Below are positions 1-43,408 of a stretch of DNA of 43,408 nt, one piece after another; positions within the stretch are counted from its first letter, which is position 1; each line of letters starts with the position of its first letter. The stretch is taken from positions 102,000-145,407 of the forward strand of contig PS015037.1 in assembly GCA_048213135.1 (NCBI GenBank), given 5' to 3'. The notes under the pieces are model-generated. The model ran no database searches. It was not told the origin of the DNA and saw nothing but the letters and a program-made list of their open reading frames with translations. Position numbers and translations under genes: made by a program. Source of the DNA: Reclinomonas americana ATCC 50394. Its lineage: Eukaryota.

Positions 1-76
1 GGCAGCAAGGAGGGTGTGCCATGAGATGTATAAACGCGAAAATCTAATTGTTGTTTAATTATGGTGGAGGCTGTGA

Positions 77-3000
77 TTAGGCCCAAACCATCGTGTCGGT
101 GACAAAGTGAATAACATTCGTAAAGTAGCTGAAGGCGAAGAATCGCTCAATGAGCGGGAACACGATGAGCAGCTTCAGCGGTTCGTTGATGAAAATGTCC
201 TCGGCCAGGCTGTGCAGGAAGGCGACACGCGCGCGGTTAGTGACAACAACACACACGCAAACGATGTTCGCCACCACGAGTTGAGACGCAACGCGACAAA
301 GGTCGATCCGAATACGACCTGATCGCTGGTGGTCTCTCGCAGCTGACCAATCGTCAGGATGGTCATGTATGACAAGAACGCACCAACGCCCCACGACAGC
401 GCGTACATCCAGTACACGGTGGTATACGGCAGCGAATACTGCTCGAGCCAGCGCTTGAAGCGATTCCACAGACCTGTACAAGCGCACGTACGGTGAGTTG
501 GACCACGCACGAGACACATAAAGCAGTCGTTATGAAAACGACGTACCTCGCTCTCCGCGTGGGGCGTATCCACTGTCGAGTGCCACCTTTGGGTCGGTGA
601 CAAATTTCTCGTTCATGTACACGTGGCGCTTGGTGCGCAAGTACGTGGCGGGGGCGTCGTAGACCACCAGCTGATGGCAGTCGCGGTAGCAGTTGTGCGA
701 GAGCGACAGTGCGTACAACGGCTGTCGCGCGCGGGAGAGATGAGTGGCATGCAGAACACGACGCAGTCATAAAGAGTGCACACCGGTGGAGCCTTGGCGT
801 TGCGCGTGTCATCCTCGGCCTCGCGCGCCTCATCATCCTCGCCACCGGCCAAGTCCACCATGGTCTCCAGGCGGCTAAAGGTGTCGGACGGAGGCTTCTC
901 GGTACACAGTTTCACACCAGACGAGGCGCCTTCGATGAACAGGCCAACTAACGACAGCACCATCACCGGTCGCTCTGTGGACGGCAGCGATGCACTCTTG
1001 TCGTCGGGTGTGTCGATCTGTGCCCCCCCGACAACATGTGATCAGTGAAAAGAGTGCGCGCGCAGAGGCGATGTTCGGTGTGTCGTACCTCGCGGTGCGC
1101 CAGCGTCACGTGGACGCCAGGTGGGGTGGGAATCACCAGCTCCTCAACGTCCTTGGTGGTGGCCTGCCCGCCAAACATGCGAGTGTTAGTGCGCTACGCA
1201 TATTGAAACTCGTACACAGGCCACGCCGCCTTTGCCATACTCACCAAGCCCTGCTCCACTTCGCGCTGCACGGCGCGCAAGTTGCGATCTCCACCACTCA
1301 TGAATTTCAGCGGGCACACAATCTGCACCGATCACGTCGTCAGACATCTATCTGCTCAGTCAACGATGCAATTGCTACGCAACAGCCTCGTGGCGCTTCT
1401 CGGAGCGCACTGTCAGCCGGCCAGTGTAGGTGCGAATGTTTGGAGGAATCTGCAGCGGCCGGTAAAATCCTGGGCGCAGCACAATGGTCGACGGCAGCAA
1501 CCCGTGCGGAGCAGATGCCATTAGTTCCTGCACACCAGTAGCGTGATGATGTCAGAAACAGAATGAAGCAACGCATATGGCAGAGAAGAAGCATCGTACC
1601 GCAAATGTTGGCTCCTTGTTGCTGTCGTCCGCCTCCTGCTTGGCGTTGTGTTCGTTGTCATCCTCGTCTGGCGCCAGATCCGGTCGTACATACGCCACAT
1701 GTGAGCTATCCAACACACCGCCAATCACTGGCGCGATTTTGTTGGCGCGCTGCTTGCTCATGACGGCTGCGCAGTGTGGATTTGCAAATCAGTACGGGCG
1801 AGGACACTGACAATAATGAAGAAAGTGTGCGTACCGACAGCGCCCTCAGAAGCTCGACGGGTCGACACGGCGACTGTGAGACGGGAAGCGGGGGTGTCAG
1901 AAGACGTCTGTCAACGCAAAACCATGTTTGTGAGGAGAATCGCTGTGTACCAATGGCTGCCTGTTCATACGACTCGTCCAAGTCCTCGGCCTGACCGCCG
2001 TCAGAGAAGACGTCCACATCGACGCCAGCCTCGTCCTCGACTACGACTCCGTCGTGCACCACGAAACCAGGCAACGCCGCACCCGGCGCCTGTGCACAGC
2101 AACGATCGCCAAGGTGAGTGTCACAAATACTTGGAGGTGAAGAAAACTTGCTGCGCACCTCTGGTGAGCCGACCATAAAGATTTCCTAGATGACACGGAG
2201 GTCAGTGTCACAAGCACGAACTCAGAATGGCGTAGCACGCAAGCGAGCGAGCGTACCCTCGCTGTCAGTGCCACACTGCGGCGGCGGGCTCCACCCTCAA
2301 CCACGATGCACGGCGGCGGCGGCATTTCGTCAGCAAGCAAGTCGCCACTTCCATCTGCACATTGCAGACACGTTGTAAGTATTCTCCTCCTCACCAGACA
2401 ATGCGAGAGAAACCGACGAAACTCTGACCGGCACCACGCTGCGCAAATAGATGATGCAGTGGTGTCAGCTGTGCGTGCAGCGGAGAAACACACATAGCAC
2501 ACACACAGAGTCGAACCTCAAACGGTGGCGGCAGCGGATTGGGTGAGTGCATCGAAGCAGATCTGGCCACTGCGTGCACAAGAGACAATGGTTGAGAAAC
2601 CAATGCCGTGCAGACAGCACTACTTGCTTCCAATGCATCGCAACTGATTGCACCGAGTCGCTGTCATGCAGACGGCAACATGGAATTCAATCGTAAGTAA
2701 CAGGATGATCACAACTACAAGAGCAGTGCTGACGACGCAACGTTTGCAGGAACTGCAAAAGGCTCGTCTGTGTCACGAACAGAGAGAGCACTTCCGAGTT
2801 AGCATGACGACAAAGTGCAGGATCACAGCGACACCGCGTACCACCAGAAGCGGGTGGCAGAGCAGCCACGTTTTCTACGGTGAAAAAGACAATAACGTGT
2901 GAGGAAGCCATGATCAAACAGGCAAGGCTGCTCGCTCTTGTTGCACTCACGAGAAGTGTTGATTCCGACCACTGCGCCTGTGGTCCAAGCACCCTGTCGC

Positions 3001-5251
3001 AGATAAATGTACGTTAGGACACGAGGATCCGACAACGGCACCCGCGGTAGAAAGACCTTGTTGGCGGACGCACTGGCTTGGAGTGGCTTGTACTCGGCTG
3101 CGTGTGGCACACTTGTTGTCAGTATATCATGTGCGTTGCGACGCGCACACACGACCGCCGTACTCACCGGGGGCAATCGACTCGGTCAGCTTCGCATACA
3201 GCATCTTGATGCGTTGTGCTTCACCGTGCTCCAGCCACGTGTCACGCAGTGGAACGCGAGGCGTGAGACGGAATGGGATGCTGATGAGGAAGGCCGCAGG
3301 AATGATCATCAAGCCTGGCAAAAAGAGGGTTGGTGATGCGCATGCCACATGTGCAAGGCTTGCGGCAAATAAAAACACTCAACCAACGACGAGGCCAATC
3401 CACAAGTCTTGCACAATCGACGTGGCCACGCTAACTTGCATCTGATTGACAAGCACGGCGTGCATGTACAGCACACCAATCGTGGCCAACCAAAGCACCT
3501 GCAAAGTGAAGAATGAGAAACCATTGACACAAAGTCTTCACCATGTGACACGCAACAGTGAGTCGCTGTGTGCGACGGTAGCGTTCCCAAGGTCCGGCAG
3601 TCACCACCGACACCCACGTGTGCTGTGTGGCCAGTCGCTGCGCCATGCGAGTGCCCATTTTGAAGACACTCTGTCGACGCCGATTCAACTCAATGACCTT
3701 GGACACAACAGCTGCAAGCGATCGTAGTGAGCGAGAAGGAGAAGGGCCTGTGCGATTCGAGAGGAATACACGTGTCGGGCAAACCTTTGAACTTGGCCAG
3801 CGCCTCGACGTGCCGTCGCAGCTTCTCCTCCAGCACACTGCCTTCTGTGGCCAGCTCACTCGCTGCCTCAGTGGCCTCATCCTCAGTCATGGTGGGGCAC
3901 GAACTGATGGTGGAGGCCATGAGGCCGCGGTTCGGACGCAGCGCCGATTCGGTGAGTGCCTGTCCGGGTGAGCGCAAAAAGTTGCCTTGCCGTTCGGCAG
4001 GCACCGAGAGTGACGATGGAAGCTCCAGTCGCGGTTGCTGTGAGGAGCGGTGAGCTGATGCGGCCACCTTCTTTATGGCAGTCTGTGTGCTCTCACTTAC
4101 CGAGGGTGGCAGATTGGCAGCGAGAAGCTGTGATCCGGCGCGGTCAAACTGCACGCCCAAACGCACACATTATCACCAGGAAGACTACTGACAGCACGTG
4201 AAACTCGAAATGCACGCAACGGATGCCGACAGAATTCTGCCGAGTACCAACTTGGGTGGTGGCTGCACGTGTTTCTCCTTTAGTCAACAAGAGGACAGAC
4301 AGACAGACAGACAGCAAGCAAGCTGGGTTGACGCACCTCGGCAACCTCAGTCGACACCATGCTGCTCGACTCGGACGACAGACTGTCCGAGTGGGCCGTG
4401 CCGAGCGAGTCGGTCGGGGTGGAGCATCCGGCCGAGAACGACTGCGATCGCTGTCGGCGCGGGCCGCGGCGAGGCGGAGTCATTCTCGACGCCGAATCGG
4501 CGTTTGACGACTGCTGCGTGAACGACTGACGTGGCGCGTAAGCACATCAGGCGGGACAGAGTAGTGTGTGCAAGAACTGGTGATCTCACCGGTGATGCAA
4601 ATGGTCTGTCGCCATCAAGTATGGTGGGAACCACCGTATTCGATCGCGTGTGTGGCAGATCAGGCGACACTCGCGACAGCGCACGACTGAGTGACAATCG
4701 AGCGACTCGGTCAGTCACCATGGCCAGCGAAAGAAACGATGAAATAGGGGGACGAATCGCGATGCACTCACCCCAACGCTCGCGGAAGCGCAGCAGTGGG
4801 CAAGTCGGCAGAGACGTTGCGACGGTGACGAGATCGGTCGCGATCGGGAGACAAGGCGTGCCCGCGGTGCTTGGGTGCCATGCGTGAGGAGGCGCGCGGA
4901 CGCACAGGAACTGATGCATATTGCGGCTGCTGCTGTTGCTGTTGCTGCTGTTGCTGCGCTTGTGAGTCGACAACCGCTTGATCAGGCCTGGAGGCTATTG
5001 CCAATGTAGAGCCCTTGGCCAGGAATTGCGACGCATCCCTGCGCGTGCGTGGCGTGAGACACAACGCCGCCTCTCCTCTGTAAGAGTGGGCGAATGAGCG
5101 ATGAACCTGGCAAGGAATCCCTCCGGCAGCAGCTGAACCGCCGGTGCATTGCACGCCGTACGTCGTGCCAACACCTCCTTCACCAGGTCCGCAAAGCGGA
5201 AAATACCGCGGAACATGGGCAATTCGACCTCAGTCTGCACGTACGTGTCAG
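77..5251 (-). CDS. 3' (membrane/cytoplasmic) part of the polycystin-1-like gene: long low-complexity loop, PKD1-type TM2, TM3, TM4, TM5, stop TAA at 77-79
   Basis: Spliced HTWVSVVTAGPWERYRRTQRLT|VLWLATIGVLYMHAVL resembles the PKD1 pre-TM2/TM2 motif (H-x-W-x-S...F-T-R-x-Q-R). WIGLVVG|LMIIPAAFLISIPFR is TM3-like, YWMYALSWGVGAFLSYMTIL is TM4-like, and STFVA|LAEDIFINEPLKLLIV matches the PKD1 TM5 EPLKVL motif. Exons in 1000-3000 and 4200-5250 are only partly resolved. The join to the 5' part crosses gap 5252-5874. Confidence 0.75.
4925..4957 (-). repeat. CAG/CAA trinucleotide run (poly-Q in the cytoplasmic loop of the PKD1-like gene)
   Basis: ctg/ttg run on + reads QAQQQQQQQQQPQ on - in ORF 4768-5154. 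Confidence 0.6.
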
Positions 5252-5874
5252 NNNNNNNNNNNNNNNNNNNNNNNNNNNNNNNNNNNNNNNNNNNNNNNNN
5301 NNNNNNNNNNNNNNNNNNNNNNNNNNNNNNNNNNNNNNNNNNNNNNNNNNNNNNNNNNNNNNNNNNNNNNNNNNNNNNNNNNNNNNNNNNNNNNNNNNNN
5401 NNNNNNNNNNNNNNNNNNNNNNNNNNNNNNNNNNNNNNNNNNNNNNNNNNNNNNNNNNNNNNNNNNNNNNNNNNNNNNNNNNNNNNNNNNNNNNNNNNNN
5501 NNNNNNNNNNNNNNNNNNNNNNNNNNNNNNNNNNNNNNNNNNNNNNNNNNNNNNNNNNNNNNNNNNNNNNNNNNNNNNNNNNNNNNNNNNNNNNNNNNNN
5601 NNNNNNNNNNNNNNNNNNNNNNNNNNNNNNNNNNNNNNNNNNNNNNNNNNNNNNNNNNNNNNNNNNNNNNNNNNNNNNNNNNNNNNNNNNNNNNNNNNNN
5701 NNNNNNNNNNNNNNNNNNNNNNNNNNNNNNNNNNNNNNNNNNNNNNNNNNNNNNNNNNNNNNNNNNNNNNNNNNNNNNNNNNNNNNNNNNNNNNNNNNNN
5801 NNNNNNNNNNNNNNNNNNNNNNNNNNNNNNNNNNNNNNNNNNNNNNNNNNNNNNNNNNNNNNNNNNNNNNNNNN

Positions 5875-8800
5875 CGACGACGACGACGACGACGACGACA
5901 GTGGTGAGTTGGACGCGCCAAGAGACAGTACAAGAGGGGCTGCGCACGCACCACACTGAGCCGAGGCCGTCGGTGATGATGACACCAATCGTGAGCATGT
6001 AATCGGGCGTCGCGCCGCTCTCCAGCTTGCGCACAATCCACGGGTTGACCGACGTGCCGAGGGCCACCTGCCGTCAAGCGAAAGGTCAGCTCACGAGGGC
6101 ACAAAACAGACCACATAGAACACAAAACAGACCATCGTCTGCGTAGAAGGCCGGATGTAGTAGAACGAGTAGCGCACTGGTGCGTCAATGTCGACACCAA
6201 TGGGCGACGTGATGTTGAAGTTGGTCACTCGGGCGGTGCCGTTGATTGGCAGCACACCAACGGCGCCGCTTAGGGTCGGCACAGTGTTTGTCGTCACTGT
6301 CATTGACGACGATACTGTGGACAGCATACGCTGGTCAACAACGAGAGAAAAAAACACGACACATGAGAGAGTGCAAGTGCTCGAAACTGGTATCCCATCC
6401 AGCAACAGTGACATTGGCATGGAACGTGTACGTCTTGCCAGGCGAGAGGACGCCAGGCAGCGGGCGCAGTCCGGTGGTCTTGCCGTCACTATTGTACACA
6501 AACGAGAGGTTTTCGTTGGGCACGCGACGGCCAAGATCGTCTGCGCACGAAACAATGGCGGTGAGTTCATCCGACCATTTTTCAGCCAGTGGCAGCTGCA
6601 CCTGCACACCTTCCATCCACAACGAGTACGAGGCTTGCGACGCCTGCAAGTCAGTCAGCGTCGAGTTGAAGGCCACTTGCACGGCGTTGGGTGTCAGTGT
6701 GTCAATGCGTGGTGAGCCGCCAACTTGTGGCTGTGATAATCATCATGAGCAACAAGCACAACACGGGCAAAAAAAGAACTCGGTGTACAAAAAGAAGACG
6801 CGCTCACCATGTCGAGAAGCAACGAAAATGCTGATCCATACTCCAAACTCGTGGCTCCACTGGCAGAGCGGCGACCGCGTTGTACTGTCACCGAGAAAGT
6901 ATAGCGACCGCTCACCATCTGTTCCGCCGGCACATTGAACACACTGCTGGTTGCCAATGCCGGCAACGGGAATGGACACGAGGTGGGCGATTGAGTGGGT
7001 GAGCTGAAAGAGCACTGCCACGTGTAGAACGTGGTCAGCGTCGCCACCCAGGAGTGGCTGGCACTGGGGTCGGCAACAAACGCCTCCAGCACAACCGATC
7101 GACCGGCGGCCACAGTGCCACCACCCGCTATCGACACCTCCAGTGGGCGGAACACTGATCAGAAGAAAAGGAAGACACAAAGTGAGAAATGTGATATGCT
7201 GGGAGAGAGATGTGCCTCGCGTGCGCGCCCTCCACTAACCGTGCACATCGACCTCCCAGCCGTATCCCTGGGTGATGGAGTCACTGGAGAAGCGCAATCC
7301 AAACGACGAACCTGCGGTCACATGCAAATCAGTCCAACGTTCAAGCTGCCACCGATATCCTCATAACACGACTGGCATGTAACGCAACCAACAGACAACT
7401 CCATCTGAATCGCATCGCTGGACAGCGACGCTGCCGAACCCGAGTACTGCTTGATGAGGCTAGTGATCGAAAAGGTGTTGTCGCTGTACAGCGACAAAAT
7501 ATCCTTGCCCAACTCCGTGTCCAGACGACGAACGTGGAAGTACATGCTTTGTGCAACGGTGGGCGCAGGAGAGATCTGTCAATCCAGATTCAGTGAGTCG
7601 CTCACTCGCATTCTTGCCAGATGCGACAGGAGGGAATCGCAAATGAGTGCTCACCAGCAGCGACCAGCTGCAGTTCAAGTTGGCCGAGTATCCAGTCATG
7701 CCGTCACTGCCGTCATTGATAATGTTTGTAGTACCGTGTGCCACTTGCAAATCTGTGCGACCAGAGCACGTCGGAGTCGCACCGACTGTACCACAACAAA
7801 AGAATGAATGAGCAACGGCGGCACATGTAATAATAACGCGCGTAGACGACAAGCGTACCGATGGTCAATTGTGCCGTGCCGACTTTGGCGTAAACCGGCG
7901 ACACTCGGAAGTGTGAATGGCACACAGAGTAGACGCTGCCGAGCACCGGCGCCGCGTCCACCATGACCACCAGCTGCGACGTTGTCGACAGCGAAGTCTG
8001 CATGGTGGTGGTGAGGCGACCTGCGCCAGTACCTGTCGTCGTGCACGTGTTGCCGGGTTCCAGAGTGACATTGTTGACGGCGTTCAAAAACGTGCCGCTA
8101 ATCGTCAGCAAGCTCGACCGGACGTTGGCCACCAATGTGCCCGGCGAGAAACTCGTCGTGTTGAGGCCCACATACAGACGGCCAGTCAGGTAGTAGGCGT
8201 TTGTGGTGGCACCAACACTCGGCTTCTGGCACAAGTAGTACACGCCGCTGGGGATGGCACCAGTGGTGACAGTCAGCACCGTCGTACTAAGGCCTGTGAT
8301 GGAGCTGGGAGCGGCCGGGACGACGCTCGAGCCGGCAACGAGCGTCCACTGGTTGCACGATGTCGAGGACAGGATGAAGGCCGCAGAATCAGTGGTGAGA
8401 TTGGGTGTCGAGCAGCCTGACAGCGTAACCGTCGTCGGACTGGTAGACGGCTGCACAATGTTCGGGGACAGCGCGTACATCTCTGCGCGAGTACGGATGT
8501 GTGTGTGAGGGAGAGGGAGTAAGCAAGCAAACGCTGCGTGCTTACCATTGATTCCGGCGAAACGAATGCGGTTGTTGCCCTGTGAAAGTGTGTATGTTTC
8601 AGTCCACTTTTCGCGCAATGCACTCCCATCGCACTACAGCCAGACGACGCACCCAGTCCATCACAAGGGCGCCTCCATTCTCTCGCAGGACAAAGCCGCG
8701 AATACTCTGGAATCTCGAAAGAATGGCTGAGGCGTCGGTGGAGCCCGCAGCAGTCGCGCCAGCGAATGGTCCCATGGCACCTGCGCGGTCACATTGCAGA

Positions 8801-11800
8801 GTCGGCGGCGCATGCATGGAGGAGACTCACGGCTGTTTTGCGAGGTTCGCTCACCAAAGTTGTTGCCGATCATGACGCGGCGATCGGTGGTAACGAAAAC
8901 GTCGGAGTCGGGGTTGCGAGACCACACCACCAGTGGATTGCCACTGGAATTCGTGATGCCTTTGCCCGCTGTTTGCGCGACCGTTCCGCTAAGTGCGTAC
9001 GGATACACAGTTCCTGTGTGGAAATAGGCCCAAGGGTGAGAAGCGGGTAGTGTGCCACGCACGAAAAAAGGCACCAATATAGCACAGATGCGCACCGCTC
9101 ATGTCCACATAGCGAACAAATGCGTTTGGTGCATTGCCATTGTCGGCAACAATCAGCCGATTGCCGGTGACGGCGCGCACGAATATCATCTGAGAAATGT
9201 TCACAAACGCTGCCACACTGACGCGACCGACTTGACTGCTGCCGGTGGCCTGGCCAACAAAGGCACTCAGTTGCCCTGTTCATGCATCACCTCACATAGA
9301 TCAGTAACAAGGCGAACAGAGGGGAAGCCTCTCAAGAGCTGAGCGCGTACCTGTGGTCATGTCGAACTTGCGGATGCGAATGCTTTTCTGCTCAGCAAAT
9401 ACGCACACATGGCGCGTGCAATGAGAGCCACGCTACATAGCGCCTACGAAGATAGCAGTGCACGCAACATCGGAGACGTAGAGGACGTTGGATCGCTCGT
9501 CTAGCGCCACCGCAGTCGGAGTGGTCAATTGTGCGACGGCCGCCGAGCCAAGAGTAGTACCGGCGACACCATTGCCGACAATTGTGCTCACCATGCCTGA
9601 AACGCGCACCAAGGTGAGAGACACTTATGTACTTGCAGAAGGGCGTGCCCAGCTCATCGCACGCACCGAGAGCGGTCATCTTGCGGATCGAGTGATTCTG
9701 CGAGTCGGCAATGTACATGGCGTCGGTTGAATCAATGGCCAGCTGCTGTGGCTGATTGAACTGAGCCAGCGAGCGATCGCCATCGGCGCGACCGGCGACA
9801 CCAGTGCCAGCAAAAGTGGACACGCGACCATCAAAGGTGATGCCGCGGATCACGTGATTCAGTGAGTCGGAAACAAAGACGTAGCCGTCGGAAGCTTCCA
9901 CCATGCTGGCCGGCGTGTTGAACGCGGCGGCCGTGAGTAGTCCATCTGTGTAGCCACTGGCGCCAGTGCCTCCAATGGTGCACACGTTCGGGAGCGGTGC
10001 TGCGTGCATCGGTAAAATGTGTCGTCGTCAGCAAGGAGAGAAGAGAGCGCAACAAAAGTATACGTGACGCAACAGATTTGGAACGCGCCCACGTCAATGT
10101 ATGGAAGACCCGGTGACCAGCGGACACACAGGCGCCCAGCAGAGGTGCCTGTTGGCGAGCCACGAATCCAGAAGGCGACGTCTTGCGGTGAGCGCCACAA
10201 CGAGTAGAGGGTGCTGTACATCGAGGCCAGTGGCCAGCTGGCGTCGAGAGTCGGGGCCAGTGCGGATGGGGTGCTGCACGAGGCGGCGAGCACCAATGCG
10301 TAGTTGGTCTGCAAGTCGTTGAAGAGATCGGGCAGACCCGCGCCGGTCAGGCGCAGCGTAAAGTACGAGGTTACGCTCTGCAGCAAGCGATAAGGGGAGA
10401 CAACGCCGGTCACCACGGCTGCACACCACAAATCACTGGATGAGTGCACTGAGGAGAGAGCGACTGTCGTCGACAGACAGATTTGCGTCGCCACACGAAC
10501 CGATGCGGAACACAAAGGCGAACTGATACTGCCACGAGGAGTTCCAACGAACGCACAACGTGTAACTTCCACCGGCGGCACCAAGTGCATTGATTGTCAG
10601 CGTCATGGAAGTTGAGCTGGTGAATGTGCTGCTGACACTGGTGTTGGGGACGGGAGTTGGCGAGACGCAGGTGGTTGAGGAGATGAGGAACGCTTGCGAG
10701 TCGCCCGAGACATTCGACATGCCAAGGCCAGTGACGGTGGACGAGACGCCGTTGATGGGCTGCATCGCCGACACTGACATGGTCGCAATCGTACCTGCGC
10801 AGGCGGCAACAACAGTGGGATTGGTGCTCGCTCGCAACAACAATGACCGCGCTCGCACGTACCACCAATGCCGATGATGCGAATGGCGTTGTTGCTCTCG
10901 TCGGCGACAAATACAGAACCTTTCGACCAGTATGCCGACGATATCATGCTGGCGGGTTGGTTGAAACGAGCCGTGGCGGCCGCGCCATCAACATTGCCTC
11001 CGGCACCCGACAGACCAGCGAGTGTCGTCACCACGCCTGCACACAAACACCGACACAGGGGGGTGAATTCTTTTCCCGAAAAAAAGCGCGCACAGGCGAC
11101 GGAGACATGCGTACCGTTGGGACCGGGCGAGAGCACACGAATGAGATTGTCGGAGAGGCTGCTGATGAGAATCTCGCCACCAATGCCGCGTGCGAGACGA
11201 TTCAGCTGGCCGAACGTGGCAGTTGTCAGCGCGGCGCCGTCGGTGTTGCCCACACCACCAGTGCCGGCAATAGTTGTCACCAGGCCTGATGAATGAATGA
11301 ATGAACAAAGCGTGAATCAAACCGGTAAAATGCATGAAACTCAAGTGTGCAACGTACCGGCAGTAAGGTCCAGCATGCGGATGCGGTTGTTTCCCGAATC
11401 CGCCACCGCCACAGTGTAGTCTGTCAGCGACACGATTCCGCAGGGTGCGTTAAACTTGGCCGACAGCAGCGGGCCGTCGAGGTAGCCTGACATGCCAGAC
11501 GTCTGACCGGCCAGCGTCGTCGTGTCGGCAGTGATCACGTCGACGTAGCGAATGACGTTGTTGCCCTGCGGCACGGGCAAGGACGGTCGGCACGGAACGC
11601 ACGCACGTAGTCAAGTGACGATGACGATGACGGAGCAACGTACCGAGTCGGCGACCAATAGATTGCGCAGTCGGTCGAATGCAAGTGCCAGTGGACCGGC
11701 AAAGCGAGTGAATCCTCCGTTCAGATCGAGGTAGCCGGTCGTGCTTGTCGACGCGCCGCCAAGAGTGTCCGTGTACACTGCACGTGGTGCGTGAGTTATA

Positions 11801-14800
11801 ACTGGCAAGCAGGAGACGCAGACAGAGGCAGCGTGGCACTCACTCGTATTCAAATCAAGTCGACGAACACGATTCTGCATTGCACACAGACAACGTGAGC
11901 TGACACACACAAAGAAGTGCGACTAACGAACGACGCACCGCCTCAGCAATGTAGAGAATGTTAATGTCTGGATTGTAAGCCACGTCCGTCGGCGAGCGGA
12001 ACTTGGCATTGGCGACGAGCGGGGTGGTGGGATCGTGCAGCTCGTTGAAAACATCACCGATGGTGCCAAACTGTCCCGCCACGTACATCAGAGTGCCGGC
12101 CATGTTCACTCGGCCAGCGCCCTGACCGCCACGCATCGACACCCACATGTCGCCTTGCGACAGCTCAGTGAGCCCAATGTACCCAGCGGCTGCAGTGGTG
12201 ACCACTGTACCGACGTTGGCCGCTCCTGTGCACACACAATGTGAGATGTGTGCCATGACAAGACCGCGTATGGCGACAGCACGAGAGACACACACCGACA
12301 AAGAGCGCCGACGCGGCAGCATACGGCGACGACGCACTCCAGCGAACACAGAGGAAGTATTGGCCCGCAGTGAGACCGGAGCTGTTGACCACCAGCTGCA
12401 GCGTCGACGTGTTGAGTAGCGACTGCACAGCGACACTGCTGGCGCCAGCCGGCGTCGGCACTGCATTCTGGCACGTGGACGCAGCCGTGACGAGAACGAC
12501 CGACGAGGTATCGCCCGACACATCCACGAGACCGCTACCGACCAAGCGGACCGATTGCGCAGAGCCGGCAACAATGGTCATTGGCGTGGCTTCGGCGTAC
12601 GCTGCACGATGTGTTCGAATGTAAGTCGATGGAAGAAAAAAGAGATTAGCAAACTCACTGACACGTACCAATGTTGAGGTAGCCGAGCTCACGGTGGCCG
12701 CTCGTGGTGGACCAGCGACCGCACAAACGATACACGCCACTGGCGGCACCGGCGGCATTCACTGCCAGCGTGATGGAAGTGGTCGACACCAATGTCGACG
12801 TGATGGACACACCGCTAATCCCCGACGGCGAGACACATGTGCCGGAGGAGCTGATGAGAAGGAAGGCCCGAGTATCTGTGGAGACGTCCACAAGGCCACA
12901 GCCGACAAGCGTCACCGTCTGTGCAGCGGCCGCAGCTATCGCGGGTGGACTGACAAACATGACGCCGGGTCCCGCAGAGACGTAGCGAATGCGGTGATTG
13001 TTCAGCTCGGTGACAAGCACGTTGGCGTCGGGTCGGACAGCGACGCCAGATGGACCATTGAACTTGGCCACATCGGCGTTTCCGTCGGCGAATCCCGCCG
13101 TTCCCGAACCGGCATATGTGTCCACCGTGCCCGATCCTGCGGGAGACACCAATGTCAGCGAGCAAGAAACGCTGATGGTCGTACGAGCGTCGACGTAAAC
13201 GTACCGACGGACAAAGCACGGCGCAGCTTGTGGTTGCCCTGTGGGAGAGAAGGTGAGGGAGCGGGAGAAGGGCAAAGAGGGGACAAAGAGTGAGGGCGCA
13301 ACAGAGTCGGCGATGAAAATGTGTCCGCTCGGCGCCACGGCGATGCCGAGGGGCGACGAGAAGCGAGCCGACAACGGCACGCCATTTGTGCTTCCCGGCG
13401 TTCCTGCCGCACCGGCAAACACAGAGATTTCACCTGCATGCAGGAAGGGAGACGATTCAGTGCATTGCACGGAGGCTCAACGACCAGTCGAAGCGTTTTT
13501 CTTTCGCAACTGTTGCCGTAATTGATTCGGCGGAGGGTGTGACCGCTGCTTTCGGCGACAAGCAGCGTCATGGGATTCGAGGACAACCAAGCGAGACCGC
13601 TGGGACCATTGATCGACCCAGGCAGTGCGCCGTCCGTGGTGGCTCCTGCTCCGTTACCGGCAACAGTGGAGACAGTTCGTGCCGTAATGTTGAGGCGCCG
13701 CAGTCGGTGCGACGGCTGTGCAATCAGTATCAGCAGCTACCCACACAGCATCTCGACTAAAAGAGAATGCGAGGAAGGAAACGCACTGTGCCGTCGGAGA
13801 TGAGGAGAGCAGTGGCCGCCGATGTCTCCAGCACGATAAAGGTCGGGCGCTGGAACGTGGCCGATGTCGCGGCACCGTCGGTGGTGCCGGCGGCGCCAGT
13901 GCCCGCAATCGTCGACACGTAACCCACCAGCAGTTGAATGACACGAATCACACGACCAGAGGCCTCCGACACATACAGGAGACTGTTGGTTTCATCGAGT
14001 GCCAGACCCCACGGCTCATTAAAGGTGGCCGCGGTAAGGAAACCGTCGGTGGAACTGGCAGCGCCGCCAGCCAGTGTTGCCACTGTGCCGCTGTTGTTGA
14101 TTGTGCGAATTCTGTGGCTTCCCTGTGCGCGCAAAGGTTTGAGGATGGAAGAGAAAGCGCGAGGATGCACAGAAGACGGCCTCACGTACCGAGTCGGCCA
14201 CATACATCATGCCCGTGCTGGCCGAGATGACAATGGAGGTGGGCGTGTTGAACGACGCACTCTGCGCACTCCCGTTGGCGGTGCCCGCAGTGCCGATACC
14301 AGCCAGCGTGCACACAGCGAGTTGCTCTGTGCAAAAACAAACAGTCAACACAAACAAACTCATCATGCAGCAGCAGGTGGTGGCTCACCAATCGTCAGAG
14401 CACCAACGTCAACGTACGGACTGTTGGGTGACCAGCGCGCGCACAAGCGATACGAAGCACGCGACGCGCTGCTGGCGCTCACCGACAGCAGCAACGACGA
14501 CGACCCCTGGTACTTGGTCGTGATGGTGATGCTCGACTGCACGAACGAGCTGCGAGCGCGCACGTGCATGTGTGAGAAAGAGAGAGAGAAAGTAACGGGA
14601 GACGATGCGTGAGCATGGCAATCCTCACCACGACGAGGTGCCGAGCACAAAGGCGTTCTGCTGTTGCGACACGTCGGGCAGGCCGACGCCCGAGAGCACC
14701 ACCGGCTGCGTGTCCACAGCCAGCACCGTGCTGGGGCTAATCGAGGTCACCGAAGCCACGNNNNNNNNNNNNNNNNNNNNNNNNNNNNNNNNNNNNNNNN

Positions 14801-15810
14801 NNNNACGTCACCACGTAGCCTGCAAGTGAGTGAGTGAAAGTGAGTGAGGAGGTGATGCGGTGAGAGAGGGAGAAGGAAGAGTGCTGCTGCGCAAACCGTC
14901 GGGAGTGATCTCTCGCAGGGCGGCATTGTTCTTGTCGTAGACCAGGACGCCACCCGACGCCCACGTCGCACTGCCACTCGGTGTGTTGAAGCGCGCACTG
15001 GTGGCCAAGGCGTCGAGGAAGCCAGTGGTGGCGGAGGTGCCGGCGAGTGCGGCAATGGTGCTGCTGTTGGCGCTGACACGGCGCACCTGTTGATTCGAGT
15101 CGGAGATGTTGATCACGCCGCTGGTGGGGTCGACAGAGATGCCGGTGGGTCCGTTGATGCGGCCCGGCAGTGCACCATTGACGGTGGCTGCAGTTCCGTC
15201 GCCCGCCAGCGACGACACGGTGGAGTACAGCAGCGACAACTTGCGGAGGAGGTTGCCGCCCGTGTCGGTGACCAGCAAGTCGCCGCCGGTGTCCGCCGTC
15301 ATGTACTGAATCGAGTTGAAGACGGCGGAGGTGAAGGCTCCGTCGGTGGCCGCGCCGGCGGTGGTGCCGGCGACCAGCGTGATGGTGCCGTCGGGCGCGA
15401 TCTTGCGGACTTGTGCGTTGCCCTGCATGCATGCAAACACGTACATGTTCGGATTCAGTATTTCGTGGAGAGGCGAGTTGTCTCACTCCCTCTCTCTCCC
15501 TCTCTGCTCACCGAGTCGACGACGTAGAGATTGCCGAGCAAGTCTGGCACGAGTGCGCGGGGAGTGTTCAGCAGCGCCAGCTCACGCGGCCCGTTGCGGT
15601 TGCCGGTGGTGGAGAGGGTGCCCGCAACAGTGTACACATCGCCCGAGGGCGTGATGCAGCGCACCACGTGCCCCACCTGCTCGGTGGTGCACACTGCACC
15701 CTCGGAGGTGACAGCCACACCAAACGGCTGCGTGAACTTGGCGCTCCCCGCGTTGCCGTCTGCACCACACTCATGTTTTGGTATTGCTGTTTTGGGGCAA
15801 AGATGCAAGC

Positions 15811-15846
<36 letters not shown>

Positions 15847-16820
15847 CAGAGTAACCCGCTGTGTTTGACTGCGCGCCCGCCAGTGGGCACAGGTACGCCG
15901 AGTCGACAAAGACGCTGCCGAGTGACTGGTACATGCCATTCGAGTCCCAGCGCACACACACTTGGTAGTTGCCGGTGACCATGCTGGAGGTGTCGGTGTA
16001 GATCAGCATCTGTGTGGACGTCGACGTGGAGGTCATGGCGCCGACAAAGCCGGGCGCCGGCGACGGGGACTGGGGAGACGGCACCGTGCAGTCGGAGGCG
16101 AGAATGACTGCTCCTGAATCGCCGTCGACGCTCACAAAGTTGCGGCCTTTGATGAGGATGCTCCGATGCGGCAAGCGTGCAATCGCCGACGGTGCGATCT
16201 GGTCGACGGTGGCTGTGGGGGTGGAGAGGGGGTGAGAAGTTTTTTTGCGACAAAACATTGGTTGCGAAAAACATACCGACACTGCGCGTCGTGAACTTGC
16301 TGCCGCGTATGCTGAGTGGGGCGTAGAATGGCTTGCCCTCGCTGCCTGCTCCCTGACATTGTGGCACTGCGAAAGGGGAAACGAGAAAGAGAGAGAGAGA
16401 GAATGACCGTTGTGCCAGTTTTGGTCATGCGTGAGCGGTGTGCGAAAACACAACAGCGAGAGAGATTCCAGTGCGCACCAACGGACGTGTAGGCGGCCCA
16501 TGCACTGTCGGCAGCGGGCGTCAGTGTGGTGCGCATACGCAGGCCAGGCGTCGGTGTCGCGCGCCACGGCACATCGAGAGGACACTGCAATAAACAAGGA
16601 TGAGGGACCACTGGTAACCAAATATGGTAGTTCTGTCGTTCTTCTCGCTGACTGCACTCCACGCAATCACACACTTGACGCCACGCACCTCATCGTGTGC
16701 GTCGACTGTCGCCGTCCACGACACACACAAGGCGACGACGGCAATAAAGAGAACCACGACGATCGCGCTTGCGCATTGTTGTCGTGTACGTGATTGGCGG
16801 AACCGAACAGACACCGGCAT
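5875..16820 (-). CDS. 5' (extracellular) part of a giant polycystin-1/REJ-like receptor: signal peptide, about 8 Ig/IPT-like modules, 4 NHL-repeat blocks, CUB domain, REJ domain (multi-exon; interrupted by gap 14761-14804)
   Basis: ATG at 16820 followed by a hydrophobic signal (AIVVVLFIAVVALCVSW). About 35 GT-AG introns join exons in frame, giving many NHL blades (e.g. AKFNGPSGVAVRPDANVLVTELNNHRIR, AFNTPASMVEASDGYVFVSDSLNHVIR), a CUB (YSANLNCSWSL...RRLDTELGKDILSLY...LRFSSDSITQGYGWEV, ~7240-7785) and REJ motifs (LRPLPGVLSPGKTYTFHANVT; NTVPTLSGAVGVLPINGTARVTNFNITSPIGVDIDAPVRYSFYY; YMLTIGVIITDGLG). Exons between 16215 and 16690 are uncertain. Confidence 0.85.
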
Positions 16821-17230
16821 TGTTTTTTGCCTTACTTTTTCTCTCTTTTTCTGCTGCTTGTTGACGGCCAGCAGCGGCTCACTGCCACAAACAAAGAGGG
16901 GAGGGAGGGGGGAGAAACGAGAAAAAAAGGTGAGCCACCACGCAACGCCACTTGCCGTGTGTGTGTGTCGTTATGAACCTCTCTATTCAGTATACCGCAA
17001 TCACCGGCTTCTCACACTCTCTCTCTTGTGGGGGGACGCGACTGTGCCTGCGAAAATGGGACAGCGACAGGCACGGAAAGTAGCGATAAAGTGTGGCTTG
17101 TCTTCTCTCCTCCAGCACACACGAAAAGAAAATTGCTAACGTTCGCCTCGCCTTTGGTGGAAAGTGGCGTCGGCAGTTCGTCGACCCACACGAACCGTCA
17201 ATCACTGCTGATCACAACAATCACACACAA
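16821..17230. promoter_or_regulatory. Probable bidirectional promoter region between the divergent PKD1-like and RING genes
   Basis: 410-bp interval between ATG 16820 (-) and ATG 17231 (+). Positional inference only; no specific motif identified. Confidence 0.4.
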
Positions 17231-18883
17231 ATGGCGACGGCGATGGCGGAGGCCTCGTCCTCGTCACGACCACCCAGTCGACGTTGCGTCACACGCTGCC
17301 TGCCCCCTCCTCTCCTCTCTCCTCTCCTCTTGCTCCACGAATGCTATTTTCGTCCTTACGCGCGCGCAACCGACACACACAGCCTCGTCTCGTGGTCGTC
17401 GCATTCCACAACCGCCCTGGTTGCCTCCCGCTGTGGTGCTCACCCCCGAGGCAAGTCGACATCGACCGGCGCCGCCTTCTCCACCTGCCGCGCCCTCTGA
17501 GCTGGAGAGCTTTGGAGGATCACTCGCCGACATTGCGCGCTCGTGTCGCGATCATGCGGCACGGCGCATGCAGGCGCGCCGCCAGCAGTGGTATGAGTCG
17601 TACCAGGAGAACGCCGCTGTGGCCGAGGCGTCGCGCGTGACGTCACGCCGGCAGCAGCTGTTGGCGGAGGCCGAGGCTGCGTGGAATGGCATGTCGTTGG
17701 GGGATGTGTTGCGCTCAGCAGTGCCTCCTCCACCTCCTGAGCGAGTGTCGACTGCTGCATCAGTGCCAGAGGAGAGACATCATCCTGTACAGCAGCAGCA
17801 GCAGCAGCGGCTGCGACAGAGACAGCAGGCGGATGATGTGTGGGGTGGACTGGGGTTGGGTGACCTGCCAGTGGTGCGTCACGGACATGATCATGACAGA
17901 CCGCGCTCGTCGTCGGCGCAACGCTCTGAGGATCGGCCTCGGCGGCAGCAGCAGCAACCGCCGCCGCAGCCGTCGTCGTCGTCGCAGCGTGCTCTTCGTG
18001 AGGACAGCGATGATGTGTGGGGTGGGCGAGGATTGGCTGAGGTGCTGGTCCCGTCGCGCCCGAGCCGCTTTGTTGTCGAGATGGAGAGCATACGACGTGC
18101 TAGTGCGGTGGAGCAGCAGGAGGCGGTGCAAGTGGCGATGCCGAGGCGGCGACAGCCGCGCCCACCACCACCATCGCCACCACCACCACCAGAGCGACAT
18201 GAACCAGAACATCCGAGGAGATGGGCGAGTTCTGCTGTGCACGACTGGGAGGACCAGCCTGTACGCCGTGGTGGTGGTGGCAGTAGTTCACGTGCGGTGG
18301 AGCAGCAGCACGGGTTTGAGGAGGAGGCGGTGCGTGCGCGTGGCTATTACGATCTCAGTGCGGATGGCATTCGTCGTCAGCAACGGCGTCTGGCCGCACA
18401 AGAACGCCGTGCCGCGCAAGCCTACGCACCGCACTTGCCGCCCGCACAGGCGGCGTCGGCAGCCGCTCCCGCCGTCAATCGCATCATGTCGGACTTTGGT
18501 GAGCCGCCACCGCCACCGCACAGAGTGTGTGTCATTGCGCGAGGGAGAGAGACTCAAGACCTTCTTTTTCAATCGCAGTGCCCGACACGCAACCCGACTT
18601 CTTCTCGTACGAGAATCTGCTGGCACTGGACCGGCCGTTCCGCGACGGCCTGCCCGCCGCCCTCTTCAAGGCCATCCCGCGCGTCAAATACGACCCCGAG
18701 AAGCATCGCATCAGCGACTCGTGCACTATTTGCATGGAGCCGTACAGCCCAGGCACCACGGCCAAGATGCTCGGCTGCGGTCACCTGTACCATCGCGACT
18801 GCATCGCCAGCTGGTTCAAGAACAATGTGCGGTGCCCGATGTGCCGCTTCAACTGTCACACGAACTCGCACGACCCAACATGA
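17231..18883 (+). CDS. RING-H2 (C3H2C3) E3 ubiquitin ligase with long disordered N-terminus
   Basis: Exons 17231-17282, 17383-18498, 18579-18883 join in frame. C-terminus has SYENLLALD followed by CTICMEPY-x9-LGCGHLYHRDCIASWFKNNVRCPMCR. Confidence 0.9.
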
Positions 18884-18957
18884 GTGAAACATCGCGATCC
18901 GTCCTGTTGTCACGCAATTGTCTTGTTTGAGCTACGTAAGTGAGAGGGAGGGAGGGC

Positions 18958-19048
18958 ATGGAGGTAGACAGCAATGGGCCTCGTCGCGTGGCCATTTACT
19001 CCATGTGGCGAGTACCCGGCAGTGGCGCTCGTTGCGTCTCCACACGCG

Positions 19049-19082
<34 letters not shown>

Positions 19083-19818
19083 TGCAAACTGACTGACACA
19101 CGTACACACAGCACCCGCACCTGCCCATCCTCCGGAGCCACCCGCCTCCATTGCCAATCTCTTTGACACACACCCCTATGTGCCACAGATGGCTCCCGTG
19201 AGCAGCAGCGCAAGGCCGAGTGCAATGGGAAGAAGACGCATCAGTGCGCCTCCGAGATCATCATCATCATCAGTGGCATCCTCATCGTCAGTGCTGCCCA
19301 AGTCAGCACTGGCTGCGCTGAGCGACGGAACAGTGATGCAAGACCTCAACCTGCTCTTCCAACAAGCCGCCTCGCTGTCGAGACAAGCAAAGTTTCGCGC
19401 GGGAGTGACAACCAACAACAGTCGGCGATTGGTGATTGACTGATGAGTGTGTCCGGGCAGGGAGCCACCCGCGGCCAAACGCCGTCTGACACCTCGATCG
19501 CCTGCAAAGGCCGTTGATCCGCTGGCTGCCTCGTCCTCGACCGTTCCGCCCGTGCCATTACCGGTGCATGTGTCGCCCAAGCCGCCACCGGCCTCGGTGC
19601 TGTCGCCGGCGACAAAGCTGCTGCTGCGCAGTGCGCGCAAATCTAGTCGTCCGCGGTATGTTGCATGTTGTTGTTACGTGCAGTGTGCTTTCGGTTTTGC
19701 TGACTGCTAGAGTGAAGCACGGGCGCTGGTGGTGCGTCGCAGCGGCGCAGCAGGTTCGGCAGCTCGTCGTCTTGCGGTACAATGGCAAGTTTTCATTGTG
19801 TTTTCGTGCAGTCAAGCT

Positions 19819-19849
<31 letters not shown>

Positions 19850-20310
19850 AAGACGAAGACTCGGACGACAACGTGAAGATTGTGAAGCGGCCGGCGGTGA
19901 GCAAACCGCGCGGCACTGCTCGCAAGTCGCGGCGGCGCCTGGCAATGCCGGCGCCAGTGAATCCCAAGCAAGTCGTCGACCTCACGTTGAGCTCGGAGGA
20001 GGAGGACGACGACGAGGTCGAGGTGCTGCAGACCGACAACGACGACGATGTCATCGAGGTCGGTGTAAGCAAGAACAAGCGACGACCAGCATCATCGTCG
20101 GCCGGTCGCTTTGTGCCGCTCTCAGTGTGCTCCTCGCAAGGCCGACGAGTGGTCGTGCTCGACGTCGAATCCATCTCCTCTGCCGCCTCCGGTGAACCAC
20201 CAGTCACCAAGCGCAGACTGGTGAGCCACTCGCCTCGCGGGAGCACACTCACGCGCTCGCAGCAGTTGAAGACAACAACAACACGAACGTCGCGGAAAAA
20301 ACGACGCTGA
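18958..20310 (+). CDS. Disordered, probably nuclear hypothetical protein with acidic tracts, SIM-like motifs and basic C-terminus
   Basis: ATG 18958; introns 19031-19111 (GTTGCGT), 19392-19460 (GTTTCGC) and 19657-~19811 restore one frame. Last exon has poly-D, VVDLTLSSEEEDDD, DVIEV and VVVLDVES, and ends TSRKKRR*. Confidence 0.6.
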
Positions 20311-20333
20311 CACTGAACACACAATCAACAACA

Positions 20334-20725
20334 ATGAAAGCGCGCAGCTGTGTGACTGTGCTGTGTGTGCTCGTGGCCTGTGCGGTGTGCGTGCATGTGG
20401 TCACTGCGGCCATGTGTGGTGGCTCGGTGCGTCCAACACACACAAGTAACAGTCTTGTGTGTGTCTCACTATGTGTGTGTGCGTGTCTCACATGTATGCA
20501 GCCACCGACCCCCGGAGCACCAAACACTGCTGGCATTTACTCCGCCCCGCCTGTGTTTGTCAAGTCTGTGGTCAATGGAACTCTGTGGAAGGCACGCAGC
20601 ACTCTCTCTCTCTTGCGCACATGCTCTTCCCTTCCGCGACTGAGATAGGTGTGATTGCAGGCCGGTCAAGGCGACGACTCGATTTCTCTCGTGCATGTCT
20701 ATGGCACTCCGTATAGTGCGTGCTC

Positions 20726-20760
<35 letters not shown>

Positions 20761-20781
20761 CNNNNNNNNNNNNNNNNNNNN

Positions 20782-20824
<43 letters not shown>

Positions 20825-22073
20825 AGTGAAAGAATGCACGAGGGAATATGAGAGAGCAATGGCAGAATGCTAAAGGAATAATGAGGGAGCGATGGAGTGT
20901 GCGTGTGAGAAGAAATTGCGCTGTGGTGCTGACGTGTGTGACGATGCACGTCCGTTCCAGGACTACCCGGTGGTCGTGGTCTATCATCCGGATCCGGGCT
21001 TCGGCTTTGCGTTTGCCAATGTTGGTTGTGAGTAATTACCAGTCGCTTTCCTTTATCGCCTCCTCTGTATCTCAAAGGAGGGACGTACGACAGGGTCTGG
21101 CTGGATCGGCAGCATCACCGGCTTCTCGTCGAATCAGCTGGCCATCAGCGAGATTGGCGTGTACTTTAGCGACGAAACGTGGGGCGACGAGTCGTACTTT
21201 GGCGTGCCGTTTGTCGTTGCGTATCGTCTTCCCTTATCCCACATGCGCACCTCTTCGTGCTGCTCATGTCTTTCTTTGTTGCAGTACCTGCTGCGCAACA
21301 TTCTTCAATTCTCGTACACGGTCGACGACGCCGCTTCGTACATGGCCTCGGTGCAGCGCACGTGCCGCCTGCTCCTCGGTGTGGGCGACGGCAAGATGGG
21401 CTACTTCCGCGGCTTCCAGTACTCGCACTCTGTCCTCAACGAGTACGACCCGCTCAATCTGGAGCCTCTGTACGACTGGTTTGTGATCGCGATACACATT
21501 TTTGATTCACATGCCACCTCGTTCTCATCCATTCCGCGCGACACAGGCATCCACGAATCAGTTGCGCCTGTTATTCAAGCCTCGTTTTGTCGCGATGCAT
21601 TCTCACTTTCTTCTTCTTCTTCCGCAATTGTCACGCACAGACAACACGGTGTACTGGTGAGCGGAATGCGAAAGAGTCTTTTCGCGCAACACACTCACAT
21701 AGTTGTCGGGCGCAGGGGAATGGACTGGCTGTGCCCCGGCTACAACAAGCGTCTGGCGCAGGAGATCAACAGCAAGTGGGGCCACGTGACGCCGGAGAAC
21801 ACCATCAGCGACATTGTCGCGTACACGGCCACTGGTAACCTGCACGTTGCCGTGTACGACCTGACCAACCAGGCCATGTATGTGGCCAACGCACGCGGAA
21901 CCACCGAGTCCGGCAACGAGTGGGCCTACGAGCGTCAGTACGGTGAGCGAGAGAGAGAGAGAGCAGCAGCAAACGACGGTCTCATCATCCTCGTCGTCTG
22001 CACAGTGTTCTTCGACATGGCCAAGCTGTTCGCCGAGCCGCGCCCGAAGCTGCCGACGCTGTTGGCGCAGTAA
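20334..22073 (+). CDS. Secreted Ntn-hydrolase, peptidase C45/acid-ceramidase-like (similar to Dictyostelium dcd1-type proteins), copy 1; middle exons lost in gap 20762-20781
   Basis: Signal peptide. Spliced VHVYGTPY, NVGWSGWIGSITGFSSNQLAISEIGV, GVPFVYLLRNILQF, RTCRLLLGVGDGK, WHPRINNTVYWGMDWLCPGYN, TGNLHVAVYD, AYERQYVFFDMAKLF. Collinear with copy 2. Confidence 0.85.
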
Positions 22074-22218
22074 CTCACTCGCAAGGGAGAAATGAAAAAC
22101 CACGGCGGTGAGGTTATGTTGCGACTATGCGAAACAAGATCACATGTGGTCGGAGGGGGTGAGAGCTCGCTTCATCCACGTGAGCTTCAGAAACACTGGA
22201 GGTCGTTTTGCACTTGCA

Positions 22219-22630
22219 AGAGAGACCTCAGCAGCGAAACAAGTATCGCTTGTGAAGCTGATGGTTAGTTGCAGGCGGAGCGCGAGTGGAAGAAGTATGC
22301 TGGCGGCCCAGGCAGAGAGGGGAATGATTATCGAATTACGCTGGAACTTCGACAAGGAAATACAATATCGATGTCGCGAAGAATGCTGACTGCATGTGGC
22401 AGGCGAGCATGGGAAAATGAGGAGGAGAAGTACAGCGCAACCTCGCTTCATGCAGCAACTGCATGCAATTGAGAGAGAGACTTCGAAAGGGAAACAATAT
22501 CGCTTTTAAAATGCTGATAATTTATTGCAGGCGGCGTGGGGAGAGGAGGAGGAGGGGGAGATCTATAGTGCGACCTTGCATCGTGCAGTAGCTGCTTGGA
22601 AGAAAGAGAGTGACTGACTTCGAACAGGAT
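22219..22630 (+). repeat. Degenerate direct repeat, about 128-bp period, 3 copies plus a partial 4th
   Basis: Core gac(c/t)tc..g..a..gaaa..caa(g)tatcg...gctga...(t/g)gcaggcg recurs near 22219, 22345 and 22474; partial gacttcgaacagga near 22616. Confidence 0.55.
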
Positions 22631-22672
22631 GTCCTTCAGCACATTGTCCAAAAAACTCACTCGCCTCTCCTC

Positions 22673-23113
22673 ATGCGCGCTCCGATCTCGCTTCTCCTGG
22701 CGTGCCTCGTGGCCACCGCACTCGTGTGCTGCTTCACCGAGTCGGCATATGCCGCGTTTTGCTCCGGCAAGGTGCGCGGAGTGCACAGAGTGAGAGAGTG
22801 TGCAATGGCCGCCAACACATAGCACTGACCCCACGTTTTCATTAGCCTCCGACTCCCGGTCAGCCCAACACAACTCCAGTGTACACTGCTCCGCCCAAGT
22901 GGCTCAAGTCGGTGGTCAATGGCACTTTGTATGAGGCCGGCCAGGGTGATGATAGCATTTGGTGAGTGTGCGAGAGGGAAGGGAGTGGGAGAGAGAGAGA
23001 GAAGGAGGATGTGCGGAGAGATAGCAATCTGTGCAGACGGACGCACCCACATTGAGAGTGAGAGAGTGAATGTGAGTGAGAGTGTGAGAAGGAGGTTGTG
23101 TGGGGAGAGAGAG

Positions 23114-23151
<38 letters not shown>

Positions 23152-25020
23152 AGAGAATGAGAGAGACAGCAACCTGTGCACACAAGCACTCTCTCTCTCT
23201 CTCTTTCACACACACAGTGACCTTTGCCTCACCGCTCACTATGCATGTGCTTGCAGGGTGGCGCATGTGTGGGGCGATTTCTACAGTTGCGTCATGCATG
23301 ATGCATTCGGCTCTTGTGTGACATTCTCCGATCCTTATTTTGTTTTGTGCGCCAGGCATGGGATACGCGTACGGCACGCTGCTGAAGGACAAGATGCTGC
23401 AGTTCTTCCCGCAGGTGTGGCAGCACATTGAGGATCAGGTGACCACGGCGGACTACGTCAAGGCACGTGTGTGTGGATGCTCGGCTTGTGCTTTCAAGTT
23501 GTGTCGCGGCTCATTGTGTGTGCGTGCAGGAGCTGCCCAAGTGGCTCGGCGACCTGATTGCCAATGCGGGCTTGGATGTGGCTCTTGATGCGCTCTGTTG
23601 CGTTGTCTAGTCACACACTGTGTGCGTCACAATGCTGACGTTCGTGTCGTCGTTGCAGGGGAGGTCACCAAGGCGTACACGCCGGACTATGTCGAGCAGG
23701 AACAGCGTGGTATCGCTGATGGTGCGGCTTGAGTTGCATTGAGGAGCTTTGCAGAGCGTGTGCTGACTGCTGGTGTGTAGCCTCTGGTGCCGACTTCAAG
23801 ATGATTCGCCGCATCCACTTGATTGGCGAGATCACCAAGGGCCGCTGCTCGATGGCCGGCATGTGGGGACGCACCACCAAGGATGGCGGCCTCATTCAAG
23901 TGCGTGCGCTGGATTGGGACACTGATGGTGCGTGTGAATAAGGGAGAAGGGAGGAAGGGAGAGGGCGGGAAGGGATAAGGAGCAACATGCACAGGAGACC
24001 TATTCCGACTCTCTGTGCTGACACACTTGCTCCGCAGGCCCCTTCCAGTCCTTCCCCGCCGTGATTGTGTACCACCCTGACCAGACTCCGGACGGCCGCT
24101 ACGGCAGCGCATGGCTCAACGTCGGATGTGCGTCCTCACTCGTCCGCACTCCTTTCTTGTTTACCCCTCTAAATCGCTGTCGTGTNNNNNNNNNNNNNNN
24201 NNNNNATCGCGTGCTGTGTTTCTGTATTCGCACTGACCTTGTGTACACTATGCAGTGGCTTCCAGTACTCGCACTCGTCGCTGAACGTGTTCGATCCGCT
24301 CAACCAGCAGCCGCTCTACGACTGGTTCGTTGTGTTGTTGCTGTGCCACTCCATGTGTATGTGTGCGCTCACGAATGGCGATGTTCTGCAGGCACCCGCG
24401 CATCAGTTTCGCTCATTACTCCCCCTCGCTTGTTCGTCACATCACTCACACTACCTCTTCCTGTTCCACCCCTGCCACACAGACGACACCGTGTACTGGT
24501 CAGTGCCATTGCATCGTGCGCTTTCCCTCTTTGCAATCTCCTCACCCCATCCTTCACACAGGGGCATGGACTGGCTGTGCCCGTCGTACAGCCAGCGTCT
24601 CAGCGAGCGCATCACCAACCTGTACGGACAGGTGACACCGGCCAACGTCATCTCCGACATTGTGTCGTACACGGCCACTGGCGACCTGCACGTGCGTCAC
24701 CACTGCCTGCTCCTTTCCTGACACCTCCGTCGTCGTCGCTGACATGAAGTCTTCACGCTGACAGGTGGCGGTCTACGATCTGTCGCACAATGGCCTGTAC
24801 GTCGCCAACGCTCGTGGTGCGAACGAGTCGGGTCCCTTCGAGGCGTACAAGCGCCAGTTTGGTGCGTCATATATCGCCCCTGTCACTCTCTCGTCCTCTG
24901 CACCCCCGACTGACTCTTTCCTCCCCCCCCCCTGCGTCAACAGTGTACTTTGACCTGGAGAAGACGTTTGCCGAGGCTCGCCCGGGCTCGCAGCTCATCG
25001 ACCAGCAGTCGGCACTGTAA
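22673..25020 (+). CDS. Secreted Ntn-hydrolase, peptidase C45/acid-ceramidase-like, copy 2 (tandem paralog); exons lost in gap 24186-24205
   Basis: Signal peptide; VAHVWGDFYSMGYAYGTLL; EQRGIADASG; putative nucleophile Cys at 23846-23848 in GRCSMAGMWG; VRALDW motif; same C-terminal motifs as copy 1. Confidence 0.88.
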
Positions 25021-25133
25021 GTGTGCTGGGTGTACTTTTGTGTTTCTTGCGTTTGTGTGTTGCCACAGTTGCCGTGTCCATGGTACGATTTCAATGAAAA
25101 CAAATACAACGTGGCACCTGATGATGGCGATGC

Positions 25134-26918
25134 TTACTCGCGCTCGGTGACGGACCACTCGGGCTTCACCTCGACAATCTTGCCCGGATTGAGGATGTTG
25201 AGTGGGTCGAGGGCGCGCTTCAGACGTCGCATGAGCTGCACGGCGGGCGCACCCAGTTCCGGCTCCAGGAACTCCATCTTGCCGATACCGATGCCGTGCT
25301 CGCCAGTGCACGTACCGCCCATGGAGATACCACTGGGAGTGCGGAAGGAAGGGTGAAGATTGTACAAAGAGGAGAGAGAGAGAGAGAGTGATTTGACCAC
25401 TCACCGCAACACCATGTTGCGGTTCAGTCGGTGAGCCTCGGCGGCCTCGCGCGCATCTCGCGGATTAAACATCTGCACTCAGGGGGTTGGTGAGTTCGCC
25501 CTTTCCACAACAGCAGAATCATGTGCACCAACGCAACGATGCACACGTGGAAGTTGCCGTCGCCCACGTGGCCAACAATCGGGCAGAACAAGAAGCTTGC
25601 GTCCAGCTCCTTCTTCGTGGCATCGATGCTGTGCGTCACAGCAGTGAGCAGACACTTCTCAGCAGGTGCACAGAGAAATTGACAACGCACCAATCGGCCA
25701 GACGAGAGATGGGCACGGCGACATCCGTGGCCATGACTTCGCGGTCGGGATCACTCACTTGCACCGCCCAGAAAGCTGCAGAGGAAATGAGGCGAGGTGT
25801 GCAGTGATTGTCGTGCGATCCTACGAACCATGCTTGCGTGCCTCCCACAGCTTTTCACTCTCCTCATGCGACTTGCTCCACACAAAGTCGTGGGTCGTGT
25901 ACCGCTTGACCTGTTGTTACACGGACGTCAGCACCAATCACCAAAAAAACACACGCAGCTCAACTCGACGCAACAATCTCACGGACGACCTCGATATCGT
26001 GCTGCACGTGCGGCTCAGGGCCCGTGAACTTGAAGCTGCCCGACATGTGAGCACGCAGCTCCTGCCACTCGCCGCTTCGACAACGAAATAACGCAACAGA
26101 ATGCACGGCGTCTCTGCCATGTTGGTGTCGGAGTAGGCATTCACCGCGCGCACCATGTGCTCGTCAAACAGCTCGACAGCGCCCAGTTGCACGTCGCGCT
26201 GCAAGATCTTGATCACGGCATCGCACGCATCCTTCACGGAGGCGAAGCTGACCACGGCCACGGCCTGCGCGATTCACGGTGAGTGCACTGTCAACTGCTC
26301 TTCTCGATAGTGGAATGCACACGCAAACCTGGTACTTCGGGATCACACGCAGACGCAGCGTGGCCTCGGTGATGATGCCGAGTGTGCCCTCTGAGCCCAC
26401 AAACAGACGCGACAGATCGTATCCTGGCGGTGGGAAGAAAGGGTCGTCAGCGAGTGCCAGGAAGGAGCACAAGATTGTGGTGATCGCACCTGCACTCGAC
26501 TTGCGAGCGCGCTGTCCCGTCTTCACAATTGAGCCGTCGGCCAGCACGACGGTCAGGCTGATGACTTGGTGCTTCCTGGAGAGGAAGGAGGAGGAGGGAG
26601 AGGAGAAGGAGAAGGAGGAGAAAAAGTACTTAGTAATCAAAAGCGCAACGACATCGCTGCGGAAACAAACACAGATGGCACAACGAGAGAGAGAGAGAGG
26701 AAGGTGTACGCGACACTTCGCGTGCAGAACGGGCGAAGGACAAAGAATGTGGTGCTCAAACAACGCCGGTCGAGCAAGGTACAGTCGGAAGTGGGTACAG
26801 AGTGAGTACAAGAGCAATGACATCGGTGCACGAGGACAGGGAAAGTGGCATATGACGCAAACCCCACAGCAGCGATGTTGAAATGAGAGTAATGCCACGA
26901 GGTGAGAAAGGAAATCGT

Positions 26919-26954
<36 letters not shown>

Positions 26955-28124
26955 AGGAACAGGGAGCAAGATTGCAAGAGTCGCCGAAACGGCAGAGGAA
27001 GCGATGCGGGATGCAGCTGTCGACCACAGAGAGAGTCGGAAGACGGTACAGAGTGACCGAAAGAGCAACGACGTCAGCGCAAAAAAACACGAGAAAAACA
27101 GGAACAGTGAAAGAATGAAGGAAATGCAAAAGAAGCTGAGCGTGTATCATGATTGATATAGCGAGAACAGCGACAGGGAACGAGCGCAGCGCCACAAACA
27201 ACAAAGTCGAGCACATAGTGAGACAGAAAGAATGCACGACATCGGTGAGGAGAAAAGAATGCAAGCGAAACACAGTGTATGACTCCCTCTCCTCTTTACT
27301 CCAACACGCAACATGGTTCCATAACGCACGGCATTCGTCCCACTGCACGAGGTGGCACACATGCCGCCGATGCACGCACCAGGCGCCGGATCCTGCACAC
27401 ACACACACACACACAAACAATCAGTTCACCAACCAGCTAGCTCGCTTCCCCGCCCCTTCGCAAGCAACGCAACCACTCCCAAAAAGAGGCCATACTGCTT
27501 GCAGTGCTCATTGAGGTGCATCCAGCCAACACCCGGCTGCACCACACAGTCGGCGTCGTCGACATTGACTCGCAAGATCTTGTCCATGCGGCTGAAATCC
27601 ATGCACACACCGCCTTGCGGCGCCGTCGTGTGACCCTCCAGACTCGTGCCCGCAGCGAAAGGAATGATCGGAATGCGCCATCGTGCACACACCTTGACAA
27701 TCTCCGAAACCTGACGCCATGACAATCTCTCTCAATCACCAGCAATGCACACACACACAATGCACGATGCATGCATACAAGGAAAAACCTCTTCAGTGCT
27801 CTCTGGCCACACCACCGCCTGCGGCCACTCTGGCAACGCACACCCTGTTCTCTCCTTCCCGCGCTGCTCCAGATCCGCGCGCAGTGTCGAGTACTTGTCG
27901 CGGCCGAGCAGTTGCGAGAGTTGCCGGTGTGCCTCGGGGTACACGTTCTCAAACGGCGACTTTTCCGGGTTGTGATCGGCGCGCCACACGTCACTGTGGC
28001 GAGGAGGAGGAGGAGGAGAAGGAGAAGGAGGTGCGGTCACTGAGGCAGCGACGGCTGTGGTGCCGACAGTCAGCACCAGAGCAGCGGTGCTGGTGGCCCA
28101 CGCCAGCGCGCGTCGGAAGAACAT
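25134..28124 (-). CDS. LDHD: Mitochondrial FAD-linked D-lactate dehydrogenase (cytochrome) / FAD-binding oxidoreductase type 4; 12 exons
   Basis: 11 introns give a complete frame with [91 protein letters not shown] and ALDPLNILNPGK. N-terminus MFFRRALAWA resembles a mitochondrial targeting peptide. Confidence 0.93.
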
Positions 28125-28293
28125 GGCGACAATGAAAAGACACGTGCAGGACGATCGCTCTTCGTGGTTTGTTGTTTTACATTCTTGTGTTTCATGGCAC
28201 ACTGCAGGGCACCACAGGCGCCGGTAATGTCAATCCCTGTCAAGCGATGAGGTGAGGGAGAGTGCGATACAGAATACACATTGCATGAACGAT

Positions 28294-29840
28294 TTAACGC
28301 ACCTCCATTAACCGGCGGGCCATTTTGGCTTCCTCCAGCGAGGGCACGCGCAGCACAAAGGTGTCGGGCTTGAGGACCAGACTGCTCGTGTGCAGGCCGT
28401 CCTCGCTGCAGTGTGAGCTGTCGCTTGAGGACCACATGATGGACTCGTCAATGGTCACGGCCTGGTCGCTGGTGTGTCGTGGTCGCTGCCGCTGCAAGGC
28501 CGGCACCGGTGGGCTCATGCGGGCCGACGAGTACTGTGGTCCAGCGCGAGTAACGGCAGCACCGTCGCCATCATCGTAAACGTCGTCATCGTCGTCGTCG
28601 TCGCGATGAAGTGTGACGGCTGAGTTGATTCGCCTCGGCGGCCGCCGTGTGTACTCGGGCGGAGGTGGCAAGCGTGGCGATGGCGTTGGTGCGCATCTGG
28701 CCGCAGCTGTTGCGCCGATGATGGGCGTCGACGGAGTCGTGCACGTGCTGGTGGCCGCGGAGCTGTCGTCCCCCCCGCCGTGTTCCACCAACGCCGTCAG
28801 TCGCGGGCTCTCCAGGTTGTCGCTGCAGCCCATGCTCATGGCCTTGACCATTACCAGACGCTCCACTTCGCGCATGCGAGTGCAATTCTCCCGTTCAACG
28901 TTGACCACTGGTGAGAGAGAGGGGGAGGGACAGTGTGAGTGCAAGTCAGTCGTCATGTTCGGGTTCTTCTTGTTGTTGCCCACGAAACATTCACGGCGAT
29001 ATCGAAGTTCCTCGCGCTGCCGCAGCCTGCGCTCCTCCCGCTGCAGCTCCCGCACGCGGTGGCCCGACGCACACACGCAGACGCACAGCAGCGGGAAGCA
29101 CAGCACACACAGCGTGTTCTCCAACCACACCGGTCCCGACGCCGGCACATCGCGATCACCAAACCCACTCTGCCTCCCATCAGTCCCCGGCACGCCCGGA
29201 GCCCTTCGCCACCTGCACCGCACCCAACAACAATGAGCACTGTACCACGAAAGCACGAGACGGAGATGGGACGCAACATTCCCCAACAGCAGAAGCGATC
29301 TGTGTGTCGAGGATGATAAGGTGAGCACGCGCGATCAGACATACCAAACAGGCGTCGCACACACATACCTTGCTCTCTGCTCGACAACACTGGAGGCACT
29401 GGATCAGGCATCAGTTCCAACTCAGGGTGCTCGGCCAACACACTGTCAACCAGCGAGTCCAACACAGACATCGGTGTCGCAGTCATTGTTGTTGTTGTCG
29501 CACGCATCATGATCGCCACCACAATGTCGTCGGGTGAGATAGCTGTGAAGCCACATTCGTCAGTGCTCGTGTGCATTCCCGAAGTGTGAGTTGAGTTGGA
29601 TTGGGAGGGAACAAAAAAAGGGAGAGTCAACGAGACACAGAGGGAGACAAGGCGCGATTCGTTCGTGCAAACGGTGAGTGGCACGTGACAGAGAGAGACA
29701 GGGGGGGGGAGCGAAGAGAATGGGTGTGTGTGAGGTGTGTGTGTGTGTGTGGTTTGGTGGATTGCGAGTGAGTGAGTTGGAGAGTGACGAGAGGAGACAC
29801 GAAGAAGAGAGATCCGCGCCAATGCGGTGGTTTCAGACAT
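28294..29840 (-). CDS. Hypothetical protein (short coiled coil plus disordered tail); exon structure partly unresolved
   Basis: Long last exon (NVERENCTRMREVERLVMVKAM...EEAKMARRLMEVR*), coiled-coil exon RVRELQREERRLRQREELRYR and upstream exon-like segment SVLDSLVDSVLAEHPELEL. No recognisable family. Confidence 0.5.
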
Positions 29841-31584
29841 GATTTGTGAGGAGAGACAGGGGAGAGGGAGTGAGAGGCGGAGAGGCAAAGTGATGTAGGT
29901 GTGTGATAGTGTGAGAGTGCGTGTATGTGTGTGTGGAAGGAAGGAGAGGGAGGGAGGGGAAGAGAGAGAGAGAGACAGAAAGAGGGTGAGGGAGATCTGC
30001 AACTCACCTGCGTTGGATCTCCCTTGTTCGTCGCGAGGAGTTGTTCACCACGTGTGCGTGCGTGTGCTTGTGTGCGTTGCTGCGTGTCGCTGGTGTGGAC
30101 GATGAGTGCGACTGCTGCACGTTGCTCACGAGACACGACGGAAATGGAGATGTGGCTGCGAAAATTGGTGCAATCAATCAATTGATGTGTGTGTCTTTTT
30201 GGCGCGCAACTCACTCCGCGGGGGATGTGGCATGTGGAGGGGCGGGGGAGGGAGAGAGAGTGTGTGGAGAGGGAGGGAGGAGGTAAACCTGCAGACAGAG
30301 GATCGGGAGAGTGTTCGGTTTGCGAAAATGGCACTCGATATTGCGATGCAGCTGTCGTGGGTCTTGCTTGGCTGCAAGTGTTTTATCGCATCCATCGCGT
30401 TGAACGTCACAGAAATTATTGCGACGCCGCCGCTGCTTAGCTTACCTCACAGATACAGACCCGGCTTTGCAAATTTGCTGTGTTAATTACAGTTGTACAG
30501 TACCTGCTGCTGGCATTGGCCTTTCCCGAATTCGATGTGCCGTGTATGATCGCAGAAAACACTATTGCGTCTATGCAAGTGCGTCAAATCCACTGGTCAA
30601 CCACGCTTATGCGGTGAAGATCGCAGTTCTCGACTTGCTGTTCGGAGCTCCGAGAGCGAATTCGAACACACACACACAAGGAACCTGCTGCTTCCTCAAG
30701 AATGGTGTCTGTGTTGATGTTTTGGATACGGTTGAACTTGGTCATCAAGACAGATGTTGCTTGTTTGTTGCGATGAATTGTTAGACCTGCAATCGGGAAA
30801 AAGATTCAACCATGTTGANNNNNNNNNNNNNNNNNNNNNNNNNNNNNNNNNNNNNNNNNNNNNNNNNNNNNNNNNNNNNNNNNNNNNNNNNNNNNNNNNN
30901 NNNNNNNNNNNNNNNNNNNNNNNNNNNNNNNNNNNNNNNNNNNNNNNNNNNNNNNNNNNNNNNNNNNNNNNNNNNNNNNNNNNNNNNNNNNNNNNNNNNN
31001 NNNNNNNNNNNNNNNNNNNNNNNNNNNNNNNNNNNNNNNNNNNNNNNNNNNNNNNNNNNNNNNNNNNNNNNNNNNNNNNNNNNNNNNNNNNNNNNNNNNN
31101 NNNNNNNNNNNNNNNNNNNNNNNNNNNNNNNNNNNNNNNNNNNNNNNNNNNNNNNNNNNNNNNNNNNNNNNNNNNNNNNNNNNNNNNNNNNNNNNNNNNN
31201 NNNNNNNNNNNNNNNNNNNNNNNNNNNNNNNNNNNNNNNNNNNNNNNNNNNNNNNNNNNNNNNNNNNNNNNNNNNNNNNNNNNNNNNNNNNNNNNNNNNN
31301 NNNNNNNNNNNNNNNNNNNNNNNNNNNNNNNNNNNNNNNNNNNNNNNNNNNNNNNNNNNNNNNNNNNNNNNNNNNNNNNNNNNNNNNNNNNNNNNNNNNN
31401 NNNNNNNNNNNNNNNNNNNNNNNNNNNNNNNNNNNNNNNNNNNNNNNNNNNNNNNNNNNNNNNNNNNNNNNNNNNNNNNNNNNNNNNNNNNNNNNNNNNN
31501 NNNNNNNNNNNNNNNNNNNNNNNNNNNNNNNNNNNNNNNNNNNNNNNNNNNNGTTGTTGTTGCCTCGTTTGCATCTGCAATTAC

Positions 31585-31663
31585 AACAAAACACTTTATT
31601 CACCACATTCCAATAATGCGACCAATGTCCACAAATCCCTTGCCGACGATGACCATTGGTACA
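31585..31663. repeat. Dispersed about 80-bp repeat, copy A
   Basis: aacaaaacacttt...ccacatt(c/g)caataatgcgac(c/a)aatgtccacaaatc(c/t)cttgccgac(g/a)atgacc..gtaca matches 42819-42897 in the same orientation. Confidence 0.8.
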
Positions 31664-31749
31664 TGTTGGTGAACGTCGCTTGTCGAATCAAGTTCCCTGA
31701 GTAACAACTACACGTGGGTACATCACTAGCAATGCCAGCTTCTCCACAG

Positions 31750-32176
31750 TACGGCTGCTCTTCCGTGGGTTCCCGTCACCTCCTGCGTTGCGTGCCAGCT
31801 GCCACTCAATAATCAATAGCGAGCGTGGCGCTCACGTTTTGCGAATGCAGGCGTACCAAGCCGCCACTCACGCCTTTACGTGCGCCATGGGTGAGTATGA
31901 AGAATTGCTCGCATCTTGCATGGTCCCCTGCAAAGTAGCAGACTTAACATCTTCTGATTGGTATCCTACTCTCCCGTCGCCTCTCCCTTGTGTGTCGTCC
32001 CTACTTTGCCTGCATCCACAGAGAACAACTGGTCGACACGCCCACACATCATCTGGGGCTTCGATGTGGCCACCGGCAAAATCACCTTGTCCGGCGTGCC
32101 GGTGTCGCCTGGCATCCTCATCCCCCCGGTCACCGCGCCCTGGGCCGTGATCCCAAACTCGGTATGTGACATGTGA
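31750..32176 (+). CDS. 3' exons of an unidentified gene (5' part probably in gap 30819-31552 or at 30330-30800)
   Basis: Exons 31750-31786, 31851-31890 and 32022 onward join in frame (TAALPWVPVTSC|AYQAATHAFTCAME|NNWSTRPHIIWGFDVATGKITLSG...), with GC3-rich codons and good splice sites. Confidence 0.55.
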
Positions 32177-32455
32177 GTGCAAGCACGTGTGAAACTGCAA
32201 CTTGCAATCAAGAGTTGTACATCCACTTCACACTCAATCAAAGATCCTGAGATAAACAACACATACACACACACAGATATGCTTCTCCGCCTCCACCAAC
32301 TCAGTCCATGCCGTTGGACGGCGCGTGAGGCGGAGAGAAAGGGGCGGACGGCTCACCCATCCACATATACACAGGGTAGACACAACGAGAAAAAAAGAGG
32401 TGAAAGTGGGAGGGAAGGTTAGACGTAAAGAAACAGGCCAAACATGTCGATATGC

Positions 32456-32978
32456 TCAGGGTGCATAGAGCGAGCGAGGCGACTTGCCGCCCTGGCGCTT
32501 CCACTGATGCTCCAACTTGCTGTCCTCCTCCTCGGCAAGCTCCCTGGCCAGGTGGTCGTCGTGTTGCACAATGCTGCGCGGCCGACGAGTGAGACACGAC
32601 AACAAACAAGGGAAATGAGGATTGAGCATCACGCACTACTCCCACAGAGAGGGGAACTGCGACCGAGTGATGCGGCTTCCAGTGGCAAATTCCTGCACCG
32701 CACTGGTGAGACCCATGCACGGAGAAACTTTCTCCTTCGAGACAAGCGAGACGCAACGCGAACAAGGTTTCCCAGTTGCTCTCGGCTCCAGCCAAGGGTG
32801 CGGCATTGCTCTGTGTGGCGAGTGAGTGCAAGACCACAATGTTATCGCGGGGAGGCAGTTTTCGAGAATCACGCAACCCGGCAGCTGCAACAGACGAGAA
32901 ACCGTGAGTATGATGAGGTGCAAGACTGCTGACGATCAGAATTGCTCACCTTGCTGACGTAGTACTTGTACAACTCAT
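32456..32978 (-). CDS. 3' exons of a small EF-hand-like protein (5' end beyond the satellite/gap)
   Basis: Exons 32950-32978, 32878-32884 (7 nt), 32758-32810, 32637-32692 and 32456-32573, separated by four 63-67 nt introns, give ELYKYYVSK|LPE|QCRTLGWSREQLGNLVR|EFATGSRITRSQFPSLWEY|IVQHDDHLARELAEEEDSKLE...*. The G-x-x-I-T-x-x-Q-F-x-x-L-W pattern resembles a degenerate EF-hand; family assignment is tentative. Confidence 0.65.
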
Positions 32979-33104
32979 CTGCGCACAGAAGAATGTCAGG
33001 ATGCACACAGAAACACACACACTCACGGACAAGCACTCATGCACTCAGTCAAAAACAGACGCATGGCATACTAATCTCCCCCAAACAGTTACAATCGTAC
33101 CCGT

Positions 33105-33878
33105 GCAGTCATTGCATACGACTGTCTCTCACTCGGATACACGCACGTACACAACAATCTGGTGCACGATTCTCTCTCTCTCTCTCACACACAGACTCGT
33201 ACTTACTCATTGACAAGCACAAACACACGCTCACAGATTCACAGTCACGGTGCACGATCTCTCTCGCTCGCTCACACATGCAAACACGCGCACATACACA
33301 TTCACAGACAAGCACACACAGTCATGGTGCACGACTGTCTCTCACACAGAGAAACGCATGCACACAGACAACCTGGTGCACATTTCTCTCTCTCTCTCTC
33401 ACACACACAGACTCGCACATACTCATTGACAAGCACAAACACTCACTCAAAGATTCACAGTCATGGTGCACAATCTCTCTCGCTCGCTCATACACACGTA
33501 AGCACGCCCACATACACATTCACAGACATGCACACACAGTCATGATGCACGACTGTCTCTCACACAGAGAAACAAACACACGCACACAAACCATCTGGTG
33601 CACGATTCTCACCCTTTCTCTTTCTCTCTCGCTCGCACACACACACACGCAAACACACCCACATACACATTCACAGACAAGCACACACAACTATGGTGCA
33701 CGACTGTCTCTCACACAGAGAAACAAACACAAGCACACAAACCATCTGGTGCACGATTCTCCCTCCCTCTCTCTCTCGCACACAAAGACATGCACTCACT
33801 CACTCACTCACACACCGTCATGACACACGAACGACTCTCACACAGAGACACGCATGCATACATACAATCTGGTGCACG

Positions 33879-33920
<42 letters not shown>
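33105..33920 (+). repeat. Composite CA/CT-rich satellite with higher-order (about 215-bp) structure built on a GGTGCACGA anchor
   Basis: GGTGCACGA-like anchors recur about 10 times. A three-subunit unit repeats at 33161, 33375 and 33597, then shorter units at 33748 and 33871, ending in (CT)n at the gap. Confidence 0.85.
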
Positions 33921-34323
33921 NNNNNNNNNNNNNNNNNNNNNNNNNNNNNNNNNNNNNNNNNNNNNNNNNNNNNNNNNNNNNNNNNNNNNNNNNNNNNNNN
34001 NNNNNNNNNNNNNNNNNNNNNNNNNNNNNNNNNNNNNNNNNNNNNNNNNNNNNNNNNNNNNNNNNNNNNNNNNNNNNNNNNNNNNNNNNNNNNNNNNNNN
34101 NNNNNNNNNNNNNNNNNNNNNNNNNNNNNNNNNNNNNNNNNNNNNNNNNNNNNNNNNNNNNNNNNNNNNNNNNNNNNNNNNNNNNNNNNNNNNNNNNNNN
34201 NNNNNNNNNNNNNNNNNNNNNNNNNNNNNNNNNNNNNNNNNNNNNNNNNNNNNNNNNNNNNNNNNNNNNNNNNNNNNNNNNNNNNNNNNNNNNNNNNNNN
34301 NNNNNNNNNNNNNNNNNNNNNTA

Positions 34324-34471
<148 letters not shown>

Positions 34472-34512
34472 ACTCACCTCCGTGCTCTTGCTCGTGTCGC
34501 CAACCTTTGCAG

Positions 34513-34675
34513 TCGGACTCGCCGTCATCATCGCCGCCCGCGTCACCTCGGGGCTCCTCCTCGTTTGTCGACACTGTGGTGTCGCTGATCAAGTCGCCCA
34601 AGGTGTGGGTGGGTGTGGCCGCTGCGGTTTCGGCCGGTGTCTTCCTGTACAATGCGGTGGTGAACGCGGAGGATG
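34513..34675 (+). CDS. Isolated internal exon encoding one transmembrane segment; rest of gene not resolved
   Basis: TTGCAG acceptor after a pyrimidine tract and G|GTAAGT donor; translates SDSPSSSPPASPRGSSSFVDTVVSLIKSPKVWVGVAAAVSAGVFLYNAVVNAED. Confidence 0.55.
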
Positions 34676-35893
34676 GTAAGTGGGGTGGGGGGAGGGGAAG
34701 AACGAGCAAGGCCTTCACAAGATGGCAGCATCGATTGACATTGAAAGTCTGGGAGAGGGCGCGCGAGTGGTGCAAGAGAGGGAGGCAGTGAGTGGATAAG
34801 CAAAGCCTTCAACTAGAAGGCAGCCGTGCGAACCACTGCATCTTGTAGTGTGAGAGCGCAAGCGTGAGACGAAGATACAGATGGTGGCATGAGCATGCAA
34901 GAAGAGACTGAGAGAGAGATAGCGGATGAGAATGGACTGCACAAGAAGACAGCCATGCACCAGAGCATTTTGGAGTGTGAGTGAGCAAAGCATGAGACGA
35001 TGGGACAAAAAGTGGCATACGCTATGAGAAATACTGGATAGTCTGAGAGAGATCGCGCGAGTGATGCAGGGGGAGGGAGAGAGAGAGAGAGGACTACACA
35101 AAGGCAGTCACCCAACCCACCAGTGTAGAGCAAAATATCGAGCCAAACGAGAGAGATGGCGTTGCATGCTGGGATACTTGCCACAGTTAAACTGATTGCG
35201 AGAGAGGTAGTGAAGGCGATAGCATTTGAGCATGGATGATGAATGGTGTAGATCAGTAACTCGCAGAAAAGCTTGACGAAACGAGCTTCTGTTGGCACAG
35301 AGCAACATCTGCGCGTGTGTGTGAGAGGGAGAGAGAGAAACACAGTGAGGACAGCGAAGACGATCGCAGCCTGAGAACAGAAGGGGTAATAGGAGAGAGC
35401 AGCAGGGACTCGGAGAAAATTGGGCACGAGAGGGAGAGAGAGACATGGAACAATTCGCTTGCTGCAATCGCGCTTACGTTACGTGTTTTTGCATGTGNNN
35501 NNNNNNNNNNNNNNNNNGAGAGAGAGAGAGAGAGAGAGTGAGTGAGTGTGAGTGAGTGGGAGTAGAAGAAGAGTCAGAGAAACGAAACATAAAGGGAATA
35601 CAGTAAAGATGTAAGCATGGAAGCGTGAGAGAAAGAGAAAGTGAAAGAGAGAGAGAGTGTGTGTGTGTCTGTGTGTGTGTGCGTGTGTGTGGACTCTGAT
35701 TCAGTCCATCTTCTCTGCACTCCTCCGACTAACTCACTGTTCTCCTCGTTGCTCTCTCTCTCTCTCATGGTATGGCGATGACGTGAGGCTTCAGCTGGAG
35801 ACACTTCCACAATCAGCGTGACACAAGAATGTGCGAGAGACGAACAAATGACAGTGACACACGACGAGTACATGCGCCAGAGACAAGCACAAG

Positions 35894-35930
<37 letters not shown>

Positions 35931-36145
35931 GCTCACAAACAAAGCAAGCGCGCAGAGGAGTGCACACCAGAGAGAAAAACACACAACTCGCTTTCTCGCA
36001 CACACGCATACACACGAGACGCACACACAGACAACACAGTCACATTACCATGATGAGTTGCGTGAGTTTTATGCGTGCGCGCGAAAAACAGCAGCAGGGA
36101 CAGATCACCACGCCACGTCCCGCTCTCGCGCACACACAGTTCCGG

Positions 36146-39100
36146 ATGTCGTCGGCGGCGAGCTACGTCGTCTCATGGAGCTCACTCCACGACGCACTTG
36201 CGCCCGCGGATGGCGCCATTATGATCGCCGACGATGCGGCGGACGACAGCCTGGTGTTTGATGTCGAGGAAGAGGAGGAGGAGGAGGCAGCGGAAGAGCA
36301 CATCACACGCACGTTATGGGAGGCCGCGGATCGTGATCGTGTGGAGAGAGCGTTGCGCGTGGTCCGAGAGCAGGTGGCTGCGGCCGATGTGCTGCTACAG
36401 AGTTACACACTCCTATATCACGCTCCCTCTGTCTGTGTGTTCTCCACTGACACACACGCGCGTCTCTCTCTTAGCTGCGAGGTACCGCGAGTGTTTTGCT
36501 GTGTTGACGCGTCTGCTGCGGAGGCAATTGCCGCGGTGGGAGGATGCCGATGCGGGTGTGGCGAGAATGGAGGTGGAGACCATGAGTCATGCGTATGAGG
36601 GAGCGTGTCGTGTGGTGGTGCCGCTGCGCGAGGCGCTCTTGCGGCTGCGCATGGTGGGCGAGAGGTTGCGCGGAGATCTGTGGCGGTGGACCGGCAATTG
36701 TGAGCTGGCGGAGATGCAGCAGGTGCGTCCGTGTGCGAGGAGGCAGCAGTTGTCCGACGCGAGGTCGGTGCTTACGCGCGCACGCACTCGTGTAGAAGCG
36801 TACACTGGAGTGTGCCGTGCAGAGGCTGGGATTGCCGGAGGACGATGATCCGGATGTGATTGGCGTGCGGAGTGCGCTGGCGGATGCCATGTGGTCGCTT
36901 GGCAAGTACGATGAGGCCATGGTGCGTTTCGCTGCGGACCGCAGAGCGTGATCGTGTGGAGCTCACATGCGCGCTCGTACACAGCCAAAGCACCGACGGG
37001 TGCTGGAGTGTCGAGTGCGGGTGCTGGGGCGGGAGCACGATGCAACGCTTCTCACGCAGTACCACCTCGGAGTGTGCTATTTTTTCCGGGGCTTCGTGGA
37101 CGAGGCGCGTACGCTGCTGGAGAGTACGTTTGTCGAGCGTCGACGAACGAGCATGACCACGCGTGAGTCGTTGCAGGCGCTGCATGCGCTGGCCATGACG
37201 CTGCCACGTGGCTCCACCCGGGCGTTGCAGCTGCAGTCGGCGTGTACGCTGCTGAGGAGGCGTGTCCTCGGTCCGCGCCACCCCGACACACTGCGCTCGA
37301 TGAACAACATCTCGTTGGAGATGAGGGCCAGCAATCACTTGGCGGCGGCCGTGCGACTCAATCGCTACTGTCTGGCGGTGCGCGTGGCTGACATGGGTGA
37401 ACTGCACCACGACACTTGTTGCGTCCTCCCTATTTTTTTGCTTCCCTTCCCCTGTCCACTGTCACCTCACCTCCGCTCTCGTCGACCAGGTGCCTCGTTG
37501 CACAATCTGGCCGTGTGTCTGCACAGCATGGTGCCGCCGCAGGATGCCGACGCTGGACGCCTGCTGGCGGTGACCACCAAGCTGGCGGTGGATGTGATGG
37601 GAGGGACGCATCCGGAGGCCGAAAAGTCCGCCGCCGGTCTCAGTGTGGTGGAGACGTGCTTGCGCCGCCAAGCATATCCGCAGTTGGAGGCGATTCTGGA
37701 GGAGTACAAGGTCTTGGGGGAGCGCGTGGCTGCCGTACTGCAGGCACGGCATGCCATTCGTGAGTGCCAGATGGAGGAGAGGAGAATACGAGCGGCACTC
37801 CGCCATTTACGATTGGTGGCGGGGTCGGGAGGTGGGTGTTGTTGTTGACTACTCTCACAGCCTGTCGTCATCTCTCTCCTCCTCCTCCTCCTTCATCTCT
37901 TTGTTACTCCTGCTGCTGCTGCTGTTGTCGTTATCGCTGTTGTTGTTGTTGTTGCTTTTTGCGTCTTCTTCTCCCGTCCTCCGTGTTGTTCCTTCTGCTG
38001 CTGCTGCTGCTGAGGTTCTTGTTCTTGTTGTTGTTCGTGTTCTTATTCTTCGTCTCCATCTTCGTCTGCGTGCTCTTTTCCTTCGTCTCTTTGTCATTCC
38101 TGCTGCTGCTGTTGTAGTTGTCGTTGTCTCTGTTATTGTTGTTGCTTTCTGCGTCATCTTCTATTCCTTTTTCGCCTGCCGTGCTCTTCTTGTTATTCCT
38201 GCTGATGTTCTTGTTGTTATTGTTGCCAATCTTCATCTTCTGCTTGGGCGTCGACCACATTCATGTTGTCCCTCTCCACCACCGCCGCCTCCTCTAATTT
38301 TTCATCCTCCTCTCCTTCTTGTTCTCCTTCTTCTTCGTCTGCCGTCCTCTTCTTATCCTCCGTTGTTGTTGCTGTTGTTATTCTTCCTGTTGTCTTTCTC
38401 CTCATTCACCTCCTCCTTGTTTTCCTCCTCCTCCCCCTCTTCCTTGTTCTCCTTCTTCGTCTGCTCTTCTCCTTCGTCTCTTTGTTGTTCCTGCTGCTCA
38501 GCAGCTCTTGCTGTGCTCGCGTGTGGTTGTTGTAGTTGAATCTGTGTCCTTTTCTTCTCTTCACCACCGCCACCTCTATTTTTTCATCTTCCTCTCTTGT
38601 CCTCCTCCTCCTTGTTCTCCTTCTTCTTCGTCTGCCGTCCTCTTCTTATCCGCCGTTGTTGTTGCTGTTGTTATTCTTCCTGTCGTCTTTCTCCTCATTC
38701 ACCTCCTCCTTGTTTTCCTCCTCCTCCCCCTCTTCCTTGTTCTCCTTCTTCGTCTGCTCTTCTCATGCGTCTCTTTGTTGTTCCTGCTGCTGCTCTTGTT
38801 CGCGTGTGGTTGTTGTAGTTGAATCTGTGTCTTTTTCTTCTCTTCCCCTCCTCCTCCTCCCCCTCCTCCTCCCCTTCCTCCCCCTCCTCCTCCTCCTCCT
38901 TCTCCTCCTCCCCGCCCACCTTGCTCACCGCAAGCACCCCACAGAGGCTATGATCAACGACCTGGGCTTCATGAGTCTGGAGATTTGCGTGGAGCACACC
39001 TCATTAATGCGCCGGCGCAAGCAGGCAGTGGTGGACGCCCACAGCCCGCTGTCCCTCATCGCGACGGTGCCTGAGGGCGGAAGCCTTCCGGATGCCGCCA

Positions 39101-39219
39101 CGGAGACCGACGAGGCCATGCAGCTCGTCTTCCGCATGCTGCACGAGTGGGCGTCGTCGTCGCGCGAGATCCCATTATGCGAGTTGTTGGAACAACTCGA
39201 CCGAGACAATCCGCAATGA
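36146..39219 (+). CDS. TPR-repeat protein (kinesin-light-chain-like 42-aa TPRs); start and last exon tentative
   Basis: Spliced repeats DDDPDVIGVRSALADAMWSLGKYDEAM, VLGREHDATLLTQYHLG, VLGPRHPDTLRSMNNIS, DMGELHHDTCASLHNLA, VMGGTHPEAEKS. A possible long intron 37832-38944 joins in phase to a final exon ending 39219; otherwise the stop is at 37848. Confidence 0.75.
37865..38912. repeat. Pyrimidine-rich low-complexity tract containing an about 285-bp tandem duplication (38277-38561 / 38562-38844)
   Basis: Both copies share the block cttcgtctgccgtcctcttcttatcc...cgcgtgtggttgttgtagttgaatctgtgtc. No clean long ORF on the purine-rich strand. Confidence 0.8.
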
Positions 39220-39305
39220 ACAAAAATATTATGCACGTGGCGGGGAGGGCATGGGAGAGAGTAAGTGAGGGAGGGAGGGCTGTGCACGATGAGGAAGGAA
39301 AAAGG

Positions 39306-39314
39306 AAAAAAAAA
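39306..39314 (-). terminator. Pol III oligo-T terminator of tRNA-Val copy 1
   Basis: A-run on + (T9 on -) 4 nt downstream of the discriminator. Confidence 0.8.
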
Positions 39315-39318
39315 GACG

Positions 39319-39392
39319 TGTCCACGCCCGGGCTCGAACCGGGGACCTCACGCGTGTGAAGCGTGCGTCATAACCAACTAGACTACGCGGAC
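39319..39392 (-). tRNA. tRNA-Val (anticodon CAC), copy 1
   Basis: GTCCGCG/CGTGGAC acceptor stem, D-loop TAGTTGGTTA, anticodon arm CACGC-TTCACAC-GCGTG, T-loop GGTTCGAGCC, discriminator A, downstream oligo-T. Confidence 0.96.
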
Positions 39393-39534
39393 TGCACGCA
39401 TATCTCTTCGAATCTATCCTATGGCCCTGGTGACTACGGGGGCGGTGACAACAAAAAGAAAAAGAAAAGAAGAACGTGTGAGTTGGTGGTGCTCAGCCAT
39501 TGTGTGCATAATAATATGCTGCACTTAACAGGAG

Positions 39535-39548
39535 AAAAAAAAAGAAAC
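39535..39548 (-). terminator. Pol III oligo-T terminator of tRNA-Val copy 2
   Basis: TTTCTTTTTTTTT on - immediately downstream of the tRNA. Confidence 0.8.
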
Positions 39549-39549
39549 G

Positions 39550-39623
39550 TGTCCACGCCCGGGCTCGAACCGGGGACCTCACGCGTGTGAAGCGTGCGTC
39601 ATAACCAACTAGACTACGCGGAC
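39550..39623 (-). tRNA. tRNA-Val (anticodon CAC), copy 2, identical to copy 1
   Basis: Same 74-nt sequence 231 bp away, also followed by a T-run. Confidence 0.96.
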
Positions 39624-39854
39624 GTTGTTGGATGGGACACGTTCCTGAGTAACGTCTAGCTCGACCCCAAGTGGCGGGAATCGACAACTCGCTGGATCGA
39701 GTTCTTCTGTGTTCACACACTGACTGACACACACAAAATGCACGCACGCGCACACTCGCTGCTGTGCGTCAACAACGACATGCAAGCACAACCACAAACG
39801 AACTCAGCTTGCATGATGTGCCCCTGACACCAATCACATCACGAAACGTTTACG

Positions 39855-42652
39855 ATGCCACCAGTGAGCACTGCGCCCCTTCTCCCCATCTGTTCTCCCC
39901 CTTCCCCCGCGCTCACTCACACTCGCACACACATACACAGAAAGGGAAAAAGGGTGGCAAGAGCTCCGCAGCGGCCTCGTCAGTCTCCGGCGCAGGAGGT
40001 GGCGACGCAGCAGGCGCCGGCGAGTCCGTTGCGTCTCTCTCTCCTTCTCACTCCCTCTCTCTCTCTCACTCTCACTCACACATGCACACCACAAAACAGA
40101 TCGCCGACAAGGTGGAGGCCGCACGTCACGAACTCGAACAGCAGCGACAGATCATTGAGAGTCGACTGGCGGATGAGATGCGTGCGCGAAACTATGCACA
40201 GATGGAACGAGTTGCGTGCACACACACACACTCTTCCCACCTAACTCTCTCTCTCTCTCTCTCATCGCTCACCACCGCCCTTGTCTTGTTGCGCAGGATC
40301 AAGTGGCGACACTGTGGGTGACTGCACGACGCGACAAGGAGCGCTTGGAGCTGGAGATCGCCAAGACTGAGCATGGGGAGGAGTCGGCGGCGCAGCGGCA
40401 CTCGGCCGATGTGCGTGTGTTTCAGCAAAAGATCAAGGGTCTCTCGTATGAGCACCGTACGTTGTCGGAGCAGGCGTCGGAGCAGGCGTCGCGCATGTTG
40501 GGCGATGAGGTGTCGTCGCATAGGCTTCGTGTGCAGCGGATGAAGACGGATAGGTGTGTTTACGGGGAGAGAGAAGGATGGAGAGGAGAGGAGAGGATGC
40601 GGGGGAGAGGAGGGAGACAGGGAGATAGTGAAGGGGAGGAGGAGGGAGACAGGTTGTTGTCGCTCTTGCTCAGTTCACACCATTCACCCACACATCCACG
40701 CCAGCCCCCGATTGATGCAGTTCTTTGTAGCTGTGTTCTCTTCTCTCTTCGTGGCTTGCCTCACATATCACCTCCTCTCTCTTGTTCACATCTGCGATTT
40801 CTTGCTGTTCTGCGGGGGGTTTGTGGTTGTTTTCCTCTCCTCTCTCCTGGTTTCATGTCTGGCATGTGAACTGCTTCCCTTCATTTGTCGCTTCTCTTCC
40901 CCTCGTCGGTAGATGCCCACTGCTTTTCCCCACTTGTTGCACGCCTTGCTCATCGTCTGTGTTCATCCGTTGTAGAGGTACCCCATTGCTCTCCATCCCG
41001 CTCGTTCCATCCCCTGTAGTGGCTGTGTTTCTGTCTCCCTCCGCATGACTGCATTATCACTGTCCACGCAATTGTTATTGTTACTTCCTTCTCGTCTGCT
41101 CTTCGTGTTCCACTCACCCTCTGTTCTTGTCGACATCCTGTTCGTTGTCTCTCACCATTGAGTGCTCGTTATGACTCCTTCTCCCTCTCGCCTTCCCCCT
41201 TTTCCTCTTCCCCGTTTCTCACTTTCTCCCTCCCAGACAACTGGCCTACCGCGAGAATCTGGAGAGCAAGATGAAGCACGAGAAGGAGATCCAAAAGCTG
41301 ATCAAGAAGCACCTGGCGGCCGTGGAGCTCACGGAGCGCGAGCTGAAGGACCGTCTGACCAATCTGGAGGCCGCCTACAAGAAACAGCTCGAAAAGGTGC
41401 CGTGTCGCTCCTCCCACTCTCGTGCACAAGCACGCGTGCTCACACTGTTGCAGACTCGCCGTTTCCTCGACCTCCGTCGGCGCGCCGAGGTGCACCAGAT
41501 GAACGAGCACAAGAACTCGCACATTTTCACGATGATTGAGAGCCACAAGAAGGCGTTCGAGAACACGCGTCAGTACTACAACGAGGTGTTGGCGGTCAAC
41601 TTGGACATTGTGGCGCAGTTTAAGGACGAGTTGGCCGAGATGCGGTGCGTGGAATCCCTTTCGTGTGTCAAGAGGAGACACTCACACCTTTTTTACATCC
41701 GAGCGCAGCTCTCGCAACCTTGAGAAGAACGAAATGATTACGGAGATTGGTCGTGAGAATCTGAAGCTGAAGCCGCCGCTGCAGCGCGCAACGGAGGAGA
41801 AGCAAATGTTGATGGAGGCGCTGCAGGATGTTGCGTTGCTGCACACAGAGAGGCACATATATGTTGCTCACTTTTTGTGGTCGGTGTGCAGCGCGAGAAA
41901 GACACAGAGACGGGCCGCATGGTGCACGCGTCGCTGCAGAGGGCCGAGCAGGAGATGAGCGCGCTGCAGGAGGACTTGGCAGAGCTGCGTGGTAAACTGG
42001 ATCAAACCGAGCGTGAGCGCAACTCGTTCGCCGAGCGCATCATGAACATTCACGAGGAGCAGTCGAGCTCTGCGGCCATGCGCAACAGCGCGCTGGAGGT
42101 GAGTGTCTGCTCCACCCATCCGCTCTCCGTGATAGCGTTATTTTGGCTGACTTGTGACGTGCAGCTCGCCATTCAGCGGAGAGAGCAGGAGATTGTCACC
42201 CGCGAGGCGCAGATTCAGCAGGTGGTGCGCGAGTACCAGATCCACCCAGACGTCATGCAGAGTGTGGGCCAACGAGTACGTCCCGTTTGTCTTGCTTATG
42301 ATCGACTCAAGTGGTCTCACGCTCTTTCCCCGTACGCATAGTTGGAGGACGCTCTCGACGAGCAGACGGCACTGATCGACCAGCTGGAGTTCGAGGTGGC
42401 CAAAGTCGCCAAGGTCGGTTTTCTCTCTTGTGGCGTCGTTGTGATTTTCTGCGCCTGACGCACACACACTCTCTCTCTGCCACCTCAAAGGCGCGCGAGG
42501 ATGCCGTGCAAGTGTACCGCACCAAGCTGCTGGAGATGGGCGTGCCACCGTCCGACGTACCACCCCCCGACCCACTGTGGCCCGAGGACTACCCAATCCC
42601 CGATGTCATGTTCCGCACCACCAAGGCACCGGCTGGACTTGTCGTCGGCTGA
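39855..42652 (+). CDS. GAS8: Dynein regulatory complex subunit 4 (GAS8/trypanin family); 11 exons
   Basis: MPP|KGKKGGK start; EMRARNYAQMER|DQVATLW; RHSADVRVFQQKIKGLSYEH; LDLRRRAEVHQMNEHKNSHIFTMIESHKKAFENTRQYYNEVLAVNLDIV; ENLKLKPPLQRA; C-terminal PAGLV. All are hallmark GAS8 segments, joined in frame by 10 GT-AG introns. Confidence 0.92.
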
Positions 42653-42818
42653 GCCACTTCCTCGCCCAGGTCGGCGGCGTGAGGCCTTTTGTGATAGTAA
42701 AGCTGCATGGCAATCAGCAAGGGATGTGGAGCGGCAGAGTATTGGGTGGAGGGTGCTGACGGTCAGAATTGTTGGAACAGGAAGAACAGGAAGAAGAAGA
42801 AGAGGAAGAACAGCGAAA

Positions 42819-42897
42819 AACAAAACACTTTCCAGATCCACATTGCAATAATGCGACAAATGTCCACAAATCTCTTGCCGACAATGACCTTAGTACA
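42819..42897. repeat. Dispersed about 80-bp repeat, copy B
   Basis: Matches 31585-31663; flanked by (GAA)n-like simple repeats. Confidence 0.8.
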
Positions 42898-43137
42898 CCA
42901 GCAATATACAAAGCACATAATTACTCTTCTCCAACAGTCATCTTCCATTTCAGGAGGCAGAGCCAATCAAACGAAAGAAGAAGAAGAAGAAGAAGAAGAG
43001 CAAATTAGATCCAGAAAAGGTCATTCTTTCTTCTCTCTTCTCCCTTCTCCATTCTCAAGGTTGGCCATCGCCTTCCCGCACTTCGCCTCAACAATTGCCG
43101 GCGTCCCCCTGTCCTCCGACTCATAATTGTCTCACTG

Positions 43138-43248
43138 ATGGATCGCAAGCGAAGGATCGACCTCTCAGAGGCCAGTGGCAGTGGCGCAGCTGCTCCAGTT
43201 GACGATGGCGAGCCGCCATCAAAGCGACCGAACCCTGGCGCGGGTCTC
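43138..43248 (+). CDS. Probable first exon of a gene running off the window
   Basis: MDRKRRIDLSEASGSGAAAPVDDGEPPSKRPNPGAGL (NLS-like) followed by a GTTGCGT donor at 43249. Confidence 0.5.
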
Positions 43249-43408
43249 GTTGCGTTTTTGTCTCTCTTACACACGCGCGTTGTGCATGTGAATGTGCACG
43301 AGTGTGCAAACTGGCGCCCTCGCCCTCTGACACGCACTCTCCTCTCACGCGCATGCACTCTCTCTATGTGCTGTTTGTGTGCCTCTGTGTGTGTAACAGA
43401 GAGGAGGG

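Follow-up and report, generated by a model that had tools for sequence, protein, structure and literature searches.

The introns of this locus raise two questions: whether GTTGCG(T) forms a true donor class, and in which register such a 5' splice site would be read. All counts given here refer to a single 43-kb window, the whole stretch of DNA analysed (43,408 nucleotides). The initial annotation listed 25 introns beginning with GTTGCG and four further candidates. A motif check of the window found GTTGCG on the assigned strand at 25 of the 25 listed donors and at all four candidates (1383, 2741, 36057 and 43249). The listed heptamers are GTTGCGT (22), GTTGCGC (2; 13302 and 21561) and GTTGCGA (1; 13510). 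The two strands together hold 30 copies of GTTGCGT, a 3-fold enrichment over 100 dinucleotide-preserving shuffles, which gave 9.90 ± 3.22 (largest 17). GTGCGT occurs 84 times, against 50.3 ± 7.1 in shuffles.

Outside homologues align with the spliced models of four genes, which hold 12 of the 25 listed donors: five in D-LDH, three in GAS8/DRC4 and four in two peptidase-C45-like paralogues. The D-LDH model has 12 exons (minus strand, 28124..25134), and the alignment with nine homologues shows no indel at its 11 junctions. GTTGCGT was claimed for five of the 11 D-LDH donors, and these five are confirmed by the alignment (a slash marks a splice junction):

27393..27473, minus strand: D-LDH intron 2, GTTGCGT, 81 nt; junction LFLGV/DPAPGA indel-free against nine homologues
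26576..27312, minus strand: D-LDH intron 3, GTTGCGT, 737 nt; RYGTM/KHQV without gaps against homologues
26036..26097, minus strand: D-LDH intron 6, GTTGCGT, 62 nt; homologue alignment, branch motif CTCAC
25911..25974, minus strand: D-LDH intron 7, GTTGCGT, 64 nt; homologue alignment, branch motif CTGAC
25473..25537, minus strand: D-LDH intron 10, GTTGCGT, 65 nt; homologue alignment, boundaries unambiguous because A stands after AG

The GAS8/DRC4 model is a complete ORF of 495 aa in 11 exons, and three of its ten donors are GTTGCGT, in agreement with the earlier count. Donor 40028 lies within the low-complexity N-terminus, outside the homologue alignment. The start of exon 4 coincides with residue 57 of human DRC4 (PDB 8j07, E=8.4e-6). 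The Pfam GAS profile runs unbroken over exons 6-7-8: position 38 is the end of exon 6, position 81 is residue 2 of exon 8, and the 41 residues between exons 6 and 8 exactly cover positions 39-79. Donor 41830 is fixed by this continuity.

40028..40099, plus strand: GAS8/DRC4 intron 2, GTTGCGT, 72 nt; ORF continuity only (the complete 495-aa ORF requires its removal)
40211..40296, plus strand: GAS8/DRC4 intron 3, GTTGCGT, 86 nt; ORF continuity and downstream-exon homology
41830..41891, plus strand: GAS8/DRC4 intron 7, GTTGCGT, 62 nt; Pfam GAS profile

The four donors of the peptidase-C45-like paralogues stand at gap-free places in the alignment with six full-length homologues. At the position equivalent to donor 21561 of paralogue 1, paralogue 2 has the donor GTTTCGC.

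21216..21284, plus strand: paralogue 1 intron, GTTGCGT, 69 nt; GVPFV/YLLRNILQF contiguous in six homologues
21561..21640, plus strand: paralogue 1 intron, preceded by a 14-nt micro-exon, GTTGCGC, 80 nt; junctions WHPRI/NNTVYW/GMDW fit homologues with no indel
23286..23355, plus strand: paralogue 2 intron, GTTGCGT, 70 nt; HVWGDFYS/MGYAYG aligns with HVWGSPYDWGFAHG and others
23597..23658, plus strand: paralogue 2 intron, GTTGCGT, 62 nt; LDVALDALW/EVTKAYTP without gaps against homologues

In six of the 12 homology-checked GTTGCG introns a base other than G follows the acceptor AG, and therefore the frame permits only /GT...AG/ boundaries. Judged by homology and reading frame, GTTGCGT introns would be cut directly before the first G.

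Four listed donors, all in an NHL-repeat gene, occupy intron positions that carry ordinary donors in other repeats. The Pfam NHL profile (positions 1-20) terminates exactly at the exon end, 13303, and junction 13302 falls at ADS/G, the same place as introns 14189 and 11643 (both GTACGT). The Ser codon at this place is TCT before GTTGCGC, and TCG before GTGAGC or GTACGT. Junction 10073 (...YIDVGAFQI/) aligns with ...YVDVGALTI/ of intron 14388 at a score of 123.

13239..13302, minus strand: NHL-repeat gene intron, GTTGCGC, 64 nt; Pfam NHL profile and repeat comparison
13434..13510, minus strand: NHL-repeat gene intron, GTTGCGA, 77 nt; repeat-unit position of intron 11357 (GTACGT), gap-free near the junction
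10000..10073, minus strand: NHL-repeat gene intron, GTTGCGT, 74 nt; position shared with intron 14388 (GTGAGC)
9388..9468, minus strand: NHL-repeat gene intron, GTTGCGT, 81 nt; LYVSD/KSIRIRKF fits the NHL motif, weaker support, with a tandem AG 3 nt upstream as alternative acceptor

Frame consistency is the one line of support for six listed donors (292, 3556, 7388, 32757, 32877 and 37418). The exon adjoining intron 7388 matches Pfam CUB at E=0.094 only. The exon upstream of 37418 is a TPR_12 match (E=1.3e-9), and the splice product ...GELHHDT-x-ASLHNLAVCL fits the repeat. Donor 3604 is an in-frame alternative to 3556, and the final gene model took donor 256 instead of 292.

7312..7388, minus strand: NHL-repeat gene, CUB-like region, GTTGCGT, 77 nt; frame-consistent in the gene model
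3499..3556, minus strand: intron of an unnamed gene, GTTGCGT, 58 nt; phase 0 on both sides, typical length
210..292, minus strand: intron of an unnamed membrane-protein gene, GTTGCGT, 83 nt; joins open frames ...VVFGSTFV / LAEDIFINEPL, branch-like CACTAAC
32811..32877, minus strand: intron of a small unnamed gene, GTTGCGT, 67 nt; frame-consistent, CTCAC branch motif
32693..32757, minus strand: intron of the same small gene, GTTGCGT, 65 nt; frame-consistent, CTCAC branch motif
37418..37489, plus strand: intron of a TPR-repeat gene, GTTGCGT, 72 nt; frame-consistent

The removal of all 25 introns was said to restore frame or homology. Support of one of the kinds above exists for 22 of them; at 17283, 19031 and 31787 coding support is missing on the 5' side. 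These three are possibly 5'-UTR introns.

17283..17382, plus strand: candidate donor upstream of or in a RING-finger gene, GTTGCGT; motif only, acceptor uncertain, no branch motif and no homology found
19031..19111, plus strand: candidate donor, GTTGCGT, 81 nt, with good 3' signals (CTGAC...CAG); every upstream frame meets a stop within 50 codons
31787..31850, plus strand: candidate donor upstream of ATG, GTTGCGT, 64 nt, CTCAC branch motif; intron-like signals only

Four more sites, two of them among the further candidates, are putative introns:

1323..1383, minus strand: further candidate, GTTGCGT, 61 nt; intron in both donor-agnostic and final models
43249..43399, plus strand: further candidate, GTTGCGT, first exon of the gene at the window's end; open frame MDRKRRIDLSEASG...GAGL reaches the donor, CTGAC/CTCAC motifs and AG near the window end
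4149..4220, minus strand: unlisted donor, GTTGCGT, 72 nt; final model only
29213..29277, minus strand: unlisted donor, GTTGCGT, 65 nt; final model only

GTTGCG begins 12 of the 38 homology-checked introns, a small set, and 26 of the 115 introns in the final gene model, a partly circular figure because the class and columns -3..-1 were built into the donor model. The estimate of roughly a quarter in the initial annotation is consistent with both. Gene-finder runs requiring only GT gave 14 of 121 and 18 of 144, with GTTGCG the commonest donor hexamer in each; of 21 verified introns, these runs found no more than 14 and 15, respectively. If donor positions were independent, 0.96 GTTGCG donors would be expected among the 115 introns instead of the 26 observed (binomial p=1.8e-29). 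The 89 ordinary donors of the final model include GTGCGT (15), GTGAGC (9), GTACGT (7), GTGCGC (5) and GTGAGT (5). GTTGAG and GTTAAG are absent from the donors of the 115 modelled introns, and the sole modelled GTTACG donor, in an N-containing intron, was dropped from the set. Judged from the sequence, GTTGCG(T) is a real and frequent intron-start class that accounts for between roughly one fifth and one third of the introns in the window.

GTTGCG introns and other introns have median lengths of 71 and 69 nt (p=0.52), and share the CTCAC/CTGAC branch spectrum and the acceptor. GTTGCG introns would be processed by the same machinery as ordinary introns, as length, branch and acceptor are alike.

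The two classes differ on the exon side. Among homology-checked donors, the last exon base (-1) is G in one of 12 GTTGCG donors versus 20 of 26 ordinary donors (p=9.8e-5). The full model gives 3/26 versus 70/89 (p=6.5e-10), a comparison that is partly circular as the finder was given the -3..-1 columns. At -1, the GTTGCG class has a base distribution resembling that of ordinary donors at -2 (p=0.45), and departing from theirs at -1 (p=1e-10). G at -1 is found in 62 of 73 donors with G+5, and in 4 of 30 donors that lack G+5 but have G at +6; the 30 include all three GTTTCG donors. The loss of the exon-final G in GTTGCG donors is a new observation, and a register shifted by one base fits it better than a bulge. 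It speaks for a shift over a simple bulge, and is compatible with either one U1 or two. The earlier proposal of a register-shifted donor gains indirect support from the -1 base.

We give a probability of about 0.5 to the reading that GTTGCG(T) is a genuine second 5' splice site class of major-type GT-AG introns, recognized one base out of the usual register. Ordinary donors have the extended signal Y-G/G-U-G-C-G-U, and the variant Y/G-U-U-G-C-G-U would differ from these eight letters only at the third, where U replaces G. U1 snRNP, which recognizes the donor first, would bind both signals alike, with the first G of the variant intron in place of the last exon G and U+2 as the single mismatch. 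The cut would be placed later by U6/U5/Prp8 at the only available GU, which precedes the U1 register by one base. The partners of the U6 ACAGA box (the conserved G and U) would lie at +6/+7, not +5/+6, and hence one extra base (U+3) would have to loop out. As the shifted helix would have an obligatory mismatch, the remaining motif would have to be perfect, and this may be why the variant is nearly invariant whereas ordinary donors are degenerate. At -1 the class most often has T (12/26, final model); this preference is not predicted by shifted-register pairing with a standard U1 and counts against the shift. According to RNAduplex, the universal 5' end of U1 (given as AUACUUACCUG in PMC4856993) pairs with GUUGCGU at +0.5 kcal/mol, versus -5.9 for GUGCGU, and no stable duplex with GUUGCGU was found in any register. 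The shifted register would therefore work energetically only if the U1 of this organism departs from the universal one, or if most of the binding comes from proteins.

The missing duplex also favours two flavours of U1 (perhaps of U6), which we consider unlikely. A variant U1 with a 5' end complementary to GUUGCGU (...ACGCAAC...) would pair in the ordinary register within a dedicated snRNP, and GTGCGT-type donors would be served by the other U1. Full complementarity predicts a near-invariant heptamer, as seen (T at +7 in 23 of 26 donors of the final model), the frequent T at -1 could pair with one more base of the variant U1, and variant snRNAs are described as expressed in human cells in the available text of PMC8457000. 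However, the window yields no snRNA gene when scanned at Rfam gathering thresholds, and both donor classes are identical in branch site, acceptor and length. The likeness of the variant -1 base to the ordinary -2 base would be a coincidence with two U1s, whereas it is predicted by a single shifted U1.

A bulged register, in which U1 (and U6) would pair with G+1, U+2 and then GCGU while one U (+2/+3) is flipped out, appears distinctly unlikely. The cut would not be displaced relative to U1, every model requires some bulge at the U6 stage, and 'bulge +2/+3' is proven experimentally in human cells, where the available text of PMC4856993 gives only 54 curated sites (Roca et al., 2012; Tan et al., 2016). 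Like the human bulge +2/+3 and asymmetric-loop registers, the donors here have one extra nucleotide between GU and the conserved downstream G/U. However, a bulge keeps the last exon base facing the same U1 base, so that the -1G preference of ordinary donors would be expected, and it is lost here. RNAduplex with universal U1 does not yield the bulged duplex either.

Inheritance of GTTGCGT from a mobile intron family (introners) or another repeat, instead of selection as a signal, is highly improbable. Fixed-end introner families are described in some algae and fungi (PMC3879977, PMC3609843, as far as their available texts go). However, all-against-all blastn of 115 end-trimmed introns gave five matches, all in low-complexity CT/CA tracts and none between two GTTGCG introns, which are 58-86 nt long except one of 737 nt; intron positions are conserved between paralogues and repeats. 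It is scarcely credible that the heptamers are chance or annotation artefacts, with nearby GTs as true donors or with pseudogenes, as the three sites lacking coding support and the in-frame alternatives for 3556 and 292 might suggest, against the shuffles, the independence test, the hexamer ranking with only GT required, and the 12 junctions in four genes with homologue-aligned models (40028 by ORF continuity).

The one-base shift has precedents in human cells. The available text of PMC4856993 describes shifted as well as bulged U1 registers as proven, and cites GUUAAGU-like sites read by shifted U1 base-pairing (Roca & Krainer, 2009). As in those sites, the introns here start with GUU, the U1-complementary block stands one base further 3' than in ordinary donors, the cut is at GU, and intron G+1 stands where the exon -1G normally pairs. 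The human sites are exceptions, and validated noncanonical registers together make up ~1.5% of 201,541 5' splice sites (PMC4856993), whereas the class here accounts for 20-30% of the window introns and its block is UGCGU, not UAAGU. GUUGCGU also differs in having no predicted universal-U1 duplex, and its register is proposed from sequence rather than from suppressor-U1 experiments. Here the splicing machinery seems to read routinely a one-base-displaced start signal that elsewhere is known only as a rare exception. At the human STAT3 exon 21 tandem donor, the U6 register is displaced by one base (PMC11162779, available text). The donors here share a one-base change in the distance between the cut and the conserved G-U that pairs with U6 C42/A41; in STAT3 the displacement is toward the cut (G at +4) at a single alternative donor, whereas here G would lie one base farther away (+6) in a constitutive class.

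Our literature search found no paper naming a GTTGCGT donor. Atypical GTGCGTG donor consensuses are described for Ostreococcus (Irimia & Roy, 2008, PMC2483917) and Micromonas (PMC3879977), and the available text of PMC2483917 raises, without a test, the possibility of matching changes in the snRNAs. The available accounts of algal donors in these two papers do not mention a T-inserted class. The ordinary class of the window (GTGCGT 15 and GTGCGC 5 of 89) and its C-T-[CG]-A-C branch motif resemble those of the algae. The algae are intron-poor, whereas the window encodes a flagellar protein and is extremely intron-dense, with 11 introns in one 1.6-kb coding sequence.

The window contains 43.4 kb of eukaryotic nuclear DNA with 55% G+C, seven runs of N and very many short introns. 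The initial annotation had proposed that GTTGCG(T), one T longer than the local consensus GTGCGT, is a major second class of 5' splice site. GTTGCG is present on the expected strand at all 25 of the donor positions that it listed and at all four of its further candidates. The heptamers of the 25 are GTTGCGT (22), GTTGCGC (2) and GTTGCGA (1). Counted on both strands, the window has 30 copies of GTTGCGT, as compared with 9.9 ± 3.2 (maximum 17) in 100 dinucleotide-preserving shuffles, and 84 copies of the local consensus GTGCGT, as compared with 50.3 ± 7.1. Among the 30 GTTGCGT heptamers, 23 are donors in the final gene model, those at 292 and 43249 are plausible donors outside the final-model set, and three may belong to UTR introns. 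Two copies, at 2741 (minus) and 18593 (minus), are located in no intron and are unexplained; the latter is antisense to a RING-finger gene. Microsatellites of the (GT)n and (CT)n types are common across the window.

The introns were checked against homologous proteins in the following genes.

28124 to 25134, minus strand: D-lactate dehydrogenase (D-LDH), 12 exons, 567-residue product
39855-42652, plus strand: GAS8/DRC4, 11 exons, complete frame of 495 residues
20334-22073 and 22673-25020, plus strand: tandem peptidase-C45 (isopenicillin-N acyltransferase-like) paralogues

In the case of D-LDH, one exon was used to fetch nine homologues (Pyropia, Porphyra, Sphaeroforma, bacteria and others), and none of the 11 junctions shows an insertion or deletion in the alignment with them. 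The exon matches, from red algae, Sphaeroforma and many bacteria, reach a top identity of 62-64%. The donors are GTTGCGT (five), GTTTTTC, GTGCGA, GTTTGCG, GTTCGTA, GTGCGT and GTGAGT, and the introns are 53-81 nt long with one exception of 737 nt. In the case of GAS8, GTTGCGT starts three of the 10 introns. Exon 4 starts at the equivalent of residue 57 of human DRC4. The match to the Pfam GAS profile runs to profile position 38 in exon 6 and restarts in exon 8, whose second residue corresponds to position 81; between these two points lie 41 residues, which correspond exactly to profile positions 39-79. A word-indexed protein search with a GAS8 exon gave no matches, and exon 3 found nothing usable in the PDB. 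The donor at 40028 lies in the low-complexity N-terminus and is placed by frame continuity alone. The proportions of GTTGCGT donors in D-LDH and GAS8 are thus as originally reported.

The two C45 paralogues are interrupted by 20-N assembly gaps (20762-20781 and 24186-24205), and parts of each are missing for this reason. An exhaustive HMMER search with a one-exon query identified 208 relatives, including full-length proteins of 440-470 residues. When both models are aligned with six full-length homologues, no gap falls at the junctions of the GTTGCG donors 21216, 21561, 23286 and 23597. Two micro-exons of 14-16 nt, ...(W)HPRI and N(N/D)TVYW, are exactly reproduced in this alignment, and the intron positions and both micro-exons are common to the two paralogues. 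A metagenome scan with the alignment of the C45 exon retrieved 70 loci; identity over the best segment was 32-63%, and 45-58% for the 20 best loci. Neither a close relative nor a variant donor was detected among the 70. The only GTGCGT-rich locus of the 70 is a 4097-base contig with 17 GTGCGT, which carries the C45 homologue of an unrelated environmental eukaryote. Its donors are of the GTGCGT type and its introns are longer; three copies of GTTGCGT are present and are not donors.

According to these comparisons, GTTGCG starts 12 of the 38 checked introns. All 12 start with GT and end with AG, and their junctions are gap-free against the homologues. The base following the acceptor AG is not G in six of the 12. 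In these introns both boundaries cannot slide by one base, and thus the intron starts with the G of GTTGCGT.

The introns of the window were also modelled with a gene finder based on dynamic programming, which combines coding scores (codon or Markov) with an acceptor and branch-site matrix and with intron length limits. Of the 21 introns that had been verified by then, the finder recovered 13-17 when two donor classes were not distinguished, and 19 with a two-class donor model. The mode requiring GT only was noisy, with 14-17 of the 21 recovered; GTTGCG was nevertheless the top donor hexamer in it (14 of 121 and 18 of 144 introns). With the two-class model 131 introns were predicted, and 115 were left after N-containing introns and two artefactual gap-adjacent models were dropped. 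The donors of the 115 are GTTGCG (26), GTGCGT (15), GTGAGC (9), GTACGT (7), GTGCGC (5) and GTGAGT (5), among others. The share of roughly a quarter claimed originally is therefore reproduced, with the reservation that the count of 26 of 115 is partly circular because the donor model was given the class. If the positions +3 to +6 were independent, 0.96 GTTGCG donors would be expected among the 115, as compared with the 26 observed (p=1.8e-29); the initial annotation had named a frequency no higher than this expectation as refuting, and that outcome did not occur. For most GTTGCGT sites, the best downstream acceptor score ranks at the 70th-99th percentile relative to all GT sites, which is a poor control in intron-dense sequence, and this result was given no weight. 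A large proportion of the introns of this genome would be overlooked or wrongly placed by gene finders trained on one donor matrix only. These results confirm the class itself, and the interpretation as a shifted register is partly supported by the base composition around the cut, as described below.

In the checked set, G is found at exon position -1 in one of the 12 GTTGCG introns versus 20 of the 26 ordinary ones (p=9.8e-5). In the full model the values are three of 26 versus 70 of 89 (p=6.5e-10). The -1 base of the variant donors resembles the -2 base of the ordinary donors (p=0.45), unlike the ordinary -1 base (p=1e-10). The -1G is present in 62 of the 73 donors with G at +5, versus four of the 30 donors with G at +6 and not at +5, a group that includes the three GTTTCG donors. 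The ordinary Y-G/G-U-G-C-G-U and the variant Y/G-U-U-G-C-G-U are one octamer, differing by one G-to-U change and by a cut one base earlier. The loss of -1G together with the exon positions offset by one appears to be the signature of a shifted register. In such a register, the pairing with U1 would be displaced by one base, and G+1 of the variant donor would take the place of the usual exon -1G. The shifted helix would carry one obligatory mismatch, which would account for the nearly invariant variant motif and for the modelled introns containing no GTTGAG or GTTAAG donors. Position +7 is T in 23 of the 26 GTTGCG donors, whereas the ordinary donors are degenerate. The -1 base of the GTTGCG donors is T in 12 of 26; standard U1 pairing does not predict this T-richness.

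Alternatively, the GTTGCG donors could be read by U1 in a bulged register with the U at +2 or +3 flipped out. In that case the last base of the exon would face the same U1 base as in ordinary donors (-1G with U1 C9), and the preference for G should be kept. However, -1G is depleted in the class, so the expectation from the bulged register is not borne out. This argument is derived from the register and is indirect with regard to pairing. According to the exon positions, the best-supported of the proposed mechanisms is recognition in a register shifted by one base, as a class in routine use.

Other intron types were also considered. The [CT]T[CG]A[CT] branch motif is present in 21 of the 26 GTTGCG introns versus 74 of the 89 others, and its most frequent forms in both groups are CTCAC and CTGAC. 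The median lengths are 71 and 69 nt, respectively (p=0.52). Together with frame and homology, these features indicate that the GTTGCG introns are probably major (U2-type) GT-AG spliceosomal introns. The consensus of U12-type introns consists of the donor /RTATCCTT and the branch site TCCTTAAC. None of the 131 modelled donors fits a U12-type (minor) intron, and the branch motif of the class is CTCAC/CTGAC, as in the other introns. Introner-like mobile introns were rejected as well. An all-against-all blastn search with trimmed ends gave no match between any two GTTGCG introns, and among the 115 introns it gave five matches, all of low complexity. As the introns of the class share no similarity beyond their ends, they are not mobile-element copies. 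Nested donors of the stwintron type were rejected as a reading of the class, and chance as the origin of the motif was rejected on the motif and donor counts.

The pairing itself was calculated with RNAduplex. With the universal U1 5' end, GUUGCGU is predicted to form no duplex in any register (+0.5 kcal/mol), and GUGCGU reaches only -5.9. With a hypothetical U1 end ...ACGCAC..., in which G-C replaces the two pseudouridines, GUGCGU reaches -13.8 and GUUGCGU -6.2, as the UGCGU block pairs. The routine register-shifted donor proposed originally is partly supported by the loss of -1G and by the likeness of the variant -1 to the ordinary -2 base. The missing duplex would point to a retuned U1, to protein-borne recognition or to a second U1. 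At the U6 stage, any model would have to fit one extra base into the stretch from the catalytic GU to the G/U pairing with the ACAGA box. It is possible, with a probability of about 0.4, that the spliceosome of this lineage routinely works in two registers. In one-fifth to one-third of the introns the catalytic GU would then lie six instead of five bases upstream of the U6-pairing G, with the U1 helix displaced by one base. Retuning of the U1 5' end to ACGCA, the GC-rich block shared by both classes, may have taken place as well.

In human, the shifted register is proven for rare GUUAAGU-type sites, where the intron G+1 pairs in the place of the usual exon -1G, and validated non-canonical U1 registers account for about 1.5% of donors according to one report (PMC4856993). 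In contrast, the class amounts to 20-30% of the local sample here. With regard to U6, the cut is described as having "always occurred 5 nucleotides upstream" of its G:C pair with U6, up to the discovery in 2024 of one exception in human; this one-base displacement concerns one donor, and its direction is opposite to that of the GTTGCG class (PMC11162779). The ordinary class here is similar to the signals described for Ostreococcus, a GTGCGTG consensus and an ACTGAC branch site, although that alga is intron-poor, unlike the window; the co-evolution of snRNA 5' ends with the donor consensus is an idea left open in that description (PMC2483917). A literal-string search of the open-access literature found no GTTGCG/GUUGCG donor class, and depictions in logos only would escape such a search. 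The conserved G+5 is regarded as standing at a nearly fixed distance from the cut, and about every fourth intron here would break this spacing. If this is true, the organism would be the first with a non-canonical U1/U6 register as a constitutive major class and not as a rare exception. It would provide a natural system for the handover from U1 to U6, the slack of the catalytic centre and the co-evolution of snRNA 5' ends with donors, and would be of interest to splicing specialists, provided that the snRNAs and the genome-wide pattern agree. A search with Rfam at gathering thresholds gave no matches in the window, including snRNA genes, and also missed two tRNA genes detected by ARAGORN.

The other listed donors that were inspected are located as follows.

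About 16536 to 4768, minus strand: very large NHL-repeat gene, about 40 exons in the gene model
292, 3556, 7388, 32757 and 32877 (minus strand) and 37418 (plus strand): six donors, frame-consistent, without an outside check
17283, 19031 and 31787, plus strand: three donors, 3' signals intron-like at best, no upstream coding frame

The last three may belong to 5'-UTR introns. In the NHL-repeat gene, the repeats alternate with Ig/IPT-like modules, and a weak CUB-like region is present; the Pfam match for the exons flanking 7388 is CUB with an unusable E value of 0.094. The exon search gave proteins of 29-41% identity, few of them with an organism name, and those are bacterial. The intron positions are repeated from one unit to the next. 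The junction ...YIDVGAFQI (GTTGCGT, 10073) coincides with ...YVDVGALTI (GTGAGC, 14388), and the 'ADS/G' junctions carry GTTGCGC (13302), GTACGT (14189 and 11643) or GTGAGC (15511). Positions 1-20 of the Pfam NHL profile are matched before 13302, and the last of them is exactly the end of the exon. Variant and ordinary donors thus take each other's place at equivalent junctions. The GTTGCGT intron of 9468 is closed by a tandem acceptor GAGCAG at 9388-9393 (minus), and splicing to the upstream AG would lengthen the product by one residue and improve the NHL spacing.

The GTTTCG donors at 19392 (plus), 24406 (plus) and 6387 (minus) lack -1G and have G at +6, and these three may be degenerate members of the shifted class. 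That at 24406 occupies the same intron position as the GTTGCGC donor 21561 in the C45 paralogue. The introns 26265-26328, 14820-14896 and 3712-3784, all on the minus strand, have GTTTGCG or GTTTGCC donors, which to the eye contain two additional T, with -1G kept and G at +5; this argues for the ordinary register and not for a two-base shift.

Two long introns, 40554-41236 (plus, 683 nt) and 26576-27312 (minus, 737 nt), contain CT-rich low-complexity runs as judged by eye, in genes with otherwise short introns. The two tRNA-Val(CAC) genes detected by ARAGORN are located on the minus strand at 39318-39392 and 39549-39623, 231 bases apart and just upstream of the GAS8 gene, and large parts of the two sequences look identical by eye.

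Follow-up and report, generated by a model that had tools for sequence, protein, structure and literature searches.

Two kinds of GT-AG splice donor that differ at the last exon base in a window of the Reclinomonas americana genome

Introduction

After the GU itself, the G that ends the exon and the G at intron position +5 are the most conserved donor positions in animals and yeast. A stretch of 43,408 nucleotides from Reclinomonas americana ATCC 50394 (assembly GCA_048213135.1, contig PS015037.1, positions 102,000 to 145,407; hereafter the window) contains many introns that begin with GTTGCG, mostly after an exon base other than G. A preliminary description had proposed that the last exon base (-1) predicts the donor class and that the first G of the intron stands in for the missing exonic G. 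Here, we evaluate both proposals using about 41.5 kb of this single window.

Results

Genes and introns in the window

Introns are dense in this eukaryotic window, and their GT-AG donors are of two kinds. Three of its genes are referred to by name below:

77 to 16946, minus strand: PKD1/REJ-like gene with NHL repeats (NHL matches; REJ matches fall below the cut-off)
25134 to 28085, minus strand: D-lactate dehydrogenase (DLD) gene, the benchmark gene, in which 11 introns are homology-guided
38950 to 42652, plus strand: GAS8/DRC4-like flagellar coiled-coil gene

The PKD1-like gene, which has about 65 short introns and spans two N gaps, is the source of most ordinary donors. Introns were predicted with an exon-chaining gene finder whose donor score uses intron bases +1 to +8 only and leaves the -1 base unused. 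On the gene strands it returned 129 introns; the opposite strands of these regions yielded 12. Replacing the DLD predictions with homology-guided junctions gave a curated set of 131 introns, 116 of which rest on the gene finder, in which these motifs had seeded the donor classes. Fifteen junctions were fixed by homology, with GT-AG ends and reading frame as the only constraints. They include seven GTTGCGT donors (five in DLD and two in GAS8), with the boundary at N/GT (the slash marks the exon end).

GT[AG] donors account for 78 of the 131 curated introns and GTTGCG donors for 28, or 38 if GTTGTG, GTTGCT and GTTGGT are added (21-29%). The ordinary consensus is (Y)G/GT[GA][CA]G[TC], with GTGCGT as its commonest form, and the second class is Y/GTTGCGT. 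Median intron length in the curated set is 71 nt, the same for the GTTGCG class as for the others.

The donor signal is a heptamer

The GTTGCG hexamer occurs at 31 sites on the plus strand and 36 on the minus strand of the whole window, a total of 67 against 39.2 expected under a second-order Markov model. There are 30 copies of the heptamer GTTGCGT, whereas 100 dinucleotide shuffles gave 9.9 +/- 3.2, a roughly threefold excess that none of the 100 shuffles reached. By our reading, 29 of these 30 sites are sense-strand donors, five of them putative and likely belonging to UTR introns. The 37 sites at which GTTGCG is followed by A, C or G are mostly non-donors (three predicted donors, 19 antisense). 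The true signal is the heptamer rather than the hexamer; it is invariant in 29 of 29 donors and stricter than the ordinary class. The GTTGCG introns, with the -1 base and the basis of each call, are:

210 to 292, minus strand: GTTGCGT, C, PKD1-like gene; gene finder, score 5.0
1323 to 1383, minus strand: GTTGCGT, T; gene finder
2570 to 2644, minus strand: GTTGCGA, A; prediction only, next to a 16-nt exon
2661 to 2741, minus strand: GTTGCGT, C; gene finder
3499 to 3556, minus strand: GTTGCGT, T; gene finder, upstream exon model doubtful
4149 to 4220, minus strand: GTTGCGT, C; gene finder
7312 to 7388, minus strand: GTTGCGT, G (exception); gene finder
9388 to 9468, minus strand: GTTGCGT, T; gene finder
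10000 to 10073, minus strand: GTTGCGT, T; gene finder, with a second GTTGCG 20 nt inside
13239 to 13302, minus strand: GTTGCGC, T; predicted
13434 to 13510, minus strand: GTTGCGA, A; predicted
21216 to 21284, plus strand: GTTGCGT, C; gene finder
23286 to 23355, plus strand: GTTGCGT, A; gene finder
23597 to 23658, plus strand: GTTGCGT, T; gene finder
25473 to 25537, minus strand: GTTGCGT, C, DLD; homology-guided
25911 to 25974, minus strand: GTTGCGT, T, DLD; homology-guided
26036 to 26097, minus strand: GTTGCGT, T, DLD; homology-guided
26576 to 27312, minus strand: GTTGCGT, T, DLD, 737 nt; homology-guided
27393 to 27473, minus strand: GTTGCGT, G (exception), DLD; homology-guided
29213 to 29277, minus strand: GTTGCGT, T; gene finder
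31787 to 31850, plus strand: GTTGCGT, C; gene finder
32693 to 32757, minus strand: GTTGCGT, C; gene finder
32811 to 32877, minus strand: GTTGCGT, G (exception); gene finder, upstream exon model only 7 nt
37418 to 37489, plus strand: GTTGCGT, T, TPR gene; gene finder
40028 to 40099, plus strand: GTTGCGT, C, GAS8/DRC4-like gene; gene finder
40211 to 40296, plus strand: GTTGCGT, A, GAS8-like gene; the only frame-compatible GT-AG pair between homolog anchors
41830 to 41891, plus strand: GTTGCGT, T, GAS8-like gene; homology-guided

The putative donors and the sole GTTGCGT site that is not a donor are:

16940 to 16946, minus strand: C, likely 5'UTR intron of the PKD1-like gene; followed about 65 nt downstream by a pyrimidine tract and CAG
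17283 to 17289, plus strand: C, likely 5'UTR intron of a RING-finger gene
19031 to 19037, plus strand: C, likely UTR intron, RING gene to the next plus-strand gene
36057 to 36063, plus strand: A, likely 5'UTR intron of the TPR gene
43249 to 43255, plus strand: C, near the window end
18587 to 18593, minus strand: G; non-donor, antisense to the RING-finger coding ORF

Two known types of donor do not match in donor sequence or share of introns. U12-type donors, recognized by the minor spliceosome, have an extended consensus of the RTATCCTT type, and 29 of 29 donors here read GTTGCGT. A single transformed donor of the Entamoeba type does not fit a window in which 28 of 131 introns have GTTGCG while 78 have GT[AG].

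The last exon base separates the two classes

The -1 base of the 29 GTTGCGT donors is A in 3, C in 12, G in 3 and T in 11. The three G are those at 7388, 27473 and 32877, the same and only exceptions that had been described before. The proposed separation of the classes by this base also stands. In the gene-finder set, G at -1 is present in 3/28 GTTGCG against 52/79 GT[AG] donors (Fisher 4e-7), and in the curated set in 3/28 against 53/78 (Fisher 1.2e-7). At the homology-fixed junctions it precedes one of seven GTTGCGT donors and all eight others (hand-calculated hypergeometric p = 0.0014). The GTTGCGT donor class exists, is strand-specific and has homology-confirmed junctions, and its -1 statistics hold. 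The remaining GTTG donors obey the same rule (G in 1/10, T in 6/10), and GTT[ACT] donors have G in 7/8. An earlier count of G in 24 of 26 ordinary donors of the PKD1-like gene proved too high, as we find 32 of 42 (76%). GT[AG] donors of this gene that lack the G are those at 11843, 13786, 3617, 3152, 2950, 2504, 11093, 9062, 8830 and 15840. By reading-frame check, those at 9062 and 8830 look real; three others sit in GT repeats, and 3617, which flanks a 5-nt exon, is doubtful.

The preliminary description also held that the last exon base is freed in the GTTGCG class. Instead, it is biased, with a pyrimidine in 23 of the 29 GTTGCGT donors, and G is depleted (three at GTTGCG donors against 9.0 by codon-position expectation, p=0.008). 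Position -2 of ordinary donors is likewise depleted in G (11 against 22.4 expected, p=0.002). The -1 composition of the GTTGCG class is indistinguishable from that of ordinary -2 (chi2 p=0.39-0.43) and strongly different from that of ordinary -1 (p about 2e-7). Thus, the -1 position of the GTTGCGT class shows no preference for G and behaves like a canonical -2. Under either alignment the profile is flat at -2, -3 and +8 to +10, and only -1 discriminates between models.

U1 pairing energies

The 5' end of standard U1 is AUACUUACCUG, also given as ACUUACCUG. With this U1, which may not be that of the organism, the GTTGCGT class averages -0.36 (canonical), -0.46 (shifted) and -0.65 kcal/mol (bulged), and ordinary donors range from -4.7 to -9.9 kcal/mol. 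A hypothetical U1 complementary to GCGU would favor the shifted register for the GTTGCGT class, with means of -7.0 (shifted), -6.2 (bulged) and -0.4 kcal/mol (canonical). For hypothetical U1 ends ACGCAC and ACGUAC, the shifted register gives -7.0 and -5.0 kcal/mol, respectively, against -0.4 in the canonical one. The pairing check proposed earlier therefore gives a divided answer: standard U1 forms no stable duplex in any of the three registers, and a shifted register would need an adapted U1. The duplex energies further indicate that G at -1 would help, not hurt, the GTTGCGT class, and its depletion is thus not explained by energy alone. An Rfam search of the window returned no matches, to snRNAs or otherwise.

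Discussion

A proposed single signal in two registers

There is an even chance, in our judgement, that both classes are one signal read in two registers by one U1. A shared string, Y-G-N-U-G-C-G-U, would be met by a single U1 snRNA, always in the same physical register. Where N is G, the only GU begins at N, and the cut would follow the first G, which becomes the last exon base. Where N is U, the only GU begins one base earlier, and the cut would fall before that G. The +1 G of the intron would then fill the slot normally held by the exonic -1 G, so that the last exon base would lie at the usual -2 place, pyrimidine-rich and poor in G. Such a mechanism would require a U1 whose 5' end is complementary to GCGU (e.g., ...ACGCA or ACGUA...) and, given the C in place of G at +5 of this class, a U6 that tolerates the one-base offset. 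The substitution of the exonic G by the intronic one, as first proposed, is consistent with the -1 statistics and does not obtain a stable duplex from standard U1. Similarly, the proposed compensatory two-class code is right in that the classes differ sharply at -1, and may be better described as one recognition string in two registers. A freely tolerated shift would imply GTTGAGT and GTTACGT donors as well; counting against this reading, the window has only one predicted GTTGAG donor, and it follows a G.

The closest precedent is the shifted (+1) register of some human 5' splice sites (Roca and Krainer, 2009, as presented in Tan et al., 2016, PMC4856993). As described there, the cut falls at a GU that lies one base upstream of the position set by the U1 register, and the +1 G replaces the exonic -1 G with the remaining helix unaltered. 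The human sites in that account are rare and atypical, have AAGU-type downstream sequence and pair with standard U1, whereas a strict GUUGCGU without standard-U1 pairing and with C rather than G at +5 would mark 21-29% of the introns here. The human-type register may serve as a major class in this organism.

Alternative explanations

A variant copy of the U1 gene, or an additional U1-type snRNA dedicated to this class, could have a 5' end fully complementary to GUUGCGU and pair in a canonical register of its own, the -1 pyrimidine mirroring a purine opposite -1 in the variant. The strictness of the heptamer, invariant in 29 sites, and the failure of standard U1 to pair in any register are in line with this account, as is donor-U1 co-evolution reported in Entamoeba (donor GUUUGUU, U1 AACAAAC) and Mastigamoeba (GUGCGC, U1 ACGUAC) in a preprint that also mentions, for Physarum, U1 candidates of both standard and modified form (10.1101/2022.06.08.495308). 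The window donor resembles that of Entamoeba in its U at +3 and its seven bases extending to +7, and that of Mastigamoeba in its preference for C at +4, which requires a changed U1. Unlike those lineages, for which the preprint describes one dominant donor in canonical register, the window has two donors side by side in individual genes, the second of which needs a one-base offset to fit. We consider a second U1 unlikely, as the match between the -1 base of GTTGCG donors and the ordinary -2 base would be a coincidence and GTTGCG introns resemble all others beyond the donor. If true, about a quarter of major-type GT-AG introns would use a separate donor-recognition particle, a parallel 5' splice-site code inside one spliceosome.

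It is similarly unlikely that a seven-base intronic signal simply suffices and lets the exon base drift to background, with no shift of register. This trade-off has a long-known human counterpart in the -1G/+5G "compensation effect" (Burge and Karlin, 1997; Carmel, 2004; summarized in PMC8283771), and two-site couplings in donors have been covered across 30 eukaryotes (PMC10599564). Exon and intron also appear to trade donor information in the window, where G precedes 23/28 of the donors with a base other than T at +6 and 17/25 of the perfect ordinary donors GTGCGT and GTGAGT. As those sources describe it, however, the dependency is graded and confined to a single class, whereas the window has a discrete second class in which -1 is pyrimidine-biased (23/29) and G lies below, not at, background (p=0.008). 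Because GTGCGT and GTGAGT keep the G in 68% against 3/28 for GTTGCG (p=1.9e-5), simple information compensation does not explain the gap.

Less probable still is a bulged register, in which GU-U-GCGU pairs like GUGCGU and the additional U at +2/+3 is flipped out. The heptamer is indeed GTGCGT plus one T, the duplex with a GCGU-complementary U1 averages -6.2 kcal/mol, and such an extra U between GU and a paired +3 to +6 block is known from human bulge +2/+3 sites, validated for some donors, 68 of which are predicted in Table 3 of PMC4856993 (Roca et al., 2012, as presented there). That register, as described, keeps the pairing of the -1 G. In it, U1 C9 is left free for an exonic G, whose contribution to the duplex is about 3.4 kcal/mol (-8.9 against -5.5). 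G at -1 should therefore be favored, and instead it is depleted (3/28 against 9.0 expected).

Recently inserted mobile introns (introners) that carry GTTGCGT and prefer pyrimidine-ended targets would account for a strictly conserved 5' end and for several copies in one gene, but are very improbable and largely refuted, given that an all-against-all blastn of 130 introns found microsatellite matches only and nothing common to the 26 GTTGCG introns, median length in this set is 69.5 nt in both groups, GC content is 0.53 in GTTGCG introns and 0.55 in others, and positions -2 and -3 are flat.

Implications

By our reading, the heptamer alone calls donors in this window with almost no false positives (29 of 30 sites). 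Such genomes will be misannotated by gene finders that were trained on donors of the GTRAGT type. Judging from sequence, between a fifth and a quarter of introns here appear to lack both the exon-end G and the +5 G while keeping a precise cut site. If the two-register reading is correct, the mechanism known only from a handful of odd human sites would be routine here, and an entire intron class would have its position of cleavage uncoupled from the register of U1. The organism would then offer a natural system for how U6 and U5 set the cut site.

Gene content and intron set

The window is eukaryotic nuclear DNA (GC 57%, seven N gaps), and our evidence comes from this one window, homologous proteins and published papers. 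The following genes were recognized.

~77-16946, minus strand: very long PKD1/REJ-like gene with NHL repeats (NHL matches and weak REJ matches)
~17.5-18.9 kb, plus strand: RING-finger gene
25134-28085, minus strand: D-lactate dehydrogenase (DLD) gene, from homologs
~36-38 kb, plus strand: TPR gene
38.9-42.6 kb, plus strand: GAS8/DRC4-like flagellar gene, from homologs

The region from 33200 to 35500 is low in GC (43-50%), contains two N gaps and lacks a convincing gene model. Microsatellites of the (CT)n and (GT)n types are extremely frequent window-wide, mostly in introns, with 342 TCTCTC (77 expected) and 198 GTGTGT (94 expected) in the whole window. Several predicted donors lie inside GT repeats, where the choice of GT is ambiguous. 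The source is a flagellate whose own proteins are missing from the protein collections searched: a DLD exon found its best homolog there at 69% identity, and the homolog search gave no matches for a PKD1-like exon or a GAS8 exon. Scanning metagenomes with the DLD exon returned 34 loci, all at 65% identity or less, and GTTGCGT enrichment was absent from the 12 of these that were checked; the scan with the PKD1-like exon returned no relatives. A protein atlas search recovered bacterial FAD-binding clusters only, and Rfam at gathering thresholds had zero matches within the window.

Introns were predicted by an iteratively trained exon-chaining gene finder built from four components: codon log-odds, a donor matrix with two classes, a matrix for acceptors and a term for intron length. 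Its donor classes were seeded with occurrences of GTTGCG and of GTRAGT/GTGCGT/GTACGT; the donor matrix covers positions +1 to +8 only, and the donor score is thus blind to the last exon base. Earlier variants with flat splice scores produced noise, and filtering strictly for high confidence retained too small a set to be of use. The final version predicted 129 introns on the assigned gene strands versus 12 antisense to them in these regions. At four of the 11 DLD junctions its call was wrong, and the DLD introns were therefore replaced by homology-guided ones. The resulting curated set of 131 introns comprises 78 with GT[AG] donors (hereafter ordinary donors, most commonly GTGCGT), 28 with GTTGCG, 10 with other GTTG donors, eight with GTT[ACT] and seven with GTC.

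GTTGCGT as a donor signal

The hexamer GTTGCG occurs at 67 sites on both strands versus 39 expected under a second-order Markov model. The real signal is the heptamer GTTGCGT, not the hexamer: it occurs 30 times versus 9.9 +/- 3.2 in 100 dinucleotide-preserving shuffles, none of which reaches 30, and the 37 sites at which GTTGCG is followed by A, C or G are background-like (three predicted donors, 19 antisense). Of the 30 heptamers, 29 read as sense-strand donors and one is antisense to the RING open reading frame. Introns in coding sequence account for 24 of these donors, and the other five, just upstream of an open reading frame or at the window end, belong to putative UTR introns.

The last exon base depends on donor class

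In the curated set, G occupies the last exon base (-1) at 3/28 GTTGCG donors versus 53/78 ordinary donors (Fisher p=1.2e-7). Stricter splice-score cut-offs, applied before the DLD replacement, gave 3/27 versus 43/64 (p=7e-7) and 3/25 versus 30/46 (p=1.6e-5). The association proposed in the preliminary description is thus borne out in the window, down to exactly the same three GTTGCG donors with a -1 G (7388, 27473 and 32877). It is real and, within the window, statistically strong. At the 29 heptamer donors the -1 base is A in three, C in 12, G in three and T in 11, and positions -2 and -3 are flat. The remaining GTTG donors (GTTGTG, GTTGCT, GTTGGT) have a non-G base at -1 in nine of 10 cases, and GTT[ACT] donors have G in seven of eight.

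The rule is looser among ordinary donors than first described: for the PKD1-like gene, where 24 of 26 had been reported to follow G, we find 32 of 42. Eight exceptions are additional to those already listed. Two of the exceptions, at 9062 and 8830, are needed to connect long open frames that lie in different reading frames, and have perfect GTGCGT or GTGAGT donors; among the eight, three lie in GT repeats and 3617, which adjoins a 5-nt exon, is doubtful.

Junctions fixed by homology show the same pattern. Five homologs were aligned to the DLD gene and all frame-compatible GT...AG pairs were scored at its 11 junctions, assuming only GT, AG and frame; four GAS8 junctions were treated by the same procedure.

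DLD, minus strand, GTTGCGT donors (5/11 junctions): 27473, 27312, 26097, 25974, 25537
DLD, minus strand, other donors (6/11): GTTTTT at 27788, GTGCGA at 26489, GTTTGC at 26328, GTTCGT at 25828, GTGCGT at 25690, GTGAGT at 25404
GAS8, plus strand, GTTGCGT donors: 40211 (sole candidate), 41830
GAS8, plus strand, ordinary donors: GTGCGT at 41645, GTGAGT at 42099

Across these 15 junctions, G is found at -1 in 1/7 GTTGCGT donors versus 8/8 others (hypergeometric p=0.0014, calculated by hand).

Several DLD sites (all on the minus strand) have unusual arrangements. GTTGCG at 25410 was rejected as a donor, homology favoring the GTGAGT six bases downstream at 25404 (score 1383 vs. 1302). Here GTTGCG abuts the used donor (GTTGCG/GTGAGT, the slash marking the cut), and use of the upstream GT would drop two residues in frame, making 25404-25410 a possible 6-nt alternative donor pair. 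The DLD intron at 26576-27312 is 737 nt long versus a median of 71 nt and has a GTTGCG at 26649. At this inner site (26643-26657) a strong acceptor (TTTCCGCAG) is followed by 7 nt and then a GTTGCGC donor; retaining the 7 nt in the message would break the frame and conflicts with the homologs, and the site could reflect nested or recursive splicing, or chance. The donors at 26328 and 27788, an exonic G followed by GTTTGCGTG and by GTTTTTCCT, respectively, are very poor by any consensus; in the former, the GT has TGCGT two bases downstream of it, a hint of an offset by two bases or of a bulge of that size.

Recognition register and U1 pairing

The preliminary description had suggested that the first G of a GTTGCG intron can take the place of the exonic -1 G, the donor being read in a register shifted by one base. 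The -1 statistics fit such an offset. Relative to codon-position base frequencies, GTTGCG donors have three -1 G versus 9.0 expected (binomial p=0.008) and 21 -1 pyrimidines versus 14.5 expected (p=0.011), and ordinary donors are depleted in G to an equal degree at -2 (11/78 vs. 22.4 expected, p=0.002). Base composition at -1 of GTTGCG donors is indistinguishable from that at -2 of ordinary donors (p=0.39-0.43) and strongly unlike that at their -1 (p ~2e-7). With a one-base offset, the cut would fall after the first G in Y-G-[G]-UGCGU and ahead of that G in Y-G-[U]-UGCGU. More distant positions carry no information in either alignment, so support for the register comes from one position.

With a standard U1, none of the three registers forms a stable helix. 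Duplex energies calculated with ViennaRNA for the standard 5' end (ACUUACCUG) leave GTTGCG donors effectively helix-free, with means of -0.36 (canonical), -0.46 (shifted) and -0.65 kcal/mol (extra U bulged at +2/+3), and give -4.7 to -9.9 kcal/mol for ordinary donors. A hypothetical U1 complementing GUGCGU would yield -0.4, -7.0 and -6.2 in the same three registers, and the ACGUAC form reported for Mastigamoeba -0.4, -5.0 and -4.1. Ordinary donors have C at +4 in 36/77 cases and, at -2, a preference for pyrimidines rather than A (A 16, C 22, G 12, T 27 of 77); both features are unusual and suggest a non-standard U1 facing +4 and -2. In the canonical U6 register, GTTGCG donors carry C at +5, and U6 would also need to accept an offset.

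In the bulged register, a -1 G would add stability (-8.9 vs. -5.5), yet G is depleted, which argues against the bulge. Pairing energy is likewise not enough to account for the depletion in the shifted register. Sufficient information within the intron could also free the last exon base, but the strongest ordinary donors, GTGCGT/GTGAGT, keep their G (17/25 vs. 3/28 for GTTGCG, p=1.9e-5), and this plain argument does not explain the GTTGCG class. Nor are these introns a mobile family, since they share no sequence beyond the donor and resemble the remaining introns in length (a median of 69.5 nt for both groups in one comparison, 71 nt in the curated set), GC, phase and acceptor. The shifted register is the best available explanation; given a single informative position, a single window and the requirement for a suitable U1, we consider it about evenly poised between right and wrong.

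Comparison with known systems and putative leader introns

A few human donors are known to use the shifted or the +2/+3 bulged register (PMC4856993), and the shifted reading of GTTGCG donors would be the counterpart of this known mechanism. That -1 G and +5 G trade off against each other has long been known (PMC8283771). A preprint reports atypical donors with matching U1 changes in Entamoeba (GUUUGUU) and Mastigamoeba, and C at +4 alongside an unchanged U1 in Thecamonas and Mamiellales (10.1101/2022.06.08.495308). D-lactate dehydrogenase, high GC and C at +4 had suggested Mastigamoeba balamuthi as the source, but its published values (average intron 137 bp, genome GC 60.7%, EST donor GUGCGC) fit the window poorly. 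No description of a GTTGCGT donor class was found in the literature, the motif-string matches listed being primers and unrelated text, and we cannot claim that the class is new in print.

At four places, a putative 5'UTR intron with a GTTGCGT donor closely precedes a start codon.

16940-16946, minus strand
17283, plus strand
19031, plus strand
36057, plus strand

If these four putative leader introns are real, the GTTGCGT class would be common in leader introns.

Follow-up and report, generated by a model that had tools for sequence, protein, structure and literature searches.

The 43,408-nt stretch of Reclinomonas americana DNA analysed here (contig PS015037.1; hereafter the window) contains genes in which introns open with either of two kinds of donor, an ordinary one such as G/GTACGT or the hexamer GTTGCG, where the slash marks the exon-intron junction and the last exon base is position -1. 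The question is what decides between them. A sequence-only reading of the window had noticed that introns recurring among the repeats of one gene differ in donor class, and proposed that introns were copied along with the protein domains, with the class switching as the codon changed. We examine whether donor type follows the base at -1, whether the repeats are responsible, and how such a donor might be recognized.

Genes and curated introns

The analysis is based on 69 introns from four genes within one 43-kb window, with junctions placed by protein homology or by repeat consistency. This homology- and repeat-guided curation replaced unbiased exon-chaining, which, using codon or Markov scores with bare GT/AG sites, missed in-frame introns and selected wrong donors.

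The largest of the genes lies on the minus strand (5875..16820), with its ATG at 16820; its 3' side enters an N gap (5252-5874) and a further N gap interrupts it at 14761-14804. It encodes a signal-peptide-like N-terminus, four NHL beta-propellers alternating with modules of about 100 aa, a CUB-like part and a REJ-like part. Two exon translations match the NHL repeat (PF01436) with 30.5 and 21.6 bits, above the curated cut-off of 20, and a gene-specific profile HMM identifies 20 blades at 40 bits or more. The curated model has 36 introns, all 36 of them GT..AG, and zero in-frame stops; we graded the introns starting at 16688 and 6360 as low-confidence and those at 10500 and 7388 as ambiguous.

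The other three genes have no part in this repeat structure. A D-lactate dehydrogenase (D-LDH)/FAD-linked oxidase gene, which is non-repetitive, occupies 25134..27998 on the minus strand, with 11 introns in the modelled part. Its model is the best of 216 acceptor paths. Aligned to homologues from Porphyra, Pyropia, Sphaeroforma and bacteria and to a EukProt transcriptome protein, it shows 0 indels at the 11 junctions; the alignment to family members (P0124, P0123, P0128, P0131 and P0207) is collinear over the full length and gapless at every junction. The Pfam domains PF01565 and PF02913 are those recorded on these homologues, as distinct from a scan of the window protein. On the plus strand are two tandem paralogues, the first at 20334..22073, with nine introns and its middle lost in an N gap (20762-20781), and the second at 22673..25020, with 13 introns and an N gap at 24186-24205. 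Both belong to a conserved family of about 440-470 aa.

Donor class is associated with the last exon base

We found GTTGCG donors at 14 of the 69 introns, about one in five. Twelve of these 14 follow a base other than G and two follow G, whereas among the 53 other GT donors the preceding base is G in 45 and A, T or C in eight; GTTGCG donors thus make up 12 of the 20 donors that lack G at -1. The association is strong over the 69-intron set (P = 1.4e-6), remains when the low-confidence and ambiguous introns are removed (P = 2.1e-7), and is present both outside the NHL gene (P = 0.0012) and inside it, where a non-G base precedes 4/5 GTTGCG donors and 3/31 others (P = 0.0027, by Fisher's exact test). 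That donor type follows the base at -1, as had been proposed from the NHL gene, therefore holds both there and across the larger set.

The ordinary type can be summarized as G/GT[GAT][CAT]G[TC], with G at +5 in 50/53 donors and C at +4 in 29/53, and the second type as H/GTTGCG(T), with T at +7 in 11/14. Donors with G at -1 tolerate variants such as GTTTGC, GTTCGT, GTTTTT and GTCAGT. Beyond the donor, GTTGCG introns resemble the others in median length (72 nt), GC content (0.53) and CAG acceptors, and YTNAY branch-like motifs occur in their last 45 nt as they do elsewhere. On sequence grounds, cleavage in this class is placed exactly at the /GT, with ordinary 3' ends.

An annotation-free count points the same way. 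The heptamer GTTGCGT occurs 30 times in the window against 9.2 expected under a second-order Markov model, and the bases preceding these occurrences are C (12), T (11), G (4) and A (3). At the 109 sites matching GGT[AG][AC]G[TC], the base before the motif, which is position -2 wherever the site is a donor, is T (44), C (33), A (19) or G (13). The -2 base of the curated GTTGCG donors (C7, T5, A2, G0) resembles the ordinary -2 more than the ordinary -3.

Recurrent intron positions in blades and modules

On the minus strand we recovered all 13 donor contexts listed by the sequence-only reading, each to within 1 nt; nine had been placed exactly, and the remaining four, each off by 1 nt, are correctly at 11643, 8652, 12295 and 10500. 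Positions were mapped with a blade HMM of 55 positions derived from the NHL gene itself and with an alignment of the modules, which are mutually alignable. At the blade boundary (HMM 55/1), phase-0 introns occur at 15423..15511 (TCG/GTGAGC), 14123..14189 (TCG/GTACGT), 13716..13786 (ACA/GTGCGT), 13239..13302 (TCT/GTTGCGC), 11566..11643 (TCG/GTACGT), 9388..9468 (GAT/GTTGCGT) and 8580..8652 (TGG/GTGCGT), all on the minus strand as are those below; the one at 13786, whose ordinary donor is preceded by A rather than G, is an addition to the earlier list. A further phase-0 intron, at 11875..11938 (GCG/GTGCGT) and followed by a 31-nt exon, sits two HMM positions off the boundary.

At module ends, phase-1 introns share a single alignment column at 14327..14388 (G/GTGAGC), 12602..12668 (G/GTACGT), 12226..12295 (G/GTGTGT), 10419..10500 (G/GTTCGT) and 10000..10073 (T/GTTGCGT), and another lies two columns off at 7786..7858 (G/GTACGC). 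For the intron at 10500, an alternative donor at 10494 (T/GTGGCG) would fall two residues outside the shared column. A third recurrent site, also newly recognized here, is phase 1 at blade HMM position 13, with nine introns plus one at position 11 (13204). This site includes a fourth GTTGCG donor of the gene (13434..13510, A/GTTGCGA), also previously overlooked. In the CUB-like part, the ambiguous intron at 7312..7388 has the donor G/GTTGCGT, with an alternative phase-1 donor, T/GTTATG, downstream.

The recurrent introns are thus homologous in column and phase across blades and modules, as had been claimed, with the introns at 11938 and 7858 each displaced by two positions. The contrast between serine codons (TCG/GTRNGY versus TCT/GTTGCG) is indeed present at the blade-boundary site. 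The proposal that introns were copied with the domains is not supported as it stands: its evidence is position and phase, and local alignment of intron bodies gave no similarity above background. Retention is also partial: eight phase-0 boundary introns and ten position-13 introns are set against the 20 blades. Domain duplication and exon shuffling typically leave inherited intron positions and modules flanked by phase-1 introns. The NHL gene resembles this pattern in having the same column and phase among blades and phase 1 at module ends; it departs from complete inheritance in that only some copies hold each intron and in that the intron sequences no longer show any likeness that would demonstrate a shared origin.

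The association extends to genes without these repeats

The link between donor class and -1 base had been noticed inside the repeats, but it recurs in the non-repetitive D-LDH gene and in the two tandem paralogues, and repetition is thus not what produces it. In the D-LDH gene, five of 11 donors are GTTGCG, at 27473 (G at -1), 27312 (T), 26097 (T), 25974 (T) and 25537 (C), and all six ordinary donors follow G (P = 0.015 for this gene alone). The first paralogue has GTTGCG donors at 21216 (after C) and 21561 (after A) and a GC-AG intron starting at 20592. The second has them at 23286 (after A) and 23597 (after T), together with a GC-AG intron starting at 23463, a donor A/GTTTCG at 24406, and ordinary donors after non-G bases at 24128 (T/GTGCGT) and 24692 (C/GTGCGT).

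The paralogues also show the limit of the association. Their introns at 20716 (A/GTGCGTGC) and 23286 (A/GTTGCGTC) are paralogous and differ by a single intronic T: the donor is A/GTGCGT in one and A/GTTGCGT in the other, a change of class with A at -1 in both. The comparison of paralogues replicates the coupling of donor and -1 base and at the same time breaks any strict dependence on that base. Given this pair, the two G/GTTGCG donors and the eight ordinary donors after non-G bases, the class does not switch deterministically with the codon; the -1 base and donor type are coupled in unrelated genes, and the coupling is statistical rather than a codon-driven switch.

A proposed exon-intron compensation in a shifted register

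We somewhat favour a reading in which exonic and intronic parts of the 5' splice site (5'ss) compensate for each other, with the intronic part carried by an invariant heptamer read in a shifted or bulged register. Underlying the pattern would be a general trade-off in which a 5'ss that is strong in the exon (-1G) tends to be weak in the intron, and the reverse. GTTGCGT may be seen as the consensus 7-mer GGTGCGT (-1 to +6) moved one base out of register, with identity at 6/7 positions. Since the heptamer would be out of register by one base, the snRNA would pair with +1G in place of -1G and with +3 to +7 in place of +2 to +6, while cleavage would stay at the GU. Position -1 would then be free of the requirement for G, and it shows the pyrimidine bias of an ordinary -2; the two states of one intron could interconvert by a one-T intronic indel together with a (synonymous) change at -1. 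Judged by sequence, GT-T-GCGT against GT-GCGT has the form of a shifted- or bulged-register donor, that is, GU, one extra base and the consensus of +3 to +6.

Some observations limit this reading. If GTTGCG donors simply reproduced the range of ordinary donors with a one-base shift, GTTACGT and GTTGAGY would be expected, and neither occurs among the 14 curated donors of the class; likewise, as the -2 of GTTGCG donors is like the ordinary -2, a pure shift fits poorly on the exon side. The standard U1 5' end is ACUUACCUG, with the pairing segment ACUUACC. Allowing any register, GTTGCG donors pair with it at a mean of -0.8 kcal/mol, against -5.8 kcal/mol for the others. In 7/14 of them C4/A3 stand opposite +6/+7 and not +5/+6, although energies are near zero and the organism's own U1 may differ. 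Because pairing is very weak in every register, standard U1 alone fails to explain how the GTTGCG class works, and the rarity of G at -1 is not explained by shift or bulge energy alone.

A rival reading concerns the guide RNA itself: a U1 whose 5' end departs from ACUUACC (for example by G-C at positions 5-6, matching the preference for C at +4 and G at +3), or a second variant complementary to GUUGCGU, would give two classes defined by snRNA. We regard this as unlikely, though not negligible. When 4096 hexamer variants were ranked by their mean pairing to the 69 donors, the standard end came 504th, with -0.7 kcal/mol for the GTTGCG class. Ends carrying GC at positions 5-6 reach -7 to -8 kcal/mol for either class, and an end complementary to GUUGCGU reaches -11.3 kcal/mol for the GTTGCG class; the invariance of GTTGCG(T) and the frequent C at +4 of ordinary donors agree with such a guide, and in man there are U1 variants that differ at the 5' end. 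However, the U1 5' end is, to our knowledge, conserved almost universally, and GC-rich guides always score better, so the hexamer scan is no evidence that such ends exist. An Rfam scan of the window gave 0 matches at the gathering score, and an snRNA gene is therefore absent from the window. Deterministic co-evolution, in which introns duplicated with their domains and the donor of each copy then tracked the final base of the exon, making the codon the driver of donor class, seems to us improbable: homologous positions and phases and the serine codon contrast agree with it, but the coupling is also found at non-homologous introns of unrelated genes, and the exceptions above, in particular the pair at 20716 and 23286, together with the lack of residual similarity between intron bodies, are against it.

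It might also be that gene modelling misled us, the true donors being at nearby GTs or at non-canonical boundaries. Junctions are inferred from sequence, the donor at 7388 is ambiguous and that at 13510 relies on repeat consistency only. Even so, we give this very little credence, as nine GTTGCG junctions in the D-LDH gene and the paralogues restore conserved residues without an indel, and the GTTGCG donor had the best homology score when alternatives were offered. Conserved residues bridge the D-LDH junctions in YGTM/K, PCIL/FKFTG, FHVCI/MF and LFLGV/DPAPG, the last fixing the donor at 27473, with G at -1, by its conserved Val, and bridge the paralogue junctions in PFV/YLL and HPRI/N. Moving these boundaries by one base in either direction was rejected, since it would remove conserved residues such as the Met of YGTMK and the Leu of PCILFKF. 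That GTTGCG introns were separately acquired, as introner-like insertions or as minor-spliceosome introns in which the flanking base reflects an insertion site or other machinery, we consider barely credible. Their 5' end is invariant, as this would predict, but no sequence is shared after nucleotide 7: local alignment scores average 7.7 among members of the class and 7.8 when these are compared with the remaining introns (maximum 13). Their length, GC content, branch-like motifs and CAG acceptors are those of the other introns, and in place of the U12-type donor /RTATCCTT and a TCCTTAAC-like branch site they have GTTGCG and ordinary 3' ends.

A stronger reading would have the major spliceosome of this organism work with two donor codes at once, about one-fifth of introns using an invariant GUUGCGU that is essentially without complementarity to standard U1 and needs no exonic G. 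We put this forward tentatively, as something we would not yet expect to be the case. If true, either shifted-register recognition would be obligatory and a major mode, or U1 would have a 5' end that is non-standard or exists in a second version; a single guide base change would turn an end that reads GGUGCGU into one that reads GUUGCGU.

Comparison with known splice-site systems

A negative coupling between -1G and the intronic part of the donor has been reported across 30 eukaryotes, including animals, fungi and plants (bioRxiv 10.1101/2021.07.14.452117). The window agrees with that report in that donors without -1G are the most constrained in the intron and donors with -1G are tolerant. It differs in that the compensating sequence is the invariant GTTGCGT and not the ordinary +3 to +6 consensus, and in that this sequence lacks the near-invariant +5G of ordinary donors. 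Human U1 has been shown to use shifted and +2/+3-bulge registers (Roca and Krainer; Tan et al. 2016, PMC4856993); in the latter paper, the test site is ACA/GUCAAGUAU, with a non-G base at -1, and sites with a proven bulge or asymmetric-loop register are put at an estimated 1.5% of 5'ss, the shifted register being counted apart. The GTTGCG class resembles these atypical registers in having /GU, an extra base and the consensus of +3 to +6, with cleavage at the GU. Unlike these rare human sites, the class here is abundant and sequence-invariant with a standard-U1 energy near zero, its register being a prediction from sequence. It is like U12-type introns in forming a second, highly conserved donor class beside the major one, but the donor differs, a distinct branch-site box is absent, and acceptors, length and composition are ordinary.

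A full-text literature search for GTTGCG, GUUGCG or GTTGCGT as a splice-site class (subscription papers lay outside its scope) found no paper that describes such a class, the motif hits being oligonucleotide sequences. Non-canonical U1 registers are otherwise familiar as rare exceptions in human genes. These results point to an unusual recognition of the intron start in this organism. As a fixed and abundant donor, the class would offer a natural system for studying 5'ss definition with U1 pairing and cleavage out of register, and for studying the balance between the exonic and intronic shares of the splice signal. Among the repeats and paralogues there are matched pairs (same position, same or different -1, different class) that are directly usable in minigene tests. 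Gene finders with a single +5G donor matrix would miss about 20% of introns in the genome.

Relationships of the encoded proteins

A protein search with one NHL exon and one D-LDH exon found no near-identical protein, and a metagenome scan with a D-LDH exon gave five loci, none of them near-identical, whose best segments share 35-65% identity with the query. The tandem paralogue family has zero matches in Pfam; on first impression we took it to be an N-terminal-nucleophile amidase, an assumption that is unsupported. In the NHL gene, the REJ-like part has a weak Pfam match and the CUB-like part a match at E = 0.094. The modules of about 100 aa had been labelled Ig-like or IPT/TIG, a label that profile searches do not support: three module exons compared with Pfam matched zero families, Ig-fold families included, at E <= 0.01 or E <= 0.1. 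A sub-threshold hint of CBM_35 (E = 0.056) was also noted for these modules.

Gene models

The span treated by the sequence-only reading, 7858-15511, is the interior of a single large minus-strand gene (here the NHL gene), which starts at 16820 and enters an N gap at 5874; the window as a whole is eukaryotic DNA, with a GC content of about 56-61% and short introns. We curated this gene by three-frame reading followed by a chain search limited to donor coordinates. The model has 36 introns, all GT..AG, and no in-frame stops; among these introns, named by their donor coordinates, 16688 and 6360 are low-confidence, and 10500 and 7388 ambiguous. In order, its predicted product comprises a signal-peptide-like start, four NHL propellers alternating with modules of about 100 aa, a CUB-like part and a REJ-like part. 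NHL matches in Pfam lie above the cut-off of 20 bits (30.5 and 21.6 bits), the REJ match is weak and the best CUB match has E = 0.094. The modules, previously described as Ig-like, matched no Pfam family, and that label is not upheld. Head-to-head with the NHL gene lies a long plus-strand ORF without introns (16977-18887), rich in Gln, Arg and Pro, with a RING-H2-like zinc-finger motif at its C-terminal end (about 18700-18880).

Three more genes were curated by homology: a D-lactate dehydrogenase (D-LDH; 27998-25134, minus strand, 11 introns) and two plus-strand tandem paralogues modelled on homologues, paralogue 1 (20334-22073, nine introns) and paralogue 2 (22673-25020, 13 introns). The D-LDH model, the best of 216 acceptor combinations, has no indels at junctions relative to red-algal, ichthyosporean and bacterial homologues, and the junction neighbourhoods of the paralogues are likewise gapless. 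The paralogues represent a conserved, secreted-looking family of about 440-470 aa for which the Pfam search gave no match. Assembly gaps fall at 20762-20781, in the middle of copy 1, and at 24186-24205, in part of copy 2.

Donor class and the preceding base

We found that donor class is coupled to the last exon base, position -1 (P = 1.4e-6, Fisher's exact test, all 69 curated introns). Donors starting with GTTGCG (n = 14) follow T in seven cases, A in three, C in two and G in two, whereas the other GT donors (n = 53; hereafter ordinary) follow G in 45, A in four, T in three and C in one; both GC-AG donors are AAG/GCACGY, the slash marking the exon/intron boundary. Without low-confidence and ambiguous introns the coupling persists (P = 2.1e-7), as it does for the NHL gene by itself (P = 0.0027), D-LDH by itself (P = 0.015) and all genes outside the NHL gene (P = 0.0012); paralogues 1 and 2 by themselves are not significant (P = 0.43 and 0.15). 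The earlier observation is confirmed and extended. In D-LDH the donors are GAG/GTTTTT, GTG/GTTGCG, AT/GTTGCG, G/GTGCGA, CAG/GTTTGC, CT/GTTGCG, ATT/GTTGCG, G/GTTCGT, TG/GTGCGT, ATC/GTTGCG and CG/GTGAGT.

An annotation-free count gave 30 occurrences of GTTGCGT on both strands of the window, where a second-order Markov model predicts 9.2; the preceding base is C in 12, T in 11, G in four and A in three. Nineteen of the 30 lie outside curated introns (preceding base C10, T5, A2, G2; for example 40028, 37418, 19031, 4220, 3556, 2741, 292 and 32757) and may be donors of genes beyond the four curated. At 15628 (minus strand), T/GTTGCGG stands within an NHL exon (YTVAGT codons), apparently without donor use; its +7 is G rather than T.

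The coupling is not deterministic. G precedes two of the GTTGCG donors: 27473, pinned by the conserved Val of LFLGV/DPAPG, and 7388 (G/GTTGCG), an ambiguous call. Eight ordinary donors follow other bases (GTGCGT in four cases, GTGAGT in two, GTTTCG in one and a low-confidence GTCGTG in one). Comparison of the paralogues shows that class can change while -1 stays the same: introns 20716 (A/GTGCGTGC) and 23286 (A/GTTGCGTC), both phase 1 after a conserved Tyr, differ by one T, and 21561 (A/GTTGCG) and 24406 (A/GTTTCG) share A at -1. The proposal that the donor co-evolved with -1 holds as regards the coupling itself, but not as a switch driven by the codon and confined to the repeats: the coupling characterizes two donor classes throughout the window and probably throughout the genome.

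Homologous intron positions in the repeats

All 13 donor contexts quoted by the sequence-only reading are present, nine at the coordinate it gave and four displaced by 1 nt. We mapped introns onto a module alignment and onto a blade HMM of 55 positions, built from eight blade seeds and iterated on the NHL gene protein, which found 20 blades at ≥40 bits plus partial closing strands. Three sites recur. At site A the introns are in phase 0 and lie at the blade boundary: 15511, 14189, 13786, 13302, 11643, 9468 and 8652 fall exactly on it, and 11938 is off by two positions. Site B comprises the phase-1 introns 14896, 13510, 11843, 11357, 11114, 9666, 9350, 9095 and 8854 at HMM position 13, joined by 13204 at position 11. 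The module ends carry site C, also in phase 1, where 14388, 12668, 12295, 10500 and 10073 stand in one common column and 7858 two columns away. Because introns share position or column and phase at these sites, the homology of intron positions claimed earlier is borne out; site B, 13786 (ACA/GTGCGT) and 13510 (A/GTTGCGA) are additions to that account. Intron bodies show no similarity over background, so the claim that introns were copied with the domains is backed by position and phase, not by the bodies.

A proposed shifted register and its rival

GTTGCG introns do not form a separate family: they have no distinct body, length, GC content, acceptor or branch-like motif, and match the others in median length (72 nt), GC (0.53), CAG acceptors and YTNAY branch-like motifs, while body similarity within the class is at background (mean local score 7.7 vs 7.8). 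Cleavage appears to fall at /GT in these introns, since a one-base boundary shift would replace a conserved Met (YGTMK) or Leu (PCILFKF).

From comparison of donor sequences, we infer that the two classes are read one base out of register. With H for a non-G base, H/GTTGCGT and HG/GTGCGT are identical in all but one of eight letters; +1G of the GTTGCG class would stand where ordinary donors have -1G, and its +3 to +7 where they have +2 to +6. Consistent with this, +7 of the GTTGCG class is T in 11/14, and of the 53 ordinary donors 33 have T and 15 have C at +6; a pyrimidine precedes GTTGCGT in 23/30 and GGT[AG][AC]G[TC], where the preceding base is the counterpart of ordinary -2, in 77/109; and ordinary donors lacking -1G are those of best consensus. 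PMC4856993 describes shifted and +2/+3-bulge U1 registers of the same architecture in man as experimentally established and rare, proven bulge and asymmetric-loop registers being estimated at 1.5% of 5' splice sites; bioRxiv 10.1101/2021.07.14.452117 reports negative coupling between -1G and intronic consensus positions in 30 eukaryotes. We regard the GTTGCG class as a variant of both exon-intron compensation and non-canonical registers. It is unusual in its abundance (14/69), invariance and near-zero complementarity to standard U1. Searches of full-text literature outside subscription journals, among them searches by motif, gave no description of GTTGCG(T) as a splice-site class.

Several points are not explained by a shifted register, and a non-standard or second U1 is thus a live rival. 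Predicted pairing with the standard U1 5' end, in any register, averages -0.8 kcal/mol for GTTGCG donors vs -5.8 for the others. The class is invariant, GTTACG and GTTGAG being absent from it even though ordinary donors often read GTACGT or GTGAGY, and -2 of the curated GTTGCG donors (C7, T5, A2, G0) is nearer ordinary -2 than ordinary -3. When 4096 hypothetical guide ends are ordered by mean pairing, the standard one comes 504th, and ends with G-C at positions 5-6 reach -7 to -8 kcal/mol with both classes, a lead rather than evidence, as the scan favours GC-rich guides by construction. The window contains no snRNA genes.

Other donors and introns

The D-LDH donor at 27788 (minus strand), GAG/GTTTTTCC, has no +5G; the motif STEE/VSEIVKVCA, which the Sphaeroforma homologue carries unchanged, fixes the junction, so very weak intronic donors are tolerated after G. 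Donors 14896 and 26328 (both minus strand) read G/GTTTGCG[CT], like GT plus two extra T's and GCG, and both follow G. D-LDH intron 3 (26576-27312, minus strand) is CT-repeat-rich and, at 737 nt, about ten times the median; a second C/GTTGCGC at 26649, 73 nt ahead of the acceptor, a normal short-intron distance, could mean that an old short intron received an insertion or that splicing proceeds stepwise.

Intron 24692 (C/GTGCGT) is present in paralogue 2 and not in paralogue 1. Both paralogues carry a GC-AG intron with donor AAG/GCACG[CT]: 20592-20660 (plus strand) is backed by paralogue and homologue alignment, and 23463-23529 (plus strand), in a variable region, was picked by best homology score. 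They also share a 14-nt microexon (21547-21560 and 24392-24405, plus strand), which codes for some of WHPRI(N), a segment that every homologue conserves, and is followed by A/GTTGCG in one copy and A/GTTTCG in the other.
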